Notes under the pieces: generated by a model
What the model saw: only the letters and a program-made list of their open reading frames with translations
The model's database searches: none
Told to the model about the DNA's origin: nothing
In this document: piece by piece, positions 1-64,000 of the stretch
Position numbering within the stretch: the first letter of the stretch is position 1
How the letters are laid out: each line of letters starts with the position of its first letter
Translations under genes and position numbers: made by a program
Source: Acidimicrobiia bacterium UBA5794
GTDB lineage: Bacteria; Actinomycetota; Acidimicrobiia; Spongiisociales; UBA5794
Assembly (NCBI GenBank): GCA_002418265.1
Contig: DIDS01000014.1
Location: forward strand, 72,588 to 136,587
DNA length: 64,000 nt
Direction: 5' to 3'

Positions 1-156
1 GAACCGGTGTCCGCGTGTGTCGGTCACCCACATGACCGAGTCCTTGCCCTTGACCGCTTTCTCGAACGCGGTCGCGATCGAATCAGCGTCGTCCACGGTG
101 ATCTCGAGCTCTCTTGCTGAGGACAAACCGATGCGCACGGTTGTGATATCACTCAT
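1..156 (-). CDS. Partial small conserved protein (DUF3107-like), N-terminal part only, running off the window start
   Basis: Minus-strand reading gives MSDITTVRIGLSSARELEITVDDADSIATAFEKAVKGKDSVMWVTDTRGHRF..., which resembles the small actinobacterial DUF3107 family. A GGAGGA SD sits 6-7 nt upstream of the ATG. It is not in the ORF track because it is truncated by the window edge. Confidence 0.35.
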   Translation of the reverse strand, partial: MSDITTVRIGLSSARELEITVDDADSIATAFEKAVKGKDSVMWVTDTRGHRF

Positions 157-200
157 GTCTTTTCCTCCGGTCGATTTGTTGCATGGTCGTTTGTCGCTCG

Positions 201-1313
201 TCAGGAAATCACGAGTTCGGGATGGCTGCGAAGACGCGGCTTGCGAGCAACAAGCTCATCAGCGATCGCTGCAAATGCCTTGGTTGCTTCGCTATCGGGA
301 TCAGCGATGACAATGGGCTGACCGACGTCTCCGCCCTCGCGAAGCTCAGGGACAAACGGCACCTGTCCGAGAAATGGGACATCAAGATCCGATGCCAGCT
401 GCTCTCCCCCACCGGAGCCGAACAGCTCATACCTCGTACCATCATCTCCGGTGAACCACGACATGTTCTCAACGACACCGACGACTTCTTGGTTGACCTT
501 GGCTGCCATGAGCCCGGCCTTGACCGCGACACGTTGCGCAGCGGGCTGCGGTGTGGTCACGACGATGATCTCTGAGCGTGGCAGATACTGCGCAATCGAG
601 ATCGAAACATCGCCGGTCCCCGGCGGCATGTCGATGAGGAGGAAGTCGATGTCCCCCCAATAGACGTCGACGAGGAACTGCTCGAGAGCCTTGTGCAGCA
701 TGGGCCCCCTCCACACAACCGCCTGCTCGGGGTCGACGAAGAAGTCCATCGAGATCGTTGCAACACCGTGGGCGACCGGCGGGATCAGCATCTCCTCGAG
801 AACCGATGGGGCACGATCAACGCCCATCATTTTCGGTATCGAAAAGCCCCACACATCGGCGTCCATGATTCCGACGCTGTGGCCCTTCTCGGTGAGGGCA
901 AGAGCGAGGTTCACTGTTACCGAGGACTTACCGACGCCTCCCTTTCCCGATGCGATACCGATCACCCGGGTGCGTGAGCCTGGTCTTGCGAGCGCTATTT
1001 CACGCTCCCCGGAAGCCTGTCCGCGCATCTTGGAACCGAGAGCGGACCGCTCCTCTTCGGTCATGGCACGCATCTCCACCGAGATTTTCGATGCACCTGC
1101 ATTGGTGGCAGCAAGACGGATCCGGCTGAGGAGTTCTGTCTCCATCGGGTGGCCGCCAAGTGGCAGCGCAAGGCGAACGACGACCGGTCCTGTGTCTTCC
1201 TCGGCACTGGCCTGCTCGACGCTGTCGACCATGCCAAGGGAACCAATTGTCGATCGTAGTTCGGGGTCGACAACGGTCTCCACGGCTTCTCGAATGGGTG
1301 TTAGATCTGGCAT
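201..1313 (-). CDS. apbC: Fe-S cluster carrier ATPase Mrp/ApbC (NUBPL family) with N-terminal DUF59/MIP18 domain
   Basis: Walker A GKGGVGKSS, ParA/MinD-like deviant ATPase, CxxC-like motif, and N-terminal DUF59 (DPELRSTIGSLGMV). Start chosen at the second ATG (MPDLTPI...), which is preceded by a GGAG SD. Confidence 0.85.
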   Translation of the reverse strand: MPDLTPIREAVETVVDPELRSTIGSLGMVDSVEQASAEEDTGPVVVRLALPLGGHPMETELLSRIRLAATNAGASKISVEMRAMTEEERSALGSKMRGQASGEREIALARPGSRTRVIGIASGKGGVGKSSVTVNLALALTEKGHSVGIMDADVWGFSIPKMMGVDRAPSVLEEMLIPPVAHGVATISMDFFVDPEQAVVWRGPMLHKALEQFLVDVYWGDIDFLLIDMPPGTGDVSISIAQYLPRSEIIVVTTPQPAAQRVAVKAGLMAAKVNQEVVGVVENMSWFTGDDGTRYELFGSGGGEQLASDLDVPFLGQVPFVPELREGGDVGQPIVIADPDSEATKAFAAIADELVARKPRLRSHPELVIS

Positions 1314-1431
1314 TGGAATCTCCTGAAGTGCGTGCAAACGAGGCTAGTGGTCTGTCGCTCAGTCGATGTCATGGGGACCCGCGTCGGCGCGATCACCGCT
1401 TCGGACATACAATGGGGACGCGGAGGATGAC

Positions 1432-2097
1432 ATGGTTGACACAAGTTTCGATGAACAGATCGAAACCCTGACGGGCGCGCTCGGCGATGCGACCAGACGC
1501 GGGATCTATGTGATGATCCGCGAGTCGCACACGGCCGTTACCGCGAGCCAGATCGCCGCGAATTTCCAGATCCATCCCAACGTTGCTCGCCACCATCTGG
1601 ATCGTCTGGTGACTGATGGATTCATCCGAGTCTCGGATCGTCAGCAATCCAAGGCAACAGCCGGTCGACCTGCCAAGCACTACGAGGCGACAGACAAGGC
1701 TGTGTCGGTCCAGTACTCGTCGAGCAAATACGACGCCCTCGCCGAACTCCTCGTCGCAGTGATCGACCGTCTCGACGATGGAACAGCGGAAGAAATCGCC
1801 TCCTCGGTCGGCCACGACTACGGCGTACGGCTGGGTGCAGAGATCGGGGTTCCTGACGATGAGGGCTACGAGGTCGCGGCAATGGCGGTTGCGACATCAA
1901 TGATGAGGCAGGGGCTCGGTGCTTCGACCGTGGCATCTGAGAACCGCATCGTCGCTCGATTCTGTCCGCTTTCGGACCCCGATGCAGACGAGCCATCCGT
2001 GCTGCGGAGTCTTGACGAGGGGATCGTGCGGGGACTTCTCGAGAGCGCAGCCGCACGACCCGTCGTGGTCGAACTCGACCATCCATCAGCCTCATAA
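1432..2097 (+). CDS. Winged-helix (ArsR/MarR-like HTH) transcriptional regulator
   Basis: HTH-like segment RRGIYVMIRESHTAVTASQIAANFQIHPNVARHHLDRLVTDGFIRV. Start ATG at 1432 with a GGAGG SD 5 nt upstream. Confidence 0.55.
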   Translation: MVDTSFDEQIETLTGALGDATRRGIYVMIRESHTAVTASQIAANFQIHPNVARHHLDRLVTDGFIRVSDRQQSKATAGRPAKHYEATDKAVSVQYSSSKYDALAELLVAVIDRLDDGTAEEIASSVGHDYGVRLGAEIGVPDDEGYEVAAMAVATSMMRQGLGASTVASENRIVARFCPLSDPDADEPSVLRSLDEGIVRGLLESAAARPVVVELDHPSAS

Positions 2098-2489
2098 AAC
2101 CTGTTCCCCCTTCAGGGGGAACAGGCGAGTCTTCGAGCCATGGGTGCGTGCGAGCCTGCGAGCCCCGTCTCCCAGAGGGGAACAGGCGAGTCTCCGAGCC
2201 AAGGGACGGCCCCCCTGCGTCGCTAGCGCTCCGCGTCCCCCCGGCAGCCGGGGGGACGGGTAAGCACGCCAAGCCAAGGGGACGGGAAGAACCTCAACAC
2301 TGTTCCCCCTTCAGGGGGAACGGGCGAGTCTTCGAGCCATGGGGGCGTGCGAGCCTGCGAGCCCCGTCTCCCAGACGTCAGACGTCAGAAGCCCCCCTGC
2401 ACCTCGCTGCGCTCGGCGCGTCCCCCCGCAAGCGGGAGGACGGGAAGAAGAGCCCAACCCTGTTCCCCCTTCAGGGGGACGGTGTGGGC
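2098..2489. repeat. Roughly 200-bp unit tandemly duplicated (about 2.2 copies), carrying three perfect hairpins (CTGTTCCCCC-TTCA-GGGGGAACAG) and two copies of a GC-rich hairpin module; fills the convergent gap between the regulator and acnA
   Basis: Direct repeats at about 2103-2176 and about 2301-2376, with a third hairpin at about 2461-2484. Module variants lie at about 2211-2268 and 2391-2450. No coding potential. Confidence 0.8.
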
Positions 2490-5161
2490 TATTCGGCCAT
2501 TTGGCGGAGGACCATGTGGAGGATGCCGCCGTGGCGGAGGTAGTCGACCTCGATTGGGGTATCGCAGCGCGCTGTAGCGACGAACTCAATGACCGTTCCA
2601 TCTGGCTTGGTCGCGGTCACCGTGATCTCCTGGCGAGGTACCAGCGAATCATCCACGGCGATATCGAAGGTCTCGGTGCCGTCCAGACCGAGGGAATCGG
2701 CGCTCTCGCCTTCGGCAAAAGCCAACGGAAGCACACCCATCATCACGAGGTTGGATCGGTGAATCCGTTCATAGCTCTCAGCAATGACTGCCTTCACACC
2801 GAGGAGAAACGTTCCCTTGGCAGCCCAGTCGCGCGATGATCCCATGCCGTAGTCGACACCGGCGAGCACCACCAGCGGTGTTTGAGCCTCGGCATAGTTG
2901 ATGCTGGCGTCGTACACGGAACGGACCTCACCGTCGGTGAAGTCTGTGGTCCATCCTCCCTCGGTTCCGGGAGCGAGTTGGTTACGAACTCTGATGTTTG
3001 CGAATGTGCCTCGTGTCATGACGCGGTCGTTGCCGCGGCGCGATCCATACGAGTTGAACAGCCGTTGTTCGACTCCAGCATCGGTGAGGAACCGACCCGC
3101 TGGCGTGTCGAGGCCAATCGTTCCCGCGGGGCTGATGTGATCGGTCGTGATCGAATCACCAAGCTTGAGGAGAACCCTGGCTCCGGTGATCGGAAGGATC
3201 GGCACCGGATCCGGGCTGAGATCCTTGAAGAACGGCGGCTCCTGGATGTAGGTCGATTCGGGCTGCCAATCAAACAGTGCTCCACCGGTGACAGGGATCG
3301 CCCGCCATTGCGGAGATCCCTGAAAAACGGCCCCGTATTCGCGGGTGAATTGCTCAGTCTTGAGTGAGTCTTGGATCGTTGAGGCGATTTCTTCTTGCGC
3401 TGGCCAAATATCTCGCAGGTACACATCTTGACCGTGGTCATCGGTGCCGATGGGTTCGGTCGACAGGTCGATATCGACCGTTCCTGCAATGGCATACGCC
3501 ACAACGAGCGGTGGACTTGCCAGGTAGTTAGCCCGTACGTCGGGGCTGATACGTCCCTCGAAGTTTCGGTTTCCCGACAGAACCGAAACCGCCACAATGT
3601 CGTTGTCGTGGACCGCCTTGCTGATGGCCGGTGGAAGCGGACCCGAGTTGCCGATACAGGTCGTGCAACCATATCCGACGGTATAAAAGCCGAGGGCTTC
3701 GAGATCCTCCATCAAGCCCGACTTCGTGAGGTATTCGGTCACGACTTTCGAACCCGGTGCCAACGACGTCTTCACCCACGGTTTGCGGTGGAGGCCCCTC
3801 TCGCGAGCCTTTCGGGCAACGAGTCCCGCGCCAACCATGACCTCGGGGTTTGATGTGTTGGTGCAGGAGGTGATCGCAGCGATCACCACATCGCCGTCGG
3901 AGAGATCAAAGGTCGCACCCTCGCTCTCAACTCCGGTCGCCACACGGGGACCACCACCATCGGGGCGGAGCTGGCCATCAATGTCGACGTGCCACTGCTG
4001 TTTCATCCGTGTCAATTCGATCCGATCCTGCGGACGCTTGGGACCAGCGAGAGACGCCACGACCGTCGACATGTCGAGTTCGAGGCTCGAGCTGTAGGTG
4101 ATCTCACGAGAGTCCTCACGCCACATGCCCTGCATCTTGTAGTACTGCTCAACGGTCGCAATGAGTTCCTCTGACCGTCCTGACAAACGCATGTAGTCGA
4201 GCGTGCGTTCATCAACAGGGAAGAACCCGATCGTGGCGCCATACTCGGGTGCCATGTTCGCAATGGTTGCTCGATTCGCAACGGGCATCTCCGACAGACC
4301 AGGCCCGTAGAACTCGACGAACTTCCCGACCACACCGTGGGCGCGAAGCATCTCGGTGACAACGAGGACCAAGTCGGTCGCTGTCGTTCCATCGGGTAGG
4401 GCTCCCGTCAGTTTGAACCCGACCACTTCCGGAAGCAGCATGTAGATCGGCTGACCAACCATCACCGCTTCAGCTTCGATCCCCCCGACTCCCCATCCCA
4501 CGACACCAAGACCGTTGATCATGGTTGTGTGGCTGTCTGTTCCGACGAGTGAATCCGGGTACAGGGTTCCATTGCTGTCCCACACAACCTTGGCAAGGTA
4601 TTCGAGGTTGACCTGATGAACAATGCCGGTGGCTGGGGGAACAACCGAGAAGTTGTCGAATGCCGATTGTCCCCACTTGAGGAACTCGTAACGTTCACGG
4701 TTTCGTTCGAACTCGAGGTCAGAGTTGATACCGAGTGCATCAGGGGTGTTGAAGGCATCGACCTGGACCGAATGGTCTATCACCAGATCAACAGGCACCA
4801 GAGGGTTGACTTTGTCCGCAGCCGATTCGTCGCCAGTCATCTGAACGATTGCAGAGCGCATTGCAGCGAGATCCACGACGGATGGGACACCTGTGAAGTC
4901 CTGAAGGACGACTCGTCCAGGCTTGAAGGCGATCTCGTTGATCCCAACCTTCGAGGCGTCATATTGGGCAACTGCGGTGACGTCTTCATCACGAACCACG
5001 CGTCCGTCGTGGTTGCGAAGAACGGATTCGAGCAGCACCTTGATCGAGTACGGCAGGGCATCGATATCGCCCATGTCCTTGAGTGCATCGAGGCGATAGA
5101 TGGTTCGCTCACCGAGTGGTGTGTCGATGGTTGCTTTGGCTGAAAAAGGGTCGTGGCTCAC
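2489..5161 (-). CDS. acnA: Aconitate hydratase A
   Basis: About 890-aa aconitase with typical motifs ([20 protein letters not shown], Fe-S ligand region CTNTSNP). Start GTG at 5161 (VSHDPFSAK...) with a GGAAGAGGA SD. Confidence 0.9.
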
Positions 5162-5358
5162 TGTGTCCTCTTCCGGTTGTGTGTGCGGTGTGTGTTCAGC
5201 TTGTAAGACTAGGGGGCACTTGCGGACGAATTTGGGGGACAAGAAAACGCGATGTTTCGTCTTTCGCGAACTCTTGTGAACTTCCTTTCGACCTGGGGTT
5301 CGAAACAACGCAGGGCAAGTTGGTTTCCACCTATCCGGAGAGCGGTCCTACCGTTGCA

Positions 5359-5871
5359 ATGATGAGAGCTCGATCAATCCGGACCCTGCTGCTGCTCGCC
5401 GCTGTGGTTGTGATCGTGTCGGCATGCAACTCAAGTGTTGCTGACGAAACCAGCGATCTTGAGCTTGCTCCGGATTTCGTGGTACCTACGGCTGACGGCG
5501 GAATGTTCAGCGTTGACGATCACATCGCAACGGATGGTCGACCGATTTTCTTGAACCTGTGGGCATCGTGGTGCTTCCCGTGTAGGGAGGAGATGCCTGC
5601 AATCGATGAGGCATCAAAGCTCAATCCGGATGTCGCTTTTATCGGCGTTTCCGTCCAGGACAGGACTGCAGATGCGATCTCGTTCCTTGACGAAGTCCAG
5701 GTGTCGTACACGATTGGGTTCGATGAGGACGGGACCGTCGACGGCGAGTATCAACCACTCGGACTCCCGGCCTCGTACATCATCTCAAGTGAGGGCGTGA
5801 TCCTTGAACGGATCTTCGGAAAAGTCACCGTTGACGACATTGCAGAGAAGTTCTCAAACCACTTCGGGTAA
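5359..5871 (+). CDS. TlpA/ResA-like thiol-disulfide oxidoreductase (thioredoxin fold), lipoprotein
   Basis: Lipobox VIVSAC, redox motif WCFPC, and redoxin fold. Start MMRARS at 5359. Confidence 0.75.
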   Translation: MMRARSIRTLLLLAAVVVIVSACNSSVADETSDLELAPDFVVPTADGGMFSVDDHIATDGRPIFLNLWASWCFPCREEMPAIDEASKLNPDVAFIGVSVQDRTADAISFLDEVQVSYTIGFDEDGTVDGEYQPLGLPASYIISSEGVILERIFGKVTVDDIAEKFSNHFG

Positions 5872-5911
5872 TCGCTGACATCGGACGAGCGCGTCACCTC
5901 GTTGCGGTAGC

Positions 5912-6631
5912 GTGGTGAGTTCGAACGACAGGTGGGACCACGTGACAACGAAGGCGCGACCGACATGGAAGGATGGACTGCGAGATGTCTCCCCCGTCAT
6001 CATCGGTCTCGCCCCGTTTGGACTGATATTCGGGGTCACCGCCGCGGCCGCTGATGTGGACCAACTCGCTGCATGGGCATCTTCCTTCATCGTATTCGCC
6101 GGAGCGAGCCAGCTTGCGATTGTGGAGGTCATGGGCACCGGTGGTGCCGCGATCACTGCGCTGTTCACGGCCATCGTCATCAACTCGCGACACCTCATGT
6201 ACTCAGCAGATATGGGGAGATACACATCGGATCTGCCGATCGGGCTCCGGGCACGGATGGCCTACATCCTGACTGATCAGGCGTATGCCGTTACGGGCAC
6301 ACGGTTCCCCGATCCAAACCACACCGAAGGATTGCCTTCGTACTACTTCGGTGTTGCCCTCGGACTTTGGACGACGTGGCAGATCACAACGACGGCGGGG
6401 TTCCTTCTTGGACAAGCCATCCCTCCCGAATGGAGACTTGAATTCGCGGTCCCCATGGTGTTCCTTGCGCTGCTCGTCTTCTCCGTCAAATCAATTCCAG
6501 GCGTCCTTGCCGCCGTCGTCGGAGGAACTGTTGCGCTCGCAACGATGCATCTGGACTATCAACTTGGCCTTATGTGTGGCGCGGCAGCGGGTGTCCTCGC
6601 TGGCCTGATGTCGGAGCGTTGGTTCGTATGA
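5912..6631 (+). CDS. azlC: AzlC-family branched-chain amino acid exporter subunit
   Basis: Multi-TM protein with AzlC-like motifs (GLAPFGLIFGV..., NSRHLMYS). Confidence 0.7.
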   Translation: MVSSNDRWDHVTTKARPTWKDGLRDVSPVIIGLAPFGLIFGVTAAAADVDQLAAWASSFIVFAGASQLAIVEVMGTGGAAITALFTAIVINSRHLMYSADMGRYTSDLPIGLRARMAYILTDQAYAVTGTRFPDPNHTEGLPSYYFGVALGLWTTWQITTTAGFLLGQAIPPEWRLEFAVPMVFLALLVFSVKSIPGVLAAVVGGTVALATMHLDYQLGLMCGAAAGVLAGLMSERWFV

Positions 6632-6936
6632 CGATGTGGATCGTCGTCGTGCTCGCGGGCATCGCAACGTTTTCGATGCGGTTCGCCTTCATCGCGCTGT
6701 TTGGTCTCGTTGCTGTTCCCCCACTCCTCGAACGGGCCCTTCGCTATGTCGCCCCGGCAGTGTTGGCGGCACTCACGGTGCCGGCAATCATGGCACCCGA
6801 CAACGCCCTGGATCTGACCAACCCGTTCGTTCCTGCGGCAGTCATTGGCGGACTCGCTGCTTGGTTCACGAAGAGCATCGGTGCAGCGATCATCGTCGGG
6901 CTCCCTGCGCTTTGGCTGATCCTCTGGCTGACGTAG
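6628..6936 (+). CDS. azlD: AzlD-family small membrane protein, partner of AzlC
   Basis: About 100-aa hydrophobic protein immediately downstream with an ATGA overlap. Start at MTMWIVVV. Confidence 0.65.
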   Translation: MTMWIVVVLAGIATFSMRFAFIALFGLVAVPPLLERALRYVAPAVLAALTVPAIMAPDNALDLTNPFVPAAVIGGLAAWFTKSIGAAIIVGLPALWLILWLT

Positions 6937-6950
6937 TGCAAGAACACCGG

Positions 6951-7718
6951 TCAGCGGTGTTTCCATTGGGGGGTGCGCTTGGTGAGGAAGGCATCGACAC
7001 CCTCTGATGCGTCTTCGGTCATCGCTATTGCCGTCAGCCCAACGTGGAGGTGATCGAGTGCCGTATCGAAATCCATGTCGGCGGCGGCGTAGAAGGCCTC
7101 TTTCCCGAGGGCGAGCGCTGCAGAAGACTTGGACTTGAGGACCTCAACGACGGCGTCCACCTCGGCATCGAGCCTGTCGTCGGGCACCACGCGTGACACG
7201 ATGCCAAGTTCAACGGCTTCCTCGGCACTCACGATCCCACCCGTCAGCATCATCTCCAGAAGCGCCTTTTGGGGGACGATCGGTATCAGGACCGCCGAGA
7301 TCATCATCGGCCACAGTCCGAGGTCGATCTCGGGTGTACCGAACCTGGCACTCTCGGACGCGATGACGATGTCGCAGGCAGCTGCAACACCGAAACCGCC
7401 CCCGAGCGCGACTCCATTGATTCTGCCAACAATCGGTCTCGGATTGCGTCGCATCGCGCGAAATAGATCAGCGAGGGCACCGCGCTCTTGGTGATCCGAA
7501 AGGGGATCGTCGACGAACCCAGCATGGAGGTCGCCCCCGGCCGAGAAGGCACGGTCGCCTGCTCCTGTCATGACGACGACCTGCACCGAGGGATCCACAC
7601 CGGAACGGACGACGGCATCCGACAGCGAAATCATCTCTGCAATCGACAGTGGGTTGCGTCTCTCGGGATCGTCGATGGTGATCGTCGCAACACCATCGAC
7701 GACCTCATATCTGATCAC
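6951..7718 (-). CDS. Enoyl-CoA hydratase/isomerase (crotonase family)
   Basis: Crotonase motifs (VVMTGAGDRAFSAGGDL, GGGFGVAAACDIVIAS). Start likely GTG at 7718 (VIRYEVVDGVATITID), which has an AAGGAG SD 5 nt upstream. Confidence 0.8.
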   Translation of the reverse strand: MIRYEVVDGVATITIDDPERRNPLSIAEMISLSDAVVRSGVDPSVQVVVMTGAGDRAFSAGGDLHAGFVDDPLSDHQERGALADLFRAMRRNPRPIVGRINGVALGGGFGVAAACDIVIASESARFGTPEIDLGLWPMMISAVLIPIVPQKALLEMMLTGGIVSAEEAVELGIVSRVVPDDRLDAEVDAVVEVLKSKSSAALALGKEAFYAAADMDFDTALDHLHVGLTAIAMTEDASEGVDAFLTKRTPQWKHR

Positions 7719-7783
7719 ATTCGCTCCTTGGCTCGCCGTGCACAGCACGCTAGTCATTCATCGTCGGATCGAAGCGATGCAGA

Positions 7784-7812
7784 TGTCAGACGTCAGACGT
7801 CAGACGTCAGAT
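7784..7812. repeat. Heptamer tandem array (GTCAGAC)x4
   Basis: cagatgtcagacgtcagacgtcagacgtcagatc. Confidence 0.8.
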
Positions 7813-8372
7813 CACGAGTGTGTTGCTGAACCGGCGACGCCTTGAGCGCCGTGCGAGAAGAGGCTCGGTGGTTGTCGTATCTGGTCTTCGAGGAAGACGC
7901 CGATACCGATCGCCAGGAACACATCCCCGAGTGACAGCACAGCAGACGGCAGTGGGATCACATCCGCGAGAAACGGCAGCCGGGTCCCATTCGTGAGCAG
8001 TACGTGCTTGGCGTCAAGGGCCAGATCACCGGTATTCCCTGCGATCCCGGCCGCTTCGAGCAGCACCGGCATCCCACCGTTGAGGGCGATGACCGTGAAG
8101 TTCATGAGTATTCCGAGCCCGGCGAGCCAAAGGCCCGGCAGGTCACGGTTGAGCCAGATGAACAGGAGAAGCGGCAGATAGGAGATGAGCACAAGCGAGA
8201 CAGCGAGTTCGTTCTGGTCGGAGGAGACCCAACCCGATCCTGCAAGGATGATGAACCCGAGCGGAAGTAGCCACCACATGGTGACTCTGATCTCTGTCAG
8301 GTTTCGGAGCTTCCCTCCTCGCAGATACCCGACAGCGATCGATACGACCAATACGAGCGCCATCCACTGCAT
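7812..8372 (-). CDS. Polytopic membrane protein of unknown function
   Basis: 186-aa hydrophobic ORF with 5-6 predicted TM helices; no recognisable motif. Confidence 0.5.
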   Translation of the reverse strand: MQWMALVLVVSIAVGYLRGGKLRNLTEIRVTMWWLLPLGFIILAGSGWVSSDQNELAVSLVLISYLPLLLFIWLNRDLPGLWLAGLGILMNFTVIALNGGMPVLLEAAGIAGNTGDLALDAKHVLLTNGTRLPFLADVIPLPSAVLSLGDVFLAIGIGVFLEDQIRQPPSLFSHGAQGVAGSATHS

Positions 8373-8416
8373 GGCTTCACGTTAGCCGTGGCATCACGTT
8401 CGGTACTGAACGCCTT

Positions 8417-8439
8417 AGTCTGACGTCGGACGTCTGACT
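8417..8439. repeat. Palindromic heptamer element (TCTGACG/GACGTCT) containing the stop codon of the upstream HD-domain gene
   Basis: agtctgacgtcggacgtctgactag. Confidence 0.7.
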
Positions 8440-9676
8440 AGAAGGTGATTTCGCCCCGGAAGACGAGAACGCGGCGGAGGGACGATCCGATGTGTGGATC
8501 GTATTCGTAGGCAGAACCCTGGTGGATGCGTTCGAGAGACTCGATCGGCGAGAGTCCCATCTCGATTCGTGCATCGTCGTATGCGCTTGCAACCTTGATG
8601 ATCTTGGAAGCGATCGGGACGTCAGGATCCATCGCGACCCCCGGTGAACGGTATGGGCGATGCTGCTGAGCAACGAGGGTTGACACGTGCTCAAGGTACG
8701 GTGCCTCTGCGATGATCTGTGAGCCCCATCGAGCAATGTCCTCATCGGTGTAGCCAGCCTTGACGATCGCAGGCTCATTCAACGTGATGCGACCGACATC
8801 GTGCATCAACGCGGCGTACTCAAGCTCCATCACCTCATTGGGGTGAAGCCCCATCTCCTGTGCAATGGCTATCGCCAGATCAGCGGTTCTTGTTGAATGA
8901 CCCGACGGAGCAAGGCCCGCGACCTCGGGAATCTGGGCGAGAGCGCGAATCGTCTGTCCATAGGTGACGCGCGTTGAGTGGTACCGCTCGAAGGCGAGAT
9001 GACCGAAGGCATACGGCAGGATCGCAACGGCGAAGGCCCACGCCCCCATGAGGGGCCACGTGAGACCAAACAGAGCACCAGCCGCGAAGATGGAGACAAC
9101 GACGGCCCAATCCTCAAGAGCGAGGAGCCATAGGTACCGCCCCGCGAGATCACTCCGTTCCAGGCCCACGAGTGCTGCCACGAGTGCCCTGATGACAAAC
9201 CACACCGTCCCAGCCACGGCAACGCTTGCAACGATCGTCCACGACGGATCGAGTGTGAGTTGGACATCAAATGCCTCGAACACGAATCGATAGGAGAATG
9301 CGTAGGCAGCCATCCCGATGGCATCCGTTAGAAAATCGCCGTCGGATCGGCTGGTCGTCATCGAAAGGCCACGCTCGACCAACCCAGTGGCCGCCAGACC
9401 AAGACAGATGGCTGCGCCGAGCGCAGCATGGTCGGGCACGAGGATTGCGGCACCAACCGCTGCCCCGATGCCGAGACTCAGATGTGACCCCGACGGGGCC
9501 GGAACCGTGATGATCGACACGACGGTGATCGCCGTGGCCCACACCAAGACCGGTAAGAACCAATCGATGAAGCCCACAGCTGTCTGACTCACACCGGAGA
9601 TCGTGAAAGCTGCGGCGCCAACCAGCAATCCAGTCCACGCCGCGAAGGTCAGCGTTCGGAGTCTGAGCTCAGCCAC
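8438..9676 (-). CDS. Membrane-anchored HD-domain protein, HD-GYP-like with degenerate GYP motif
   Basis: About 250-aa polytopic N-terminal domain. HD domain has HDVGRITL but QQHRPYRSPG in place of HHExxDGxGYP. GTG start overlaps the stop of the upstream paralog by 8 nt. Confidence 0.65.
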   Translation of the reverse strand: MAELRLRTLTFAAWTGLLVGAAAFTISGVSQTAVGFIDWFLPVLVWATAITVVSIITVPAPSGSHLSLGIGAAVGAAILVPDHAALGAAICLGLAATGLVERGLSMTTSRSDGDFLTDAIGMAAYAFSYRFVFEAFDVQLTLDPSWTIVASVAVAGTVWFVIRALVAALVGLERSDLAGRYLWLLALEDWAVVVSIFAAGALFGLTWPLMGAWAFAVAILPYAFGHLAFERYHSTRVTYGQTIRALAQIPEVAGLAPSGHSTRTADLAIAIAQEMGLHPNEVMELEYAALMHDVGRITLNEPAIVKAGYTDEDIARWGSQIIAEAPYLEHVSTLVAQQHRPYRSPGVAMDPDVPIASKIIKVASAYDDARIEMGLSPIESLERIHQGSAYEYDPHIGSSLRRVLVFRGEITF

Positions 9677-11123
9677 GGTTCGCCTCCGGTTTGTCAGACT
9701 CGGCTGGTCGTTGGCGGGCGCTCTGTCTCAGCTCGTCGTACTTCATCCGGGCTCTGGCGGAAAGGTCACCGAAGCCGTGCTCGGCTCTGCGGCGGGCCTC
9801 GTCCTCAGAGATCTCAACCGGAGACCCGTACTGTTCGCCCGACGCGGTCAGAACTTCAATGAACGCCTCGACAACCTCGGGGTCGAACTGTGTGCCTGCG
9901 AACCTTCGCAGTTCGGCAAACGCATAGACCTGCGACATCGCCACTCGGTACGAGCGGGTTGAGGTCATGGCGTCGAAGGAATCGGCGACGGCAAGAATCC
10001 GTGCCTCCAAGGACGGCGTTTCTCCCTTGTCACCGGTCGATCCGTGGTAGCCCTTTCCGTCGAAGTGTGCGTGGTGGTTGGATGCGATCTCGACCATCGG
10101 TCTGAGGAACTCGACCTCACTCAGGAGATTCTCGACATGGTGGACGTGCCCCTGCATCTCTTTGTATTCGTCTTCGGTGAGTCGGGACTTCTTTCGGATG
10201 ACCTCGCGAGGAACAGCGAGCTTGCCGACATCGTGGATGAGCGCTGCCCACCGGAGACGCTCCAGCTGCGTCCCGTTGAAGCCGAGGTGCTGTCCGATCA
10301 TGTTTGAGAGGTAGGCAACGCGCTCGGTGTGTCCTCGCGTGTAGAGGTCCTTTGCCTCAAGCGCCTTGATGAACCCAGCAAGGGTGGAGAGCTGTGCCTC
10401 GCGCAACCCGGCGTATGACTCGAACGCCATGTATCCGGTGAAGAAGACAATGGCGATCAACGGCAACGATGCAGGCCCGATAAGCAGATAGGTCGTTCCA
10501 AGCAATCCGCCGAGGAAACCCATACCAATCAACGGGAGCACAATTGCCGGTACGTGGGACCAGGTGTTCATGCTTGCCCCGTAGACACGCCGGAAGATGA
10601 ATGAGACAAGGCCGAGATTGACGATCCCATAGATCGCGGCCGCCAATCCAGTCGCGATGGCTATGAGCCCGACCATCGACGTCGACACGGTCCATTCACC
10701 CGATTCGTCCCCGATCTGGACCATTAGAACGGCGAGCACTCCAGTCGAAACAGCTGTAGTAGCAACAAGCTGTCCGAGATTGGCCGCTGGCTGGAACCAG
10801 CGCCGCTCGCGGATATCTGCTGGTGTGGCCATGGCAAGCGCAGCCATCGCCGCTGTACCCAATACTGCCGATTCCGGACCAAAGGCCACAGCGGCCGTCA
10901 TCATCACCATGACGGAGGGACTCGCAAAGAGCTTGTCGTTGACCTCGACCGCATTCCACTCGAAAAAGACGGCAGCGGCGGCGAACGTCGCCCATGGCCA
11001 GAACGGCCGGGGAAAGCTCTGGGTAAAGAACAGAACAGCGAGGATCGCGACACCAAGCGCGGCGAAGACGATGGCGATTCGCTTCTTCTCACGCAGTTGG
11101 CGTGTCAGTTCGTCCTGGAACAT
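9669..11123 (-). CDS. Membrane-anchored HD-GYP domain phosphodiesterase (putative c-di-GMP PDE)
   Basis: HDVGK followed by HHAHFDGKGYH, a canonical HD-GYP signature, with a polytopic N-terminal membrane domain. Start at 11123 has a GAGGAA SD. Confidence 0.75.
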   Translation of the reverse strand: MFQDELTRQLREKKRIAIVFAALGVAILAVLFFTQSFPRPFWPWATFAAAAVFFEWNAVEVNDKLFASPSVMVMMTAAVAFGPESAVLGTAAMAALAMATPADIRERRWFQPAANLGQLVATTAVSTGVLAVLMVQIGDESGEWTVSTSMVGLIAIATGLAAAIYGIVNLGLVSFIFRRVYGASMNTWSHVPAIVLPLIGMGFLGGLLGTTYLLIGPASLPLIAIVFFTGYMAFESYAGLREAQLSTLAGFIKALEAKDLYTRGHTERVAYLSNMIGQHLGFNGTQLERLRWAALIHDVGKLAVPREVIRKKSRLTEDEYKEMQGHVHHVENLLSEVEFLRPMVEIASNHHAHFDGKGYHGSTGDKGETPSLEARILAVADSFDAMTSTRSYRVAMSQVYAFAELRRFAGTQFDPEVVEAFIEVLTASGEQYGSPVEISEDEARRRAEHGFGDLSARARMKYDELRQSARQRPAESDKPEANRG

Positions 11124-11689
11124 GGTGTTCCTCGGTCAGGGAACGAGAGGCGGCGGCGGACCCGGGAATCTCAGCTAGCCAATCCGGAGTGAGGCCGCGC
11201 CAGCCAGTAAGGCTGCCGCAAGTGTTCCAACGGTCAATGCAAGCTTGATCAATGTGCTCTTCACGAGGGTTGCTCCAGTGGTTTCGTTCCTCTTCACCGA
11301 CATCGTTCGTCAGATCAGGGACTTCCATCGCTTCGCTGGAGTTGTTTCGTTTATGAGCTTCCCAGGCTGTGCCACCACCTCCATCGCCCAGTCGACGTGT
11401 CGCCCAGGCAAATCGTTCATGTCGTTCGGTTCTACGAACATTCCCGTACCGAGAGGCGCCTGATCGTCAACGACGAACACACGTCCCGGACTCCGCCAAG
11501 AGTCCCCGCCGCCTTAGCGCAGGCGGCGGACTGTCAACTTAATGCTCATATCACCCTGTCGCAAGACTTATCGGTCGATTCACCCACTGTGTTGAGCTTT
11601 GCGCGTCAACTCGTGGCTTGTCGCGAACAACCACCGAGAGTCACCTTTGTGCCACACGTGGGGCCATCCATCGACTACTCTCGCTGATC

Positions 11690-12322
11690 ATGTCAGTGAA
11701 CTTTCGTGAACTTGAAGAGGGTCTGGCCCGTCTCGATTCTGTCGATGCGGCAAGAGTCATCAACCAGGGCGACAAGATCACCGAAATCCATGTGATAGCG
11801 GCCTCCGACAAACCGACCAAGCAAGTCGCCCGCGATGTCCAAAGCCTCGCCATGGCCAGGTTCGGGCTTCCCATCGATCATCGCGTGATCTCGGTCGTCC
11901 AGATCAGTCCGCACCATCTCGATCTCTCGTCGGTGGCACGAGCAGCACTCATGGGTGTCTCCGAGTCCCCGAACGGTGTTCGCACGACGATCGAAGTGAC
12001 CCTCCGCCACGAAGATGAGGAGCATGTTGGGACGGCAACCGGTCCAGCGGTCGCCTCGGCGCGACTTCGACTCGTCGGCGAGGCGACGATCGATGCGGTC
12101 GAGAAAACCTTTGATTCCGTACCTCCGATTGCCCTCGACTCGATCGCAAAGACCCACGTCGGTACCCGGGATGTGATCGTTGCGGTGGTTGTGGCAGCCG
12201 CCGAGCGGGGTGGAGAGGATCTCAGTGTCGGCTCGGCGATCTCACTGTCATCCGACGACGATGCCGGTGTTCGGGCCGTGCTCAATGCACTCAATCGTAG
12301 GCTTTCGTCACTGAGCGATTGA
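11690..12322 (+). CDS. Hypothetical cytoplasmic protein
   Basis: 211-aa ORF with good high-GC codon usage and two internally similar halves; no recognisable motif. Confidence 0.45.
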   Translation: MSVNFRELEEGLARLDSVDAARVINQGDKITEIHVIAASDKPTKQVARDVQSLAMARFGLPIDHRVISVVQISPHHLDLSSVARAALMGVSESPNGVRTTIEVTLRHEDEEHVGTATGPAVASARLRLVGEATIDAVEKTFDSVPPIALDSIAKTHVGTRDVIVAVVVAAAERGGEDLSVGSAISLSSDDDAGVRAVLNALNRRLSSLSD

Positions 12323-12524
12323 TCCCAGTCGATCAACCAGAGGGTGCCGAGACCCGTATCGCGCCACCAGAGCTTCCATTTGTTTCCAGTCATTCGGTTG
12401 CTGTTGGGGGCAAACGCCGATACCCTGACCCTGTTGGTCGGCGATGCGCCGCGACCACCAAACCTGATCGGGCGGAATCCGGAACGGGTTGGTTCAGGAC
12501 ATAGAAGCGAGCACACGGAGTCAC

Positions 12525-13601
12525 GTGCGACCGCGAATACCACTTGCATACGCTGGACTGCTGATCATTGCTCTTGTCAGTATTGTCGGGTTTGCTGCGT
12601 TCTCACCAGCGTCATCGGATGGAACATCCGATCAAAGTCAGCCGTCCGTCGAGGCTGCCGTTGTCCCCGTATCCGCACGGGTTGCATCGGCGATCTTGGC
12701 ATTACGTGTGTCTGACGCTGACGCACGCTTGACCGAATCACCCTCAACCTCTGGCACATCATCCCCGGCTGCCGAGTCATCCGACCCCGCGACGCCAAGC
12801 ACCGTGGGAGACGAGTTGGTTGAGGGACCCACAACGTCGGCCGTCGAACCGGTAACCACCGTGCCTGAGGCAACGACGACGCCGCCGAAACCGAAGGACA
12901 CGACCCCACCACCTCTGAAGATCACCTCACCATCGGACGGGGCAACGGTCAACGACCGCGTCGTGACCTTTGAGGGCACATCCGAGTCAGGGGCATCGGT
13001 GACTTCGGGTCCCTATGAAGCGCACGTCGATGATGACGGAGACTGGTTCATCAAGCTCGTTGTTTCCTCTGAGGGGTCAAAGGCGACGATCACCGCAAAG
13101 GACAAGGCCGGGAACACGACAACCGAGTCGATCACCGTGACCTACGAGCCCCCGACGGTCGCGACCACAACAACCACCACGAAAGCTTCTTCTCCCCCTC
13201 CAGCCCCACCGCCCGAGCCGAAGTGGTCACCACAGTGGCCAGCCGATCCTGGCGGTCGACAGAGCCTTGAACACTGGAGGCCGCTCGTTGAGAAGTACTG
13301 GCCGGCGAATCTCGCAAACTGTGCTCTCAACATCCTCTACTTTGAATCCTTTGGTAATGCCAGGGCATACAACTCCAGCGGACCCGGCTTTGAGGGTTTG
13401 TTCCAACACCACAGTGGCTACTGGAAGGGCAGAGCCGCAGCCGCTGGGTTCCGAGACAGCGACGGCCTGTATGCAAGCCCCTACAGCGCTGAAGCAAACA
13501 TCGCCGTCGCGTGGTATCTCGCAAAGAACTCAACGCCGTGGAATCGACACTGGTCGGTTGATCCACACCACCCCAACGCTCCGCTCGAGTGCACGGAGTA
13601 G
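12525..13601 (+). CDS. Secreted or anchored protein with Thr/Pro-rich linkers, an Ig-like middle domain and a C-terminal SLT/lysozyme-like (lytic transglycosylase-like) domain
   Basis: C-terminal motifs ILYFESFGNARAYNSSG and GLFQHHSGYW resemble the E-S / GLMQ motifs of SLT domains. N-terminal signal anchor. Start uncertain; GTG at 12525 has a GGAG SD, and the longer ORF begins at TTG 12489. Confidence 0.6.
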   Translation: MRPRIPLAYAGLLIIALVSIVGFAAFSPASSDGTSDQSQPSVEAAVVPVSARVASAILALRVSDADARLTESPSTSGTSSPAAESSDPATPSTVGDELVEGPTTSAVEPVTTVPEATTTPPKPKDTTPPPLKITSPSDGATVNDRVVTFEGTSESGASVTSGPYEAHVDDDGDWFIKLVVSSEGSKATITAKDKAGNTTTESITVTYEPPTVATTTTTTKASSPPPAPPPEPKWSPQWPADPGGRQSLEHWRPLVEKYWPANLANCALNILYFESFGNARAYNSSGPGFEGLFQHHSGYWKGRAAAAGFRDSDGLYASPYSAEANIAVAWYLAKNSTPWNRHWSVDPHHPNAPLECTE

Positions 13602-13623
13602 ATTCGCCTATCATCGGATCACG

Positions 13624-13950
13624 ATGAACCACACGATGAAGAACGCAATCAGGGTCGCTGGCGTCATCGCTGGCTTGGCGGCCGCAGCTTGGGCACTACG
13701 AGACCGCATGCTTCCCGATCCTGCACCACCCACCGACTCGCCTCCCAGATTCCGCACGGGTGGAACCGGTGGAGACGACCTCACAGAGATCAAGGGGATT
13801 GGACCAGCGTTTGCCCAGCGTCTGAAAGACTCCGGCATCACAACCTTTTCGACGCTGGCTGGTGAGGATGCTGCCACCGTGGCTGAGATCGCCAACACCA
13901 CGGAGACGGCCGCTCAACGCTGGATCGACAGCGCCGCATCACACGTGTGA
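13624..13950 (+). CDS. Small membrane-anchored helix-hairpin-helix (HhH) protein (DUF4332-like)
   Basis: N-terminal TM segment plus LTEIKGIGPAFAQRLKDSGITTFSTLA, an HhH motif. Confidence 0.5.
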   Translation: MNHTMKNAIRVAGVIAGLAAAAWALRDRMLPDPAPPTDSPPRFRTGGTGGDDLTEIKGIGPAFAQRLKDSGITTFSTLAGEDAATVAEIANTTETAAQRWIDSAASHV

Positions 13951-13953
13951 TGC

Positions 13954-15039
13954 ATGGTTTATCTTGCTGAGCCCGAACATCTCGGTGATCTCCTCCCCAA
14001 CGAGCCCCGCTACCGCACGGACCAACTGACGGAATGGCTGTACCGACATCCGGTGCTCGATGCCTCCGCAATGACCAACCTCCCGGCATCGGTGCGCGAG
14101 TCCATCAGTTCCGATCTCTGGCCGTTCGAGCTCGTCATCGACCAGGTTGGTGACGGAGGAGAAACTCGGAAATGGCTGTTTCGATGTCACGACGGTTCCC
14201 AAATCGAGACGGTCCTGATGGGGTACTCGTCGAGAACGACGCTCTGTATCTCCTCCCAAGTTGGGTGCGCCATGGGGTGTACGTTCTGTGCGACCGGACA
14301 ATTCGGATTCGACCGGCATCTTTCGGCAGGCGAGATCGTCGCGCAGGTCGCGTACGCAAACGCGTACCTGGCGGCCACGCCGCTCCCCCGCAGCCCCGAA
14401 CGAGTCACGAATGTCGTGTTCATGGGCATGGGCGAGCCCCTCGCGAACTACACCCACACACGCGAATCGATCAGGCGAATGATTGAGATCATGGGAATGT
14501 CAGCGCGGTCGATCACCGTATCGACGGTGGGTTTCGTGCCGGGGATGAGAAGGCTGATCGAGGAGCCATGGCCGATGAACCTGGCCGTCAGTCTGCACTC
14601 GACCATCCCTTCCGAACGAACGAAGCTGGTACCCATCAACAAGCGCTATCCGATCGACGATGTCGTGGAGGCCGCCCACGACTACTACAAGGCAAAGGGA
14701 CGGCGCGTGTCGCTCGAATGGACGCTCATCGCAGGTGAGAACGATTCCGACGAAGAGGCGATTGGGCTTGCGCGCATCGCCAGAGAGATCCACGCCCACG
14801 TGAACGTGATCGCTTTGAACCCAACACCACTGAGCACCGATCGCCCACCCGATCGGGACCACGTCAGACGCTTTCTCGCAACACTTGCGCGAGAAGGCGC
14901 AAACGTGACGCTCCGAGACACCCGCGGCCAAGACATCGACGCCGCCTGCGGCCAACTCAGACTCCGAAACTCGCGTACCCAGGGTATGAACCCACCCTCA
15001 CGGTCGTTGTCAGCCCAAAGAACGGGCGAACTACGCTGA
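13954..15039 (+). CDS. rlmN: 23S rRNA (adenine2503-C2)/tRNA methyltransferase RlmN (radical SAM)
   Basis: CAMGCTFCATG radical-SAM motif, VFMGMGEPLANY, and a C-terminal ACGQL. The last roughly 22 codons are encoded by a half-copy of the palindromic repeat found at 32764-32818. Confidence 0.9.
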   Translation: MVYLAEPEHLGDLLPNEPRYRTDQLTEWLYRHPVLDASAMTNLPASVRESISSDLWPFELVIDQVGDGGETRKWLFRCHDGSQIETVLMGYSSRTTLCISSQVGCAMGCTFCATGQFGFDRHLSAGEIVAQVAYANAYLAATPLPRSPERVTNVVFMGMGEPLANYTHTRESIRRMIEIMGMSARSITVSTVGFVPGMRRLIEEPWPMNLAVSLHSTIPSERTKLVPINKRYPIDDVVEAAHDYYKAKGRRVSLEWTLIAGENDSDEEAIGLARIAREIHAHVNVIALNPTPLSTDRPPDRDHVRRFLATLAREGANVTLRDTRGQDIDAACGQLRLRNSRTQGMNPPSRSLSAQRTGELR

Positions 15040-15083
15040 GCATTCCCGTCACACATTCCCGTCACCAACAAGCGAGGTATCTG

Positions 15084-15545
15084 ATGCAACTTGAGACAGG
15101 GCAGAAGGCTCCGGCGTTCACAGCTGAGGACCAGACAGGCACCGTCCGGACTTCGGACGAGTTCGCCGGATCAAAACTGATCATCTACTTCTACCCGGAC
15201 GCGTTCACACCGGGCTGCACGACGGAGTCCTGCGACTTTCGCGACCGGCACGAGTTCCTCGCTGCACAGGGGTATCAGATCCTCGGTGTTTCACCAAATC
15301 ATCCTGACAAGCTGCAAAAGTTCAAGGACGAGTACAAGCTTCCGTTCGATCTGCTCTCAGATCCAGACAACACCATGTCTGCATCCTTCGGGGCATACGG
15401 CCTCAAGAAGAACTACGGCCGCGAGTACATGGGCATCATCCGCTCGACATTCCTGATCGACGCCGACGGTGTCATCGAAGATGCCTTCTACAACGTCCAG
15501 GCCACAGGTCACGCTGAACGCATCACGAAGTCGATCGAGGGCTGA
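15084..15545 (+). CDS. bcp: Thioredoxin-dependent peroxiredoxin Bcp
   Basis: FTPGCTTESC peroxidatic Cys motif, 153 aa. Confidence 0.85.
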   Translation: MQLETGQKAPAFTAEDQTGTVRTSDEFAGSKLIIYFYPDAFTPGCTTESCDFRDRHEFLAAQGYQILGVSPNHPDKLQKFKDEYKLPFDLLSDPDNTMSASFGAYGLKKNYGREYMGIIRSTFLIDADGVIEDAFYNVQATGHAERITKSIEG

Positions 15546-16408
15546 TGTCAATCAAAACTGCCGTCTTTCCCGTCGCTGGCCTTGGCACCCGGTTTCTTCC
15601 CGCCACGAAGGCCCTCCCAAAAGAAATGCTGCCGGTCGTTGACACGCCCCTCATCCAATATGCCGTCGATGAGGCCATCGAGGCAGGGATCGAAAACCTG
15701 GTCTTCGTGACCGGTCGCGGCAAAACCGCCATCGAGGACCATTTCGACATCTCGTACGAGCTCGAAGCCACCCTGGCCTCACGCGATGAGGTCGAGACGC
15801 TCGCAATGCTGCAAGAGATCCGACCACATCCCGGCCAGTTCGTGTATGTACGACAGATGGAGCCGCTCGGTCTCGGACATGCTGTGTGGTGTGCACGCCA
15901 CCTCATTTCAGATGAACCGTTCGCCGTCATCCTTGCCGACGATCTCCTCCACCCCACCGGTGATGCCCTCAAGGCGATGATCGCCGAACACGAAGCGACG
16001 GGCGCAAACATCGTCCTCGTCGAAGACGTCGATCCTTCCCACACTGATCGATATGGGATCATCACGCCTGGCGAGTCCACCGACACAGCCACCGAGGTGA
16101 TTGGCATCGTTGAAAAGCCAGCTCCCGCGGTGGCACCTTCGCACCTCGGAGTCATCGGAAGGTACGTTCTCAATCCGTCGATCATGACCAGGCTCGCCTC
16201 AACCAGGCCCGGAAGTGTCGGAGAGATCCAACTCACCGATGCCATCGCCGAATCCCTCGCAACCGAGCGCGTACATGCCGTGACCAATCCCGGTGTCCGA
16301 TTCGACTGCGGAACCAAGATCGGAATGATCGAAGCAACCATCACCGTCGGGCTGGAACGCGACGACCTCGGTCCTGAGGTTCGGTCGCTGCTCGAGCGTC
16401 TTGGATAG
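15545..16408 (+). CDS. galU: UTP--glucose-1-phosphate uridylyltransferase
   Basis: FPVAGLGTRFLPATKALPKEMLPVVD nucleotidyltransferase motif, with VRQMEPLGLGHAV. Confidence 0.9.
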   Translation: MSIKTAVFPVAGLGTRFLPATKALPKEMLPVVDTPLIQYAVDEAIEAGIENLVFVTGRGKTAIEDHFDISYELEATLASRDEVETLAMLQEIRPHPGQFVYVRQMEPLGLGHAVWCARHLISDEPFAVILADDLLHPTGDALKAMIAEHEATGANIVLVEDVDPSHTDRYGIITPGESTDTATEVIGIVEKPAPAVAPSHLGVIGRYVLNPSIMTRLASTRPGSVGEIQLTDAIAESLATERVHAVTNPGVRFDCGTKIGMIEATITVGLERDDLGPEVRSLLERLG

Positions 16409-16465
16409 CGGGCCAAGCATCCTCCGTATCCTGTGGACATCGCACAAACGAATCAAGGTGAGACC

Positions 16466-17551
16466 ATGACAAAGCTCGAGCTGCTCCATCAACACGGACA
16501 ATCCATCTGGTACGACTTCATCCGCCGAGACATGCTGACCGGCGAAGGTTTGGCAGATCTCGTATCCGATGGCATCAGAGGTGTCACTTCCAACCCATCC
16601 ATCTTCGAATCGGCGATCGCCAAAACCGATCTTTATGACAACCAGATCACTTCGCTCGGCGACGTTTCCCCCGAAGCCGCCTTCGAAGCTCTCGCGATCG
16701 ACGACATCCGCGCCGCTGCCGACATTCTCGCCTCGGTGTACGACGAGTCCGACGGAGAGGACGGCTATGTCAGCCTTGAGGTCTCTCCACGGCTTGCCAA
16801 TGACACATCGGGAACGATCTCGGATGCGATGCGTCTGTGGGATGCCGTTGATCGACGCAATCTGATGGTGAAGGTGCCAGCCACGCCTGCTGGTATCCCT
16901 GCAATCGAGGAGCTCACGGCAGCAGGCATCAACGTCAACGCCACGTTGATGTTCTCCCTCACTGACTACGAAGGTGTTGCCAACGCATTCGTACGGGGGG
17001 CGCGGCGAGCTTCTGATCCCGCCATTCTCGCATCGGTCGCATCGTTCTTCGTTTCGCGAGTCGACGCGTCGACGGATGCAGCACTTGAAAAAGTCGGCAC
17101 CGCCCACGCAGCCTCACTGCTGGGAAAGGCAGCGATCGCAAACGCAAAGCTTGCCTACCGCCGCTATCAGGAGATCTTTGAAGGGGACGACTTTGCAACC
17201 CTCGAAGCAATCGGGTGTCGCCCTCAGCGTGTGCTTTGGGCCTCGACATCCACAAAGAACCCGGCATACAACGACGTGATGTACATCGAAGAGTTGATCG
17301 GACCGAGAACGGTCAACACCGCCCCACCCCACACCATCGAGGCCTTCCTTGACCACGGTGAGATCAAAGGAGGATCCCTTCTTGAGGACGTCACCGGCGC
17401 CGCAGCTCTGATCAACGATCTCCCAACGATCGGTGTGGACTTTGATGCCATCACCCAGCAGCTCCAGGTCGACGGTGTCGCGTCGTTTGCAAACGCATAT
17501 GAGTCGCTGCTCAAAGCCATCGCCACCAAACAGCAACAAGTCGTTGCATGA
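16466..17551 (+). CDS. tal: Transaldolase (actinobacterial long type)
   Basis: SIWYDFIRRD...VTSNPSIFE motifs. Start at MTKLELL. Confidence 0.85.
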   Translation: MTKLELLHQHGQSIWYDFIRRDMLTGEGLADLVSDGIRGVTSNPSIFESAIAKTDLYDNQITSLGDVSPEAAFEALAIDDIRAAADILASVYDESDGEDGYVSLEVSPRLANDTSGTISDAMRLWDAVDRRNLMVKVPATPAGIPAIEELTAAGINVNATLMFSLTDYEGVANAFVRGARRASDPAILASVASFFVSRVDASTDAALEKVGTAHAASLLGKAAIANAKLAYRRYQEIFEGDDFATLEAIGCRPQRVLWASTSTKNPAYNDVMYIEELIGPRTVNTAPPHTIEAFLDHGEIKGGSLLEDVTGAAALINDLPTIGVDFDAITQQLQVDGVASFANAYESLLKAIATKQQQVVA

Positions 17552-17585
17552 GGATCGGACTCGCGAACACGAGGCGGATACCTAC

Positions 17586-19016
17586 ATGACAGAGGCGGTC
17601 ACGTTCGTCATCTTCGGTGCAACCGGGCACCTCTCACGAACCAAACTGCTTCCCTCGCTCGCCAAAGTCATCGATCACGAAGACCTCAGCGGACATGCCG
17701 TCGTCGGCGTCGGAAGCCGAGACCGATCAACCGAGGACTTTGTGACGTTCGTACGTGAGAGCCTCACATCGGCACAGGTCGATCCCCGAGTGTCCGAGCG
17801 ATTCCTATCGGGTACCTTCAGTTATCACGCTGTATCGGATGAAGCATCGTACAAAGATCTCGCCGCGCACGTGGAGCGCATCGAGGCGGCCAATTCCATG
17901 CCTGCCAATCGACTCTTGTACCTGGCCGTTCCGCCATCGAAACTTGACGCAACCATCGGCGGAATCGCTGCATCCGGTCTCGATTCAGGCGCAGGCTGGA
18001 CACGCCTCGTGGTCGAGAAACCCTTCGGATCAGATCTTGCATCCGCAGTGCGATCGAACGAGATCATCCATGCCTCCTTTTCCGAAGAGCAGGTCTACCG
18101 GATCGATCACTTCCTCGGAAAGGAGACGGTTCGAAACCTCCTCGTGTTCCGATTCACCAACAGCCTCTTTGAACAGACATGGAATCGGCGCCACATTGAG
18201 TCGGTCGAGATCACGGTCGCCGAAAGCACGGGCGTAGATGGACGGTCCGCCTATTTCGACGAGAGCGGAACAGTGCGCGACATGGTTCAGAATCACCTCA
18301 CCCAGATCCTCACGCTGACGGCGATGGAGCCACCCGTGGTCATGGATGCAGCGTCGATCCATGCCGAGAAGGTGAAGGTTCTCTCCGCCGTTCGACCGAT
18401 CGATCCCGCTGACGTCGTACTCGGCAGATACGGGGCAGGATGGATCGGTGATGAGCCAGTTGTCGGATACCTTGATGAACCAGACGTATCGGACGATTCG
18501 ATCACACCAACCTTCGCTGCTCTACGAATCAACGTCGACAACTGGCGATGGCATGGTGTGCCGTTCTATCTACGTACAGGGAAACGGATGGCGAAACGAA
18601 CCTCTCTGGTCACCGTCAGGTATCTCCGACCGCCCATTTGCCTCTTCCACGCGGCAGGCACCTGTCGGGGACACCAAAACGTGTTGACACTGCGGCTCCA
18701 GCCCGACGAAGGCTTCGAGCTACTCATCGACGTCAAGCAACCCGGCCCCGATTCGATGATCGGCCAAATACCGCTGTCTGTGAGCTACGACGAAATTCTC
18801 GAATCGGCGCCCGATGCATACGAAACCCTGCTCGCTGATGTTATCTGGGGAGACCAGACCCTGTTCGTCAGGTCAGATGAGGTCGAAGCAGCCTGGAAGC
18901 TGTACGAACCGCTACTGGATCGCGCCGACATCCACGCCTATCCGGCTGGATCCCATGGACCCGAAAGCGCCGAGCGGCTGATCGTGACCGAGCCCGGCAT
19001 CTGGACCAGGATCTGA
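17586..19016 (+). CDS. zwf: Glucose-6-phosphate 1-dehydrogenase
   Basis: FVIFGATGHLSRTKLLP dinucleotide-binding site, RIDHFLGKE substrate motif, and a C-terminal ...YPAGSHGP...WTRI. No opcA or pgl follows. Confidence 0.85.
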   Translation: MTEAVTFVIFGATGHLSRTKLLPSLAKVIDHEDLSGHAVVGVGSRDRSTEDFVTFVRESLTSAQVDPRVSERFLSGTFSYHAVSDEASYKDLAAHVERIEAANSMPANRLLYLAVPPSKLDATIGGIAASGLDSGAGWTRLVVEKPFGSDLASAVRSNEIIHASFSEEQVYRIDHFLGKETVRNLLVFRFTNSLFEQTWNRRHIESVEITVAESTGVDGRSAYFDESGTVRDMVQNHLTQILTLTAMEPPVVMDAASIHAEKVKVLSAVRPIDPADVVLGRYGAGWIGDEPVVGYLDEPDVSDDSITPTFAALRINVDNWRWHGVPFYLRTGKRMAKRTSLVTVRYLRPPICLFHAAGTCRGHQNVLTLRLQPDEGFELLIDVKQPGPDSMIGQIPLSVSYDEILESAPDAYETLLADVIWGDQTLFVRSDEVEAAWKLYEPLLDRADIHAYPAGSHGPESAERLIVTEPGIWTRI

Positions 19017-21470
19017 CTCGTCGACCGATGATGGCAGTTCGAGCCGGAAGACGGACGCGCCGTCATAGTGATAGGTGAGGCTTCCACGCATGAGCTCGGC
19101 AAGTGTCCGCGACACCGCCAGACCGAGCCCAACTGACCCCGGGCGGCCAGCCGTTTCATGTGCCCGTTCGTACGGTTCAAAAATGCGTTCGCGATCTTCT
19201 TCCGCGATCGGGGCACCGTTGTCGCGCACTTCGATCACACAGACACCCGCTATCACCTCACCGACCACCTCAATCTCACTCCCTCCGTAGCGAATCGCGT
19301 TCGAAACGAGGTTTCGCAGAATCTGACGAAGACGAATCGGATCGGCATCGATCGTGGCCCTGGGAACGTCGGCCTCAATCACGCGAGAGGTGTGGGACTC
19401 GAAACCTGCGAGCACCCCCGAAACCTCAGCGGCAACGTCGACAGGAATGATCTGGACCGAAACGTTGCCGATGTTCGCACGAGCCGCCACAAGCAGGTCC
19501 TCGATCAAGTCCGCCATGTCTTGACTCTGACCGACAAGCATGGATGTGAACTCATCCATCTCCTCATCCGACAGCGACATCCATCGCTGCCTCAGTTCGT
19601 GTGCAAGGCCACTGACAACCGTCAATGGTGTGCGTAGTTCGTGCGACACGCTCGCGACGAATGCATCCTTGGACTTGACGAGCGCCTCTAATTTGGCGTT
19701 CACCCCAGCCCGGTCAACGGCCGCCGCCAGAACGTTCGTAACGGAGTACAGGAAGTTGAGATCGTCCGCTGTGAAGACGCGTTCGTTTCGTGACAAGACG
19801 ACGAGCGTTCCGAAATCAATCTCCTTTCCGGGAACCATCAACGCGATGCACGACTTGTATCCCGCCTCCAGAAGGGCTGGCGCAGCGAACCGCACTTCGG
19901 CAGCAGTTCGGAGAAAAACAGGTGATGCGGCCATGTGTGTCCGATCGGCGACTCCAGAAAGGACGGATGCCTCCACTCCAATGTTTCGGTTGGAACCGAC
20001 GGTTTGGAAGAACCCCTTCGAATCGCGTCGCAAGACCGCGACGCTGTCGGTCGCGAGCACCTCGGAAACCACATCCGACAGCGCATCGCACAACAACGCA
20101 ACATCCTCACACTCAAGTGCCAACTGCCCGATTGATGCCGCAGCCTCTTGCTGGACCGCGCGAACCCACAGTTCGTCTTCGACGTTGCGCCGGGCGGTCA
20201 CATCCACCATTGCCCCCTCGTAGTACGGCCCCGTCGGTGATTCGATCAACCGTGATGTGTCGCGTATCCAGCGGAGGGAGCCGTCGTGCGTCTTGACCCG
20301 CCACTCGTATCCTGCAACGACCCCCTCCTTGTTGAGGAGTTCGGTGAGCTGGTCGCGGTCAGCTTCATCGGCGTAATAGCTGCGCGCATTCCTTCCAAGG
20401 ATCTCCTCCTTGGTGGTGGCTCCGAGCAGCTCAACAAGGGCGTCGTTGACATGAGAGATACTCCCATCGGGGTGTGTTCGATACAGCGCAACAGGAATCC
20501 GCTCAAAGAAGGCCCGATAGTCGACGCGTGTCCGCCTGAGCTTCTCTTCTGCTATTGCTTGACCGGATCGGTCGTGAAACATGAGTTGCATCGCATGGTC
20601 ATGCCCATAGTCAACTGAATTGGCAGATAGATCGACCCAGACGACGTTGCCGTCGGCATCACGGAACTGGACCTGCTGACTCTCGACGGTTTCCCACAGG
20701 TTGAGAACTCGACCTCGGAGCTCCTTGAAGAGCCGCATGGAGTCTTTGTCGACGTAGTTTGTCATCTTGGTTCCTGCGATCGACACACCTCCCGAACCAA
20801 GCATCGTGTTGGCGGCTTCGTTGGCGTAGAGGATGAGGTTCTCAACAACGACAATGAAACCAATCGGAGCGGTGTCCATCAATTTGCGATATCGCTCCTC
20901 CCCTGTCTCGGCAGCGTCGTTGACGGCGGAGAAGTACCGATCGATCAGGGTGAACGCAACATACGATCCGATAAGACCTGCCGTTGCGCCGAGGAGAAGT
21001 AATGGACTCACGTCGGCCGCTGCGTTGACGGGCAATTCGGCAAGTGCCGAGTCTGCAAAGGAGACGACAACCAGCTTCGACAGCTGGAGGGCTATGGCGA
21101 GCCCGGCAACGAAACGTCCTTCTCGCGATGACCCCAGGAGTACGGCGTAGCCGATGGCCCACATGGTGAGCATGAGCGAAAGCCCGCTGACTTCGGGAGC
21201 GAAAAGCCAAAGTCCATACGCGATGACAAGGTCCCAAGCGGCAGCTGCCTTCACACCGGTTCCTTCTCGTGACTGACGCACCACAAATGGCGTGATGGTT
21301 GCTATCACAATCACCAAGACACCGAACACGACCGTTACCGATCTTGTCGACGTTGCGGTCGGTATGAACAGCGCAGGAATACCAGCAGCGAGGTAGACAA
21401 CGGCGCGGACGCGTAGAAGGGTCACGATCAAGTGCCCTCTCTCCTCGCGCACGGTCATGCCAGAAGACAT
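18912..21470 (-). CDS. Membrane sensor histidine kinase with polytopic N-terminal domain, two PAS domains, a GAF domain, HisKA and HATPase_c
   Basis: H-box SHELRTPLTVVSGLAHEL, N/G-box RNLVSNAIRYGG...DNGAPI...GLGLAVS. Start uncertain (M at 21470 or 21458). The 3' end overlaps the zwf 3' end convergently by 105 nt. Confidence 0.8.
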   Translation of the reverse strand: MSSGMTVREERGHLIVTLLRVRAVVYLAAGIPALFIPTATSTRSVTVVFGVLVIVIATITPFVVRQSREGTGVKAAAAWDLVIAYGLWLFAPEVSGLSLMLTMWAIGYAVLLGSSREGRFVAGLAIALQLSKLVVVSFADSALAELPVNAAADVSPLLLLGATAGLIGSYVAFTLIDRYFSAVNDAAETGEERYRKLMDTAPIGFIVVVENLILYANEAANTMLGSGGVSIAGTKMTNYVDKDSMRLFKELRGRVLNLWETVESQQVQFRDADGNVVWVDLSANSVDYGHDHAMQLMFHDRSGQAIAEEKLRRTRVDYRAFFERIPVALYRTHPDGSISHVNDALVELLGATTKEEILGRNARSYYADEADRDQLTELLNKEGVVAGYEWRVKTHDGSLRWIRDTSRLIESPTGPYYEGAMVDVTARRNVEDELWVRAVQQEAAASIGQLALECEDVALLCDALSDVVSEVLATDSVAVLRRDSKGFFQTVGSNRNIGVEASVLSGVADRTHMAASPVFLRTAAEVRFAAPALLEAGYKSCIALMVPGKEIDFGTLVVLSRNERVFTADDLNFLYSVTNVLAAAVDRAGVNAKLEALVKSKDAFVASVSHELRTPLTVVSGLAHELRQRWMSLSDEEMDEFTSMLVGQSQDMADLIEDLLVAARANIGNVSVQIIPVDVAAEVSGVLAGFESHTSRVIEADVPRATIDADPIRLRQILRNLVSNAIRYGGSEIEVVGEVIAGVCVIEVRDNGAPIAEEDRERIFEPYERAHETAGRPGSVGLGLAVSRTLAELMRGSLTYHYDGASVFRLELPSSVDESDPGPDAGLGHDQPLGAFGSMGSSRIGVDVGAIQ

Positions 21471-21545
21471 GGGTTTGCATCGGCACGTCGGTGGCTTCCC
21501 TTGAAGGAAGGCAGAAAGCGGACAACGGTCCTCAGATCTCAATGC

Positions 21546-21896
21546 TCAGATTGCCTGACCGACGATGAGACCAAGAGCTGCTGCTGCGACGCCCGAGATG
21601 AGAGGAACCACGGTCGCGGCGATCTTGGGTTTCGGGTCTCGTTCGTCATCGATCTCGACCATCCACGTGGAGAATGTCGTCAAACCACCGAGCACACCCA
21701 CAGTCAGTGGTTGGGTGTCGAATGTGGCGATGGAGATGTGTAACCCGTACGCGACGCCAAGTATGAATGCGCCCGTGATGTTCACGACGGTGGTTCCGAT
21801 CGGAAATCCCGTATCCGTGGTGCCGAGCCACAGGGTCGTGAGCCATCTGACAACGGCTCCGACCCCACCGCCAATGACGATCAAGGCGACGATCAC
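21546..21896 (-). CDS. crcB: Fluoride ion channel CrcB/FluC, subunit 2
   Basis: Hydrophobic 116-aa protein with GTTVVNITGAFILG and GGLTTFSTW motifs. GTG start overlaps the stop of the upstream crcB (GTGA). Confidence 0.75.
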   Translation of the reverse strand: MIVALIVIGGGVGAVVRWLTTLWLGTTDTGFPIGTTVVNITGAFILGVAYGLHISIATFDTQPLTVGVLGGLTTFSTWMVEIDDERDPKPKIAATVVPLISGVAAAALGLIVGQAI

Positions 21897-22285
21897 CAGC
21901 GAGTTCCATTCGATCGCCCGGTCGCCACACGTCCGCCAACCAGTCGTCCGGCAACGGCTGCCACAACACCAAGCGACACTGAGACAGCAATCCATGCAGC
22001 CGAGCCGACCCAGATTCCGGCATCGGCGAGGAGCACTGACTCCAGGGCAAACGCCGAAAACGTCGTAAACGATCCCAGGAACCCGACAGCGAAGAAACGG
22101 TTGACGTGGACGTGATGGGATGACGCCCTTGCGAGAAACCATCCGAGGATGAAAGCCCCAACCACGTTGACGAACATCAGTGAGCCACGGCCCCCATCAC
22201 CAATAATGTTGACGACAACGCGCATCGCCGTGCCTGCCGCACCACCGGCAAAGACAAAGATGAGTTCACGAACATGTTTGGGCAT
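21893..22285 (-). CDS. crcB: Fluoride ion channel CrcB/FluC, subunit 1
   Basis: VNVVGAFILGW and GFLGSFTTFSAF motifs; 130 aa. Confidence 0.8.
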   Translation of the reverse strand: MPKHVRELIFVFAGGAAGTAMRVVVNIIGDGGRGSLMFVNVVGAFILGWFLARASSHHVHVNRFFAVGFLGSFTTFSAFALESVLLADAGIWVGSAAWIAVSVSLGVVAAVAGRLVGGRVATGRSNGTRW

Positions 22286-22315
22286 CTGGACGAAGTTACA
22301 CGCACCGCGTTGCCA

Positions 22316-24010
22316 CTAGGCGTCGCACTCACTCGATTCGCCGTCAGCATCCGCCCGAATCCCCGCGTCCTGATCCCGGATCACGGAGGCAACCTTGCCC
22401 CGTATCCGTTGAAGATCGGGGATGGGATGACCAATGGTGTCCCAACCTGGCGCGTAGTAGCCGGGGTTGAATCCCACCGTTTCGATGTCCGAGAAATCAA
22501 GCCTCGCGGTCATCTCAAGCATGTCTGCTGCAAAGGTCACGGGCAGATCCGTCACCATCGAACCATCCAGGGCATCGACAATTCCCCCAAGTCCGCGAAG
22601 CAAGGTGAACGGTGTCGACTTGGCGGCGACAGCACGCAACATGCAGCGCTGGCGTTGCATACGGACATAGTCACTCGATCCCTTCCGTGCCCGGACATAG
22701 GCCAACGCCTCAAGACCGTCGAGACGGTGCCACCCGACATCAACATCCACCGTTGCCCACGGATCACCCTCACGGGGAGGTGAGACCTCGGACTGCAATG
22801 GCTCCTGCACATAGACGTCGACACCGCCGATCGCCTCAACGAGGTCCACGAACGCTGCCATGTCCACCAGGACGTAGTAGTCAATCTTGAGACCGGTTGC
22901 GTTCGACAGCACATCGCGTAGTGCCGCCATGCCGGGATCTGCTTCGTTGGGATACGTCTTGGTCCACTTGCGTGTGAACGGATACAGCGCGTTGAGTTGT
23001 TCTGGGAAGCACCGACACGAGGTGAAGCTGTCCACGGTGGTCTGTGTCTCACCCTCAGCCTCGCCCTCAGCCTCGCCCTCGGCCTCGCCCTCAGGTGCTG
23101 TGGCAGTCCTCGCAAGAATCTTTCTCTCAAGACTGGCGAATGCTCCACCCCAACCGGAGGGAAGCGGCATACTTCCCAGATTCCTCGGGAATCCGAACAG
23201 GGCGGCCTTCCCCGTTTGGGGATTGATCGTCGCAACCATCATCGTATCGGTTCGCAATCCACCTCTTCCGGGTCCGCCGTCGCCACCGGCAAGGAGAATC
23301 GTGATCCGGTCCGAACCGACACGTTCCTCGAATGGCAGCAGAGGGACGCCAGCCACCTCGTTCTGCCTTGATGCGAGATCGTTCTCCAACGCCTCGATCG
23401 CATCCGGATCCCCAAATCCCTCCTCAAAGATTCGGCTCCGCACAATCATTTCCGACGTTGCCTCGTGGTGATAGACCGTCACGACCGGATCGGCGACGAT
23501 GTCAGCGTCAGAGCCGACAGGGATCACCGGGGTGTCGGGCGGATCGTTGTCCCCTGCAAAGACGATGTCGAGAAGGCGCATGGCGTCAACGGTCGTCGTT
23601 GCGACGAACACATGTGGCACTACAACGAATGCCACAAGAACGGTTCCGCCCACGATCACCGCTGGCCGCGCCCACTCCCGTTTCGGCGCTTGAGCAAGGA
23701 GATAGGCGTCGACCGCACTCGCCAATCGCCATATCGCGGCAACCACATTTCCAGCAAAAAGGGTCCACAGCGCCGGCTTGGAGAGCGCTGCCCCAACGAG
23801 ATCGAACTTGTCGACATCCAACACGACATAACCAACGAGGACGATCGCGATCGGTGACGCCCACACAGCCGCCCGGAAATAGCGACGAAGGTACAGGTGT
23901 CCGGCACCGGGGATGAGGACGCTCAATCCAGCAGCAATCCAGGGCCGGTGCGGGGCGGGATTGCTGGCACTATCGACATCTTTTGTTCCGAGGGCATCGT
24001 TGTGCGTCAT
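22316..24010 (-). CDS. LytR-CpsA-Psr (LCP) family cell-envelope phosphotransferase, paralog 1
   Basis: N-terminal TM anchor and LCP core (ITILLAGGDGGPGRGGLRTDTMMVATINPQTGKAALFGFPRNL). Contains an (AEGE)x4 in-frame tandem repeat. Confidence 0.85.
   Translation of the reverse strand: MTHNDALGTKDVDSASNPAPHRPWIAAGLSVLIPGAGHLYLRRYFRAAVWASPIAIVLVGYVVLDVDKFDLVGAALSKPALWTLFAGNVVAAIWRLASAVDAYLLAQAPKREWARPAVIVGGTVLVAFVVVPHVFVATTTVDAMRLLDIVFAGDNDPPDTPVIPVGSDADIVADPVVTVYHHEATSEMIVRSRIFEEGFGDPDAIEALENDLASRQNEVAGVPLLPFEERVGSDRITILLAGGDGGPGRGGLRTDTMMVATINPQTGKAALFGFPRNLGSMPLPSGWGGAFASLERKILARTATAPEGEAEGEAEGEAEGETQTTVDSFTSCRCFPEQLNALYPFTRKWTKTYPNEADPGMAALRDVLSNATGLKIDYYVLVDMAAFVDLVEAIGGVDVYVQEPLQSEVSPPREGDPWATVDVDVGWHRLDGLEALAYVRARKGSSDYVRMQRQRCMLRAVAAKSTPFTLLRGLGGIVDALDGSMVTDLPVTFAADMLEMTARLDFSDIETVGFNPGYYAPGWDTIGHPIPDLQRIRGKVASVIRDQDAGIRADADGESSECDA
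23044..23100. repeat. In-frame 12-nt tandem repeat (4 copies) inside LCP paralog 1, encoding (AEGE)4
   Basis: ctcagcctcgccctcagcctcgccctcggcctcgccctc on the plus strand. Confidence 0.8.
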
Positions 24011-24091
24011 GCATCACCTCCTCGCACATGCGTACTGCACGGAAACGTACTCGGAACACCGTGTATCGGTGTCAACAGACGGTGTTCAGAA

Positions 24092-25681
24092 TCAGACACG
24101 GCATTCAGAATCCTCGCCTGAGTCAAATGACGTCGTTTCCGTGGCGTTGAACGCCACCTTCACCATTGCTTGGATTCGAGCAAGATCGGGGGTCGGCTTC
24201 CCTCGAAAATCGAGAACGGGTGTGTAGAACGGAGGCACAAACCCCACCGTTGCGATGTCATCAAAGTCCAGTGACGCCGTGTTCTCAAGAAGAGTCGGGA
24301 GATAGCTGAGCGGGATGTCCGTCTTGACACTGCTCGCCATTGCTTTTGAGAGATTGGAGAATCGGGTCAGGATCGTCGATGGCGTGGCCTTTGCCGCCAC
24401 AGCCTTGAGGAGACACCGTTGTCGCTCCATCCGGACATAGTCGTTGCTCGATCGGCGTTCCCTGACATACCCGAGGGCGTCAAGGCCGTTGAGGTGACGC
24501 CAGCCGGGCCCTACCTGGACCGTATGCCAAGGGTCGCCCTCCCTGGTCGGGGACATCTCGATCGACACATATCGCTTGACATACACATCAACACCCCCAA
24601 GGGCGTTGACGACGTTCACGAACCCCCGCATGTTCACAAACGCGTAGTAATCGATCTCGAATCCAAGCATGATCTCGAGCGTGTCACGCAGCGCGGCCAA
24701 ACCGGGTTCGCGCTCATTCGGATAGGTCTCAGTCCACGTGCGGGTGAAGGGATAGATCGCATTGATCTGGTCGGGAAAACAATGGCACGGAACGAATTGA
24801 TCCGGCTCTCCGTCACCATCATCGTCGGTCCACGCGCGACGCTCTTTCCATGGTGTCAATTGCTTCTCAAGATCCACGAATGCGGTGGACCAGCGATTGG
24901 GAAGCGGGACATGGGTCATGTTGCGAGGTATGCCGAAGATCGCAGCCTTCCCTGTGTTGACATCAAAAGTCGCGACGTTGATCGAATCAGTCCGAGAGCC
25001 TGACCGTCCCGGCCCTCCGTCTCCGCCTGCCAGAAGGATTGCGATCCGACCGTCACCGTCGGCCTGGTGATCAAAGGAGTCGCCCCGCTCCCTATCTCGG
25101 GTCGGTACAAATGCAATGTCATCGGTCGCGTCTTCCGCACCCATGAGGCTCGGGTCGAAACGCTCGACACCGGGCACAAACGCCGGTTCAACAACAACCG
25201 GGTCAGGGACCGTCGGGAGAGCTTTCTCGTCGAGATGAGGGTCGTAATCCTCAAATACGAAGGGCTCCGGTTCGGCGTTGACATCAGCAACGAAGACTTC
25301 GTCGAGAGCGTGGGCCGCATCGAGGGTGTATTGGGCAACGACGAGATGGGGAAGCGCAACCGCCACAGAGAGTCCAGCCACAATGGCGATCTTCCACCAT
25401 GCCCGTGATCCCGCTCCCAAAGAGAAGGCATCGGTCACGGCAAGGATTCGCCAGATGACAACAAGGAGGTTGACGATCAGGATCGACTTGAGCACCGTGG
25501 GACGCACGGCATATCCGATGAGATCGAATGTCGAAAGGTCAAGGATGAACAAGCTTGCGACCACACCGACGACGATCGGCAACGCATAGAGCGCGGCGCG
25601 GCGCCATCGACCCATGTAGCCCTGTCCGAGACCCGGGATCAAAGCCGACAGAAAAGCGGCGATCACACCGTTGTTCTTCAC
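24092..25681 (-). CDS. LytR-CpsA-Psr (LCP) family cell-envelope phosphotransferase, paralog 2
   Basis: RIAILLAGGDGGPGRSGSRTDSINVATFDVNTGKAAIFGIPRNM, with the same architecture as paralog 1. GTG start with a GGAGGA SD. Confidence 0.85.
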   Translation of the reverse strand: MKNNGVIAAFLSALIPGLGQGYMGRWRRAALYALPIVVGVVASLFILDLSTFDLIGYAVRPTVLKSILIVNLLVVIWRILAVTDAFSLGAGSRAWWKIAIVAGLSVAVALPHLVVAQYTLDAAHALDEVFVADVNAEPEPFVFEDYDPHLDEKALPTVPDPVVVEPAFVPGVERFDPSLMGAEDATDDIAFVPTRDRERGDSFDHQADGDGRIAILLAGGDGGPGRSGSRTDSINVATFDVNTGKAAIFGIPRNMTHVPLPNRWSTAFVDLEKQLTPWKERRAWTDDDGDGEPDQFVPCHCFPDQINAIYPFTRTWTETYPNEREPGLAALRDTLEIMLGFEIDYYAFVNMRGFVNVVNALGGVDVYVKRYVSIEMSPTREGDPWHTVQVGPGWRHLNGLDALGYVRERRSSNDYVRMERQRCLLKAVAAKATPSTILTRFSNLSKAMASSVKTDIPLSYLPTLLENTASLDFDDIATVGFVPPFYTPVLDFRGKPTPDLARIQAMVKVAFNATETTSFDSGEDSECRV

Positions 25682-25735
25682 ACCGTTCTCGTTCCTCCGC
25701 TACCTCAAGCCTACGCAGCCCGCCAACTTGTGCGA

Positions 25736-25836
25736 GTCAGACGTCAGACGTCAGAGAGCCCCCCTGCCCCTCGCTGCGCTCGGCGCGTCCCCCCGCAAGC
25801 GGGAGGACGGGAAGAAGAAGTCAGACGTCAGAAACC
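25736..25836. repeat. Composite intergenic repeat: (GTCAGAC)x3, GC-rich hairpin module, (GTCAGAC)x2
   Basis: gtcagacgtcagacgtcagagAGCCCCCCTGCCCCTCGCTGCGCTCGGCGCGTCCCCCCGCAAGCGGGAGGACGGGAAGAAGaagtcagacgtcagaa; sits in the divergent LCP/typA promoter region. Confidence 0.8.
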
Positions 25837-25873
25837 AGCGAGCGAAGTGAGCTCTCCGCTCTACCCTCGCACC

Positions 25874-27694
25874 ATGCCTCACGAATCTCTCCGTAATGTC
25901 GCGCTCATCGCTCATGTTGATCACGGCAAGACCACCCTCGTTGATGGGCTGCTTCGGGCTGCGGGTGTCTTCGCAGACCATGAGAAGCCGGTCGAACGCA
26001 TCATGGACTCCAACGACCAGGAGCGGGAACGAGGGATCACGATCCTCGCCAAAGCGGCGTCGATCGTCTGGCGTGGCGTCAAGATCAATCTGGTTGATAC
26101 CCCTGGACACGCCGATTTCGGCGGCGAAGTTGAGCGAGCCCTCGCCCTTGTCGACGGTGTGTTGCTCCTCGTTGATGCCGCCGAGGGACCGATGCCGCAA
26201 ACCCGTTACGTACTTTCCAAGGCGCTCGCCCTCTCTCTGCCCGTCGTGGTCGTTGTGAACAAGGTGGATCGACCCGACGCTCGACCGGCTGCGGTCGTGG
26301 ATGAGATTTACGAACTGTTCTTCGACCTCGACGCGAAGGAGGATCAGATCGAGTTTCCCATCGTGTCGGCCGTCGCTCGCAATGGGATCTCAGTCCGAGG
26401 TATCGGCATGCCGGATGATGACGCGACTCTGGCGCCAATCCTCGATGCGATCATCGAGACCATTCCCGAGCCGGAAGGCGATTCCTCCGCTCCGGTGCAA
26501 GCGATCGTCACCAATCTGGATGCAAGCGACTATCTGGGCAGACTGGCGATCGGTCGAGTGATACGAGGAACGATGGTCGCCGGCACACCGATCGCCCTCC
26601 TGCAAGACAACGGCGCCCCTCCCATCAAGCGCAAACTTGGACAATTGATGGGGTTCGTCGATCTCGGGCGCATCGATGTGACCGAGCGAATTGCGGGCGA
26701 TCTCTTCGTTGTCGCAGGATTCCCTGAGGTACAGATCGGTGACACATTCTCAGATCCTGAGACCATCGAAGCTCTGCCGAGGCTCGAGGTCGACGAACCC
26801 GTGCTCACGATGACATTTGGTGTCAACACGTCGCCGCTCGCTGGTACGGAGGGCACCTATCTCACGTCGCGACAGATCAAGGAACGCCTCGACAAAGAAG
26901 TCCTTGGCAACGTCTCGATCCGAATCGGCGAAACTGCCTCACCTGAAGTGATTGAAGTCGCCGGTCGCGGTGAACTCCAGCTCGCGGTTCTGATTGAATC
27001 GATGCGCCGCGAGGGCTATGAGCTACAGGTCTCACGACCCGAGGTCATCGTCAAGGTGATTGACGGTAAGGAACACGAACCCCTCGAGACAGTCACCGTT
27101 GACGTCCCAGACGAATATGTCGGTACTGTCACACAGGCGATCGCACCCCGCAAGGGTCGCATCACCCGGCTCAATCCGGGCGAGCATGGCAGAACGATCA
27201 TCGCGTTCACTGCCCCTTCGCGGGGACTCCTTGGATTGCGTTCTCATCTGATGACAACGACTCGTGGTACTGCTCTCGTCCACATGCACCACGAAGGTTG
27301 GGTGCCCTGGGTTGGCGAACTCCCCCACCGCCATGGAGGCGCAATGGTCGCCGACCGTCGTGGAACCTCGACCGGGTTTGCGCTCGACAATCTCCAAAAG
27401 CGTGGCGAGTTGTTCATCGATGCTGGTGTTGAGGTGTACGAGGGCATGGTCGTCGGGGAGGCTTCGCGACCAGAGAACATGGTCGTCAACGTCACAAAGG
27501 GAAAGCAACTCACCAACATTCGCACGCACTCCACCGATGATGCCATCAATCTCAAGCCGCCACGCGACATGGGTCTGGAACCGGCAATTGAGTGGATCGC
27601 TGCCGACGAACTGGTTGAGATCACACCTCAGTCGATACGGATACGCAAGAAGCTCCTCACCGAACCCGAGCGGAAGAGGGCAAAGACGAAATAG
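25874..27694 (+). CDS. typA: Ribosome-associated translational GTPase TypA/BipA
   Basis: G1 [11 protein letters not shown]3 DTPGHADF, G4 NKVD; 606 aa. Confidence 0.9.
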
Positions 27695-27706
27695 CCGCGC
27701 GACATC

Positions 27707-27812
27707 CGATGACCGATGACCGTACTCCGATGACCGTACTCTGAAATCAAGAGTCCAGCTCGTTGGACTCCACGTATCGGTTATCGGTAATCGGTAATCG
27801 GTAGTCGGACTT
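27707..27812. repeat. Long imperfect palindrome built from heptamer arrays (CCGATGA/CCGTACT on the left, ATCGGTT/ATCGGTA on the right) around a central hairpin; likely bidirectional terminator between typA and ppiC
   Basis: ccgatgaccgatgaccgtactccgatgaccgtactc...gagtccagctcgttggactc...tatcggttatcggtaatcggtaatcggtagtcgg. Confidence 0.7.
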
Positions 27813-28718
27813 CTACGTCGCGGGGAGGACCTGGGGGGATGGGTCTGTCACCCAAACGCCGACACTGTCTGGCACGACAACGTTTGCTGCCTCGACCGAC
27901 GCCATGAACCATGCGTCCACTGCTCCATACTTGGCAGTTGAGTCGAGATATTCGAGAACCGTGTCTTCGTCAGGTGTCGTGCGGGAGGACACCAAGATGA
28001 TGTGATATCCGTACTCAGACTCGACCGGGTCGGTTGGTGTACCGATCTCGGCGTTCATGGCAGCCTCGGCGAACTCGGGAACGAACCCGGAAGGTGCGAC
28101 GCAACCGAGGTCACCAGCGTTGGCACCGGACTGGGTGTCGATCGACAGCTCGGTGGCAAGCTCACCGAAATCCTCGCCGGCTTCGAGCCGTGCTTCCACC
28201 GCCTCAGCCTCGTCGAGGGTTGCAAGGAGGATGTGTGCTGAACACACCTCGGTCCAGTCGAGTGGGAATTCGGCCAGTTCGGCCGCAGCGTCCTCAAGCG
28301 TTGGCTTGGTGTAGTCATCGGCGAGCTCATCCTCGATTGCTTGCTGGATGATCAGCTGACGGGCATAGAGACGAATCCCCGCTTCTGAGGCGTTTGCCTT
28401 CTCGAGGTATTCGTCGAGGGTTGCTGTGGGCGAATAGTCAGCGACAAGTTCGTTGACTCGTGCATCGACCTCTTCATCCGTCGGATCGATGGAGAATTCC
28501 TCAGCGGCCGCCTGCTCGACAGCCTCCCATTGGATTGCGACTCCGAGAAAGCGCAAGAAGTCGGCGTCGTTGATACCTTCATCGGTGTTTCGAACCATGT
28601 TCTCAACATCTGCTCGCGTGATATCTGCATCACCGACGGATGCAACCACTGATGGGGAGCTTGAGCATGCGGCAGCCGTGATTGTGACGGCACCGACGAC
28701 GAGCATGAGGCGTTTCAT
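27813..28718 (-). CDS. PpiC/parvulin-type peptidyl-prolyl cis-trans isomerase lipoprotein (SurA/PrsA-like)
   Basis: Lipobox TAAAC, and parvulin domain (CSAHILLATL...GDLGCVAPSGFVPEFAEAAM...YGYHIILV). Confidence 0.75.
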   Translation of the reverse strand: MKRLMLVVGAVTITAAACSSSPSVVASVGDADITRADVENMVRNTDEGINDADFLRFLGVAIQWEAVEQAAAEEFSIDPTDEEVDARVNELVADYSPTATLDEYLEKANASEAGIRLYARQLIIQQAIEDELADDYTKPTLEDAAAELAEFPLDWTEVCSAHILLATLDEAEAVEARLEAGEDFGELATELSIDTQSGANAGDLGCVAPSGFVPEFAEAAMNAEIGTPTDPVESEYGYHIILVSSRTTPDEDTVLEYLDSTAKYGAVDAWFMASVEAANVVVPDSVGVWVTDPSPQVLPAT

Positions 28719-28861
28719 TTTCTCAAAGACCTTTCAAACGTGTGCAGGCAAGGCTATGGAGATCAGCTTGTTAGGGCATGGATCGCAGATGAGAATTTCA
28801 TGAACCTGTCAGTGCTCCACATTGGTTGTCATTCGATAGGCTCGCCCCAAGAGGAGGCCCT

Positions 28862-30259
28862 TTGATCCCACTGGCACGCACGACCGCGGCATCCGGTGCC
28901 ACGATTCCCGGATCCGCCGAAGTCGTCGTCTGTGGCGCGGGCATCGCCGGGATATCAACTGCTTTCCACCTGACGCGACTCGGTGTCCACGATGTCGTTG
29001 TGGTGGATCCGCGACCGCCACTGACCTTGACCTCGGACAAATCCACCGAGTGCTATCGCAACTGGTGGCCGACGCCACATATGGTTGCGCTGATGTCGCG
29101 CTCGATCGATCTCCTCGAGGCATACGCGGATGAATCGAACGACCGTTTCTCACTCACGAGGCGCGGTTACTTGTATGTCACGGCAGACGGCACCGAATTG
29201 GACCGCATGACGTCGGATGCCCACCTCATTGCTTCCCTCGGGGCTGGATCGGTACGAACACACACCAAGGCGTCTGGTGTGTACCAACCGGCGGACCTTG
29301 GCGGATACTCCTCCGACCTCACCGGAGCCGATGTCTTTTCAAGCGGAGACACGCTGCGCAACGCCTTCCCGTTCATCGGTGACCAGGCTGTTGGTGGAAT
29401 CCATGTCAGGCGGGCGGGATGGCTTTCTGCCCAACAGCTTGGTGCTTGGATGCTGGAGGAGGCGATCACTGCTGGCGCGGAATGCCTCACAGGTGAGATC
29501 ACCAGTGTGCAGTCGGACAAGAACGGAATCACCTCCGTGGTCGTTGACGGTCAAGCGACGGTTACCTGCAAGAGCTTTGTCAACGCTGGGGGTCCACTCG
29601 CCAAAGCGGTGGGACGCCTCGTGGGCGTCGAAGTACCGGTGCACAGCGAGATCCATCAGAAGGTGTCGTTCAAGGACCACAAGGCAGGATTCCATCGGTC
29701 CGCACCAGTGGTGATCTGGAGCGATCCCCAACGCATTTCCTGGTCACCCGATGAGCACGATTTTCTCGTCGAGACCGGAAACGAATCATTCCTCGGAGAG
29801 CTTCCACGGTTCGTCCACGGCAGACCCGAGGGTGGGACGGAGTCACCGTGGGCACTCGGACTGTGGGATCTCATACCCAAGGTCACTGCCACGCCCGAGT
29901 GGCCGATTGAAGTCGATTCGCTCTACCCCGAACTGGTCATGCGTGGGCTGACCGCCATGCTCCCCGCGATGTCTGCCTACTGTGACGGCCTCCCGGAACA
30001 CACCGTCGACGGGGGCTATTACACCAAAACGATCGACAACATCCCACTCATTGGACCCATCGGGCCCGCTGGGTCCTACCTGTGTGCGGCGTTGTCCGGG
30101 TACGGGATCATGGCGGCGTGTGCGGCGGGTGAACTCACCGCACTCCATGTCGCAGATGGGCCACTCCCCCCTCATGCCGACGCCTTCCGGATCGAACGCT
30201 TCGACGACCCCACCTATCTGCGGGCCATCACCGCCTCAGCTTCCGCCGGCCAGATCTGA
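28862..30259 (+). CDS. FAD-dependent oxidoreductase (DAO/GlpA-like)
   Basis: Rossmann dinucleotide motif VVVCGAGIAGISTAF. TTG start at 28862 has an AAGAGGAGG SD. Confidence 0.7.
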   Translation: MIPLARTTAASGATIPGSAEVVVCGAGIAGISTAFHLTRLGVHDVVVVDPRPPLTLTSDKSTECYRNWWPTPHMVALMSRSIDLLEAYADESNDRFSLTRRGYLYVTADGTELDRMTSDAHLIASLGAGSVRTHTKASGVYQPADLGGYSSDLTGADVFSSGDTLRNAFPFIGDQAVGGIHVRRAGWLSAQQLGAWMLEEAITAGAECLTGEITSVQSDKNGITSVVVDGQATVTCKSFVNAGGPLAKAVGRLVGVEVPVHSEIHQKVSFKDHKAGFHRSAPVVIWSDPQRISWSPDEHDFLVETGNESFLGELPRFVHGRPEGGTESPWALGLWDLIPKVTATPEWPIEVDSLYPELVMRGLTAMLPAMSAYCDGLPEHTVDGGYYTKTIDNIPLIGPIGPAGSYLCAALSGYGIMAACAAGELTALHVADGPLPPHADAFRIERFDDPTYLRAITASASAGQI

Positions 30260-30261
30260 CC

Positions 30262-31305
30262 TCAGTGTGAGGCACCGATGAGATCTTTGAGTTCACCGAT
30301 CTCTTGTGCGTGGTCATCGAGGAAATCAGTTCTCCGCTCCCCGCTACGGAGTTGTTCGCGTGTCTCGAACAGATCCCGTCCACACTCTGCATAGAGCTTC
30401 CCAAATTTCTCATCGATTGCACGCATCTCGGCGTAATCGTCGATGTCACCTGCTGTCATCAGAAGGGAATCGACATAGCCGAGGTAGCGTTCGAGCGAAG
30501 TTGTGTACTGGGCTGGAATGTCGTTGTCGACAAGGCAAGCGCTGAAACCTGCGAGCTCCATCTGAACCTCCGCAGAGTTGTCAATATCGGTGAGTACGCG
30601 TTCCCACGCACCGCGAAGATCTCCGTAGAGCTCTGACGCCCTCGTACGGTCACTGTCGAGATTCAAACTCGCCTCTTCCGTGGAACATGCGGCTGCGGCA
30701 GCGTCACGTGCCGGGTCTTCCACATAGTCGTTCGGAGACAATTCGTTCGGGCCAGCTGGTTCGCCCGGCAGGAAGACAAACCCGCTAGCAGCCAACAGAT
30801 CCGTTGGCGGGAACTGCCAGTTCGATATGAGGATCGGATCGTCGCGGCTGGGAAGCACAACTGGTTCGGGGCCGTCGAACCCTGCATCGGCCATGCACGC
30901 ACTGATATAGCTCAGCCGCTCACTCCAAACAGACTCGATACCGACTTCGAGAAGCACTGATTCGACGCTCGATTCGTGATCGAACGGGGCAACAGCGGCG
31001 CTGACGTCGATGGTTGACAGCTCCACGGGAGCAACGCTGCGGCTGGCCGGCAGCGGTTGCTGTGTGGTGGTTGTGGTCGCATCCGAAGGCGTGGATTGTG
31101 ACGCAAGCGGTTGGAACGAAGATCCACTGTCTGCAACAGCAGTGAGTCCAACGGCTGCGGTGACCGTGACCACAGCTGTCGAAGCGACTGCAAATCGCAT
31201 CATGTTGTGATGCCTGGCCACTGCAGCAATCGGCTTCGGTTCGCGCCCCCTCACGGCCCTGTGTATGTCGGTGGATGCTTGGTCGAGACGTTCATCAAGA
31301 TTCAT
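30262..31305 (-). CDS. Membrane-anchored putative anti-sigma factor with extracytoplasmic domain
   Basis: Start MNLDERLD with a GGAGGA SD; overlaps the ECF sigma stop by 11 nt. Single TM (FAVASTAVVTVTAAVGLTAVA), Thr-rich linker, and an about 270-aa C-terminal domain. Confidence 0.55.
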   Translation of the reverse strand: MNLDERLDQASTDIHRAVRGREPKPIAAVARHHNMMRFAVASTAVVTVTAAVGLTAVADSGSSFQPLASQSTPSDATTTTTQQPLPASRSVAPVELSTIDVSAAVAPFDHESSVESVLLEVGIESVWSERLSYISACMADAGFDGPEPVVLPSRDDPILISNWQFPPTDLLAASGFVFLPGEPAGPNELSPNDYVEDPARDAAAAACSTEEASLNLDSDRTRASELYGDLRGAWERVLTDIDNSAEVQMELAGFSACLVDNDIPAQYTTSLERYLGYVDSLLMTAGDIDDYAEMRAIDEKFGKLYAECGRDLFETREQLRSGERRTDFLDDHAQEIGELKDLIGASH

Positions 31306-31858
31306 GGTTGTCCTCCAATGTCGCGAGACGACGAGTGAGTGATTTGCGGGCACGGCGAAGATGTGATCGAACGGTTTCGGCGGAAAGGTCCAGAATCTCG
31401 GCAACGTCGTCGAGTGCCAGGTCTTCGAGGTAGTGCAGCGCGACGACTTGGGCTTGCCGTTTGGGGAGCTTCCTGACTGCTCGCCAAAGATCGTGGGACT
31501 CTGCAGCCATTTCGGGAAGCAGCATGTCGGTTTGGAAGAGCTTGGGGAGCGCTTTGGCCTCAACGACACGACGACGTATGGCTGAGACCGACCGATTCGC
31601 CACGACGCGGCGCACCCAGGCGCCGGGGTTCTCATAATTTCCAACTTCGTCCCATCGGCGATAGGCCGCCAGGAACGCCTCTTGCGCAATGTCCTCCGAT
31701 GCAAGACGGCTACCCGAAAGGGCATATGCCAAGCCGGATACTGCCTGGAACTCGACGCGGTAGAAGGTCTCGAAGCGTGGGGTTGCACGAACGACCGGCA
31801 GGTCAAATTCGCTCGTGTCATCAGACGGCACCATCGTCACGTTCATTCCGTTCGCCAT
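31295..31858 (-). CDS. ECF (sigma-70 family group IV) RNA polymerase sigma factor
   Basis: Region 2 (IAQEAFLAAYRRWDEV) and region 4 (QVVALHYLEDLALDDVAEILDLSAETVRSHLRRAR). Start ambiguous between 31834, 31846 and 31858. Confidence 0.8.
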   Translation of the reverse strand: MANGMNVTMVPSDDTSEFDLPVVRATPRFETFYRVEFQAVSGLAYALSGSRLASEDIAQEAFLAAYRRWDEVGNYENPGAWVRRVVANRSVSAIRRRVVEAKALPKLFQTDMLLPEMAAESHDLWRAVRKLPKRQAQVVALHYLEDLALDDVAEILDLSAETVRSHLRRARKSLTRRLATLEDNHES

Positions 31859-32001
31859 ACCTGTTACTCGCACAACGGCATGATCTGGGGTGAAGGAATC
31901 TTTGGGCACCGTGCAGCGGACCATAAACAATGTCGGAACCCGGCATGCAGCACCGTGCGTCATAACGTTGGTCAAGGATTCAACATGAGAAGGAGCACAC
32001 C

Positions 32002-32745
32002 TTGAAGAAGGCCACCATTGTCGTTGGGATTGCTGCGCTTGCGGTTGCCGTTTCTGCGTGCACACCGTCAGTCACCGTCGAATCGCCGAGCGCACCGTCC
32101 GAAGCGGCACCGTCTGGTATTTCCGTAAGCGGTATCGGGGAAGTCACGGGTACGCCGGACACGTTGACGATGTCCTTTGGGGTCTCCGTCATACGCGACT
32201 CCGTATCAGAAGCAGTAGCGATCGCCGCACAAAAGGCCGAAGCCGTCATCGAATCGCTGAAAGCAAACGGTTTGGCGGAAGAGGACATCCAAACGGCGAA
32301 CTACTCGGTGTATCCCCAGTACGACTGGAGCAACAACACCCAAAAGCTCATCGGCTACCAGGTGAACAACTCGGTGATTGCCAAGATCAGGGATCTCGAC
32401 ACTGCTGGAACCGTCATTGATGGCGCAACCGGCGCAGGTGGAGACGAGACAACGGTGAGCGGAGTGTCGTTCTCGATCGAGGACAACGACGCACTCATCG
32501 AGGCTGCCCGCGAGGCTGCGTGGAACGATGCCAAGCAGAAGGCCGAACAACTCGCATCGCTGTCTGGTGTGACCCTCGGAAGTCCGATATCTGTATCTGA
32601 GACGTTCGCGCCCTCTCCCCAGCCATTTGCCTACGACGAGATTGCCTATGCAATGGCCGATGGTGCCGAGGTCACCACACCGATCAATCCGGGTGAACAG
32701 CAAGTCGCGGTGTCACTCTCCGTTCAGTTCTCCATCCAGGATTGA
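32002..32745 (+). CDS. SIMPL-domain (DUF541, BP26/OMP28-like) lipoprotein
   Basis: Lipobox AVSAC plus a SIMPL-type repeat fold signature. Confidence 0.7.
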   Translation: MKKATIVVGIAALAVAVSACTPSVTVESPSAPSEAAPSGISVSGIGEVTGTPDTLTMSFGVSVIRDSVSEAVAIAAQKAEAVIESLKANGLAEEDIQTANYSVYPQYDWSNNTQKLIGYQVNNSVIAKIRDLDTAGTVIDGATGAGGDETTVSGVSFSIEDNDALIEAAREAAWNDAKQKAEQLASLSGVTLGSPISVSETFAPSPQPFAYDEIAYAMADGAEVTTPINPGEQQVAVSLSVQFSIQD

Positions 32746-32763
32746 CCAGAATCACCCTGCAAG

Positions 32764-32818
32764 CGCGTACCCAGGGTATGAACCCACCCTCACGGTCGGT
32801 TCATACCCTGGGTACGCG
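32764..32818. repeat. Perfect 20-bp-stem palindrome (loop 13 nt); a half-copy lies in the rlmN 3' end
   Basis: GCGTACCCAGGGTATGAACC-caccctcacggtc-GGTTCATACCCTGGGTACGC. The left arm plus loop recur at about 14973-15007. Confidence 0.85.
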
Positions 32819-32941
32819 AGATCGGTTTGGACCAGATGCGACGAACGGTGACCGCAGGTATGGTATGGCCAAGATCTGTATCGCTCTGGTCGTCAAAGCG
32901 GTACGACTCGGGAGCCGCCAGGTGGCGGAGCAGGGAGCGAT

Positions 32942-33502
32942 ATGAGACCCGTGAGGATGACCATTGCGGTCGGATTCCTGGCGCTCGTCGCTACGGGATG
33001 TAGCGGTGGAGAAACCGTTGCCAGCACAACCACCACGACCGTTCCCTTCACAACAACATCGGTTGCGGCAACAACGTCGACAACCACATCAACCACAACG
33101 ACCACCACCGTGCCGCCAAGCCTTGGGGCCACGTCGACCATTTTCCGCGTCCAGCAGGATTTGGCTGCACTCGGCTTCTTTGATGGCCAGATTGATGGGA
33201 TAGCGGGTGAGGAGACACAAAAAGCTCTCAAGGCCTTCCAGACACAACAGGGCTTGGAGGCCGACGGCGAGTTCGGGCCAAAGACGGATGCGGCCCTCTA
33301 CCCGCTCCTGATGAAGAACAAGGCCTATGTCGAGAGCCTCCAGGAAGATCTGACCGAGGCAGGCTTGTACACCGGCCCAATCGATGGCAGCTATGGCAAG
33401 GGAACCAAGGCCGCCGTTGAGAAGCTCCAGGAATCCTGTGACATCGAAAAGACAGGGAACATCGATATCGCGACACGGATATGTCTCGACGAAGCGATTT
33501 AG
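32942..33502 (+). CDS. Lipoprotein with Thr-rich linker and two peptidoglycan-binding (PG_binding_1) domains
   Basis: Lipobox ATGC, and two repeats of ...LGF/LY.G.IDG..G..T..A...FQ... Confidence 0.7.
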   Translation: MRPVRMTIAVGFLALVATGCSGGETVASTTTTTVPFTTTSVAATTSTTTSTTTTTTVPPSLGATSTIFRVQQDLAALGFFDGQIDGIAGEETQKALKAFQTQQGLEADGEFGPKTDAALYPLLMKNKAYVESLQEDLTEAGLYTGPIDGSYGKGTKAAVEKLQESCDIEKTGNIDIATRICLDEAI

Positions 33503-33505
33503 GAA

Positions 33506-33532
33506 TCTGACGTCTGACGTCTGAGATCAGAC
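33506..33532. repeat. Heptamer tandem array (TCTGACG)x3
   Basis: tctgacgtctgacgtctgagatcagac, immediately after the stop codon of the PG-binding lipoprotein. Confidence 0.8.
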
Positions 33533-33555
33533 TCGGTTAGGCGGTATGCATACTC

Positions 33556-34056
33556 ATGACCCTCACTGCGGAACTTATCAATGCGGTTACCTGGAAGATC
33601 CCGAACGCGCTTGCCCTTGTTGGTTCGCGATCAGATGACGAGTGGAATGGAATGACAACGTCTTGGATCACCCAGGTATCCCAAGACCCGATACTCATCG
33701 GAATCGGTGTCGATACTGTCGCAATCACGCACCGGCTCATCGCCGATGGAGGGAGCTTCACGGTCAACTTGTGGGATGCGGAAGATACGCGTCCGTTCGT
33801 GAAGTTCTCCAAGCCAGCGACAAAGGACGGAATGACACTCAACGGACTTGCGATCACCGAGGGGCAAACCGGGGCCCCGATCTTTGACGATGCCATTGCC
33901 TGGCTTGAATGCGTCGTGGTGAATCCGGTGCCTTGCGGCACCCATACGTTCTTCATCGGTGAGCTCGTCGCTGCCGGCATCAACGACGATGAGGCAAGAC
34001 CAGCCTCCATGGCAGACACTCGCATGAAGTACGGGGGGACGCGAAGAGGTCATTGA
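33556..34056 (+). CDS. Flavin reductase-like (FMN-binding split-barrel, RutF/HpaC family) protein
   Basis: Flavin_Reduct-like pattern (ALVGSRSDDEWNGMTTSWITQVSQDPILIGIGV...). Confidence 0.7.
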   Translation: MTLTAELINAVTWKIPNALALVGSRSDDEWNGMTTSWITQVSQDPILIGIGVDTVAITHRLIADGGSFTVNLWDAEDTRPFVKFSKPATKDGMTLNGLAITEGQTGAPIFDDAIAWLECVVVNPVPCGTHTFFIGELVAAGINDDEARPASMADTRMKYGGTRRGH

Positions 34057-34135
34057 TCAGAAGTCAGACGTCAGACGTCAGACGTCAGACGTCAGATGCT
34101 GTGAGCTGTGAGCCGTAAGCTGTGAGCAGCGAGTA
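34057..34135. repeat. Longest heptamer array: (GTCAGAC)x6 followed by (GCTGTGA/GCCGTAA)x5, upstream of aceE
   Basis: tcagaagtcagacgtcagacgtcagacgtcagacgtcagatgctgtgagctgtgagccgtaagctgtgagcagcgag. Confidence 0.85.
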
Positions 34136-34145
34136 AAGCGAGCCC

Positions 34146-36848
34146 ATGCCCCAACGCCCCATCTACATCGACGGATTCACCCATCAGCTCTTGGACGCCG
34201 ATCCTCCCGAGACCGACGAGTGGATCGCTGCCCTTGACGACATCATCTCGGTCGACGGTGAAACTCGTGCCCGCTACCTCATGGCACGCCTCACCGAGCA
34301 CAGCCGATTCCGCAACATCGGGGTACCCGGATCTGTCTCGACGCCGTACATCAACACCATCCCACCCGGAGCGGAGGCCAACTTCCCCGGTGATGCAGAT
34401 ATCGAGCGACGGATTCGGCGACTCATCCGGTGGAATGCCGCAGCCATGGTCATCAGGGCAAACAAGGCCGAAGACGGTATCGGAGGCCACCTGTCGACGT
34501 TCGCCTCCTCTGCAACGCTGTACGAGGTCGGTTTCAACCACTTCTTTCGCGGACACGCCGACGGCACTCCCGGTGACCACATCTATTTCCAGGGTCATGC
34601 CAACCCCGGTGTCTACGCCAGAGCCTTCCTTGAAGGACGTCTGAGCGAAGACCAGCTCGACCACTTCCGGCGTGAGATCAACGGAGGTATCTCAAGCTAT
34701 CCGCACCCGCGCCTGATGCCGGATTTCTGGGAATTCCCGACCGTCTCCATGGGATTGGGACCCATCAACTCGATCTACCACGCCCAGTTCCTCCGATACC
34801 TCGACAGTCGAGGTCTCGACGACACGAAGAAGTCCCGCGTGTGGGCGTTCCTCGGAGACGGCGAGACGGATGAGCCCGAAACACTCGGGTCGATCACCCT
34901 CGCCGGTATTGAAAAGCTCGACAACCTGACCTGGGTGGTCAACTGCAACCTCCAAAGACTTGACGGTCCCGTCCGGGGCAACGGGAAGATCATCCAGGAA
35001 CTCGAAGCGAACTTCCGCGGTGCGGGATGGAACGTCATCAAGGTCATCTGGGGTTCCGACTGGGACCCGATTCTCGCCCGTGACACCACGGGTGCACTCG
35101 TCGAGAAGATGAATGCAACGGTCGACGGTGAATACCAGCGGTTCAAGGCCGAATCGGGAGCGTACGTTCGTGAGAACTTCTTTGGGCCCGACCCCAGACT
35201 CCGGGCACTCGTCGAAGACATGACCGATGACGAGATCGGGGACCTCCGACGTGGTGGCCTCGACTACCGCAAGATCTACGCTGCATACCACTCGGCTACC
35301 GAGTTGCGGGGAGCACCAACCGTGATCCTCGCCAAGACCATCAAGGGCTGGACCCTGGGACCCGACATTGCTGGCAAGAACGCAACACATGCCATCAAGA
35401 AACTGACCGGAGAACAGCTCAAAGAACTGCGGGATCGGCTCATGCTCCACGATGAGATCCCTGACGAGGATCTCGAAGATGGGATCCCACCATTCGTCAT
35501 GTTCGAGGAGGGCTCTGTCGAGCAGCGGTACCTCATGGAGCGTCGGGAACACCTCAACGGACCCATACCGAAACGCGGTGTGCCGATCAGATCTCCCCTC
35601 GAGCTCCCGTCTCACGCCCCGTTCGCCGAATTCGAAAGCGGTTCGGGAGAGATCGAGATTTCCACCACCGGCGTATTCACTCGGCTCCTACGTAGCTTGA
35701 CCCGAGACAAGGCCTTCGGAAGCCGGGTCGTACCGATCATCCCCGATGAAGGACGCACCTTCGGTATGGATGCGTTGTTCAAAGAGATCAAGATCTACGC
35801 ACCCGAAGGGCAGCTCTACGAACCTGTCGACCACAACCTCATCCTGTCCTACAGAGAAGCCAAAGATGGCCAGATCCTTCAACAGGGCATCACCGAAGCT
35901 GGTGCGACCGCTTCGTGGATTGCTGCGGCAACTTCCTACTCAACGCGGGGAGTCCCCGTCGTTCCCTTCTTCTCGTTCTATTCGATGTTCGGTTTTCAGC
36001 GAGTTGGCGACTTGCTGTGGGGTGCTGCCGACGCTCGGGCCCGAGGGTTCCTTCTGGGAGCCACTGCAGGTCGCACGACACTTCTCGGTGAGGGACTCCA
36101 GCACCAGGACGGCCACAGCCATGTGCTTGCAAGCGTGGTTCCGACCTGTGAGGCATACGACCCGGCATTCGCATACGAAGTCGCAACGATCATTGAAAGC
36201 GGCCTGCATCGCATGTACGGCGACAACGACGACGTGTACTACTACCTCACGCTCTACAACGAGAACTACGTCCAGCCCGCCATGCCCGAGGGAAGCCGTC
36301 AGGGCATCATCGACGGGTTGTACCGCTTCGATGCCGGACCAGGTGGCGGTGACCATGCTGCGACGATCCTCTTCTCCGGTCCGAGCCAGGGTGCCGCTCG
36401 AGCGGCTCAGACAGAGCTTTCTGACCGGTTTGGCGTATCTGCCGAACTTTGGAGTGCCACCTCCTACAAGAAGTTGCGAGAGGAAGCTCTTGAGACCGAC
36501 CGATGGAATCGCCTCCACCCAACGCTTACACGGCGCGTCCCATTCGTGACCGAGCAGCTCAACACGTCCCGAGGTCCGATCGTTGCTGTCACCGACTACA
36601 TGCGCATCGTGCCTGATCAGATAGCACCGTATGTCCCAAGAACCTTCACGTCGTTGGGAACAGACGGCTTTGGACGAAGTGACACACGCGAGGCACTTCG
36701 GGATTTCTTCGAGACAGACATGCGCCACGTCGTCGTGGCAACACTGGCTTTGTTGGCCAAAGAGGACGCCATCTCTCCAAACGTTGTCTCTGAAGCGATC
36801 GCCGCATACGACATCGATCCGGACATCGCAGCACCCTGGACGCGGTAG
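34146..36848 (+). CDS. aceE: Pyruvate dehydrogenase E1 component (homodimeric AceE type)
   Basis: 900 aa with a ThDP-binding GDG...N motif region (FLGDGETDEPE) and AceE-type N-terminus. Confidence 0.9.
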   Translation: MPQRPIYIDGFTHQLLDADPPETDEWIAALDDIISVDGETRARYLMARLTEHSRFRNIGVPGSVSTPYINTIPPGAEANFPGDADIERRIRRLIRWNAAAMVIRANKAEDGIGGHLSTFASSATLYEVGFNHFFRGHADGTPGDHIYFQGHANPGVYARAFLEGRLSEDQLDHFRREINGGISSYPHPRLMPDFWEFPTVSMGLGPINSIYHAQFLRYLDSRGLDDTKKSRVWAFLGDGETDEPETLGSITLAGIEKLDNLTWVVNCNLQRLDGPVRGNGKIIQELEANFRGAGWNVIKVIWGSDWDPILARDTTGALVEKMNATVDGEYQRFKAESGAYVRENFFGPDPRLRALVEDMTDDEIGDLRRGGLDYRKIYAAYHSATELRGAPTVILAKTIKGWTLGPDIAGKNATHAIKKLTGEQLKELRDRLMLHDEIPDEDLEDGIPPFVMFEEGSVEQRYLMERREHLNGPIPKRGVPIRSPLELPSHAPFAEFESGSGEIEISTTGVFTRLLRSLTRDKAFGSRVVPIIPDEGRTFGMDALFKEIKIYAPEGQLYEPVDHNLILSYREAKDGQILQQGITEAGATASWIAAATSYSTRGVPVVPFFSFYSMFGFQRVGDLLWGAADARARGFLLGATAGRTTLLGEGLQHQDGHSHVLASVVPTCEAYDPAFAYEVATIIESGLHRMYGDNDDVYYYLTLYNENYVQPAMPEGSRQGIIDGLYRFDAGPGGGDHAATILFSGPSQGAARAAQTELSDRFGVSAELWSATSYKKLREEALETDRWNRLHPTLTRRVPFVTEQLNTSRGPIVAVTDYMRIVPDQIAPYVPRTFTSLGTDGFGRSDTREALRDFFETDMRHVVVATLALLAKEDAISPNVVSEAIAAYDIDPDIAAPWTR

Positions 36849-36855
36849 AAACGGA

Positions 36856-36890
36856 GCTCACAGCTAACAGCTGACAGCTTTCGGCTCCTT
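36856..36890. repeat. Heptamer tandem array (GCTCACA/GCTAACA/GCTGACA...)x5
   Basis: gctcacagctaacagctgacagctttcggctcctt. Confidence 0.7.
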
Positions 36891-37029
36891 GCCTTCCACT
36901 CTTTGAACCGTGAACTGTGAGCTTCTTTGTGCCGATTCTGTGGTACAAGCAGCCCCCATTCCGCTACCGTGCCTCCATGGGACGAACCTCGTTCGTCCAT
37001 TCCCATGCAAACTAAGGAGGAACAAGACG

Positions 37030-38745
37030 ATGAGACGTAAGAATCTCTGGTTCTTGGCCGTTGTCGTGCTCGCACTCGTTGCAAGCGCATGTAGCAGCAG
37101 CAGTGATGAAACAACCACCACTGCTGCGCCCGAAGCTACGACAACCACACAAGCAGAAACAACCACCACCGCAGTACCGAGCCCAGACTTTGAAGGCAAG
37201 GTGCTCGATTCCGGTGGATGCGACACAGACGGATACAGTGGACGCGTCGACACCATCACGGCGATCGATGAATACACCGTCGAGTTCAAACTGTGCAACC
37301 CACACCCAGCATTCCTGGCTCAGATCGCATTCGGCGTGTTCGGCATCCAGCCCGAGGAGCACCTTGAGGCCACGGGTGGCGCACCGCTCGCCAACCCGGT
37401 CGGGACCGGTCCATTCGCAGTGAAGGAATGGCTGCGCGGCGACTCGGTCGTCTTCACCCGCAATGACGACTATTACGGCCAAGTAGCTCCCCAGGAGACC
37501 CTGGTCTTGAAGTGGTCAACGGAAAGTGCCGGACGTCTCCTTGAACTCCAATCAGGTAATGCTGACGGCATGACCTTCCCGGGTGTTCAGGATTATCCGA
37601 CCATTGAGGCCGATCCGAACCTGCAGCTGCTCAACAAGCCCGAACCGAACATCTTCTACATGGGCTTCACGAACACGTTCGCCCCATGGGACAACGTGGA
37701 TGTTCGCAAGGCTGTGGCGATGGGTATCGATCGTCAGCGAATTGTTGACACGTTCTACCCACCAGGGTCAGAGACGGCATCCCACTTCACCCCATGCTCG
37801 GTGCAGTTCGGTTGCGAAGGCGACAGCTGGTATGACTTCGATGCAGAAGCAGCCAAGACCCTGCTCGCTGATGCAGGATTCCCTGACGGCTTCGACACGA
37901 CCATCTACTACCGCGATGTAACGCGTGGCTACCTGCCGACGCCTGGTGACGTTGCAGCTGACATCCAGGCTCAGCTCAAGGAGAACCTGAACATCAACGC
38001 AGAGATCGTCGTCATGGAGTCCGGAGAGTTCATCCAGACATCGTCAGCTGGAGGCCTTGACGGCATTCACCTGCTCGGTTGGACCGGTGACTATCCGCAC
38101 ATCACGAACTTCTTGGACTTCCACTTTGCGGAGACCAACTTGCAGTTCGGTAATCCCTATCCAGAAATCTACGAGCCATTGAAGACGGCAAGCCAGACAG
38201 CAGATGCTGCAACAGCTCAGCCACTCTATGAGGAAGCGAACAACGCCATCAAGGAATTCGTTCCGATGGTCCCAATCGCACACGGCGGTGCTGCTTATGT
38301 GGCGACGTCAGCCGTGCAAGGTGCCTATGCACCACCTTGGGGTGATGTGACGTTCAACCTCTGGGACAATGGAGGGGACACAATCGTGTTCGTCCAGGGC
38401 AACGAGCCCATCTCGCTCTACTGCGCAGATGAGACCGACGGCGAATCGCTTCGTGCGTGCGCTCAGGTCGTTGAAGCCCTGTACTCATACGACAAGGACG
38501 GAAACGTGCAGCCACAACTCGCAACCGAGTGTGTGCCGAACGACGACTTGTCAGTATGGACATGCTCGCTCCGCCAAGGAGTGGTCTTCCACGATGGTTC
38601 GACCTTCGACGCAAATGACGTCGTTGTGTCGTACACGGCAGGGCTCGACGCAGCATCTCCGCTCCATACGGGGAACAGCGGCGTGTTCGAGTACTACGAC
38701 TACCTGTGGAACGGACTGATCAACGCTCCAGCAGCTGAGGGCTAA
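37030..38745 (+). CDS. ABC transporter substrate-binding lipoprotein, family 5 (peptide/nickel/opine type)
   Basis: Lipobox VASAC, Thr-rich linker, and SBP_bac_5 features. AAGGAGGA SD. Confidence 0.8.
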   Translation: MRRKNLWFLAVVVLALVASACSSSSDETTTTAAPEATTTTQAETTTTAVPSPDFEGKVLDSGGCDTDGYSGRVDTITAIDEYTVEFKLCNPHPAFLAQIAFGVFGIQPEEHLEATGGAPLANPVGTGPFAVKEWLRGDSVVFTRNDDYYGQVAPQETLVLKWSTESAGRLLELQSGNADGMTFPGVQDYPTIEADPNLQLLNKPEPNIFYMGFTNTFAPWDNVDVRKAVAMGIDRQRIVDTFYPPGSETASHFTPCSVQFGCEGDSWYDFDAEAAKTLLADAGFPDGFDTTIYYRDVTRGYLPTPGDVAADIQAQLKENLNINAEIVVMESGEFIQTSSAGGLDGIHLLGWTGDYPHITNFLDFHFAETNLQFGNPYPEIYEPLKTASQTADAATAQPLYEEANNAIKEFVPMVPIAHGGAAYVATSAVQGAYAPPWGDVTFNLWDNGGDTIVFVQGNEPISLYCADETDGESLRACAQVVEALYSYDKDGNVQPQLATECVPNDDLSVWTCSLRQGVVFHDGSTFDANDVVVSYTAGLDAASPLHTGNSGVFEYYDYLWNGLINAPAAEG

Positions 38746-38770
38746 GCCCCGGTCGGTTACGTGAGGAAAC

Positions 38771-38792
38771 GGGGGAGGCACATGCCTCCCCC
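38771..38792 (+). terminator. Intra-operon hairpin (9-bp G/C stem, 4-nt loop) between the SBP and permease genes; probable attenuator or mRNA-stabilising stem-loop
   Basis: GGGGGAGGC-acat-GCCTCCCCC. Confidence 0.5.
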
Positions 38793-38839
38793 GTCCTCTA
38801 TGCTCACCCTCCACCGACCGAAGGCATCGCTGCTTCACC

Positions 38840-39925
38840 ATGCTCGGATTCATCACACGACGCACCTTGCTTGCAATCCCCGTCCTGCTCGGAATCATGG
38901 TCGTTGTGTTCTTCCTCATCAGAGCGATCCCTGGCGATCCATGCACCTCACTCCTTGGTGAACGAGCCACCGCCGAAGCATGCGAACGCTTCAACGAAGC
39001 CAATGGTCTCAATGACCCGATATGGGTTCAACTCGGCATCTACATGAAGAACGTCGTCACGTTCAACCTCGGAGAGTCAATTCGGTTCTCGCGACCGGTC
39101 AATCAGATCCTGATTGAACGACTCCCACTCACGATCGAGCTTGCCACTTCTGCCTTGATCCTGGCGATTGGCATTGGTGTTCCCATGGGCATCATCGCCG
39201 CCAGGCGGCACAACTCGGCGGTCGACACCGCGACAATGGCCATTGCAAACATTGGTGTGTCGATGCCCGTGTTCTGGCTCGGGTTGATGCTTGCCTATCT
39301 CTTCGCCATCATCTTGAAAGGAACGATCTTCCAGTTACCCCCGACGGGTCGACTTTCGGCGGGTGTGTTCCCGATTCCGTATTACGAGGTGTGGGGATGG
39401 GAAATCACGCCGGACACCACCTGGGCAAACCTCAACGAATTCATTGCGAACTTCTACATCTTCAACAGCTTCATCACGTTCCAGTGGGACGTCTTTTGGG
39501 ATGCCGTCAAGCACATGATCCTGCCAGCCGTCGCCCTCGCAACCATTCCGCTTGCGATCATCGCCCGAATCACACGAAGCTCGCTGCTTGAGGTGATGAA
39601 CAAGGACTACATTCGTACCGCCCGGGCAAAGGGGACACGAGAGTCTCGAGTTGTGCGGAGCCATGCAATGCGCAACTCGCTTCTGCCCGTCGTCACGATC
39701 ATTGGTCTCCAACTGGGCGCTCTCCTTGGTGGAGCGGTCCTCACGGAGACCGTCTTCAATCTTGCCGGCGTTGGGCGCGCGCTGTACGACGCCATCACCG
39801 GCCGAGACTACGCGGTGGTACAAGGGATCACCGTCGTGATCGCTCTTGGATACGTGATCGTGAACCTGTTGGTCGACCTGTCCTATGGCTACCTCGATCC
39901 ACGAATCAGGGTCGGTGGCGAATGA
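38840..39925 (+). CDS. ABC transporter permease (DppB/OppB-like)
   Basis: BPD_transp_1 signature region EVMNKDYIRTARAKG. Confidence 0.85.
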   Translation: MLGFITRRTLLAIPVLLGIMVVVFFLIRAIPGDPCTSLLGERATAEACERFNEANGLNDPIWVQLGIYMKNVVTFNLGESIRFSRPVNQILIERLPLTIELATSALILAIGIGVPMGIIAARRHNSAVDTATMAIANIGVSMPVFWLGLMLAYLFAIILKGTIFQLPPTGRLSAGVFPIPYYEVWGWEITPDTTWANLNEFIANFYIFNSFITFQWDVFWDAVKHMILPAVALATIPLAIIARITRSSLLEVMNKDYIRTARAKGTRESRVVRSHAMRNSLLPVVTIIGLQLGALLGGAVLTETVFNLAGVGRALYDAITGRDYAVVQGITVVIALGYVIVNLLVDLSYGYLDPRIRVGGE

Positions 39926-40875
39926 TCTCGCGCCAGAAGTCCATCGAGATCCTTGAAGCCCAATCGGCCCAACACGATCTGCTTGACAAGCCGCTGAGCC
40001 AATGGCGACTCACCCTCCGTCGCTTCCGGGGCCGAAGATCAGGCATGGTCGGATTGGGGATTGTTGTCTTCTTGATCCTCATGGCGATCTTTGCCCCGGT
40101 GATTGCGCCGTATCCACCGAACGAGGTGCTGATCGGCAAGGAAGATGTTGGTCCAAGGGAAAAACCGTGTATCCACATCCTTGGCTGTGACGAGAACAAA
40201 CCCCAACACATCATGGGAACGGACGGAAACGTGAGAGACGAGTTCTCTCGAATCATCTACGGCGCTCGCATCAGCCTCACACTCGGGTTCTTCACCGTCA
40301 CGATTGCCCTCCTCGTTGGAGGTTTCTTCGGGGCTATCGCCGGATACGTCGGCGGATGGTTCGACAACATCGTCATGCGGATCATGGACGTGATTCTTGG
40401 CTTCCCGTCCCTGCTGCTTGCCATTGCGATCGTCGCAGTGCTCGGCCCGGGGCTCCAGAACGCCCTCATCGCGATCGCCATCGTCGCCATCCCAGCCTAT
40501 GCACGCGTCATGCGCGCCCAAGTGCTTGCCATCAAGGAATCCGACTTTGTCCAGGCATCGGTTGCTCTCGGTTCCTCAAGCCGACAGCTGCTGCTTCGCC
40601 GCGTCATCCCCAATGCTCTGACTCCGCTCGTCGTCCTCGCCACATTGGGGGTTGCGACCGCTATCCTCGAAGCAGCAGGACTCTCATTCCTCGGCCTCGG
40701 AGCGCAGCCACCAAACCCCGAGTGGGGATCGATGCTCGCCCAGGAACGAAACAACCTTTTCACGTCGCCTCTTCTTGTCTTTTTTCCGGGCTTTGCAATC
40801 ATGCTGACCGTGCTCGGCTTCAACCTCATGGGTGACGGACTACGCGACGCCCTCGACCCGGCCCTGAATCGATGA
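39922..40875 (+). CDS. ABC transporter permease (DppC/OppC-like)
   Basis: OppC N-terminal domain plus permease core; ATGA overlap with the upstream gene. Confidence 0.85.
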   Translation: MISRQKSIEILEAQSAQHDLLDKPLSQWRLTLRRFRGRRSGMVGLGIVVFLILMAIFAPVIAPYPPNEVLIGKEDVGPREKPCIHILGCDENKPQHIMGTDGNVRDEFSRIIYGARISLTLGFFTVTIALLVGGFFGAIAGYVGGWFDNIVMRIMDVILGFPSLLLAIAIVAVLGPGLQNALIAIAIVAIPAYARVMRAQVLAIKESDFVQASVALGSSSRQLLLRRVIPNALTPLVVLATLGVATAILEAAGLSFLGLGAQPPNPEWGSMLAQERNNLFTSPLLVFFPGFAIMLTVLGFNLMGDGLRDALDPALNR

Positions 40876-41999
40876 AAAAGCCACGAACTCCCAATCAGAA
40901 TTCCGTGATCGCGATGGACCCACCCCTCATCGAGATGTCGGAACATCTTCTCGAGATCAAGGGACTCAAGACACACTTCGACACCCGCGACGGAGTCGTC
41001 AAGGCAGTCGATGGGGTTTCGTTGAAGGTCAAGCGAGGCGAGGTTCTCGGCATCGTCGGAGAATCCGGATGTGGTAAATCAGTGACGGCGCTGTCGATCA
41101 TGGGTCTGATCCCACACCCAGGAAAAGTCGTGGCGGGTGAAATCCTGTTCAACGGGCAGGACATCGCACAAATGAATCCCGACGACGTTCGCAAGCTACG
41201 CGGCGAACACATTTCGATGATCTTCCAACAACCCGGAAGTGCGCTCAACCCGGTCCAGAGAGTCGGTGTCCAGATCAAGGAAGTGTTCAAGCTCCATCGC
41301 GACTGGGACGACGATCTTGAGGACGAGAAGGTCATTGAGATGCTTGCCAAGGTTGGCATCCCGGATCCGAAGTCACGTGCCCGCGCCTACCCCCACGAGC
41401 TCTCCGGTGGCATGGCCCAACGGGTCATGATCGCAATGGCGCTGGCCTGTGAGCCCGAGCTGTTGATCGCTGACGAACCGACAACCGCGCTCGATGTCAC
41501 GATTCAGGCCCAGATCCTCGATCTGATCCGAGACCTCCAGGAGACGTCCAGGACCGCTGTTCTCCTGATCACCCACGATCTCGGCGTTGTTGCCGAGATG
41601 GCTGATCGTATTGCGGTGATGTATGCCGGTGAGGTTGTCGAAGAGACCGATGTCAGCACCCTGTTCAAGTACCCGAAGCATCCCTACACCCAGGGTCTGA
41701 TCGCATCGATCCCCGTCCTCGGATCGATCGTCGACACCCTTGAGACCATCCCAGGCGTCGTCCCGAACCTGATCGATCTGCCACCGGGATGTCGGTTTGC
41801 CTCACGATGTGTCTCACGGATCCAGCACGAACTCGAGATCTGTACACAGAAAAGGCCCGAGCTGCGCGAAATCGCACCCGGACACCACGTGCGCTGCTTC
41901 CTTTACGAGGAGGAATATGTGTCCCAAGCAGATCGTGAAGCCGTAGCAGAATTCAACGTGGCGTCGGCCCCGGTCGACAGTGTGATCGACGATGAGTGA
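40872..41999 (+). CDS. ABC transporter ATP-binding protein (DppD/OppD-like)
   Basis: Walker A GESGCGKS, signature LSGGMAQR, and a C-terminal oligopeptide/dipeptide transporter extension. Confidence 0.85.
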
Positions 42000-42990
42000 C
42001 CAGCCGCTCATTGAGCTGACCGATCTGGTCAAGCAGTTCCCGGTCAGGGGTGGGGTCCTCCAGCGACAGGTCGCGACGGTCAATGCCGTCGCTGGTGTGA
42101 GCATGACGATCTCGCGCGGCGAGACCGTTGGGCTCGTCGGTGAGTCGGGATGCGGCAAATCCACCCTTGGCCGTTTGCTGACACGGCTGCTTGAACCGAC
42201 GTCAGGGAAAATCATCTTCGACGGCGCCGACATCACACACCTCCAAGGCAAGCAGCTCAAGCCGTTCCGGAAACGTGTCCAGATCATCTTCCAAGATCCG
42301 TACTCCTCCCTTGATCCACGGACCCAGGTCGGGAACTCGATCTCAGAGGGTCTCAAGCTCCACGGCATCGGGGACAAGGATGAACGGCGCGACCGAGTCA
42401 CCAAGATGCTCGAACTCGTGGGGCTTGAGGCACATCATGCGAGCCGATTCCCACACGAATTCTCTGGAGGACAACGTCAGCGGATCGGCATCGCGCGAGC
42501 TCTCATCCTCGAGCCCGATTTCGTTGTTGCTGACGAACCCGTGTCGGCGCTCGATGTCTCCGTCCAAGCCCAAGTCCTCAACCTGTTGAAGGAGTTACAG
42601 TCGGAGCTGGATCTGACACTGTTGTTCATCGCGCACAACCTCGCGGTGGTCGAGCACATCTCGGACCGTGTCGCCGTCATGTATCTGGGCAGAATTGCAG
42701 AAATCACCGACCGCGAGAGCCTCTACAAGAACCCGCTCCATCCCTACACCGAAGCATTGCTCTCTGCGATCCCGATCCCCGACCCCGATCGTCCCCGGAA
42801 TCGCACGATTCTCCAGGGCGAGGTGCCCTCCCCGATCGACCCACCATCGGGGTGCTTCTTCCATCCGCGGTGCCCGATCGCTGTCGAAGGTGTGTGCGAT
42901 GTCGAGGTACCCCAACTCGAGCAATCGACGACGAGCGCTGATCACCTCGCGGCCTGCCACGTCCGAACGGGCCGCCTGAGCCGGCTGTGA
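41992..42990 (+). CDS. ABC transporter ATP-binding protein (DppF/OppF-like)
   Basis: Walker [10 protein letters not shown], signature FSGGQRQR. The stop codon lies inside the first unit of the downstream heptamer array. Confidence 0.85.
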
Positions 42991-43020
42991 GCCGAAAGCT
43001 GTGAGCCGAAAGCTGAAATA
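42984..43020. repeat. 14-mer (two-heptamer) tandem array, (GCTGTGAGCCGAAA)x2 plus GCTGAAA
   Basis: gctgtgagccgaaagctgtgagccgaaagctgaaata. Confidence 0.8.
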
Positions 43021-43040
43021 GTTGGGCGCAGAGCGTCCGA

Positions 43041-43754
43041 CTATTTCTTCAATACGAGTCGAATCGCCACAATCGCGGCTTCATACAAGATGTAGAGCGG
43101 CACGGCGAGCATCATCAGGGTGAGTGGATCCCCGCTGGGGGTGATGACGGCTGCGGCAATGAGGATCAAGACAATGGCCCACCGGCGGTTGGAGCGAAGG
43201 GTCTTGCTCGTCAGCATGCCGAATGCGGCGGCGGCGAAGAGGAACACCGGGAACTGGAATGCAATCCCGAACGCGAGAAGGAACCGCATTGCAAATTTCA
43301 GGTAGTAGTCGGCACCGATGACAGGAACAAGGGCGTCCCCTCCAAAGCCAAGGAGAAAAACCAGTCCACGCTCGAGCGCCAGATACCCCACGAACACGCC
43401 AAGAAGAAAGAGAAACGCAAGGACAGCGACGATCGGAATGACCCAGCGTTTTTCACGCTTCGACAACGCAGGTTCGACGAACCGCCACACCTGATAGGTG
43501 ATGACAGGGCTCGCAAGGATTGCCCCTCCCCACAGCGAGAGACGCATCACGACGCTGAACGCTTCGGTCACCTTGAATGTTGCAAGGGCAGCATCGGGAT
43601 CGAGCTTGCGATACGGTTCGACGAGCAAGTCGAGAATCTGCTCATTGAAGATGAAAGCGATCACCGTTCCGATGCCGAGAGCGATGACGGACTTGATGAG
43701 CCGCTGGCGCAGCTCCACGAGATGTTCGGAGAACGGCATCGTCGTCGCCGTCAT
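43041..43754 (-). CDS. tatC: Twin-arginine translocase subunit TatC
   Basis: Six-TM TatC with EHLVELRQRL near the N-terminus. Confidence 0.9.
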   Translation of the reverse strand: MTATTMPFSEHLVELRQRLIKSVIALGIGTVIAFIFNEQILDLLVEPYRKLDPDAALATFKVTEAFSVVMRLSLWGGAILASPVITYQVWRFVEPALSKREKRWVIPIVAVLAFLFLLGVFVGYLALERGLVFLLGFGGDALVPVIGADYYLKFAMRFLLAFGIAFQFPVFLFAAAAFGMLTSKTLRSNRRWAIVLILIAAAVITPSGDPLTLMMLAVPLYILYEAAIVAIRLVLKK

Positions 43755-44116
43755 GACTCGGCCTCTCCGTCTTCCTCATCCTGAGATGGAACTTCGGCGA
43801 CTGGTTCAGCCGTCCCGAAACCGACACGATTTGGATCTGAACCGCTCAGGTTGGTGTCCAACATCTCGGTAAAGCTGTTGCCGGCCTGTTTCAGATCATC
43901 CTTGATTCCCTGAAGATCATCTCTGGCGGTCTTGATCGGATCGGCTGCATCGTGCCACTCGCCGGAGATCTCCTCGACAAACTGGGAGGTTGCCTGACGA
44001 GCCTTGGAGAGCAGCTCCCCCATCTTGCGCGCAAACTCCGGCAGTCGGTCGGGTCCAAAGATGATCAGGATCACAACCACGATGGTCACGATCTCTGCGA
44101 AAGAAAGACTGCCCAT
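43751..44116 (-). CDS. tatA: Twin-arginine translocase subunit TatA/TatB family
   Basis: TM segment followed by an amphipathic helix (IVTIVVVILIIFGPDRLPEFARKMGELL). ATGA overlap with tatC. Confidence 0.75.
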   Translation of the reverse strand: MGSLSFAEIVTIVVVILIIFGPDRLPEFARKMGELLSKARQATSQFVEEISGEWHDAADPIKTARDDLQGIKDDLKQAGNSFTEMLDTNLSGSDPNRVGFGTAEPVAEVPSQDEEDGEAES

Positions 44117-44141
44117 TTGTGGAACGCTACAACGTTCCACG

Positions 44142-44275
44142 ACCTTCAGGGAGGCGTGCGAGCCAGCGAACCCCGTCAGTCCGACGTCGGAAAGCCCCCC
44201 TGCACCTCGCTGCGCTCGGCGCGTCCCCCCGCAAGCGGGAGGACGGATATGGGAGAAAGCTGAAAGCTCTCTAAC
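44142..44275. repeat. Composite repeat: GCGTGCGAGCC...CCCCGTC box, short GACGTC element, GC-rich hairpin module, (AGCTGAA)x2
   Basis: ggaggcgtgcgagccagcgaaccccgtcagtccgacgtcggaaAGCCCCCCTGCACCTCGCTGCGCTCGGCGCGTCCCCCCGCAAGCGGGAGGACGGatatgggagaaagctgaaagctctc. This is nearly the same arrangement as 2341-2452. Confidence 0.8.
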
Positions 44276-44840
44276 CCTTCGGAGCCCATCGTGGGTAGTC
44301 GATTCCAGCGGTACGGTTGATGACAAATCCCTGCACGGTGAGCAATACGACTGCAAGCATCAGCACCGCAAGGTCGCGCGGGGTTGTGAGAATCCCGAGC
44401 GAAACGATCAGCGTGGTGGCACCGGCAGGGGGATGGGGCACCCTGAACCACACCATCAACCCTGATGTCAGCCCGAGCGACAGAGCGGCAGCCCCGACAC
44501 GGGCAAGAGTCACTTCAGTGGCGAGCGCGGGAGCTGCGTCAGTCAGACCGAATATCACCAGCGACAGGTAACCGGCGCCCGCTCCGATCCCGTGGCCCAG
44601 GATAGCGTTCCTTGGTGAGGCCGCCGGGTTCGTCGGAGTGTAGAAGAACAGAAATGCAGTGGGGCCAAGCGACGGAAAAACGAACGGGCTTCCGGTCAAC
44701 AAGGCCGCCATCGACATGATTCCGATTGACAACACGCCGTTGGCGAATGCGAACAGGCCCATCACCGTCGTCGAAGAGTGGCGCTTCACGAGATACGGGA
44801 TCTGCATCCGGCTTGCAAGGCCAAACACGATTGCATTCAT
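44271..44840 (-). CDS. HPP-family membrane protein (family includes nitrite transporters)
   Basis: HPPAGATTLIVSLG motif with four or more TM helices. Start at MNAIVFG with a GGGGGA SD. Confidence 0.7.
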   Translation of the reverse strand: MNAIVFGLASRMQIPYLVKRHSSTTVMGLFAFANGVLSIGIMSMAALLTGSPFVFPSLGPTAFLFFYTPTNPAASPRNAILGHGIGAGAGYLSLVIFGLTDAAPALATEVTLARVGAAALSLGLTSGLMVWFRVPHPPAGATTLIVSLGILTTPRDLAVLMLAVVLLTVQGFVINRTAGIDYPRWAPKG

Positions 44841-44883
44841 CTGTCCCCCGATGGGACCCGTTGAATCGCGTTTGAACTCCGGT

Positions 44884-45087
44884 TCAGTCACGTCGCGGCA
44901 GCACCCTGTAGAACAACACGGCGCAGATCGCCAAGCCGGTGGAAACGGCCGCGGCGGTCCAGCCGAGCTGCGGATCATGCGTCATGTACGCCTCAGCCGC
45001 GATCACGAGAAGGAACAGTTGGAGACTGACGATCAACACGACGAGAGCAAGGAGCGCAGTGCTTCCAGCCGACTTTCGTTTGGCCAT
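44884..45087 (-). CDS. Small two-TM membrane protein, unknown function
   Basis: 67-aa ORF whose ATG overlaps the Rieske gene stop (ATGA). Hydrophobic: LLALVVLIVSLQLFLLVIAAEAY. Confidence 0.35.
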   Translation of the reverse strand: MAKRKSAGSTALLALVVLIVSLQLFLLVIAAEAYMTHDPQLGWTAAAVSTGLAICAVLFYRVLPRRD

Positions 45088-45605
45088 CAGTGACTGCCTC
45101 CCGAAATGCCGACCGCCCATACCTCGCGGTCCCGAATGACCGTGTCGATACGGGTCAGCGGTCGTTCGGGTGGACCCGCTATCGCTTCACCCGCAACGCT
45201 GAAGAACCCTTCATGACAAGGACATTCGAACTCGAAGGTCTCGATGTCCCAGAACACCACACATCCGAGGTGCGTGCATTTCTGGCTGAAAGCAACGACC
45301 TCGTTGAGTTCGGTCCGGACGATGATTGCGGGATCCTTGTCCGTCGGGTACCGGAACAGTTTGCTTCGGCCCGGCGGGATGTCATCGATGGACATGATCA
45401 GTCTTTCAGGTCCGACGTTGGCCGGTCGAAGTGATGCTGCGAGAGCCATCAGTCCACCGCTTCCTGCAAGGGCAATGGACGCGTACGCCAAAAACCGCGT
45501 GAACTCTCGACGCGTGACCTCGTCTTCGCCCGCACTTTCATACGGAAAGTCCTTCTTCCATTGTGGATCGTCCACCGGTTGATCGGCTGTCGGCTGATCG
45601 GTCAC
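45087..45605 (-). CDS. Rieske [2Fe-2S] protein with twin-arginine signal / membrane anchor
   Basis: Box I CTHLGC and box II CPCHEG. Tat motif TRREFTRFLAY followed by a hydrophobic stretch. Best start is GTG at 45605 (GGAGGTGAT SD, 1 nt after the ferredoxin stop); the alternative ATGs at 45632 and 45656 overlap the ferredoxin gene. Confidence 0.8.
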   Translation of the reverse strand: MTDQPTADQPVDDPQWKKDFPYESAGEDEVTRREFTRFLAYASIALAGSGGLMALAASLRPANVGPERLIMSIDDIPPGRSKLFRYPTDKDPAIIVRTELNEVVAFSQKCTHLGCVVFWDIETFEFECPCHEGFFSVAGEAIAGPPERPLTRIDTVIRDREVWAVGISGGSH

Positions 45606-45606
45606 A

Positions 45607-46224
45607 TCACCTCCCAAGTCCGAAAGGATCATCTTGCCACTGGGTCGGTTTCTCACCGATCGTGATCATGACCGGTCCAGGCTCGCTGACCACGGCTGCA
45701 ACCTTTGTGCGTACGGTCTGGCGTCCGAATTGCCAATTCCGTACCAGCGTGCCAGTGCGCTTTGCTGAGAACTCCTCGTCGGATCCGTACCACAACGCCT
45801 CCGATGGACAGACGGACGCACACATCGGTTTCAACCCTTCGGAGGTGCGGTCGTAGCACATGTCGCATTTCATCATCTGGTCGAACGACGCAACGTACTT
45901 CGGGATGCCGAAAGGGCAGGCGTACACGCAGTTTGAGCACCCGATACATCGAGGCTTGAGGGAGGACTGGACGACACCAGACTCGTTCTGTTTGATTGCG
46001 TCAGCTGGGCACACCTCAGCACAGGTCGGGTCTTCACAATGCATGCACACGAGCGGGACGGTCTGTGTCGAAATCGCCCGATCAATCGTATCCAACTGGA
46101 TCAGGGAGACTCCGCGGTGGGTGTCACACTCGGCACAGGCAGCAACACAGGCACGACAGCCGATGCACCGGCTCTGATCGATGGCAAACACCGCCGTTGC
46201 CGGGTCATAGCCGCTTTGGATCAT
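45607..46224 (-). CDS. 4x[4Fe-4S] ferredoxin-type electron-transfer subunit (NrfC/HybA/DmsB-like)
   Basis: Four Cys clusters: [40 protein letters not shown] and CDMCYDR...CASVCP. No Tat signal and no TM segment. Confidence 0.85.
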
Positions 46225-48449
46225 TGGTCACCCTGCAACGTGAGGTCGCGGTCGTCGAGCAGGTCGCGGCGACCTGTGCCCTTCGCCACCTTGACGGCGC
46301 TGACCTTGTATTCCGGAATACCCGAGATCGGATCGATGGCACGTTGCGTCAGAAGATTTGCCGACTTGTCACTTGGCCAGTGATACGGGATGAAAACGGT
46401 ATCTGGTCGAATCGTCTCGACAACCTTTGCCGGAGCCACCATGGTTCCACGCCGCGAGGTGATGCGCACGATGTCGCCGTCGGTAACACCCAAATTGGTC
46501 GCAAGTAGGGGGTGCATCTCGCACAGGGGTTCGGGATACTGATCAACCAGTGCTCCGATCCTTCGAGTCTGTGTTCCCGACAGGTACTGGCTCACCACGC
46601 GCCCGGTCGTAAGGTACAGCGGGTAGTCCGAGTCAGGAACCTCGGCCGATTCGCGCCAAGGGGTCGGGATGAACTTCGCCCGCCCGTCCGGGTGGAAGAA
46701 CTTTCCTCCCTCATAGAGCCGTGGTGTTCCTGGATGTCCGATCTCGGGTGCAGGCCAGAACACACCCTGCTCCTTGACGACGCGATCCCACGTGATGCCG
46801 TAGTAGTCGGCAGTCCCGCCACGGGAGGCTCTCCTGAGTTCGTTGAAGATGTCTTCGGTTGTCTCGTAGTCAAAATACTGTTTGGCCCCCAGCCGATCGG
46901 CGATGTCGCAGATGATCTCCCAGTCCCGGCGAGCGTTGCCAGGCGGACTGACCGCAGCATTGATCTTGACGACCCGACCCTCAAGGGTCGTGACCGTACC
47001 TTCATCCTCCTCATGAAGCGAGCCCGGCAACACGACATCTGCGTGTTGGGCGGTCTCGGAGAGGAAGAAGTCGATGTTGACGTAGTAGTCGAGTTTCCCG
47101 AGCGCTTCTCGTGTGAAGTTGGCGTCGGGGAGCGAAACGAGCGGGTTGAAGCAGATCGACAGCAGACCCTTGATCCGACCCGCATGAATCTCATTCATGA
47201 TCTCCTGGGCCGTGAGACCCTTGCCGGGGAGCTGTGACTCTTCGATACCCCATACGTCGGCGATGAAGGCACGATCGTCCGGGTTCTCAATGTTGCGGTT
47301 GCCTGGCAACTGGTCGCATTTGTGGCCGTGCTCACGTCCACCCTGGCCATTGCCCTGTCCGGTGATCGTGCTCACGCCCGAGCCGGGTTTTCCATACTTG
47401 CCGGTCGCCAAGCCGAGATTGATGCATGCAAGAACGTTGTCGACACCCTTCGTGTGGTGTTCAATCCCACGTGCGTGCAGCAGCATCCCCGTCGCTGAGG
47501 TTCCCCAGATCTCGGCTGCTTCTTCGATTCTCGAAGCTGGCACCCCGGACACCCGCGCAGCCCAGTCAAGCGTTGCGCCCGACACGGCTGCTGCGGCCTC
47601 TTCGAAGCCGTTCGTATGGTTGTCGATGAAATCGTGATCGAGCCAATCGCGTTCAATGATGAGGTTGAACATGGCCGACAACACTGCGAGATCGGTACCC
47701 GGTCGGACGCCGAGAAATACGTCGGCGGTACGTGCGGCCGGGGTGACCCGGGGGTCCATGTAGATGAGCTTTGCGCCGTTGTCACGCGCACGCCAGATGT
47801 AGCTGGTTGTGATCGGTGCACATTCCGCGATGTTCGCCCCTGCCACGAACACGACATCGGTGAGAGGGATGTCTGACCAAGGGTTGGCAGCACGATCGAC
47901 GCCGAGCGCCTTCTTTCCAGCCGCACCCGCCGAGACCATGCACAAACGGCCGTTGTAGTCGAGGTTGGCCGTTCCGACGGCGACTCGTGCGAACTTGCCC
48001 ATGAGATACGATTTCTCGTTCGTGAGCGACACACCCGAAAGGACGGCGAAGGAGTCAGCCCCATGTTCGGCCTGGATCCGTTTGATCTCGGACGCGGTGC
48101 GGTCGAGTGCCGTTTCCCAGTTGATCTTCCTGAAGCCCCCAACCGCCGATTCGTCCCGCGCCAGTGGCTCGGTGAGTCGATCGGGATGGCTTCCTTGGAG
48201 ATACCTCTTCACCCCCTTGGGGCACAACTTGCCCTCGTTGAATGGGAAGTCGTATCGCGGTTCGAAACCGACGACCTTGTTGCCTGACACCTTCAACTTG
48301 ATGCCGCATTGCTGACCGCAGAAACAGCAATGCGTATCAACGACCTTGTCGATCTCGATCCCGGCGTCCCATCCCCCCGGTGGTGTACGGTTGAGATTCG
48401 GCCCATACGTGGCAATGAGCTGCTCTTCTGTGACGGGTGTCATCGCCAT
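46221..48449 (-). CDS. Molybdopterin (bis-MGD) oxidoreductase catalytic subunit, Nas/Nap-type nitrate-reductase-like, cytoplasmic
   Basis: N-terminal [4Fe-4S] motif [10 protein letters not shown]...GKLCPKG, Mo-ligand region [13 protein letters not shown], and [15 protein letters not shown]. The C-terminal MoCo-binding domain has [10 protein letters not shown]...IPYHW. No Tat signal. Start at MAMTPV (ATG 48449). Confidence 0.85.
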
Positions 48450-49498
48450 CAGCCGAACCCCCCAACCCGTGCCACTTGTGCCAATCCGACAACCCGACGC
48501 CTGCATTTGGGGCACACATCCTGATAGTGCTCTCCTGACTCGAACGAGTAGTCGAAGCCAACAGCAGGAAGCACCGCTTTGAGATCCTCCATCTGGAGAA
48601 CGCTTGCAAACCCTTCCCCGCATTGAATGCAGGTCTGCTCCCCGGTTGCCTCCGCAGCCTCCTTGTAGAACGACACCCCGATGTTTGCTGGTCGCTGGAA
48701 GATGTGGAAGAGCTTTCCGAACGGGATGTAGAGCAGCCCCAAAATGACCGTGAGGGCGTGCAGGTTCGTGATGAACGCGTAGAACTGTCCTCCCATCCAC
48801 AAACTGGATGCCGTCAGCATGAGCCCGGTGATCGATACCGCGAACAATCCGACCAAAGGTGCAAAGTCGGATGCCCGTTCGAGTGCAATAGCGCCGCGGT
48901 CACGCATCCGTCTGATCAAGAAAATCGCCACACCGGCGATGACGAGAAAGGCTGCGATGTTGAGCAGGTGGAACACCATGAAGCCGAAGAAGCCGCGCGA
49001 ATCGAATTGGATCGTTGCAAAGGGTCCGAGAAATGCTTCGTAGAGCCGTCCGCTCTCGTCCGCCGATTCGAAGTGGAGCCAACCGAACGTCAGGGGAAAC
49101 GTCACGAGCGCGGCGAGGACGCACCCCCAGAAAAGCAACTGGTGCGCAACCCACCTGACCTTGCTCCTCCCCGCGATGAAACGCTGCAGGAGGATGTTGT
49201 TGACCAGCTTTCCGACGAGGCCCACGGCATTTGACCCCCGTCGGCCTTTGGCCCGCATCGCCTCCCACCCGCGGCTGTTCAACATTGCCGTGGGAGGACG
49301 TCGAAGCCACACGATGTAGCGATACGCGGTCGCGAACACCGCAAGTACCGTTCCGAACAGATACGGGGCAAGTGCCGGATCGAACCATTGCAGACCACTC
49401 GAACCGATGTACACGCCAATGAGAACGAGGACCACCAGAATCGACCCAACGACGACCCCCCGTCGGTCGACTCTCGATGGTGTGGATGCAATCCCCAT
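48449..49498 (-). CDS. NarI-like (nitrate reductase gamma fold) membrane cytochrome b fused to a C-terminal CxxC...CxxC zinc-ribbon
   Basis: Five TM helices with conserved His residues, and C-terminal CIQCGEG...CPKCRRR. The stop overlaps the Mo-subunit start (TGATG). Start uncertain: ATG 49498, or GTG 49567, which would use the end of the repeat module as its SD. Confidence 0.7.
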
Positions 49499-49569
49499 GG
49501 AGAGAACCCTAGCTCTCAGCACCCAGCTCCCAAGCGGGAGTTGGTCCCCTTGTCCTTTGTCTCCCACAC

Positions 49570-49660
49570 CCGTCCTCCCGCTTGCGGGGGGACGCGAGGA
49601 GCGAAGCGACGATGCAGGGGGGGGCAGTCCGACTTCTGACTTCTGACTTCTGACTTCTGG
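49570..49660. repeat. GC-rich hairpin module (inverted orientation) plus (GACTTCT)x4 heptamer array
   Basis: ccgtcctcccgcttgcggggggacgcgaggagcgaagcgacgatgcaggggggggcagtccgacttctgacttctgacttctgacttctgg. Confidence 0.8.
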
Positions 49661-49661
49661 C

Positions 49662-51029
49662 TTACAGGCCTCGCATCAAGAACGCGGCAGCTTGTTCCCG
49701 TGTCAAGGTTTCGGTCGCTCCAAAGCTCCCATCCTCGTGGCCGAGGGCGATCCCGAGCTCGTGGGCAAGTTCAATCTTGCCCACAAGGGGATGATCGGGA
49801 CCGATGTCGGTGAAGTAGCCCTGATACTGGGGATAGTTGGTCTTGCCAAGGGCATCCATCAGCACCGAAACAAGGAAGCCCCGTTCCCCTGGCGAGCCGC
49901 CATCAAATGGGCCTCCAGCGCGAAGCGCTCCAATTTCAACAAGGTACTCGACCGATCCGACAAACCAGGCGTCTGAGGACACGTCGTTGAAGTACGCCCG
50001 ATACGACGGGTAACTCTTCTCGCCGCCGACGGCTCTGGCAATCATCGTCGCTGCCTGTGCGCGCGTAACCGTAGCCGCGGGACAGTATGAGTTCCAGGTG
50101 CATCCAATCGTTATTCCCCGCGCTGCCATCTGTTCGATCTGTGCTTCGGCGTACGAGCCGTCGTCGTCAACGAATGTGCCCTCATAGGTGCCAACACGCG
50201 ACGTATCCGATACCACGCCGTGAGGACCGAAATCGACCACCACATCATGGATTCCCGGTTCGGTGTTCCCATCCCACCAGACAGCCTCGGTGCCGGATCC
50301 GGTGTGCGTCCAAACGACCTTTCCGGACCCCTGGCGAATCTGGATCGTCCAGTTCACGATCGCATCGGCTTCAATGTTGAGCGTCCCACCTTGGGGGGCC
50401 GCGACCGTTTTGAACGATCCGAAGTCGACCGAGAATTGTGCATCGATCTGTTCGGCGGGAACCGCGGCGAGGAGGTAGGGATTCGGGTCCACGGGCGTGC
50501 CGTCGGGCTGGTGATACTCGAAGTGAAGATGAGAGCCAACGTTCTCGGCGTTGCCGGAGTCGCCGACCCAGCCAATGAGTTGTCCTGCCGAAACGCGGAC
50601 TCCGGGCGCAATGCCTTCGGCGATTCCCCAACCCGCACCGTCGTCGGTTCCGGGTGTGTCGTTGTTGAGGTGGATGTACCACGACTCCCAGCCATCGTCG
50701 TGTGTGAGAGCAATCGTGCAGCAACGATCGGGGTTCAGGTTGCCGGGATCCGAACTCCAATTGACGTACCGGATGACACCATTGGCTGCGGCGACAACCG
50801 GAGTCATCTTGGCTGCCATCAGATCGTCGCCTTCGTGGTAGCGGCTACAACCGGCCCGACATGCGCCAAAGTTGTCCGTGTTGTTGACCTTGCCGACGAC
50901 CGGGAAGACGAGGGGAAGATCCTGGGTAACTGCCTTGGCCGGTGGTGGAGCCAAGACGATGATGGTGGCAAGGGCTGTCAGCGCAACAATGGCCGCCACA
51001 GCCCCGAATTGCCTCTGGGAGCGGGCCAT
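49662..51029 (-). CDS. Secreted M23-family metallopeptidase with C-terminal S-layer-homology (SLH) domains
   Basis: Signal peptide, M23 motifs (HEGDDLMAA...HLHFEYH), and two or three SLH-like repeats (FNDVSSDAWFVGSVEYLVEIGAL; FTDIGPDHPLVGKIELAHELGIALG). Confidence 0.8.
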   Translation of the reverse strand: MARSQRQFGAVAAIVALTALATIIVLAPPPAKAVTQDLPLVFPVVGKVNNTDNFGACRAGCSRYHEGDDLMAAKMTPVVAAANGVIRYVNWSSDPGNLNPDRCCTIALTHDDGWESWYIHLNNDTPGTDDGAGWGIAEGIAPGVRVSAGQLIGWVGDSGNAENVGSHLHFEYHQPDGTPVDPNPYLLAAVPAEQIDAQFSVDFGSFKTVAAPQGGTLNIEADAIVNWTIQIRQGSGKVVWTHTGSGTEAVWWDGNTEPGIHDVVVDFGPHGVVSDTSRVGTYEGTFVDDDGSYAEAQIEQMAARGITIGCTWNSYCPAATVTRAQAATMIARAVGGEKSYPSYRAYFNDVSSDAWFVGSVEYLVEIGALRAGGPFDGGSPGERGFLVSVLMDALGKTNYPQYQGYFTDIGPDHPLVGKIELAHELGIALGHEDGSFGATETLTREQAAAFLMRGL

Positions 51030-51132
51030 GTCCCTCCTTCGGCAAAATCGGGACGATCCTTGAGCATCTCCCGCTGTGAACCACCGCTGTCAACTGTGCT
51101 ATCCGTCTGTGTGCTGGGCTGTGAGTCAGCGG

Positions 51133-52218
51133 CTATTGGACGGAGACCGCTTGGACGTCCAGTTCTGTTGCCTTGATCGAGACCCACACGGCAACACCCG
51201 GCACCAGTTCGAGAGAACGCGCCGACTCAGTTGTTACCTCGGCTATGAGAGCGAGGGGCGACGAAGTCGCAACCCGCGCGGTGTCCCCAAGCGGCTCAAT
51301 GTGGGCGATCGTCGTCTTCCACGTGTTCCTCGGACTGCCTTCGGGTTTGACGCGATGGAGCGCAACAGCCCTCGGGTGAAAAGTGACGATGACCTTGCCC
51401 GATACATCGTGGGCCGGCATGTAGAGGTCGTGACCGTCAACGTCGACGACTCCGTCCGCAGCTGTTCCCTCAAAGAGGTTCATGCCAGCGAGGTCAGCGG
51501 CATAGCGCGACTGGGGATTGAGCCGAATGTCGGCTGCCGTACCAGACTGACTGACCAGCCCTTCTTCAAGGATGCAAATTTCGTCCCCGAGCAAGAACGC
51601 CTCGGTCGGATCATGGGTGATCACGAGAGCCGGACCGTTGTACGAATTGAGGAACTCGGCGATGGTTCTTCTGGCGTGCGCCTTGGTTGTGACATCGAGC
51701 GATCCGAGAGGCTCATCAAGAATGAGAAGTCGTGGATCAGTCACCACGGCGCGAGCAAGGGCGACCCGCTGAGCCTCACCGCCCGACAGCTCGGCTGGTC
51801 TGCGTTCAGCCAGATCCGTGAGCCCGAGGCGATCCATCCACACATCCGTGCGCGATGCTGCATCGCCCTTCGAGATGCCAGTGCTCCGCAGCCCGAAAGC
51901 GATGTTGTCCCTTACGCTGAGATGTGGAAACAACAGACCGTCCTGGAACATGACACCGATGCCGCGTTGTGCCGGAGGAACGAACACACCTTGGTCTGTG
52001 TCTTCAAGGACCACTCCGCCAAGTTCAACCCTCCCTTCATCAATCGGTGAAAGCCCAACAAGGGCAGCGACGAGCGTCGACTTTCCTGCACCATTCGGGC
52101 CGAGAACGGCCAGAGTGGATCCGGAGGCGATCTCGATGGCCACATCGAGCCCGAACCCCTCGCTGCGAGCCACCTTGATGTCGGCCGAGAGTCCTTCGTT
52201 CTTCACGACACCCCCCAC
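51133..52218 (-). CDS. modC: Molybdate ABC transporter ATP-binding protein with C-terminal TOBE domain
   Basis: Walker A GPNGAGKST, signature LSGGEAQRVALARA, C-terminal Mop/TOBE domain. Confidence 0.85.
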   Translation of the reverse strand: MGGVVKNEGLSADIKVARSEGFGLDVAIEIASGSTLAVLGPNGAGKSTLVAALVGLSPIDEGRVELGGVVLEDTDQGVFVPPAQRGIGVMFQDGLLFPHLSVRDNIAFGLRSTGISKGDAASRTDVWMDRLGLTDLAERRPAELSGGEAQRVALARAVVTDPRLLILDEPLGSLDVTTKAHARRTIAEFLNSYNGPALVITHDPTEAFLLGDEICILEEGLVSQSGTAADIRLNPQSRYAADLAGMNLFEGTAADGVVDVDGHDLYMPAHDVSGKVIVTFHPRAVALHRVKPEGSPRNTWKTTIAHIEPLGDTARVATSSPLALIAEVTTESARSLELVPGVAVWVSIKATELDVQAVSVQ

Positions 52219-53009
52219 CAGCGATCACGAAGAAGAACCAGCACCGCGAGCGAAACGGCAACCATGACGAGGCTCATTGCGATCGCGGCGTTGCGGTTCG
52301 ATTCAAGTGCAACAAACACCGCGAGGGGCATCGTCTGGGTACGCCCTTGAACGTTGCCAGCAAAGGTCAGCGTTGCCCCGAACTCACCGAATGCCCGCGC
52401 CCAGGTAAGCGCCAATCCGGAAGCGAGCGACGGCATGATCAGGGGAATGGTCACACGCCGAAGAACCGTCCATCGTCCGGCACCAAGTGATTCGGCAGCT
52501 CCTTCGTACCTCCCGTCAATACTCCGCAGACCCGCTTCGACGGTGATCACGACAAAGGGCATCGCGACGAACGTGACCGCAACGATGACACCCCATATCG
52601 AGAATGGCAGGACGATACCGGTAGCGTCATACAGCGGCCCACCAACCACGCCTCTCCTTCCAAGGGCGAACAGCAGGGCGGCACCGCCGACCACCGGGGG
52701 CAGAACGATCGGGAGGAGTACCAGTGCACGAACGAGACTTTTGCCACGGAAGTCCGTCCTTGCCAGCAAGAACGCGATCGGGACACCGATGCAAAAAGAA
52801 ATCAAGGTTGCGGCAACCGATGCGACAAGCGAAATCTGAAGGGCATCAAGCACAACATCGTCAGCGAGAAGTGAACCGAGGTCACTCCATGGCGTTCGGA
52901 TCAGGAGACCAATGATCGGTAGGGCAAGGAACATGACGCCAACAACCCCAAGAGCCATGATCACGATCGGTGGGCGTTCGGTCCGATTCCAGCGTTGACG
53001 TCGGTTCAT
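52203..53009 (-). CDS. modB: Molybdate ABC transporter permease
   Basis: ModB/CysT-type permease core (LLPIVLPPVVGG...). Confidence 0.85.
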   Translation of the reverse strand: MNRRQRWNRTERPPIVIMALGVVGVMFLALPIIGLLIRTPWSDLGSLLADDVVLDALQISLVASVAATLISFCIGVPIAFLLARTDFRGKSLVRALVLLPIVLPPVVGGAALLFALGRRGVVGGPLYDATGIVLPFSIWGVIVAVTFVAMPFVVITVEAGLRSIDGRYEGAAESLGAGRWTVLRRVTIPLIMPSLASGLALTWARAFGEFGATLTFAGNVQGRTQTMPLAVFVALESNRNAAIAMSLVMVAVSLAVLVLLRDRWWGVS

Positions 53010-53022
53010 GATTGCTGCGGTG

Positions 53023-53799
53023 TCATGGGAGCTCGAATCCGAACGAGGCGAGAATCTCACGGCCGTCATCTGACATCACGAATGCAACGAACGCGGCAGC
53101 CACACCGGATTCGTCGGCTGAAACGACAGCAATCGGGTAGCGCACATCCACATTGTGCTCGTCGGGAATCAGAATCGAGTCAACCGAACCGGCCGCCGCA
53201 ACCACATCGGAGGTGTAGACGATCCCTGCATCAATCTCTCCCGATTCAATCTTGAGCGTCAGGGACCGGACGTTTGGTTCCTCGGTGTCCACCGACGCCA
53301 CAACACCGGCTGATGCGAGAGATTCGCGCGCATATGACCCACAGGGCACGGCTGGAAGGCATAGGCCTATGAAGAGGTTTTCGTTCCCGAAATCCTCAAG
53401 CCCTGAGACGGAGGCAGGGTTGCCGGGAGGGACGGCGATCACGACACTGTTGAGGGCAAACGTCTGGACCGGACCGGTAGCAGCATGCCAGTACAACACA
53501 TCTTCCATGGCTTCGCTGTTGGCCGATGCGAACACATCCACCGGTGCACCCTCGATGATCTGTGCAGCGAGACTGTTCGATCCGCCCGAGTTGATGTCGA
53601 CCACGACACCTGGCACTTGGGTTTCAAAGTCGGACGCAATCTCCTGAAAGGCCGGTTCGAGCGATGCGGCAACGGAGACCAACAATGTTGAGGTTTCCTT
53701 GTTGGTTGAGCATCCTGCAACGATTGCTGCGCACAGCGCAAGGACAACGGCGACGCGGGCGACTCCGGTTGCGGTCGCGGTTGGTCGGGCTCGGTGCAT
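53023..53799 (-). CDS. modA: Molybdate-binding periplasmic lipoprotein
   Basis: Lipobox VAGCS, and ModA-type SBP motifs (SLEPAF, GAPVDVFASA). Confidence 0.85.
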   Translation of the reverse strand: MHRARPTATATGVARVAVVLALCAAIVAGCSTNKETSTLLVSVAASLEPAFQEIASDFETQVPGVVVDINSGGSNSLAAQIIEGAPVDVFASANSEAMEDVLYWHAATGPVQTFALNSVVIAVPPGNPASVSGLEDFGNENLFIGLCLPAVPCGSYARESLASAGVVASVDTEEPNVRSLTLKIESGEIDAGIVYTSDVVAAAGSVDSILIPDEHNVDVRYPIAVVSADESGVAAAFVAFVMSDDGREILASFGFELP

Positions 53800-53827
53800 C
53801 GTATGAGGCTATCACCGCGTCCCGACG

Positions 53828-54160
53828 TCAGACGTAGGCGAGGCCGATCATCACGGCAAAGGCGCCAAGGGGGACAAGCAGGAGTATGACCAGGCGGATG
53901 ACGGTCTGATCGAAGACCAACGCGAGAAACACCGATCCAATGATTCCGGCAAACCACAACGCCGTCATCATCAGGACCACGAAGCGCAGAAGGCCACCCC
54001 AATCGGGGTCATCGGACTGGACAAGGCCAACAACCCCGAAGGTCCCAGCCACCACAACCTGGACGATGACTGCGGCTTTTTCGAGACGCGACAACGGGCG
54101 ACGAGACTTCTCAGGATTGACCATATGGCGCAGAAGATACTGTGTGGATGGATCCTGCAA
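53828..54160 (-). CDS. Small 3-TM membrane protein, unknown function; possibly first gene of the mod operon
   Basis: 110-aa hydrophobic ORF 28 nt upstream of modA. Confidence 0.4.
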   Translation of the reverse strand: MQDPSTQYLLRHMVNPEKSRRPLSRLEKAAVIVQVVVAGTFGVVGLVQSDDPDWGGLLRFVVLMMTALWFAGIIGSVFLALVFDQTVIRLVILLLVPLGAFAVMIGLAYV

Positions 54161-54218
54161 GTGGCATGGTCAGCGAGGACGCAGATCTCTCGTTGATCAC
54201 GATGGGGGACGGTGCGGA

Positions 54219-54256
54219 TGTCAGAAGTCAGAAGCTGAAAGCTGTGAGCTGAAAGC
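54219..54256. repeat. Heptamer array (GTCAGAA)x2 and (GCTGAAA/GCTGTGA)x3
   Basis: gtcagaagtcagaagctgaaagctgtgagctgaaagcc. Confidence 0.8.
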
Positions 54257-54272
54257 CGGGGTCGAAGACCCC

Positions 54273-54292
54273 CTGAGTGAGTGCTCACTCAG
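54273..54292. promoter_or_regulatory. Perfect 9-2-9 inverted repeat, candidate TetR operator, about 20 nt upstream of the TetR gene
   Basis: CTGAGTGAG-tg-CTCACTCAG, preceded by a small hairpin GGGGTC-gaa-GACCCC. Confidence 0.4.
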
Positions 54293-54310
54293 TGGTATGC
54301 TTGATTGGTT

Positions 54311-54928
54311 ATGGTCAAACAGACTCGTGCGAAACCCATGTCCACTGAGGATCGCCAGCAGGCAATCCTCGATGCTGTCACACCGCTGATCGTTGAGCGG
54401 GGGTCCAAGGTCACGACGTCGGAGATGGCCAAGGCCGCGGGCGTTGCTGAGGGAACCATCTACTCGGTGTTCCCGGACAAGCACTCACTGATCATTGCTG
54501 CAGTGCGGGCTTCCCTCGATCCTGCTGCGGTGCAGGCGGCTGTTGGCAACATCGATCGCACCCAATCCCTTCAGATGCAGCTCCAGGATGCTGCGACGAT
54601 TCTTGCGGATCGTATCGAACGAGTGATGGCGCTCTTTGATGCGCTCCGTTCGCTTCCCAATCACAGCCATCACGATGGCAAACACGCCAGACGCTTCATC
54701 GCCCAAACAGAGGCGGCAGTCACCGAGACCCTCACGGAGCTGTTGGAAGCACACCGGGACGACCTTGCGATCGAGCCAGTCCGTGCCGCGTCAGCCCTTC
54801 GCGGTCTCATCTTTGCGATCCGCCATCCGATGCTCCCCCCTGACCAACGCCTCACCGTCGAAGAAGCCGTGACAATTCTGATCTCGGGGATCGCCAGCCG
54901 ACACACCACGACGAAGACAGGCTCGTAG
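54311..54928 (+). CDS. TetR-family transcriptional regulator
   Basis: HTH TSEMAKAAGVAEGTIYSVF. Start ambiguous among TTG 54305, ATG 54311 and ATG 54338. Confidence 0.8.
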   Translation: MVKQTRAKPMSTEDRQQAILDAVTPLIVERGSKVTTSEMAKAAGVAEGTIYSVFPDKHSLIIAAVRASLDPAAVQAAVGNIDRTQSLQMQLQDAATILADRIERVMALFDALRSLPNHSHHDGKHARRFIAQTEAAVTETLTELLEAHRDDLAIEPVRAASALRGLIFAIRHPMLPPDQRLTVEEAVTILISGIASRHTTTKTGS

Positions 54929-54937
54929 GGGATTCCG

Positions 54938-56671
54938 ATGCTGATCCGTCTGCTCAGGAGCCACCTTGCACCGTACAAGCGCTGGATCATGATCATCGTT
55001 GCACTCCAGTTCGTTGCGACCGTGGCATCACTCCTGCTCCCGAGCCTCAACGCCGACATCATCGACAAGGGTGTTGTCACCGGTGATACCGACTACATCC
55101 TGCGCATCGGTTCGATCATGCTCGCCGTGTCTGCGCTTCAAGTCATCGCGTCAATCTCCGCTGTGTACTTCGGGGCAAAGACGGCGATGGCATTCGGCAG
55201 AGACCTCAGGAGCTCAATCTTCCGCAAGGTTGCGTCCTTTTCGACACGTGAGATGTCCCACTTCGGTGCCCCGTCGCTGATCACCCGCAACACGAACGAT
55301 GTCCAGCAGGTCCAGATGCTCGCCATGATGACATTCACGCTCATGGTGATGGCACCCATCATGATGGTTGGAGGCATCATCATGGCACTGCGTGAAGATG
55401 TCGGACTGTCATGGCTTGTGGCAGTCGCCGTTCCGCTGCTCGCCGCCATCCTTGCGATCGTGATCTCGCAGATGATCCCGGCTTATCGCAAGATGCAGAT
55501 TCGGATCGACACGGTGAACCGGGTGCTCCGGGAGCAGCTGAGCGGAATCCGGGTGCTTCGCGCTTTCGTTCGTGAGCCATACGAGACCGATCGATTCGAA
55601 AAGGCCAACCAAGAGCTCACGGACGTGTCGCTCACGGTCGGACGGTGGATGGCAGCAATGTTCCCCATCGTGATGCTCATCCTGAACCTGACGAGCGTTG
55701 CCGTGTTGTGGTTCGGCGGACACCGAGTCGACGCAGGGACAATGGAGATCGGTGCGCTTACCGCATACCTCACCTACCTCATCCAGATCCTGATGTCGGT
55801 CATGATGGCCACGTTCACGTTCGTGATGGTTCCGAGGGCGGCAGCGAGCGCCGATCGCATCGGCGAGGTCCTTGACACCGAATCGTCCGTCGTACCACCG
55901 GAATCGGGGATCACCGCGGTCGATCGACATGGTGAGGTTCAATTTCTCGATGTCGAGTTCACCTATCCGGGGGCGAGTGATCCGGTTCTTCGTGACATCA
56001 ACCTCACCGCACGAGCCGGTCAGACAACCGCAATCGTTGGATCCACCGGGGCAGGCAAGACAACCCTGATGAATCTGATACCGAGGCTCTTCGACGCAAC
56101 CTCGGGAACGGTGCTCGTCAATGGTGTGGATGTCCGAAACCTTGATCCCGACTTCCTCTGGAGTCGGATCGGGCTGATCCCCCAGAATCCATACCTGTTC
56201 ACCGGCACAGTTGCATCGAACCTGCGATACGGCAAACCGGATGCCACCGAAGCCGAGATGTGGCGAGCGCTCGAGATTGCCCAGGCGCGAGGCTTCGTCG
56301 AGGACATGCCCGAAGGCCTTGACGCACCGATCGCACAGGGTGGTACCAATGTTTCGGGCGGCCAACGACAGCGTCTTTCGATTGCCCGAGCACTGATCCG
56401 CTCCCCCGAGATCTACCTGTTCGATGACTCGTTTTCTGCGCTCGATCTTGCAACCGACGCTCGGCTTCGTGCCGCCCTCACCGCGGTGACGACGCAAGCA
56501 ACCGTCATCATCGTCGCGCAGCGGATCTCGTCGATCAAAAGCGCAGACCAGATTGTCGTGCTCGACGATGGCGCCATCGTGGGAATCGGAACACACGGTG
56601 AACTGCTCGAATCGTGCCAGACCTACGCCGAGATTGTCGAGTCGCAACAGATGGCCGAGGTGCCGCGATGA
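54938..56671 (+). CDS. ABC exporter, fused permease/ATPase (type I exporter, half-transporter 1)
   Basis: Six-TM domain followed by an NBD with Walker A GSTGAGKTTL and signature VSGGQRQR. Confidence 0.85.
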   Translation: MLIRLLRSHLAPYKRWIMIIVALQFVATVASLLLPSLNADIIDKGVVTGDTDYILRIGSIMLAVSALQVIASISAVYFGAKTAMAFGRDLRSSIFRKVASFSTREMSHFGAPSLITRNTNDVQQVQMLAMMTFTLMVMAPIMMVGGIIMALREDVGLSWLVAVAVPLLAAILAIVISQMIPAYRKMQIRIDTVNRVLREQLSGIRVLRAFVREPYETDRFEKANQELTDVSLTVGRWMAAMFPIVMLILNLTSVAVLWFGGHRVDAGTMEIGALTAYLTYLIQILMSVMMATFTFVMVPRAAASADRIGEVLDTESSVVPPESGITAVDRHGEVQFLDVEFTYPGASDPVLRDINLTARAGQTTAIVGSTGAGKTTLMNLIPRLFDATSGTVLVNGVDVRNLDPDFLWSRIGLIPQNPYLFTGTVASNLRYGKPDATEAEMWRALEIAQARGFVEDMPEGLDAPIAQGGTNVSGGQRQRLSIARALIRSPEIYLFDDSFSALDLATDARLRAALTAVTTQATVIIVAQRISSIKSADQIVVLDDGAIVGIGTHGELLESCQTYAEIVESQQMAEVPR

Positions 56672-58635
56672 CCAGCAGCGGCAAGAACGGGGAGCTCAAA
56701 ACAACCGAGCGTGTGGTGGCACAGGGAGGCCCCGGGCGTGGAATGGGCGGCGGACAGATCGCCCAGAAACCGTTGGCATTCAAGGAGTCAGGGAAGCGGC
56801 TGCTGAACAGGCTCAGACCGCAAGGGCTGAAGGTGGCCTTTGTGTTGCTCGCAGCCATTGTGAGCGTCGGCCTCGCATCCCTTGGTCCACGCGTCCTCGG
56901 ACGTGCGACCGACCTGATCTTCGCCGGTGCCATCGGGGGCCAGCTGCCTGCGGGAATGACGAAGCAACAAGTGATTGATTCCGCAACAGCTTCGGGTAAT
57001 CACAAGCTGGCGGACATGCTCTCAGGCATCGACATTGTGCCGGGCACCGGCATCGACTTTCGAGCGGTCGGCACCGTTCTTCTCATCGTCATTGTCCTCT
57101 ACGTCGGATCAGCATTGCTGTCCTTCCTCCAGGGGTACCTCCTCAACGACGTCGTTCAGGACACAGTCATGAAACTTCGCGCTGAAGTTGAGGACAAGAT
57201 CCACAAACTGCCGCTCAGCTACTTCGACCGCCAACCCCGTGGTGAACTCCTCTCGCGGGTGACCAACGACATCGACAATGTGTCCCAAAGTCTTCAGCAG
57301 ACAATGAGTCAGCTCCTCACGTCGCTCCTCACCGTCGTCTTCGTGGTGATAATGATGGTTTTGATCTCCCCTGTCCTTGCTCTGATTGCTCTGATCACCA
57401 TCCCGGTAACCATGGTCATTGCTGCCCTGATCATGACGCGGTCCCAGAAACAGTTCGTGACCCAGTGGAGACGGACCGGGACGGTCAACGCCCAGGTCGA
57501 GGAGGCATTCACCGGGCATTCGCTGATCAAGGTGTTTGGACGCCAGGACGAAGTGCAAGACGTGTTCGAGTCCGAGAACGAGCAGCTCTATGAGGCAAGC
57601 TTCTCGGCCCAGTTCCTCTCCGGCCTGATCATGCCGATCATGATGTTCATTGGGAATTTGAACTATGTGATCATCGCGGTCATCGGGGGACTGCGGGTCG
57701 CGAGCGGAACGATGAGTCTCGGGGATGTGCAGGCGTTCATCCAATACTCGCGTCAGTTCACCCAGCCCGTCACCCAGATTGCCTCAATGGTGAACCTGCT
57801 CCAATCAGGGGTCGCATCAGCAGAACGCGTCTTCGAACTCCTCGACGCCGAGGAAGAAGAGCCAACCGACCATCATCCACGAATGGTCGACAACCCTCGT
57901 GGTCGCGTGGTGTTTGAGGACGTCTCGTTCCGCTACGAGCCGGACCAGCCCCTGATCGAGGATCTGTCGATGGTGGTCGAGCCCGGACAGACGGTTGCCA
58001 TCGTTGGACCCACCGGCGCCGGCAAGACGACGCTCGTGAACCTGATCATGCGCTTCTACGAACTCGACGGCGGTCGTATCACCCTCGATGGTGTCGACAC
58101 CTCGCTCATGCCGCGTGCTGACCTGCGATCCCGGATCGGGATGGTGCTCCAGGACACGTGGTTGTTCAAGGGAACGATCCGCGACAACATCGCGTACGGC
58201 AATCCCGATGCCACCGAAGACGAGCTCCTTGAAGCCGCGAAGGCAACGTTCGTGGACCGCTTCGTCCACAGCCTTCCCGACGGCTATGACACCGTCATCG
58301 ACGACGAGGGGACAAACATCTCATCTGGTGAAAAACAGCTCATCACCATCGCGAGAGCCTTCGTCGCGCAGCCAGCACTCCTGATTCTGGATGAAGCAAC
58401 GAGCTCTGTTGACACGCGCACCGAACTGCTCGTACAGCACGCCATGGCAGCGCTCCGATCCGATCGAACGAGCTTTGTCATTGCTCACCGGCTGTCAACG
58501 ATCCGGGACGCCGATCTCATCCTTGTGATGGAGGAGGGACGCATCGTCGAGCGGGGGACCCATGGGGAACTCCTCGATCGCAATGGAGCCTATGCGTCGC
58601 TGTACAACTCGCAATTCGGCATGTCTGACGTCTGA
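56668..58635 (+). CDS. ABC exporter, fused permease/ATPase (half-transporter 2; heterodimer partner)
   Basis: Walker A GPTGAGKTTL and signature SSGEKQL. ATGA overlap with the upstream gene. The last four codons (MSDV-stop) lie inside the palindromic heptamer array. Confidence 0.85.
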   Translation: MTSSGKNGELKTTERVVAQGGPGRGMGGGQIAQKPLAFKESGKRLLNRLRPQGLKVAFVLLAAIVSVGLASLGPRVLGRATDLIFAGAIGGQLPAGMTKQQVIDSATASGNHKLADMLSGIDIVPGTGIDFRAVGTVLLIVIVLYVGSALLSFLQGYLLNDVVQDTVMKLRAEVEDKIHKLPLSYFDRQPRGELLSRVTNDIDNVSQSLQQTMSQLLTSLLTVVFVVIMMVLISPVLALIALITIPVTMVIAALIMTRSQKQFVTQWRRTGTVNAQVEEAFTGHSLIKVFGRQDEVQDVFESENEQLYEASFSAQFLSGLIMPIMMFIGNLNYVIIAVIGGLRVASGTMSLGDVQAFIQYSRQFTQPVTQIASMVNLLQSGVASAERVFELLDAEEEEPTDHHPRMVDNPRGRVVFEDVSFRYEPDQPLIEDLSMVVEPGQTVAIVGPTGAGKTTLVNLIMRFYELDGGRITLDGVDTSLMPRADLRSRIGMVLQDTWLFKGTIRDNIAYGNPDATEDELLEAAKATFVDRFVHSLPDGYDTVIDDEGTNISSGEKQLITIARAFVAQPALLILDEATSSVDTRTELLVQHAMAALRSDRTSFVIAHRLSTIRDADLILVMEEGRIVERGTHGELLDRNGAYASLYNSQFGMSDV

Positions 58636-58662
58636 CGTCTGACGTCGGAGGTCGGACGTCAG
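58623..58662. repeat. Palindromic heptamer array (TCTGACG)x3-ggaggtcg-GACGTCAG that supplies the stop codons of both convergent genes (ABC exporter on +, mobB on -)
   Basis: gtctgacgtctgacgtctgacgtcggaggtcggacgtcagtg. Confidence 0.8.
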
Positions 58663-59228
58663 TGGGCGGCGCTTGCGGTGGGGTGCGTGCAGGCGAGCCC
58701 CGCGATGAATCCGGCGATTGCCGACACGGCAGTGGGATCGAGTACGGGAACACTGACCGACCAACTCGCATCACTCACGATCGCAGAAAGCTCGGTCGGG
58801 TCGCATAGAAGATCGTTGCTGTTGTCGGCTCTGTGTACCTCGATCTTGGGGTAGGTCGATGACCGTCCTCCCTCGATGAGCACAAGGTCAGCGTCGGCCA
58901 TGTGTGCACAAACAACCGCGTCGATGTCGGGTGAGCGGCTCGGCGCCCGAAACACTGCGACCTGTACCGGACTCATCCCGACCACAACTTCGGCACCGGA
59001 ACGAGAGAAGCGATCGGTGTCCTTGTCTGCCAGGTCAAACGCACTGCTGCGATGGTGGTGCTTGATCACCCCAACTCGGAAACCGCGGTGCGCGAGATTC
59101 GGAACCAGTGCCTCGATCAAGGTTGTTTTTCCCGATCCCGACCGGCCAACGATGGCAACGACGGCCGGTGATGTTTCGCCGTACCCGCCGAACAAAGGAA
59201 AGATATCGCTCTGGCCATTTGACATCAT
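58659..59228 (-). CDS. mobB: Molybdopterin-guanine dinucleotide biosynthesis adapter protein MobB
   Basis: P-loop VAIVGRSGSGKTTL and MobB-type VIKHHH. Start at MMSNGQ with an AAGGAGG SD. Confidence 0.8.
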   Translation of the reverse strand: MMSNGQSDIFPLFGGYGETSPAVVAIVGRSGSGKTTLIEALVPNLAHRGFRVGVIKHHHRSSAFDLADKDTDRFSRSGAEVVVGMSPVQVAVFRAPSRSPDIDAVVCAHMADADLVLIEGGRSSTYPKIEVHRADNSNDLLCDPTELSAIVSDASWSVSVPVLDPTAVSAIAGFIAGLACTHPTASAAH

Positions 59229-59353
59229 TCCGCCTCCTTGGTCGTGGGCCGTAGCCTGCGAGTCCACACAGTAGCCATCGAGAATCTATTTATGAGTTGG
59301 AATCATATGAACTACGAAACTGTGCTAACGTACCACAGCGAACGGAGGCCCAT

Positions 59354-62300
59354 GTGAAAAAAGTTACAAGGCGTAAGTTTCTCAAAGGATCAGCCGTCGC
59401 TGCTGCTGGGGCATACGTCGCCACACAAGCATTTGACTCGGCCTTCACCTTTTTTCAGGCGGCACCCGGTATCGACAATCCCCTGGTGTTCTACCCGACC
59501 CGGGATTGGGAATCGATCTACCGCGACCAATACGCCTACGACGGATCCTTCCCGGTCGTGTGTGCTCCAAACGACACTCACATGTGCCGTCTTCGCGCTT
59601 TCACACGAAACGGTGTCGTCATCAGGCTTGAGCAGAACTACGACGGCGGTAACTACAAAGACCCCGCAGGTAACTCCTCAACGGTCGCCTGGAACCCCCG
59701 CGGCTGCCTCAAGGGTTACACGCTCCATCGCAGGGTCTACGGACCGTACCGACTCAGAACCCCGATGCTACGCGCCGGATGGAAGCAGTGGGCGGACGAC
59801 GGCTTCCCATCCCTTTCGGACAATCCAGAGTTGCGGATTCAGTATCGCTTCGACAGCCGCTCCGAGGACGAATTCATTCCGATGGAGACCGCCGAAATCG
59901 ATGACTACGTCGCGCGGGGTCTCGAAGCGATCGCAGCAACCTACTCCGGTGAGGAGGGCAGACGCCGGCTGATCGATGAAGACGGCTACGAGCCTGAGAT
60001 GCTCGAGTTCTGGGAAGAGTCAGGCGTCCGGACGATGAAGTTCGGATCGTCCCTGCCCATCCACGGTGTTGCCGGAAAGTTCGGTCTCGGCAGATTCGCA
60101 AACATGCTCTCCCTTCTCGATGCCAGGGTGCGTGGTGTGGGTGAGGATGAGGCTGTTGGAGCCAGGGAGTGGTCCGAGTACACGTGGCGAGGCGACCAGG
60201 CACCCGGCTTCCCGTTTGTGCACGGTGTTCAGGCCGCCGAAACCGACATGTCAGATCTCCGTCAGTCGAGGCTGCTCATCCAGGTGGGCAAGAACCTCGT
60301 TGAGAACAAGATGCCAGAGAGCCACTTCTTTCAGGAGATCATCGAGCGCGGCGGCAAGGTCGTGTCCATCGTTCCCGAGTATGGGCCCCAGGCATCCAAA
60401 GCCGACTACTGGATCCCAGTCCGAGCCGGACTCTCTGACACCGCTTTGTTCCTCGGTATTGCCAAGGCGCTGATCGATCGGCGGCTCTACGACACCGACT
60501 TCCTCAAGCGTTTCACCGACTTCCCACTCCTGGTTCGTCTCGATACGCTTCAGCGACTCCGAGCCGATGAAGTGTTTGCCGGATATACACCCAAGCTCGG
60601 TTCTGGCGCGGTGAGTTTCACGGTCCACGGCATGACAGCGGAGCAGTACGCACAAATCGGTGACCGGGTCGTCATGTCAGAACAAGGTGAACTGGTTGCC
60701 ATCACACGTGAGGACATTGGCAACCGGATGTCTGCCGCGGGGGTCGACCCCACGCTCGACTTCCGCGGCGAAGTCACGCTCGCCGACGGATCGACTGTTG
60801 AGGTTGCGACGGTGCTTTCGATGTACCGCGATCACCTCAAGGACTACGACCTCGACACCGTGATCGAAATCACCGGTTCGCCGAGGGATCTCGTTGAACG
60901 GCTCATTGAGGACATCGCCACGATCAAGCCGATGGGTATCCACGTCGGTGAGGGCATCAACCACTACTTCCACGCAACACTCCACAACCGAGCCGTCTAC
61001 ATGGTGTCGATGCTCACCGGCAACATCGGGGTCCCGGGTTCGGGCGTCAGCACCTGGGCCGGTAACTACAAGGGCGGTATCTTCCAAGCCGCCCCATGGT
61101 TCGGGCCGGGGGTCGGTGGCTACGTCAATGAGGATCCGTTCCACCCTCTTCTCAACGTGGACGATCGTTACACCGCCGAGACGACCAAACACAGGGTCCA
61201 TGGTGAGGAGACCTCGTATTGGGGATACGGCGACAAGCCGCTTGTCGTTGACACGCCAAGTGAAGGCCGCAAGGTCTTCACCGGAACGACCCACCTCCCC
61301 ACACCGACAAAGGTGATGTGGTACAACAACGCCAACCTGATCAATCAGGCGAAATGGGCGTATGAGCTCGTCCACAACGTGAATCCGAAGGTTGACATGA
61401 TCGTCGACCAACAGATCGAATGGACCGCCTCGGCGGAGAACGCCGACGTCATCTTCCCCGTCAACAGCTGGATGGAGTTCGAGACACTCGAAATGGCGGG
61501 CTCGTGCTCAAATCCATTCCTCCAGCTCTGGAAGGGAGGCATCGAACCCCTCTACGACAGCCGTGACGACATCGCCGTCTTTGCCGGTGTTGCCGGGGCG
61601 CTCACCGCCCACACCGGTGAACAGTTGTTCGCGGACTACTTCACATTCGCAACCGAGGGTCGACCCGAGGTGTACCTCGACCGCGTTCTTGCAGCCTCGT
61701 TCACCACCGAGGGTTACACCGTGGACGACATCATGAACGGGAACTACGGCGAACCCGGCGGTGCGCTGATGCTGTACCGCACGCTGCCTCGAATTCCTTT
61801 CTTCGAACAGGTACACGACGACGAGCCGTTCTCCACCGATACCGGCCGGATGCATGCCTATGTCGATACGCCCGAAGCCATCGAGTATGGCGAGAACATG
61901 ATCGTCCATAGGGAAGCGATCGAGGCAACAGCGTATCTTCCCAACGTCATCGTGTCGACAAGCCCATACCTGCGACCCCAGTCCTACGGCATAGCCCTTG
62001 ACGACATTGATGCGGGTCGGCGCCAGGTGAGAAACGTGATGATGCCGTGGAGCGAGGTCAAGGCGACACGCAATCCGCTCTTCGAGAGCGGCTATCAGTT
62101 CCTGTGCCTGACACCCAAATCGCGTCACTCGGTGCACTCGTCATGGGCAGTGACGGATTGGCACTGGATCTGGAACTCAAACTTCTCCGACCCGTACCGT
62201 GAGGACAAACGTCTCCCAGGCGTCGGCGATACCCAACTCCACATGAATCCTGACGATGCCAGAGCTCTCGGGATCGACAACGGCGACTATGTCTGGGTGG

Positions 62301-62824
62301 ATGCCAACCCTGCCGACCGACCCTTCACCGGATGGTCCGCAGACCATGAATATTCAGACGTGGCACGCCTGATGGCTCGGGTGTCGTACAACTTGGCGTA
62401 CCCCGCAGGGGTAACCATGCTCAAGCACGCCTTTTACATGGCAACACCCCTGACGGTCAAGGCCCAGAAGGAACGCCCGGACGGTCGAGCACTGTCACCG
62501 AATGGATACCAAGCGAGCTTCCGGCACGGTTCCCAGCAGAGCATCACCCGAGGCTGGGCTCCCCCGATGCACCAGACGGACAGCCTGTTCCACAAGAAGG
62601 CGGGAGGGATGACGTTCATCTTCGGCTTTGACGTCGACAACCACGCCATCAACACCTGTCCGAAGGAAACGCTCGTCAAGATCACCAAGGCAGAGTCCGG
62701 TGGGCTCAACGGGCAGGGTGCATGGGAACCGGGAACCACGGGTGAGAGCCCTGGGTCTGAGAACGCCGCGATGCAGCGCTACATCATGGGCGACTTCACC
62801 ACGGTGCAGGGAGGTACGCCATGA
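59354..62824 (+). CDS. Tat-exported NarG/NxrA-like molybdopterin oxidoreductase alpha subunit (periplasmic-Nar/Nxr/type-II DMSO-reductase lineage), 1157 aa
   Basis: Twin-arginine signal VTRRKFLKGSAVAAAGAYVATQAF. N-terminal NarG-like block ...CAPNDTHMCRLRAFTRNGVVIRLEQ...NPRGCLKGYTLHRRVYGPYRL aligns to NarG ([25 protein letters not shown]...PRGCPRGASYSWY). Size and collinearity with NarG. GTG start with a GGAGG SD. Confidence 0.8.
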   Translation: MKKVTRRKFLKGSAVAAAGAYVATQAFDSAFTFFQAAPGIDNPLVFYPTRDWESIYRDQYAYDGSFPVVCAPNDTHMCRLRAFTRNGVVIRLEQNYDGGNYKDPAGNSSTVAWNPRGCLKGYTLHRRVYGPYRLRTPMLRAGWKQWADDGFPSLSDNPELRIQYRFDSRSEDEFIPMETAEIDDYVARGLEAIAATYSGEEGRRRLIDEDGYEPEMLEFWEESGVRTMKFGSSLPIHGVAGKFGLGRFANMLSLLDARVRGVGEDEAVGAREWSEYTWRGDQAPGFPFVHGVQAAETDMSDLRQSRLLIQVGKNLVENKMPESHFFQEIIERGGKVVSIVPEYGPQASKADYWIPVRAGLSDTALFLGIAKALIDRRLYDTDFLKRFTDFPLLVRLDTLQRLRADEVFAGYTPKLGSGAVSFTVHGMTAEQYAQIGDRVVMSEQGELVAITREDIGNRMSAAGVDPTLDFRGEVTLADGSTVEVATVLSMYRDHLKDYDLDTVIEITGSPRDLVERLIEDIATIKPMGIHVGEGINHYFHATLHNRAVYMVSMLTGNIGVPGSGVSTWAGNYKGGIFQAAPWFGPGVGGYVNEDPFHPLLNVDDRYTAETTKHRVHGEETSYWGYGDKPLVVDTPSEGRKVFTGTTHLPTPTKVMWYNNANLINQAKWAYELVHNVNPKVDMIVDQQIEWTASAENADVIFPVNSWMEFETLEMAGSCSNPFLQLWKGGIEPLYDSRDDIAVFAGVAGALTAHTGEQLFADYFTFATEGRPEVYLDRVLAASFTTEGYTVDDIMNGNYGEPGGALMLYRTLPRIPFFEQVHDDEPFSTDTGRMHAYVDTPEAIEYGENMIVHREAIEATAYLPNVIVSTSPYLRPQSYGIALDDIDAGRRQVRNVMMPWSEVKATRNPLFESGYQFLCLTPKSRHSVHSSWAVTDWHWIWNSNFSDPYREDKRLPGVGDTQLHMNPDDARALGIDNGDYVWVDANPADRPFTGWSADHEYSDVARLMARVSYNLAYPAGVTMLKHAFYMATPLTVKAQKERPDGRALSPNGYQASFRHGSQQSITRGWAPPMHQTDSLFHKKAGGMTFIFGFDVDNHAINTCPKETLVKITKAESGGLNGQGAWEPGTTGESPGSENAAMQRYIMGDFTTVQGGTP

Positions 62825-63141
62825 CCGCCACCTGGGAACCGGTACGCCTCCTTGACGTTCGACCAGAGATCGACCCGGCCTTCAAGGTCGAAAAGGATGT
62901 TGAGGCCGAGGATCCCCTGGAGCTCGTCGGTGTCACATACCCCACCGATCGGGAGGCAGACACGATTGCCGCCCGGTGCTTCGTCGAGGAATATGCGATG
63001 ATCGGATGGCGTGCCGATGACATCGCCGCCCTCTTCACATCACCCGAGTATGCAGCGCTGTACCGCATGTTTTCGGCATACGGATTCGGCTTCGTCCATG
63101 AGGCCATTGCCTCCGTCTTTCCAGATCAGAGGAGAGCCTGA
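62821..63141 (+). CDS. Hypothetical 106-aa acidic protein inserted between the alpha and beta subunit genes, translationally coupled on both sides
   Basis: ATGA overlap with the alpha-subunit stop and TGATG overlap with the beta-subunit start; no recognisable motif. Confidence 0.5.
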   Translation: MTATWEPVRLLDVRPEIDPAFKVEKDVEAEDPLELVGVTYPTDREADTIAARCFVEEYAMIGWRADDIAALFTSPEYAALYRMFSAYGFGFVHEAIASVFPDQRRA

Positions 63142-64000
63142 TGGCACAGGTACACAACTGGCATCTCGGTCGTGACATGGAGTACCCGTACACCGGTGGC
63201 ACGTATGACCGGCAGTTCGCCGCCGTATTCAACATCAACCGATGCATTGCGTGTCAGACATGCACGATGTCGTGCAAATCCACATGGACCCACTCCCCCG
63301 GTCAGGAGCTCATGTGGTGGAACAATGTCGAAACCAAACCCTACGGTGGCTATCCGACCCATTGGGATTCACGATTGCTCTCCATGCTCGAGACGGCAAA
63401 CCCCGGTGGCCAGACCTGGACCAAGGAACCGGGCCCAACATCTGCCCCGTATGGCCAATTTAGTGGGCAGACCATTTTTGAGGCCGCAGACCTCGGTCAA
63501 CGCGTCCTCGGCTACATCCCAGAAGAGAACGATTGGAAGGCACCAAACCGCTTTGAGGACCACGCAACCGGCGCCCCAAGGACCGGTGCATCGCTCCCCG
63601 AGCATGAAGGCTGGTTCTTCTATCTGGCAAGGATCTGCAACCACTGCACCTACCCCGGATGTCTCGCGGCGTGCCCGCGAAACGCCATCTACAAGCGCCC
63701 CGAGGACGGCATCGTGCTCATCGATCAGGAACGCTGCCGTGGCTATCAGAAGTGCGTCGAAGGTTGTCCGTACAAGAAATCGATGTATCGCCCGACAACG
63801 CGAACCTCAGAAAAGTGCATTGCGTGCTACCCCCGAATCGAGGGAAGCGATCCCCTCACCGGCGGTGACCCCATGGAGACCCGATGCATGACAGCCTGCG
63901 TTGGCAAGATTCGGATGCAGGGTCTCGTCAACGTGAACACCGACGGCACCTGGATGAACGAGCCGTCGCACCCCCTGTACTACATGGTGCATGAAGAGAA
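63141..64000 (+). CDS. NarH/NxrB-like Fe-S beta subunit (partial, runs off the window end)
   Basis: N-terminus MAQVHNWHLGRDMEYPY...FNINRCIACQTCTMSCKSTWT...WWNNVETKPYGGYP matches NarH (MKIRSQVGMVLNLDKCIGCHTCSVTCKNVWT...FNNVETKP). Later Cys clusters: CNHCTYPGCLAACP, CRGYQKCVEGCP and CIACYPRIE. The frame stays open to position 64000. It is not in the ORF track because it is truncated. Confidence 0.75.
   Translation, partial: MAQVHNWHLGRDMEYPYTGGTYDRQFAAVFNINRCIACQTCTMSCKSTWTHSPGQELMWWNNVETKPYGGYPTHWDSRLLSMLETANPGGQTWTKEPGPTSAPYGQFSGQTIFEAADLGQRVLGYIPEENDWKAPNRFEDHATGAPRTGASLPEHEGWFFYLARICNHCTYPGCLAACPRNAIYKRPEDGIVLIDQERCRGYQKCVEGCPYKKSMYRPTTRTSEKCIACYPRIEGSDPLTGGDPMETRCMTACVGKIRMQGLVNVNTDGTWMNEPSHPLYYMVHEE

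Follow-up and report, generated by a model that had tools for sequence, protein, structure and literature searches.

The 64-kb window, meaning the whole stretch of DNA analysed here, holds exactly five copies of a GC-rich module by nhmmer, and all five are intergenic. A 28-nt core (GCGCGTCCCCCCGCAAGCGGGAGGACGG) occurs without mismatches at 2416-2443, 25783-25810 and 44219-44246 on the + strand and with one mismatch at 49570-49597 on the - strand, against a chance expectation of 0 in the window (100 shuffles). The four copies claimed in a preliminary description are real, near-identical and intergenic. An additional diverged copy at 2210-2259, missing from that first listing, shares its gap with copy 1, between convergent genes for an HTH_20 protein and aconitase. 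Copy 2 separates the divergent LCP and TypA genes, and copy 3 sits between tatA (start 44116) and an HPP-family gene (stop 44271) in tandem, all assigned by Pfam. Copy 4 lies between tandem genes for an M23/SLH protein and a membrane protein; the latter had been called NarI-like, which Pfam did not confirm, as the protein has no Pfam match.

Module units fold best on the strand opposite the one first written. The earlier picture of a single hairpin captured the large hairpin, but two helices are present and the less favourable strand was described. Read 5' to 3', the folding strand starts with a 10-bp C/G-run hairpin, CGTCCTCCCG-CTTG-CGGGGGGACG, which includes a G-T/G-U wobble. It is followed by a 3-5-bp helix capped by GA-GCGNAGC-GA and then by a G6 run. 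The large hairpin is not a GCAA tetraloop on a 9-bp stem, as proposed, but a 10-bp stem, CGTCCCCCCG/CGGGAGGACG, closing CAAG; the loop is G(CUUG)C on the opposite strand, and the 10-bp stem and tetraloop occur in every module copy. Its single C-A mismatch exists on the strand first written only, the opposite strand reading a G-T/G-U wobble. At this C-run position the first-written strand has C-A in 20 distinct hairpins and T-G in none.

The conserved 11-mer reads GA-GCGNAGC-GA on the folding strand, where it could form a GNA mini-hairpin cap flanked by tandem G-A pairs. All five window copies carry a mini-hairpin heptamer or its equivalent on this strand (GCGCAGC in three, GCGAAGC in one and GCGCTAGC in one), and the mini-hairpin is present on one strand only. 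Nearest-neighbour folding energies were no better than those of shuffles for these GC-rich sequences. The strand asymmetry suggests folding as a single strand. The oligonucleotides d(GCGNAGC) and d(GCGNNAGC) form an extraordinarily stable DNA mini-hairpin (Hirao and co-workers; reviewed in PMC13037366, from which the stability is taken). That mini-hairpin is a structural motif and not a genetic element, and the natural examples given in the review are single-strand origins of phages and plasmids, whereas the module is a dispersed chromosomal repeat.

Copy 1 spans 2390-2450 and was first written on the + strand but folds better on the - strand. Its C-run (2392-2397) is followed by P2 arms at 2399-2403 and 2415-2419, which enclose the 11-mer (2404-2414, a GCGCAGC mini-hairpin on the - strand), then by the P3 hairpin (2419-2442) and a purine tail, GAAGAAGA. 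Copy 2 (25757-25817, better-folding strand -) has its C-run at 25759-25764, the 11-mer at 25771-25781 and P3 at 25786-25809. Copy 3 (44192-44246) also folds better on the - strand, with the 11-mer at 44207-44217 and P3 at 44222-44245. Copy 4, a diverged variant at 49570-49626, was first written on the - strand and folds better on the + strand, with P3 at 49571-49594, the 11-mer GAGCGAAGCGA at 49599-49609 and a G-run at 49616-49623. The fifth copy (2210-2259, strand -) comprises a C-run at 2210-2215, a 12-nt loop, GCGCTAGC, at 2220-2231 that makes a GNNA-type mini-hairpin on the - strand, and a perfect 11-bp P3 at 2234-2258.

Covariation was found in both helices. Across the family, the large hairpin covaries at its distal pairs (CG, TA, GC, AT), bearing out the check suggested for this stem. 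The second helix, which closes the conserved 11-mer, shows real covariation: its closing pair is Watson-Crick in 80 of 110 hits (the 3' side was not selected), and perfect stems number 39 against 10.2 in shuffles (maximum 19). Pair counts were GC23, AU13, CG5 and UA5, and double changes numbered 24 against 6.8 +/- 2.4 in shuffles, with 0 of 500 shuffles as high. The metagenome set carries the GCGNAGC motif by design of its selection. Of 107 metagenome hits chosen by their 5' half only, 50 also had the C-run hairpin, compared with 0-3% at control offsets, so the two-hairpin architecture does not stem from the way the search was set up. The near-identity of copies 1-3 and the almost complete lack of covariation in the large hairpin among Acidimicrobiia-type copies alone would suit a mere local duplication, or a fortuitous GC-rich likeness that no family underlies. 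This view is refuted by the shuffles, which predict no copies, and by dozens of copies with compensatory changes in other genomes and metagenomes; the flanks are also unrelated, and we give this explanation practically no credence.

The module had been described as always fused to heptamer arrays, which holds for four of the five copies and fails for the copy at 2210, where there is no array. In these four, a period-7 array adjoins the C-run end in constant orientation: (CAGACGT)n at 2372-2389 for copy 1, (GTCAGAC)3 at 25736-25756 for copy 2, the degenerate heptamers GTCCGAC GTCGGA at 44179-44191 for copy 3 and (GACTTCT)n at 49627-49663 for copy 4. Copy 2 has arrays on both sides, the second a short one at 25817-25833. 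The sequence GTCRGAN abuts the C-run end in eight copies, four of them in the window. Heptamer units in these genomes are diverse and unrelated (GTCAGAC, GACTTCT, CCGATGA, ATCGGTA, GCTGTGA and others). Intergenic heptamer arrays are known from cyanobacteria and Xanthomonas/Nostoc (GGGAATC-type; PMC4692102) and from Beggiatoaceae (TAACTGA; PMC4679880), and the present arrays resemble them in being period-7, exclusively intergenic, found in the same gene gaps in relatives and variable in length and sequence. They differ in that several unrelated units coexist here and abut a hairpin module in fixed orientation. We found no description of heptamer arrays in Acidimicrobiia in the searchable literature.

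Further repeats accompany the module. The upstream box noted previously at two places is real and was found three times, as a repeat at 2139-2183, 2338-2382 and 44147-44191; the box CATGGGGGCGTGCGAGCCTGCGAGCCCCGTC itself occupies 2338-2371, and its other copies lie at 2139-2169 and 44147-44178. In a marine Acidimicrobiia subfamily, a reverse-complement-like box is found immediately beside the module. An accessory hairpin, CTGTTCCCCC-TTCA-GGGGGAACAG, lies at 2101-2124, with further copies at 2300-2323 and 2460-2483; relative to P3 its pairing is kept via two double changes (T-A for C-G). The 390-nt gap at 2098-2488 is filled by a mosaic cluster of modules, boxes and TTCA hairpins.

We also considered whether the module acts on its neighbours as a cis-acting structured RNA transcribed from the folding strand, be it a 3'-end or processing hairpin, an mRNA stabiliser, a terminator lacking a U tract or a regulatory leader. 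The G-U wobble, the canonical G(CUUG)C tetraloop and the possible tandem G-A pairs, all on one strand, are in line with such an element, as is the covariation of both helices. Copies also lie closer to the stop codon of the upstream gene, whichever their orientation, and in three of the five window copies the folding strand matches the sense strand of a gene next to it. By contrast, tandem gene pairs showed no orientation bias (about 10 independent loci with the folding strand sense and about 6 antisense), and in copy 4 the folding strand is antisense to both neighbours. No T run follows either hairpin, the flanks being GGAAGAAG on one strand and CGCGCC/GAGCG on the other; an intrinsic (Rho-independent) terminator was rejected because the U tract is absent after the hairpin. 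A possible match to a known Rfam family had been raised, but Rfam 15 gave none at gathering score in the window or at E <= 1 in four copy-rich loci. Orthologous positions do not keep the module, and the clustered arrays at contig ends better fit selfish DNA. We therefore regard the RNA element as unlikely.

GGGAGGA had been proposed as a Shine-Dalgarno sequence, which does not hold generally: only two of the five window copies have a start codon within usable distance, and in one of these the ORF is 4 codons long; no consistent start codon after GGGAGGA was found in the wider family. Nor does the module act as a conserved regulator of neighbour genes. As regulation of neighbours is not apparent, little changes for the biology of acnA, typA or tatA.

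Three related Acidimicrobiia MAGs also contain module copies, commonly with several on one short contig. These were frequently at contig ends, clustered and in alternating orientation, and in loci L020, L029 and L032 the alternating copies were regularly spaced. In rough gene calls, counting only instances with a called gene on both sides, 26 gaps were tandem, 11 convergent and 0 divergent by the gene caller; the sole divergent case is window copy 2, which was corrected by hand. Four relatives (TypA 83-89% identical) lack the module in their LCP-typA gap, and in a 93% relative this gap contained other arrays and a deleted form of the module. Repeat content of orthologous gaps varies between MAGs. 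Copies are thus quickly gained, lost, truncated and clustered, and survive mainly just downstream of genes.

Taken together, our results suggest that the module is probably a copy of a REP/BIME-like family, short, non-coding and dispersed, which has multiplied between the genes of this Acidimicrobiia lineage. Like REPs and BIMEs, it is a short GC-rich imperfect palindrome with many dispersed extragenic copies, forms alternating-orientation mosaic clusters (in the related genomes) and turns over fast between relatives. It also prefers convergent and tandem gaps near upstream 3' ends, the same placement that REPs show near upstream 3' ends in convergent and unidirectional gaps (Di Nocera et al. 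2013, PMC3733652). There are differences, among them the predominance of single units over inverted doublets in the window. A REP is one 20-40-nt hairpin, whereas the module has about 55 nt, two helices, flanking C/G runs and a second loop conserved in sequence. The GTAG/CGTC-tagged REP superfamilies (PMC3733652) carry an unpaired tag that the module does not have: GTAG is missing, and CGTC is present but base-paired with GACG at the stem base. CGTC-type REPs are similar to the module in having no known dedicated transposase. In REPIN-RAYT systems the repeats flank a cognate Y1/HUH transposase gene, the RAYT, whereas no transposase recurs near module copies across about 170 loci.

The module had previously been termed a candidate MITE/REP-like element. 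Its dispersed copies, turnover, clusters, 3'-end placement and covariation uphold the REP-like half of this label, and the strict MITE half is not supported. A classical MITE, an IS deletion derivative with terminal inverted repeats moved by the DDE transposase of that element, would be small, non-coding, multi-copy and intergenic as the module is, and the module ends are weakly complementary (CCCCCC and GGGAGG). Against this, the flanks contain no terminal inverted repeats, the only hairpin being internal, and no direct repeat was shared by the flanks at any of the five window copies, so the suggested check for target-site duplications came out negative. Heptamers on both sides of copy 2 and of locus L042 are explained by the array and not by target duplication. 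No related or recurrent transposase gene was seen near copies in about 170 loci, and the sole IS link, IS21 istB ends bearing a 21-mer without the hairpin, looks unrelated. A classical MITE is thus highly improbable.

Under the REP/BIME-like reading, units would spread or persist as single-stranded DNA in folded form, on which a putative enzyme would act in trans, a scheme we infer from the parallel with REPs and their Y1/HUH transposases. Heptamer arrays would be places where units preferentially land, or else by-products formed at the C-run end; effects on transcripts, such as 3'-end hairpins, would be secondary. IS200/IS605 elements and their miniature derivatives have single-strand transposon ends with hairpins that Y1 HUH transposases recognise. 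The module may resemble them: its imperfect hairpins appear strand-specific, terminal inverted repeats and target duplication are lacking, and in eight copies a short motif, GTCRGAN, borders the C-run end in constant orientation, a likeness of features. It differs in that distinct left-end and right-end hairpins were not identified, and no TnpA, TnpB or RAYT gene was found near copies.

The sequence itself of the 11-mer, not just its structure, is kept across lineages, and with the specific wobble this could alternatively reflect a sequence-specific host function. One such function would be that of a DNA site, either bound by a nucleoid protein, a topoisomerase or a replication protein, or exposed on the lagging-strand template as a signal for single-strand initiation or priming. 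GCGNAGC-type mini-hairpins occur at single-strand priming sites of phage G4 and in RSF1010 ssiA (PMC13037366), and the folding strand is the G-rich strand in four of the five window copies. However, orientation relative to local GC skew showed a mere trend (19 vs 10 loci, p = 0.14), a candidate binding protein was not identified, and rapid gain and loss between close relatives and local many-copy clusters are unexpected for a required site. We consider a host-function site improbable, even more so than the RNA element.

Relatives of the same design exist elsewhere among Acidimicrobiia and in at least one genome that is Geobacteraceae-like, the latter represented by one metagenome contig with the two-hairpin design. 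Geobacter bemidjiensis has intergenic palindromic families with GGGGAC...GTCCCC ends, termed multicopy nucleotide sequences, and heptanucleotide arrays ([CAATTGA]n, [AACGTTG]n), many intergenic regions containing several families (Aklujkar et al. 2010, PMC2996986). The likeness lies in palindromes and heptamer arrays occurring together and in that Geobacteraceae-like contig; the families differ from the module in consensus sequence, and module sequence strings were absent from the supplementary tables of PMC2996986. A more tentative proposal, which we rate as possible but rather doubtful, is an undescribed cross-phylum superfamily of strand-specific two-hairpin elements, recognised as folded ssDNA by a dedicated candidate protein. 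Its design would be the C-run hairpin with the conserved G-T wobble, the covarying GCGNAGC-capped helix and the G-run. The candidate protein may be a single-strand DNA transposase/nuclease or a replication/priming factor and, working at the C-run end, might also start or target the period-7 arrays that occupy intergenic DNA in these genomes. We found no description of the two-hairpin design in the searchable literature; the REP-like repeat itself is a familiar kind.

If the REP/BIME-like reading is true, such repeats reach Acidimicrobiia, an abundant and almost uncultured class that is not among the REP hosts described in PMC3733652. The design, with covarying helices, an ultra-stable loop, strand asymmetry and a fixed array junction, would then invite a mechanistic test. 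The many copies at contig ends indicate that metagenome assemblies are broken by these repeats. They are also usable as lineage markers: one module-bearing MAG is labelled Armatimonadetes, probably wrongly, as its protein is 85-89% identical to that of an Acidimicrobiaceae MAG.

The module was confirmed by reading the sequence at each of the four places named in the preliminary description. Its 28-nt core has three exact matches on the plus strand and a single one-mismatch copy on the minus strand (none expected in shuffles), and repeat finding in the window recovered the same repeat families. A profile built from the copies returned exactly five: 2390-2450 (copy 1), 25757-25817 (copy 2), 44192-44246 (copy 3), 49570-49626 (copy 4) and a diverged fifth at 2210-2259, which shares a gap with copy 1. 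The module is confined to intergenic sequence. Copies 1 and 5 lie between convergent genes for an HTH_20 protein and aconitase, copy 2 between divergent LCP and TypA genes, copy 3 between tandem genes for an HPP protein and TatA, and copy 4 between tandem genes for an M23/SLH protein and a membrane protein. These neighbours were confirmed by Pfam, except that the membrane protein, previously called NarI-like, had no Pfam hit. Fusion to heptamer arrays (7-nt tandem repeats), described as invariable, holds for four of the five copies, with the array constantly at the C-run end and in a single orientation. The accessory box reported upstream of two modules is real and has three copies. The entire gap of copies 1 and 5 (2098-2488) is a mosaic that looks like a BIME. 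In it a TTCA-loop hairpin plus a GCGAG-rich box is present as a 199-nt duplication (2101-2176 versus 2300-2375, 97% identical), alongside both copies of the module and one further TTCA hairpin, the third.

The large C-run hairpin (P3) had been drawn as a 9-bp stem with a GCAA tetraloop; its stem in fact has 10 bp and closes CAAG. Three features favour the opposite strand to the one written in that description, which has the C-run first, as the strand that folds. First, the mismatch within the C-run is C-A on the strand as written in all 20 distinct hairpins that have one and never T-G, so that the other strand carries T-G/U-G wobbles; within the Acidimicrobiia set, 18 copies have U-G at this position and six have C-G. 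Second, the conserved 11-mer reads GA-GCGNAGC-GA on the folding strand. GCGNAGC (or GCGNNAGC) is an 'extraordinarily stable' DNA mini-hairpin with a Tm of 70-76 C for any N, and such mini-hairpins are found at single-strand priming sites (PMC13037366). This heptamer is present in all five window copies, as GCGCAGC in three and as GCGAAGC and GCGCTAGC in one each. Third, the loop of this Acidimicrobiia-type subfamily on the folding strand is G(CUUG)C, a recognised stable RNA tetraloop. By nearest-neighbour energies the module could not be told apart from shuffled sequence of GC-rich composition (z-scores -2.5 to +0.5), and the strand case thus rests on covariation and known motifs.

Covariation supporting the stem was found in both helices across a wider family. 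This family was collected by a metagenome scan on the 5' half only (CCCCCCTGC, 1-3 nt, TCGCTNCGCTC), which gave at least 120 loci. A C-rich hairpin, unselected by the pattern, followed within a few bases downstream in 50 of the 107 distinct hits listed, compared with 0-3% at control offsets; the large hairpin belongs to the family design. Its basal part, (G/T)TCCCCC...GGGGGA(C/A), is constant across the family, and compensatory variation is seen in its distal pairs (CG, TA, GC, AT). In the second, smaller helix (P2), the bases flanking the 11-mer on either side pair with each other. Of 110 listed hits, 80 have a Watson-Crick innermost P2 pair (G-C 33, C-G 21, A-T 17, T-A 9). Perfect P2 stems number 39 among the matches listed; 2000 shuffles averaged 10.2 and never exceeded 19. 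Sliding the P2 partner by one to four bases collapses the pairing. In a gap-free alignment the innermost pair is GC in 23, AU in 13, CG in five and UA in five, giving 24 double changes versus 6.8 +/- 2.4 in shuffles, with none of 500 shuffles as high. The Acidimicrobiia-type copies alone show almost no covariation and predict only the large hairpin. A 5-bp outer P2 drawn from them was set aside as weakly supported, the helix being clear only in the wider set.

Placement was assessed with a rough gene caller using third-position GC, counting only instances with a called gene on both sides. Module gaps were tandem in 26 instances and convergent in 11, with none divergent by the caller; the only divergent instance, window copy 2, came from manual correction of the calls. 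Both orientations are about equally frequent in tandem gaps (~10 versus 6 by independent loci). Whichever its orientation, the module lies towards the 3' end of a gene, nearer the upstream stop than the downstream start. REPs show the same placement pattern (PMC3733652). Tested against local GC skew, orientation showed no more than a trend (19 versus 10 loci, p = 0.14).

The content of the same gaps turns over among relatives. Four relatives with TypA 83-89% identical keep the LCP-typA arrangement with shorter gaps, which hold neither module nor arrays. In the closest relative found (93% TypA), this gap holds other period-7 arrays and a different small C-run hairpin, together with a deleted form of the module in which the first C-run is fused directly to the hairpin's loop and 3' arm. 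The deleted form, AGCCCCCCTGC|AAGCGGGAGGACGG, lies at 20-45 of L173, the locus of this relative, and looks as if the two C-runs had recombined, with loss of the small helix and the hairpin's 5' arm. Orthologous gaps of related MAGs also differ, holding one module versus two or a module versus a bare heptamer array. Given this variable content, the block is a rapidly changing insertion specific to the lineage, as opposed to a conserved regulatory site. The module is not tied to its neighbouring genes.

Besides the module-adjacent ones, period-7 arrays lie in the window at 7780-7811, 8418-8438, 27706-27741, 27776-27808, 33506-33524, 34057-34127, 36855-36879, 42977-43015, 54220-54256 and 58623-58660. 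They use several unrelated units (GTCAGAC, CCGATGA, ATCGGTA, GCTGTGA, AGCTAAC, AGCTGAA) and fill many short intergenic regions. The same two gaps of the 93%-TypA relative hold period-7 arrays (L173, 1-303 and 2095-2187) of different units (AAAGCTG, AGAAGTC, AGCTTTC, GCTTTTG). Between these two genomes array position and period are kept and unit sequence is not; relatives at 83-89% TypA have no period-7 arrays. Module fragments (GGGGGGACGCG, GGGGGACGG, CGAAGCGATGCAG and CGAAGCGATTTAGG; 34035-34046, 54203-54212, 7767-7782 and 33490-33500) adjoin heptamer arrays lacking a full module, which suggests that modules next to arrays decay or are partly deleted. Solitary small helices in the opposite orientation, AGC-GAGCGAAGTGA-GCT and GC-GAGTAAAGCGA-GC, occur at 25836-25854 and 34127-34143, a short distance before the typA start codon and a start at 34146. 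The typA-side helix is conserved in the 93% relative (L173, about 252-270).

A hairpin-core scan across genomes, one for each species, matched many chance GC hairpins besides true modules. Three MAGs (two labelled as Acidimicrobiia or Acidimicrobiaceae, the third as Armatimonadetes) had the complete module with its unselected 5' half and frequently the heptamers as well; their DNA-level similarity to the window is limited to repeats. A contig of the 'Armatimonadetes' MAG (QQUL01, isolate ATM; loci L006, L013, L027 and L042) is syntenic with an Acidimicrobiaceae contig (locus L019) at 85-89% protein identity. All carriers are therefore related Acidimicrobiia, and the taxonomic label or binning of this MAG, 'Armatimonadetes bacterium isolate ATM', which also has the same repeat family, is probably wrong. 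In the Acidimicrobiaceae MAG, module copies are clustered with alternating orientation and regular spacing, interspersed with other C-run hairpins, and very often lie at contig ends, as is typical of high-copy repeats breaking assemblies. Matches in viral contigs are rare (n=3). A simple local duplication, which the preliminary description had allowed for, is refuted by the copies in three MAGs and by the compensatory changes.

We consider it fairly probable that the module is a REP/BIME-like dispersed repeat, a two-hairpin unit folding on one strand. The REP-like part of the original interpretation stands, and a structured RNA or protein-binding site are less likely candidates; its two other proposals fell. 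A classical MITE is very unlikely, with neither terminal inverted repeats nor target-site duplications at the window copies. All-against-all clustering of ORFs from ~170 loci found no recurrent transposase near copies, only ABC ATPases and syntenic housekeeping genes. A Shine-Dalgarno role for GGGAGGA is not general, as a start codon lies at usable distance in copies 3 and 4 only; in copy 3 this reading gives an ORF of 4 codons, for copy 4 translation could equally well begin at an ATG further downstream, and the marine subfamily has no consistent start codon. The module did not prove to be a known Rfam family, with no match at the gathering score in the window or at E <= 1 in four copy-rich loci. 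A classical intrinsic terminator was ruled out by the lack of a T tract at the window copies. A link to IS21 was also considered: in four metagenome contigs (L053, L103, L115, L164) the 21-mer CCCCCCTGCGTCGCTGCGCTC directly follows the stop codon of an IstB-like gene (IS21 helper ATPase) and is followed by TGTCCG-type repeats. The hairpins are absent there and the link was judged unrelated, the 21-mer probably being a separate element with a string in common.

REPs are thought to move with RAYTs. By analogy, the module would spread as folded single-stranded DNA via an enzyme acting in trans, and the heptamer arrays might mark where it lands or arise as by-products. Both described REP superfamilies carry an unpaired tag (GTAG or CGTC) at one end, which the module family lacks. 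For this reason, and because the enzyme was not found, we regard the module as REP-like in its working and assign it to no named REP family. Worth pursuing are the second helix, which covaries and is capped by a mini-hairpin, the strand asymmetry, and the junction with heptamer arrays, whose orientation is fixed.

Among the metagenome matches listed, the largest subfamily has TAAA or TGAA loops with the wobble as in the window copies, and also has a reverse-complement-like box and TTCA-type hairpins. EF-G on its contigs is 88-94% identical to Acidimicrobiia or Actinomycetota MAG proteins. One contig, whose hairpin differs (TCCCCCCTAT...ATAGGGGGGA) and whose second helix is good, encodes a sigma-54 response regulator 72-77% identical to proteins of Citrifermentans, Geomonas and Geobacter, indicating that the two-hairpin design also occurs in a Geobacteraceae-like genome. 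The Geobacter bemidjiensis genome contains intergenic palindromic 'multicopy nucleotide sequences' of unknown function with GGGGAC...GTCCCC ends, and heptanucleotide repeat arrays (PMC2996986); the module strings are not in the supplementary tables of that study. Searching the literature by module strings returned primers and vector sequence only. Carrier loci range from 45 to 72% G+C.

A near-perfect palindrome of a different family, with 25-bp arms (CGCGTACCCAGGGTATGAACCCACC / GGTCGGTTCATACCCTGGGTACGCG), lies at 32764-32818 of the window. It has a related half copy at 14970-15024 and a match in a related Acidimicrobiia MAG (locus L001, 3970-4024). Between two same-strand genes at 38768-38795 there is a hairpin resembling that of the module but with the G-rich arm first, ACGGGGGAGGC-ACAT-GCCTCCCCCGT.

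What the first reader, a model, noticed from the sequence alone, without database searches (positions are those of the whole stretch)
7784..58662. Genome-specific family of intergenic heptamer tandem arrays (GTCAGAC/GACGTCA and GCTGTGA/GCTGAAA/GCCGAAA units) at 14 or more loci
Short tandem arrays with a strict 7-nt period recur throughout the window at about 2374, 7784, 8417, 25736, 25818, 27707, 33506, 34057, 36856, 42984, 44247, 49631, 54219 and 58623.
- They sit almost always immediately 3' of a stop codon or in divergent promoter gaps. They occur in both orientations, and the GTCAGAC and GCTGTGA subfamilies are often juxtaposed.
- The core GACGTC is itself palindromic, so arrays can fold into hairpins. 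I could not match them to a described REP/MIRU/BOX family.
- They could be terminator or REP-like elements, protein-binding arrays, or copy-number-variable simple repeats.
Basis: seen in the sequence. Interest (0 to 1): 0.7.

Follow-up and report, generated by a model that had tools for sequence, protein, structure and literature searches.

The report
Intergenic seven-base tandem repeat family
About a third of the gaps between genes in this uncultured Acidimicrobiia genome hold short tandem arrays of 7-base units; they are a new example of a known but unexplained kind of bacterial simple repeat, they change length by whole units, and they are absent from some close relatives.

Summary
Period 7 is the only enriched tandem period in the window. 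There are 16 perfect arrays of at least 2 copies against 4.1 in shuffles, and 7 arrays of at least 19 nt against 0.02. All 14 listed loci were verified and a few more were found. All lie in intergenic gaps or on ORF ends.

The window is from an Acidimicrobiia MAG (GCA_027494075.1). The arrays belong to a known class, over-represented heptanucleotide simple-sequence repeats. Known examples are cyanobacterial STRR, Xanthomonas GGGAATC, Beggiatoaceae TAACTGA and Geobacter MTYCTGA.

- **Slippage:** an orthologous locus in a relative differs by exactly 3 units (21 nt).
- **Turnover:** other orthologous gaps carry different units, and some relatives have no arrays at all.
- **Distribution:** (GACGTCA)3 occurs in more than 115 loci across many phyla, so the unit is not genome-specific.
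- **Hairpins:** inverted array pairs in convergent gaps fold into strong hairpins (z -4.9 and -5.3). Direct arrays do not.
- **Nested element:** a 55-nt hairpin-bearing core is nested in or beside arrays at 4 loci, giving mosaic elements.

Most likely these are slippage-driven, selfish or neutral repeats tolerated at gene 3' ends, some co-opted as terminator-like hairpins. The verdict is a new member of a known kind, of moderate interest.

The parts
2098..2488 (.). Mosaic repeat region in the convergent gap between an HTH gene and aconitase. It holds two 199-nt tandem copies built from a GTTCCCCC/GGGGGAAC hairpin module (3 copies), two other short modules, a heptamer array and REP-like cores.
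   Evidence: The hairpin 2095-2130 folds at -22.7 kcal/mol, z -5.2.
2372..2389 (+). (CAGACGT)2.6 array directly 5' of REP-like core copy 1.
2391..2445 (+). REP-like 55-nt core copy 1: GCCCCCCTGCaCCTCGCTGCGCTCGGCGCGTCCCCCCGCAAGCGGGAGGACGG, containing the hairpin GTCCCCCCGC/GCGGGAGGAC.
7780..7811 (+). (CAGACGT)4.6 array. It starts 0 nt after the stop codon of the DUF5317 gene (minus strand) and fills the stop-proximal half of a 54-nt co-directional gap.
8418..8438 (-). GTCTGAC GTCGGAC GTCTGAC array abutting the stop codon of an HD-domain gene, with 1 nt of overlap.
   Evidence: Folds at z -2.8.
25736..25755 (+). (GTCAGAC)2.9 array, the left part of an array interrupted by core copy 2. It lies in the divergent gap between the LytR-family gene and typA.
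25758..25812 (+). REP-like core copy 2, nested between two GTCAGAC arrays.
25820..25832 (+). (GTCAGAC)1.9 array, the right part of the interrupted array.
27706..27741 (+). CCGATGA/CCGTACT array. It is the left arm of a long hairpin, 11 nt after the typA stop.
27775..27808 (-). (ATCGGTA)4.7 array, an inverted partner of the CCGATGA array. It is the right arm, 4 nt from the rotamase stop.
   Evidence: The gap 27695-27812 folds at -51.8 kcal/mol, z -5.26.
33506..33532 (-). (TCTGACG)2.7 followed by GATCAGAC, 3 nt after the PG_binding gene stop. The orthologous gap in L131 carries (CCGATGA)-type units instead.
34057..34097 (+). (TCAGACG)5.7 array starting 0 nt after the Flavin_Reduct stop. It is 3 units (21 nt) longer than the ortholog in L131.
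34098..34127 (+). (GCTGTGA)4.3 array directly abutting the previous array. It is identical in L131 and ends 18 nt before the PDH E1 start.
36855..36922 (.). Reverse-orientation GCTGWRA units (TCACAGC TAACAGC TGACAGC TTTCGGC) with a short forward partner (ACTGTGAGC), 6 nt after the PDH E1 stop.
   Evidence: Folds at z -2.2.
42984..43018 (+). (GCTGTGA GCCGAAA)2.3 array. The TGA stop of the oligopeptide ABC ATPase gene lies in the first unit. A 13-bp hairpin follows at 43017-43045.
   Evidence: z -4.6, mostly from the hairpin.
44147..44268 (+). Composite element made of module GCGTGCGAGCC..CCCCGTC, then GTCCGACGTCGGA, then REP-like core copy 3 (44194-44248), then GAAAGCTGAAAGCT. It is paralogous to 2338-2445 and ends 2 nt from the HPP gene stop.
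49511..49663 (-). Composite element on the minus strand made of (GTCAGAA)4.7, then REP-like core copy 4 (49565-49621), then degenerate GCTG-type units. It lies next to the M23 peptidase stop.
53824..53835 (+). Minimal GACGTCAGACGT array (1.7 units) at the end of a small ORF.
54217..54258 (+). (GTCAGAA)2 directly followed by GCTGAAA GCTGTGA GCTGAAA GCC, in the divergent gap upstream of a TetR gene.
58623..58660 (.). (GTCTGAC)3 plus GTCGGAGGTCGGACGTC. The sequence is self-complementary and spans the whole 23-nt convergent gap. It supplies the TGA stop of the ABC transporter gene and reaches the mobB stop.
   Evidence: Folds at -31.7 kcal/mol, z -4.85.

Best explanation
These are a lineage-specific family of heptanucleotide simple-sequence repeats. 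That is the same kind of element as cyanobacterial STRR and the heptamer repeats of Xanthomonas, Beggiatoaceae and Geobacter. Here they are woven into a mosaic of small REP-like intergenic modules.

Shown:
- The arrays are strictly period 7 and confined to intergenic gaps.
- They change length by whole units between related genomes.
- Their unit sequence is replaced over short evolutionary distances.
- They are dispensable, since some relatives have none.
- Inverted pairs form very stable hairpins.

Inferred:
- Arrays grow and shrink by replication slippage.
- The same units appear at many loci because arrays are copied as modules of larger mosaic repeats, or are homogenised by ectopic recombination or template switching.
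- They persist mainly just downstream of stop codons and in convergent gaps because insertions there do least harm.
- Inverted pairs in convergent gaps have been co-opted as bidirectional terminator-like or 3'-end-protecting hairpins.
- Direct arrays are probably near-neutral passengers that can modulate neighbouring expression only incidentally.
For: - **Period-7 enrichment.** Only period 7 is enriched.
- **Intergenic placement.** Arrays lie in gaps and abut stop codons at 0-11 nt in 10 or more cases.
- **Whole-unit indel.** The ortholog of 34057-34097 in L131 has an exact 21-nt (3-unit) gap, and the neighbouring GCTGTGA array is identical.
- **Unit replacement.** The PG_binding/Flavin_Reduct gap has TCTGACG in the window and CCGATGA in L131, in phase.
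- **Different units at the same gaps.** This is seen in L119, L132-134, L135 and L136.
- **Within-species difference.** L136 and L137 differ in the 7th unit.
- **Relatives without arrays.** L118 and L120-124, at 88-89% TypA identity, have none.
- **Mosaic copying.** The 105-nt composite 2338-2445 recurs at 44147-44250 with a different unit number. The core always has GTCmGAC units on its 5' side and once sits inside an array.
- **Hairpins of inverted pairs.** Their z-scores are -3.3 to -7.1, here and in other phyla.
- **Inverted partners are common.** 55 of 367 neighbouring array pairs are inverted-related.
- **Bias towards 3' ends.** Arrays fall in 39 convergent gaps against 11 divergent.
- **Period 7 dominates elsewhere.** In 813 kb from array-bearing genomes of many phyla there are 108 arrays of period 7, against 14 of period 6 and 5 of period 8.
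- **Literature.** Heptamers are the most abundant long SSR class in most genomes, and polymerase slippage has been proposed as the cause (PMC4679880 introduction; PMC4692102).
Against: - Pure local slippage does not explain why one genome uses the same two or three units at 15 or more loci. It also does not explain the recurrent fixed order (GTCAGAC)n then (GCTGWRA)n, seen at 34057, 54217, 44179-44268 and 49511-49663, and in L096 and L119.
- No transposition hallmarks (terminal inverted repeats plus target duplications) were found that would explain the spread.
- The hairpins lack a following T-run, so terminator activity is unproven.
- No expression data exist.
- Why 7 nt is favoured remains unexplained.
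- Only 64 kb of the 2.73-Mb genome could be read.
- Two independent assemblies of the same strain showed no length difference, so within-population instability is not demonstrated.
Confidence: 0.62

Rival explanations
1. The arrays are arms or modules of a non-autonomous mobile mosaic element, MITE-like or BIME-like. The heptamer arrays plus a core are copied to new intergenic sites by an enzyme encoded elsewhere, and slippage only modulates arm length afterwards.
For: - The order (GTCAGAC)n, optional 55-nt core, (GCTGWRA)n is fixed at 4 window loci and in L096 and L119.
- A 105-nt composite recurs at two distant loci.
- The core always joins the same side of GTCmGAC units and once sits inside an array.
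- In a Porticoccaceae MAG, inverted arrays with a conserved 7-nt inner extension flank 80-100-nt cores at 6 or more loci.
- The same unit families (GTCAGAC, GCTGTGA, CCGATGA) sit at different loci in the window and in L131.
Against: - No target-site duplications or sharp insertion boundaries appear in alignments with array-free relatives.
- No transposase or RAYT gene lies in the window.
- The cores between the Porticoccaceae arms are not homologous to each other.
- The exact 22-nt core is almost absent outside this lineage.
Confidence: 0.2
2. The arrays are multivalent binding sites, on DNA or on the transcribed RNA, for a lineage-specific protein. They would form a global regulatory or nucleoid-organising network.
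For: - One genome keeps the same units at many unlinked loci, which selection for a common binding factor would explain.
- Similar proposals exist for Geobacter MTYCTGA and GGACCGG heptamer sets (PMC2700814), for Beggiatoaceae TAACTGA (PMC4679880) and for Nostoc heptamers that affect recF/recO reporters (bioRxiv 10.1101/2022.06.06.494920).
- Several units share a CTGA end (CGTCTGA, CTTCTGA, AAGCTGA), as do TAACTGA and MTYCTGA.
Against: - The arrays show no consistent orientation relative to flanking genes, and the gene functions are unrelated.
- Close relatives lack the arrays, or carry other units at the same gaps, with the same genes.
- Copy number is loosely distributed, from 1.7 to 5.7 units.
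- No candidate binding protein was identified.
Confidence: 0.12
3. The arrays are contingency loci, where unit gain or loss switches the expression of adjacent genes (phase variation).
For: - Whole-unit length change is seen at 34057-34097, just upstream of PDH E1.
- Some arrays lie in 5' gaps (25736, 34057-34127, 54217).
Against: - Most arrays are 3' of genes or in convergent gaps.
- The flanking genes are housekeeping genes (aconitase, PDH E1, typA, tatC), not surface or variable functions.
- The known cases of phase variation involve mostly 1-5-nt units in host-adapted pathogens (PMC4692102).
Confidence: 0.05

Closest known systems
Over-represented heptanucleotide long simple-sequence repeats of bacteria (Mrazek, Guo and Shah 2007, as summarised in PMC4679880 and PMC4692102)
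   Same: - Tandem 7-nt units.
- Heptamers are the dominant long-SSR period.
- Mainly intergenic.
- Phylogenetically patchy. Actinobacteria were among the richest genomes.
- Slippage was proposed as the origin.
   Different: That work was a statistical survey. It did not describe this unit set, this lineage (Acidimicrobiia), the fixed two-array order or the nested 55-nt core.
Cyanobacterial STRR sequences (Mazel et al. 1990; from my own knowledge, and cited in PMC4692102 as three tandemly repeated heptanucleotides in Calothrix PCC 7601). Small dispersed repeats nested in heptamer arrays in Nostoc (Elhai et al. 2008) are cited from memory only; the paper is not held in the library.
   Same: - Several genome-specific heptamer units are amplified at many intergenic loci.
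- Both orientations occur.
- Short hairpin-bearing elements are nested inside arrays.
- The function is unknown.
   Different: - The units differ (CCCCAGT, TTGGTCA, CAACAGT).
- The phylum and G+C content differ.
- STRR arrays can be much longer.
Xanthomonas GGGAATC and Nostoc GGGGAYT repeats (Rehm et al. 2015, PMC4692102)
   Same: - About 180 intergenic heptamer arrays per genome, mostly around 4 units.
- Some occur as inverted pairs in convergent gaps.
- The same gaps are occupied in related species, with extensive length and sequence variation.
   Different: Those units are G-rich and form G-quadruplexes. The units here have no G-runs and cannot.
Beggiatoaceae/cyanobacterial/Bacteroidetes TAACTGA repeats (MacGregor 2015, PMC4679880)
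   Same: - The same heptamer is amplified in unrelated phyla with no evident transfer mechanism.
- Arrays have 2-6 copies.
- They are intergenic.
- The unit ends in CTGA, like CGTCTGA, CTTCTGA and AAGCTGA here.
   Different: TAACTGA arrays sit mostly just upstream of start codons in one orientation. Here the arrays are mostly just downstream of stop codons and in either orientation.
Geobacter metallireducens heptanucleotide sets (Aklujkar et al. 2009, PMC2700814)
   Same: - Four to five tandem heptamers at 16-49 loci.
- The class-3 sites have the consensus MTYCTGA, which includes CTTCTGA, the unit at 49627-49663.
- The sites are drawn as paired, strand-switching sites.
   Different: - They were annotated as putative global-regulator sites or RNA elements without any test.
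- Some lie inside genes.
REP/BIME elements of enterobacteria
   Same: - Small intergenic modules combined in mosaics.
- Enriched at gene 3' ends and in convergent gaps.
- Hairpin-forming.
- Lineage-specific.
   Different: - REPs are 20-40-nt imperfect palindromes, not tandem 7-mers.
- REPs have an associated RAYT transposase. No such gene was seen in the 64 kb available.

Membership tests
Heptanucleotide simple-sequence repeat family (LSSR / STRR-like) | Head-to-tail tandem copies of a 7-nt unit, more frequent than chance. | tested here: met
   There are 16 perfect arrays of at least 2 copies against 4.06 in shuffles, and 7 of at least 19 nt against 0.02. No other period from 7 to 12 is enriched.
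Heptanucleotide simple-sequence repeat family (LSSR / STRR-like) | The same unit or units recur at many unlinked loci of one genome, predominantly intergenic. | tested here: met
   GTCWGAC-type units occur at 11 or more loci and GCTGWRA-type units at 6 loci in 64 kb. All lie in gaps or on ORF ends.
Heptanucleotide simple-sequence repeat family (LSSR / STRR-like) | Length changes in whole units between related genomes. | tested here: met
   A 21-nt (3-unit) gap separates the window from L131 at 34057-34097. L136 and L137 differ in their 7th unit.
STRR sensu stricto (cyanobacterial) | Units CCCCAGT, TTGGTCA or CAACAGT in heterocystous cyanobacteria. | tested here: not met
   The units here are GTCAGAC, GCTGWRA and CCGATGA. 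The host is an Acidimicrobiia MAG.
REP/BIME | A 20-40-nt imperfect palindrome unit, in alternating orientations. | tested here: not met
   The arrays are direct 7-mers. Only the nested 55-nt core carries a 10-bp hairpin.
REP/BIME | An associated RAYT (Y1 transposase) gene in the genome. | not testable with these tools
   Only 64 kb of the 2.73 Mb could be read. No transposase domain is present in the window ORFs that were scanned.
MITE | Terminal inverted repeats plus a target-site duplication, with filled and empty sites between relatives. | tested here: inconclusive
   Inverted array pairs exist. Alignments with array-free relatives show no sharp boundaries or duplications.
Intrinsic (factor-independent) terminator | A stable G+C-rich hairpin directly downstream of a stop codon. 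| tested here: met
   This holds for inverted pairs only. 27695-27812 has z -5.3 and 58615-58670 has z -4.9. Direct arrays have z -0.8 to -1.5.
Intrinsic (factor-independent) terminator | A U-tract following the hairpin, and a measured 3' end. | tested here: not met
   No T-run follows either hairpin (sequence). 3' ends could not be measured.
Phase-variation contingency locus | An SSR inside an ORF or a promoter/5'-UTR, whose length switches expression of a variable-function gene. | tested here: not met
   Most arrays are 3' of housekeeping genes. The effect on expression is untested.
CRISPR array | Repeats of 24-48 nt separated by unique spacers of similar length. | tested here: not met
   The units are 7 nt and contiguous.
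Any Rfam RNA family | A match at the gathering threshold. | tested here: not met
   There were 0 matches in the whole window.

The most novel reading that the evidence does not exclude
Heptamer arrays are not mere slippage products. They would be the working parts of a widespread, still undescribed class of mobile or templated intergenic elements. Each element would have arms made of heptamer arrays around a variable core. They would be generated or copied by an enzyme with an intrinsic 7-nt step, and this would explain three things:
- why period 7 dominates in unrelated phyla;
- why one genome shares units across loci;
- why the same units (GACGTCA, CCGATGA, NNNCTGA types) recur from Acidimicrobiia to Gemmatimonadota, Acidobacteriota and Gammaproteobacteria.
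Probability: 0.12. Interest if true: 0.8.

Novelty: new member of a known kind. Interest (0 to 1): 0.38.

Why it matters
Heptanucleotide repeat families have been seen in cyanobacteria since 1990 and across bacteria since 2007. It is still not known why 7 nt is favoured, how one genome comes to use the same units at hundreds of loci, or whether the arrays do anything.

This window adds a compact, well-resolved case in a new lineage, with three useful properties:
- Orthologous gaps in a graded series of relatives show absence, whole-unit length change and unit replacement.
- There is a fixed two-array order with a nested hairpin core, which points to copying of mosaic modules rather than slippage alone.
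- There is a clear split between inverted pairs, which give strong hairpins at convergent gene ends, and direct arrays, which have no special structure.

Practical consequence: short-read assemblies break at these arrays. They therefore fragment MAGs of this clade, and they could serve as strain markers of the VNTR (variable-number tandem repeat) type.

Tried and rejected
- **Rfam.** A search of the whole window at gathering threshold gave no match. ARAGORN found no tRNA or tmRNA.
- **Cyanobacterial origin.** I suspected this because of the STRR-like repeats and some GCGATCGC sites. Gene content and TypA homologs show Acidimicrobiia instead.
- **REP-like core in metagenomes.** The metagenome scan with the 22-nt core, intended as a genome-wide sample of core copies, returned a single 1-kb contig. 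That collection evidently lacks the source sample.
- **Phage vector.** A viral-contig scan for (GACGTCA)3 found nothing, so there is no hint of a phage vector.
- **Within-population length variation.** None was detected. The JGI contig L116 is identical to the window over 21.8 kb. The Logan contigs of the same strain are identical as far as they extend, and they end inside the long array.
- **Orientation rules.** I looked for one relative to transcription, and for TGA-containing strands relative to the upstream gene. Both were mixed and no rule emerged (sequence).
- **Stop-side versus start-side placement.** Crude ORF calling across the 115 foreign loci gave only a weak stop-side preference in co-directional gaps (33 against 24). 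Its 44 'in ORF' calls are mostly spurious long ORFs in high-GC DNA.
- **Missing papers.** The library does not hold Mrazek 2007 or Elhai 2008. Mrazek 2007 is cited through papers that summarise it, and Elhai 2008 from memory.
- **Cross-phylum frequency of GACGTCA.** Whether this unit is commoner across phyla than other heptamers could not be tested, because only one genome-collection scan is allowed.

Full report
**Source and setting.** The window is 59% G+C. It carries ordinary housekeeping genes: aconitase, enoyl-CoA hydratase, HD-domain proteins, a PAS histidine kinase, LytR-family proteins, typA, a PPIase, PDH E1, an oligopeptide ABC system, tatC/tatA, molybdopterin oxidoreductases and mobB. 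The TypA protein is 100% identical to one from an 'Acidimicrobiia bacterium' MAG. The window maps exactly onto GCA_027494075.1, contig JAOSJN010000001.1 (2,728,709 bp), starting near position 1,924,259.

**Check of the observation.** Against 100 dinucleotide-preserving shuffles, period 7 is the only strongly enriched period.

| Measure, period 7 | Observed | Shuffle mean |
|---|---|---|
| Perfect arrays of at least 2 copies | 16 | 4.06 (maximum 9) |
| Arrays of at least 19 nt | 7 | 0.02 |

Periods 4, 5 and 8-12 are at expectation. Using public gene calls for part of the window and Pfam-supported ORFs elsewhere, every array lies in an intergenic gap or overlaps only the final codons of an ORF. 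About 14-15 of roughly 45 gaps are occupied. The arrays are not assembly artefacts. An independent JGI contig is identical over 21.8 kb, and three Logan assemblies from other runs are identical over the parts they cover. Those Logan contigs all end 36 nt into the long array at 34057, so the repeats break short-read assemblies.

**Anatomy: units and placement.** There are three unit families:
- GTCAGAC, which is the same array as GACGTCA, with variants GTCAGAA, GTCGGAC and GACTTCT
- GCTGTGA/GCTGAAA/GCCGAAA
- CCGATGA/CCGTACT, with an inverted ATCGGTA partner

Copy numbers run from 1.7 to 5.7 units. Arrays very often begin within 0-11 nt of a stop codon (sequence):
- 0 nt at 7812 and 34057
- 1 nt of overlap at 8438
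- 3 nt at 33503

At 42984 and 58623 the TGA stop of the upstream gene lies inside the array.

**Anatomy: order and the nested core.** The first two unit families occur in a fixed order, (GTCAGAC)n followed by (GCTGWRA)n. They abut directly at 34057-34127 and 54217-54258. At 44179-44268 and 49511-49663 (reverse strand) they are separated by a 55-nt G+C-rich core, GCCCCCCTGC...GTCCCCCCGCAAGCGGGAGGACGG. That core occurs four times in the window and always has GTCmGAC units on its 5' side. At 25736-25832 it sits inside a GTCAGAC array. A 105-nt composite (a GCGTGCGAGCC... module, heptamers, then the core) recurs at 2338-2445 and 44147-44250 with different unit numbers. The convergent gap 2098-2488 is a mosaic of such modules, including a 199-nt tandem duplication and three copies of a strong hairpin. 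The heptamer arrays are therefore one module type in a REP/BIME-like mosaic system.

**Structure.** Direct arrays, despite the palindromic GACGTC core, do not fold better than dinucleotide shuffles (z -0.8 to -1.5). Arrays present as inverted pairs do:
- 27695-27812: -51.8 kcal/mol, z -5.26. The two arrays extend the stem of a central hairpin.
- 58615-58670: -31.7 kcal/mol, z -4.85. This hairpin fills the 23-nt gap between the convergent ABC-transporter and mobB genes.

The same holds in other genomes:
- L002: z -6.7, directly after a TAG stop
- L001: z -7.1
- L136: z -3.5 and -3.3

No T-run follows these hairpins.

**Evolution at orthologous loci.** This is the most informative result.
- **Relatives without arrays.** L118 and L120-124, at 88-89% TypA identity, have no heptamer arrays in 6-22 kb of syntenic DNA.
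- **Closer or parallel relatives do have arrays.** L119 (TypA 93%) has arrays both upstream and downstream of typA but with partly different units: TCCAGCT, GTCAGAA, GCTGAAA/GCTGTGA and TTTTGGC. It also has a shorter version of the core.
- **A clean whole-unit indel.** L131 (Flavin_Reduct 92%) aligns through the whole PG_binding/Flavin_Reduct/PDH E1 region. Its array after the Flavin_Reduct stop is the same composite as in the window but lacks exactly three GTCAGAC units (a 21-nt gap). The adjoining GCTGTGA array is identical.
- **Unit replacement.** In the preceding gap L131 has (CCGATGA)-type units where the window has (TCTGACG), in the same phase.
- **Other units at the same gaps.** L132-134, L135 and L136/137 (87-89%) carry yet other units at the same gaps: CAGTTGA, YYCAGAT, ACCGCCT/GGCGGTA, AACAGAG/TCTGTCC and CGCCTAC/GTAGGCG. 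Several are inverted pairs. L136 and L137, which have the same protein but come from different samples, differ in the seventh unit of a TCTGTCC array.

So the occupied gaps are fairly stable, but length and unit sequence turn over quickly, and the arrays are dispensable.

**Distribution beyond the lineage.** They come from Gemmatimonadota, Acidobacteriota, Armatimonadota, Gammaproteobacteria, Streptomyces, several Acidimicrobiia and others. Single MAGs contribute 10-15 contigs each. In those 813 kb, the non-seed arrays of about 3 or more perfect copies number 108 for period 7, against 14 for period 6 and 5 for period 8, with 63 different units. Arrays fall in convergent gaps far more often than divergent ones (39 against 11, with crude ORF calls). 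Inverted partner arrays are common. L096, from another Acidimicrobiia MAG, shows the same (GTCAGAC)n ... (GCTGAAA)n order. The exact 22-nt core is confined to this lineage. Viral contigs gave no hit.

**What is known.** The literature held here states that heptanucleotide repeats are the most abundant long simple-sequence repeats in most bacterial genomes, that they are phylogenetically patchy, and that Actinobacteria are among the richest. A DNA-polymerase slippage explanation has been proposed (Mrazek et al. 2007, as summarised in PMC4679880 and PMC4692102). Specific families are described:
- Cyanobacterial STRR.
- Xanthomonas GGGAATC and Nostoc GGGGAYT. These include inverted pairs in convergent gaps, and length and sequence variation between related species (PMC4692102).
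- TAACTGA in Beggiatoaceae, cyanobacteria and Bacteroidetes (PMC4679880).
- Geobacter GGACCGG and MTYCTGA sets (PMC2700814).

One preprint reports reporter effects of Nostoc heptamers (10.1101/2022.06.06.494920). No family has an established function.

**Interpretation.** The finding is a genuine and striking feature, but it is a new member of a known kind. The best-supported model has four parts:
- Arrays expand and contract by slippage. This is shown by the whole-unit indel.
- Arrays are copied or homogenised between loci as parts of mosaic modules. This is inferred from shared composites and the fixed order.
- Arrays accumulate where they are tolerated, just beyond stop codons.
- When inverted, arrays provide long hairpins that probably act as terminators or 3'-end protectors. 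This is inferred from folding and position only.

The rivals cannot be excluded with sequence alone, and I rank them lower for the reasons given in their entries. They are a dedicated mobile element, a protein-binding network and phase variation. Two things remain unexplained: why period 7 is favoured, and why one genome converges on a few units.

Noticed in passing
window 2391-2445, 25758-25812, 44194-44248 (+) and 49565-49621 (-): A 55-nt G+C-rich dispersed element, GCCCCCCTGC..GTCCCCCCGCAAGCGGGAGGACGG, with a 10-bp hairpin. It has four copies in 64 kb, each next to heptamer units. A shorter version is in relative L119, and one copy is on metagenome contig L125. It has no Rfam match.
   Followed up: partly
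window 2098-2488: The convergent gap between an HTH gene and aconitase is a 391-nt mosaic. It holds a 199-nt tandem duplication, three copies of the hairpin CTGTTCCCCCTTCAGGGGGAAC (z -5.2), and the repeated modules GGCGAGTCTTCGAGCCATGGG and GCGTGCGAGCCTGCGAGCCCCGTC. The last module is also at 44154.
   Followed up: partly
window 32764-32818 and 14972-15004: A near-perfect 25-nt-arm palindrome, CGCGTACCCAGGGTATGAACCCACC / GGTCGGTTCATACCCTGGGTACGCG, lies upstream of the PG_binding gene. One arm is repeated at the 3' end of the transaldolase-like ORF. Related sequence (GGTTCATACCCTGGGTACGCG) is present in relatives L118 and L136. It may be a conserved hairpin or an operator.
   Followed up: no
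window 54275-54292: A perfect palindrome, GAGTGAGTGCTCACTCAG, lies just upstream of the TetR gene (54305-54928). It is conserved upstream of the TetR gene of L118 and is probably the TetR operator.
   Followed up: no
L128, L129, L130 (Logan contigs of the same strain): All three contigs end exactly 36 nt into the array at window 34057. The repeated heptamers therefore break short-read assemblies, which will fragment MAGs of this clade at intergenic gaps.
   Followed up: yes
L004, L030, L070, L078, L081, L105 (Porticoccaceae MAG JBJHDJ01 and a related MAG): At 6 or more loci, (GTCTGAC)n plus GCCAAGA or GCAAAAG sits on the left and TCTTGGC or CTTTTGC plus (GTCAGAC)n sits on the right. They flank cores of a constant 80-100 nt that are not homologous to each other. 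So the inverted heptamer arms are conserved and the centres vary.
   Followed up: partly
window units, and the literature: Written in one phase, several units end in CTGA: CGTCTGA, CTTCTGA and AAGCTGA. So do TAACTGA (Beggiatoaceae and cyanobacteria) and MTYCTGA (Geobacter). Tandem copies then place TGA in all three frames on one strand. This is not universal (CCGATGA, ACCGCCT and TCTGTCC do not fit), and I had no unbiased sample to test it.
   Followed up: partly
window 23048-23094: A 12-nt tandem repeat (CTCGCCCTCAGC, 3.9 copies) lies inside the LytR-family ORF 22316-24010. It is an in-frame coding repeat unrelated to the heptamers.
   Followed up: no
window 15041-15065: A 13-nt direct duplication (CATTCCCGTCACA, 1.9 copies) fills most of the 44-nt gap between two co-directional genes.
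   Followed up: no
whole window: The octamer GCGATCGC, known as HIP1 in cyanobacteria, occurs 9 times. My rough composition estimate is about 2. The excess is probably a codon effect.
   Followed up: no

Follow-up and report, generated by a model that had tools for sequence, protein, structure and literature searches.

Very probably, a ~55-nt REP/MITE-like repeat lies over the former stop codon of rlmN in the window, by which we mean the whole 64,000-nt stretch of Acidimicrobiia DNA analyzed here, and adds a passenger tail to the encoded RlmN protein. Members of this repeat family usually sit 1–20 nt past stop codons in either orientation, often overlapping the last codons, and at rlmN a unit occupies the 3' end at the place of the native stop. 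The junction puts the gene in frame 3 of the unit, a frame that is open in this copy because the loop reads CCCTCACGG, not CCGTGACGG. Translation would then cross the whole unit and end at the first in-frame TGA, 12 nt beyond it in the old 3' UTR. The features concerned are as follows, in coordinates of the window.

13954–15039, plus strand: rlmN coding sequence including the repeat-encoded tail, 361 aa (ORF list and homologs)
13954–14967, plus strand: conserved RlmN core, residues 1–338, ending ...DIDAACGQLRLR, common to all 118 close CGQL-bearing orthologs
14972–15026, plus strand: full copy of the repeat unit at the rlmN 3' end (nhmmer, model positions 1–55, E = 6.8e-15)
14972–15006, plus strand: 35 nt identical to 32764–32798, the left arm plus loop of the palindrome
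15029–15039, plus strand: post-unit segment AACTACGCTGA, apparently former 3'-UTR sequence, kept in the window clade; the TGA at 15037–15039 is the present rlmN stop
15041–15066, plus strand: 13-nt tandem duplication, CATTCCCGTCACA / CATTCCCGTCACC, in the rlmN–bcp spacer
15084–15545, plus strand: bcp (AhpC/TSA peroxiredoxin), downstream of rlmN and syntenic in all relatives
32764–32818: perfect-palindrome variant of the repeat family, two left arms around a central hairpin

The RlmN tail and its match within the window

The product is a 23S rRNA/tRNA m2A radical-SAM methyltransferase, judged by 8000 homologs, many of them named RlmN, and by Pfam matches to PF04055 and PF21016. Both the Radical_SAM and the RlmN_N domain are present, with the DIDAACGQL cysteine loop at residues 327–335, and relatives keep the genes in the order HHH_5, rlmN, bcp, NTP_transferase. 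A PDB structure of RlmN (6fz6) aligned to residues 16–339 only of the 361-aa product (E = 1.5e-84), the C-terminus of which reads ...DIDAACGQLRLRNSRTQGMNPPSRSLSAQRTGELR before the stop.

Tail lengths were compared among the 118 best homologs with the CGQL motif. Eighty-two have eight or fewer residues after CGQL, with a mode of seven (RLR plus 3–4 residues), while 36 have 9–30; the window protein, with 26, has one of the three longest tails. Orthologs without the unit illustrate the short ending, with L004 stopping at ...RLRGADS TGA and L071 at ...RLRAADG TGA. This agrees with the preliminary description, which had proposed looking at ortholog stops: L004, L071 and the 82 short-tailed homologs mostly stop 3–4 codons past CGQLRLR. 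That description had assigned everything after CGQL to the repeat. A repeat-encoded excess is indeed there, but RLR and the next 3–4 residues are native, being the normal end in close orthologs, so the true excess is ~19–21 codons. Among the best 120 homologs, TQG[MK]NP occurs only in the window protein (P0001) and in one 88% identical to it (P0002), and the only homologs with RTQG(M/K)NP... tails are those that carry the repeat in their DNA. Repeat-free orthologs sharing the tail, which had been named beforehand as the observation that would speak against a repeat origin, were not seen.

Within the window, the 21-mer CGCGTACCCAGGGTATGAACC occurs exactly three times, at 14972–14992 (+), 32764–32784 (+) and 32798–32818 (−), with no further occurrence there even when up to three mismatches are allowed; none is expected by chance, judged by 100 shuffles. 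The following 14 nt, CACCCTCACGGTCG, are identical as well (14993–15006 vs. 32785–32798), so the shared stretch amounts to 35 nt. The DNA at the rlmN end thus does match the left arm plus loop of the palindrome at 32764–32818, as had been claimed, and the coordinates of the palindrome hold; only the start of the match had been placed one base late (14973 for 14972) and the stem counted as 20 bp instead of 21 bp. The perfect stem of 21 bp extends to 25 bp with one mismatch, closing on a 5-nt loop, and as RNA the palindrome has a minimum free energy of −49.5 kcal/mol (z = −8.7 vs. shuffles). It starts 18 nt past the stop of the gene at 32002–32745 (+).

The exact RlmN protein is also encoded on JAOSJN010000001.1 (GCA_027494075.1, an NCBI MAG named 'Acidimicrobiia bacterium'), a JGI metagenome contig of 253 kb encodes it too, and Logan assemblies carry the same gene. 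Scans of metagenome_contigs with the 21-mer and with a junction-specific pattern gave no match, missing even the JGI contigs that have the sequence, so these samples are apparently absent from that collection. Since the gene is identical in independent assemblies, the tail is no assembly artefact. That the similarity reflects chance, or an error of assembly or binning, is scarcely conceivable given the zero matches expected in shuffles, the E-value of the profile match, these identical genes and the orthologous copies in other lineages.

The repeat family and its habits at gene ends

Alignment of all copies gave as family consensus an asymmetric ~55-nt unit consisting of CGCGTACCCAGGGTATGAACCCACC, a 5–7 nt loop and GGTGGGTTACAGCCCACAGAAYGA. 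The unpaired end is CGCGTACCCA, which contains GTAC, and the opposite end reads ...CAGAAYGA. An nhmmer profile built from 76 family units matched the rlmN 3' end over model positions 1–55, so the rlmN piece is a whole unit and not half a palindrome, as the preliminary description had it. Perfect palindromes, with a right arm complementary to the left one, are rare, being found at 3 of ~77 sites: 32764 in the window, its ortholog at CAVQOG locus L033, and L027. The 32764 palindrome is absent from the corresponding CAZULI locus, L048. The rlmN copy scored slightly better than either strand of the 32764 palindrome, and the profile scan of the window returned no significant match beyond these two. 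The sole other match at E < 0.01 in the window was the reverse strand of the rlmN site.

In the rlmN copy the left arm, CGCGTACCCAGGGTATGAACCCACC, is intact, and degeneration has affected the central hairpin and the right arm (GGTCGTTGTCAGCCCAAAGAACGG). A fold of −22.4 kcal/mol (z = −2.3) was computed for the canonical unit; the rlmN copy is no more stable than shuffled sequence (z = −1.2), its hairpin having been lost. A GGTCG variant, rare in the family, is common to the rlmN copy and the 32764 palindrome of the window. Across ~70 copies the left arm is invariant, which is partly an ascertainment effect because most copies were retrieved with an exact 19-mer.

That 19-mer, GCGTACCCAGGGTATGAAC, was searched for as an exact match in one genome per species. 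The scan gave 61 loci, 28 of them in MAG CAVQOG01 and 30 in MAG CAZULI01, both Acidimicrobiia; the remainder were two loci in QQUL01 (labelled Armatimonadetes) and one apparent chance match. A search for further copies, which had been suggested earlier, thus yielded ~30 loci in each of two Acidimicrobiia MAGs, mostly at gene 3' ends. By simple ORF criteria, a long, high-GC3 ORF ends within ~100 nt of 68 out of 79 units, with 46 ORF ends at the CGCG end of a unit, 44 at the other end, and gaps mostly of 1–20 nt. Where genes converge, each can own a unit, with the CGCG end facing its stop. About 18% of units lie between divergent genes, according to crude gene calls. Inverted units also bound composites of ~200 bp in L003/L011, L012 and L051 (e.g. 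L003 1730–1945).

What a gene entering the unit encodes depends on frame and direction. Frame 1 gives RVPRV, five codons followed by the TGA of GTATGAACC, and at least five Pfam-confirmed genes end with ...RVPRV and this stop within a unit: two nitroreductases, an alpha/beta hydrolase, argininosuccinate lyase (in both MAGs) and a GT2 glycosyltransferase. ORFs entering from the opposite side end in ...FCGL. Frame 3 gives RTQGMNPP, after which the loop decides: CCG TGA ends the frame, and CCC TCA or CCG TGG leaves it open. The rlmN tail, where the unit copy reads RTQGMNPPSRSLSAQRTG, is the frame-3 case of this general habit of the family. Two long ORFs entering units, in L036 and L034, were discarded as spurious, having no Pfam match and an odd composition.

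The rlmN site in relatives

The unit stands at the rlmN 3' end in five lineages (window, L069, L010, L068 and L003), in the same orientation and frame throughout, and these lineages show four different ends. The sequences past RLR are listed here.

Window: NS-RTQGMNPPSRSLSAQRTGELR, then stop; reads through as far as a TGA of the former 3' UTR
L069/QQUL: NT-RTQGKNPLSRSVSAQRTVELP, then stop; reads through as far as a TGA of the former 3' UTR
L003/CAZULI: VT-RTQGMNPPSRSVTAHRMRRKEADAT, then stop; read-through, 11 nt into bcp
L010/CAVQOG: ASDKRMAP-RTQGMNPP, then stop; stop in the GTGAC loop of the unit
L068: heavily decayed unit, read as CLRRRSTRLHPDGELNV...

Across these lineages, DNA identity falls to ~81% in the rlmN core and to ~76% in the flanking region; flanking identity to the window is ~84% for CAVQOG, ~76% for L003/CAZULI and ~72% for the unit-free L004. 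An insertion as recent as the preliminary description implied is at odds with a site occupied in at least five lineages whose cores are this divergent. The L069 copy has two substitutions in its 25-nt left arm.

Downstream of the unit, AACTACCCTGA aligns in the window, L069, L010 and L068. In L004, ACTACCCTG stands directly past the native stop, a correspondence visible in the raw sequences, although MAFFT left it unaligned to the post-unit segment. Because ACTACCCTG follows the L004 native stop immediately, the present rlmN stop appears to lie in what was once 3' UTR. Farther along, the 13-nt sequence of the rlmN–bcp spacer is single copy in L069 and a tandem pair in the window.

Upstream of the unit, L010 and L068 have 18–20 extra nt after RLR, with native-like 'AS D' codons, and the window and L069 have the short junction in common with L003, which is more distant. 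A neighbor-joining tree of RlmN cores did not separate later insertion from repeated deletion as the source of this 18-nt indel. We infer a single ancient insertion at the rlmN 3' end. The repeat does lie where the native stop and 3' end would be, as had been described; the insertion itself may have replaced the stop, as was further claimed, or, in view of the L010 and L068 junctions, the stop may have gone with a later 18-nt in-frame deletion or other stop loss.

It is rather unlikely that the rlmN 3' end is instead an insertion hot spot which units entered independently in different lineages. Spacers can be used recurrently or turn over, as seen between AzlD and ECH, where the window has no unit, CAVQOG one and L003 two, and the 18-nt junction difference between L010/L068 and window/L069/L003 would fit separate entries. 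So would the unit-free P0003/L071, which is about as close to the window protein (88.7% aa) as L003 is (89.6%). However, all lineages agree in orientation and reading frame, three of them also in the junction codon, the window, L069 and L003 copies have the rare GGTCG variant in common, AACTACCCTGA is common within the window clade, and by identity L003 is nearest to that clade.

In the RlmN core, codon differences are mostly synonymous, with synonymous:nonsynonymous ratios of 110:27 (window vs. L069) and 132:36 (window vs. L003). In the tail the same comparisons give 2:6 and 0:7 (Fisher test, tail vs. core: p = 0.0019 for L069 and p = 3.6e-5 for L003). These codon differences, together with the differing stops and the decay in L068, indicate no protein-level constraint on the tail, which, as far as sequence comparison can tell, would be a tolerated passenger without a function of its own. 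Recruitment of the tail as an arginine-rich C-terminal extension, contacting for example rRNA or tRNA near the CGQL cysteine loop, is very improbable. In the window, L069 and L003 no stop has closed the frame within the unit, the composition of the tail is basic, and natural C-terminal extensions exist in other RlmN proteins, as in the 36 orthologs above; but the changed codons are nonsynonymous in 6 of 8 and 7 of 7 cases, L010 ends after RTQGMNPP, the L068 sequence is different, and close orthologs manage without any such tail.

Spread, possible function and relation to known repeats

Unit sites common to both MAGs include the 3' end of argH and sites flanking NifU-like and DUF559-like genes. 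Such shared sites, alongside spacers with differing unit numbers, indicate an old family whose units are gained and lost. Among the inverted unit pairs 0.5–2 kb apart that were inspected, none encloses a transposase or RAYT; they flank ordinary genes (amidohydrolase, LLM oxidoreductase, HBD dehydrogenase, NifU-like, YCII-like and DUF559-like). No parent or autonomous IS with the same ends was found in ~500 kb of loci, and no consistent direct repeat indicative of a target-site duplication flanks the palindromes or composites. With no transposase, RAYT, parent IS or target-site duplication found at these loci, mobility is argued from copy number and presence/absence differences only, and the units were presumably mobilised in trans by an enzyme. 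A scan of viral_contigs for the unit returned zero matches, so nothing ties it to phages.

None of integron attC, dif/Xer sites or tRNA-derived sequence fits the unit, compared by eye against their consensus cores. The units flank housekeeping genes in both orientations.

A less probable alternative to the passenger reading is that the unit is a selected cis-acting element, kept at the rlmN–bcp junction and other gene ends for that function, with the rlmN read-through as a by-product. It could act as a 3'-end hairpin, a terminator, an mRNA stabiliser or a protein-binding site at the near-palindrome GTACCCAGGGTAT. The strong association with gene 3' ends in both orientations would suit such a role, as would the convergent genes each facing the CGCG end of a unit, the stable fold of the canonical unit, and a left arm that is invariant, also in the rlmN copies of the window and L003, despite surrounding DNA identity of only ~76–81%. 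Against this, retrieval by the exact 19-mer partly accounts for the invariance, the rlmN copy is decaying in L069 and heavily decayed in L068, the window copy has lost its hairpin, and sites are freely gained and lost between relatives. The consensus fold that RNAalifold derived from 47 distinct units was weak and showed essentially no covariation (term −0.21), and a structured RNA motif with compensatory changes was dropped on this ground. The unit does not look like an intrinsic (Rho-independent) terminator: the sequence after the units is variable and has no T-run or U-tract; a terminator and promoter scan around the rlmN end (14800–15200) found none. Rfam returned no match at the gathering threshold in the whole window, and none at E ≤ 1 in 14900–15100.

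One observation sits awkwardly with the passenger reading. Over its first 35 nt the rlmN copy of the window matches that of L003, which was retrieved independently, without a single difference, their rlmN cores being only 80.6% identical in DNA, and the chance of identity over the 25-nt arm alone is ~0.005. This hints at DNA-level constraint or gene conversion, and a purely neutral 'dead passenger' view leaves it unexplained. A more specific version, that the arm CGCGTACCCAGGGTATGAACCCACC is the recognition site of a dedicated protein or RNA-guided system which marks gene 3' ends and is homogenised by gene conversion, strikes us as doubtful. On this reading the arm would have been kept intact across genus-level divergence in this Acidimicrobiia clade. 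The GGTCG variant shared by the rlmN copy and the 32764 palindrome fits the gene-conversion part. Both DNA constraint and a recognition site are kept at low probability because of the decay in L069 and L068 and the exact-word ascertainment of most copies. If a recognition site were nevertheless involved, the units would be functional 3'-end punctuation or regulatory sites, not junk. Where genes such as rlmN and argH are translated into a unit, termination or ribosome stalling could then be coupled to that function.

E. coli REPs near stop codons reportedly stall ribosomes and lower expression, as Liang and Deutscher are said to have found. There, as here, a repeat hairpin lies within a few nt of, or over, the stop of the upstream gene; unlike them, the window rlmN copy has lost its hairpin.

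The unit resembles known small repeats. REPs are found downstream of ORFs, whose stop codons often come from REP termini, and ~10% of them sit at ORF ends (PMC3733652). The GTAG- or CGTC-tagged REPs (Di Nocera et al. 2013, PMC3733652; Nunvar et al. 2010, PMC2817692) resemble the unit in being short, hairpin-forming and multi-copy, in lying mostly a short way past ORFs, between genes that are unidirectional or convergent, as singletons and inverted dimers, in termini that sometimes give the stop, in the coding minority at or inside ORF ends, and in forming lineage-specific families. In copy number and position the unit qualifies, being a short imperfect palindrome, longer than typical REPs, with ~28–30 loci per MAG by exact 19-mer, and mainly extragenic in the same setting (the 68 of 79 units above). 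It differs in its length of ~55 nt against 20–40 nt, its asymmetry, its CGCGTAC end in place of GTAG or CGTC, its modest copy number (~30 per MAG by exact 19-mer), and in that no RAYT was seen at the inspected loci. The GTAG (GYAG/GTRG) terminal tag is absent from the unit, and the CGTC tag is absent at both of its ends; the central CCCACC/GGTGGG stem with its 5–7 nt loop resembles that of a CGTC-type REP (8–9 bp stem, 4–5 nt loop) in size only. The unit thus behaves like a REP/MITE-type element but fails membership of the GTAG-REP/RAYT class on the tag. Its host class, the actinobacterial Acidimicrobiia, is not in the REP survey (PMC3733652), and among the papers searched we found none combining Acidimicrobiia with REPs.

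In-frame fusions are made by Rickettsia palindromic elements (RPEs) and other MITEs (PMC10969869). Like the unit, RPEs are selfish palindromic repeats translated in frame with a housekeeping gene, the added peptide being tolerated by the protein and persisting across several related species (PMC10969869). Unlike it, they measure ~100–150 bp and usually lie inside ORFs with the frame open on both sides, whereas the unit sits at the extreme 3' end, replaces the stop, and adds a C-terminal tail only; there is no sequence similarity. The MITEs Correia/NEMIS, ERIC/IRU and RUP share with some copies of the unit an inverted-repeat architecture (perfect palindromes, ~200-bp composites), and they too are intergenic and can alter the ends of neighboring ORFs. 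They differ in that no target-site duplication or arm-sharing parent IS was found for the unit, whose commonest form is solo and asymmetric, not bounded by terminal inverted repeats.

A small palindromic repeat that overlaps a gene end and is translated is thus an already documented type of event, and the repeat family itself is apparently undescribed, of a known kind, in an uncultured Acidimicrobiia clade. For annotation this means that the 361-aa RlmN consists of a normal enzyme, ~340–342 aa long, with a repeat-derived tail and no new domain; several other genes in these MAGs owe their odd C-termini (RVPRV, FCGL, RTQGMNPP...) to the same repeat family. The rlmN site offers a clean, datable example of a stop codon captured by a small palindromic repeat, with five lineages in different states: read-through, a stop within the unit, an end that overlaps the following gene, and decay. 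It opens no new mechanism, and extends REP-like elements to the Acidimicrobiia.

The rlmN-bcp junction and the GGTCG variant

The spacer between rlmN and bcp, the gene directly downstream, carries a 13-nt tandem duplication in the window (15041-15066), reading CATTCCCGTCACA and then CATTCCCGTCACC. The corresponding locus in QQUL01, L069, has a single copy of this 13-nt sequence. At the CAZULI01 locus L003, the rlmN ORF extended through the repeat unit shares 11 nt (10043-10053) with bcp, start codon included, so that read-through of the unit created a new gene overlap.

The CGCGTACCC units at rlmN in the window, L003 and L069 share with the window's palindrome a rare stem-breaking variant, GGTCG in place of the consensus GGTGG, which occurs in only 3 of the 75 distinct units. 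The segments bearing it are:

window 14993-15006, rlmN copy
window 32785-32798, palindrome
L003 9995-10008, rlmN copy
L069, rlmN copy

The palindrome's ortholog in CAVQOG01 (L033) has GGTGG and lacks GGTCG. The rlmN and palindrome copies in the window lie 17.8 kb apart, and the distribution of GGTCG hints at gene conversion between them.

The QQUL01 contigs (L043, L067, L069 and L070) are labelled 'Armatimonadetes bacterium' and bear the Acidimicrobiia repeat family. The QQUL01 RlmN (P0121, KAA3637398.1) is 92% identical to the window's RlmN, and the gene order is the same. Judged from these sequences, the QQUL01 MAG is probably mislabelled or contaminated.

Hairpin loops, sister repeats and composites

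The loops of the central hairpin in CGCGTACCC units are lineage-biased: A/T-rich loops (ATTTC, GTTTT, AAAAA and TTTTTT) are common at CAVQOG01 loci, whereas GTGGC, GTGAC and GCCAC are common at CAZULI01 loci. For several loops the reverse complement is also present (GTGAC/GTCAC, CTCAC/GTGAG and GTGGC/GCCAC). Together, the bias and the reverse-complement pairs suggest that the central hairpin may be homogenised within a genome, or flipped.

A sister repeat family has the GTACCCAGGGT core in common with the unit and then continues as ...TCCAGCCC; the palindrome CGCGTACCCAGGGTTCCAGCCCCACATTTTTGTTGGGCTGGAACCCTGGGTACACG is one example. Elsewhere, two inverted CGCGTACCC units enclose a partly similar inner stretch of ~100 nt, forming composites of ~200 bp that look like MITEs. 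The composite in L003 occupies the whole spacer between two convergent genes, and thus the stop of each gene faces a CGCG end. These elements are located at:

L019 696-750, sister family
L044 about 3005, sister family
L031 about 7230, sister family
L003 1730-1945 (the same as L011), composite
L012 3163-3365, composite
L051 3335-3536, composite

Other repeats in the intergenic spacers

Many intergenic spacers of the window hold heptamer repeats, found on both strands: GTCAGAC/GACGTCA in short tandem arrays, and GCTGTGA-type heptamers. These repeats are unrelated to the CGCGTACCC unit. A second dispersed module, CCCCCCTGCACCTCGCTGCGCTCGGCGCGTCCCCCCGCAAGCGGGAGGACGG, of about 55-68 nt, includes a GC-rich hairpin and is usually bordered by the heptamer arrays. 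A dense repeat cluster occupies 2096-2480. The window coordinates are:

2372-2390, 7780-7812, 8418-8438, 25736-25756, 25818-25832, 33500-33532, 34051-34097, 49627-49659, 54217-54232 and 58618-58664, GTCAGAC/GACGTCA arrays
34098-34129, 42984-43020 and 54233-54258, GCTGTGA-type heptamers
2386-2443, 25757-25810 and 44193-44256, CCCCCCTGCACCTCGCTGCGCTCGGCGCGTCCCCCCGCAAGCGGGAGGACGG module
49560-49609, CCCCCCTGCACCTCGCTGCGCTCGGCGCGTCCCCCCGCAAGCGGGAGGACGG module, inverted
2101-2176 and 2300-2375, 199-nt direct repeat, 97% identical, in the cluster
2101, 2300 and 2460, hairpin CTGTTCCCCCTTCAGGGGGAAC, three copies, in the cluster

At ~44116-44260 and 54217-54274, the window has these other repeat modules where related MAGs have a CGCGTACCC unit (L048 7748-7800 and L062 1729-1781). 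By this comparison of sequences, different repeat families reuse the same spacers.
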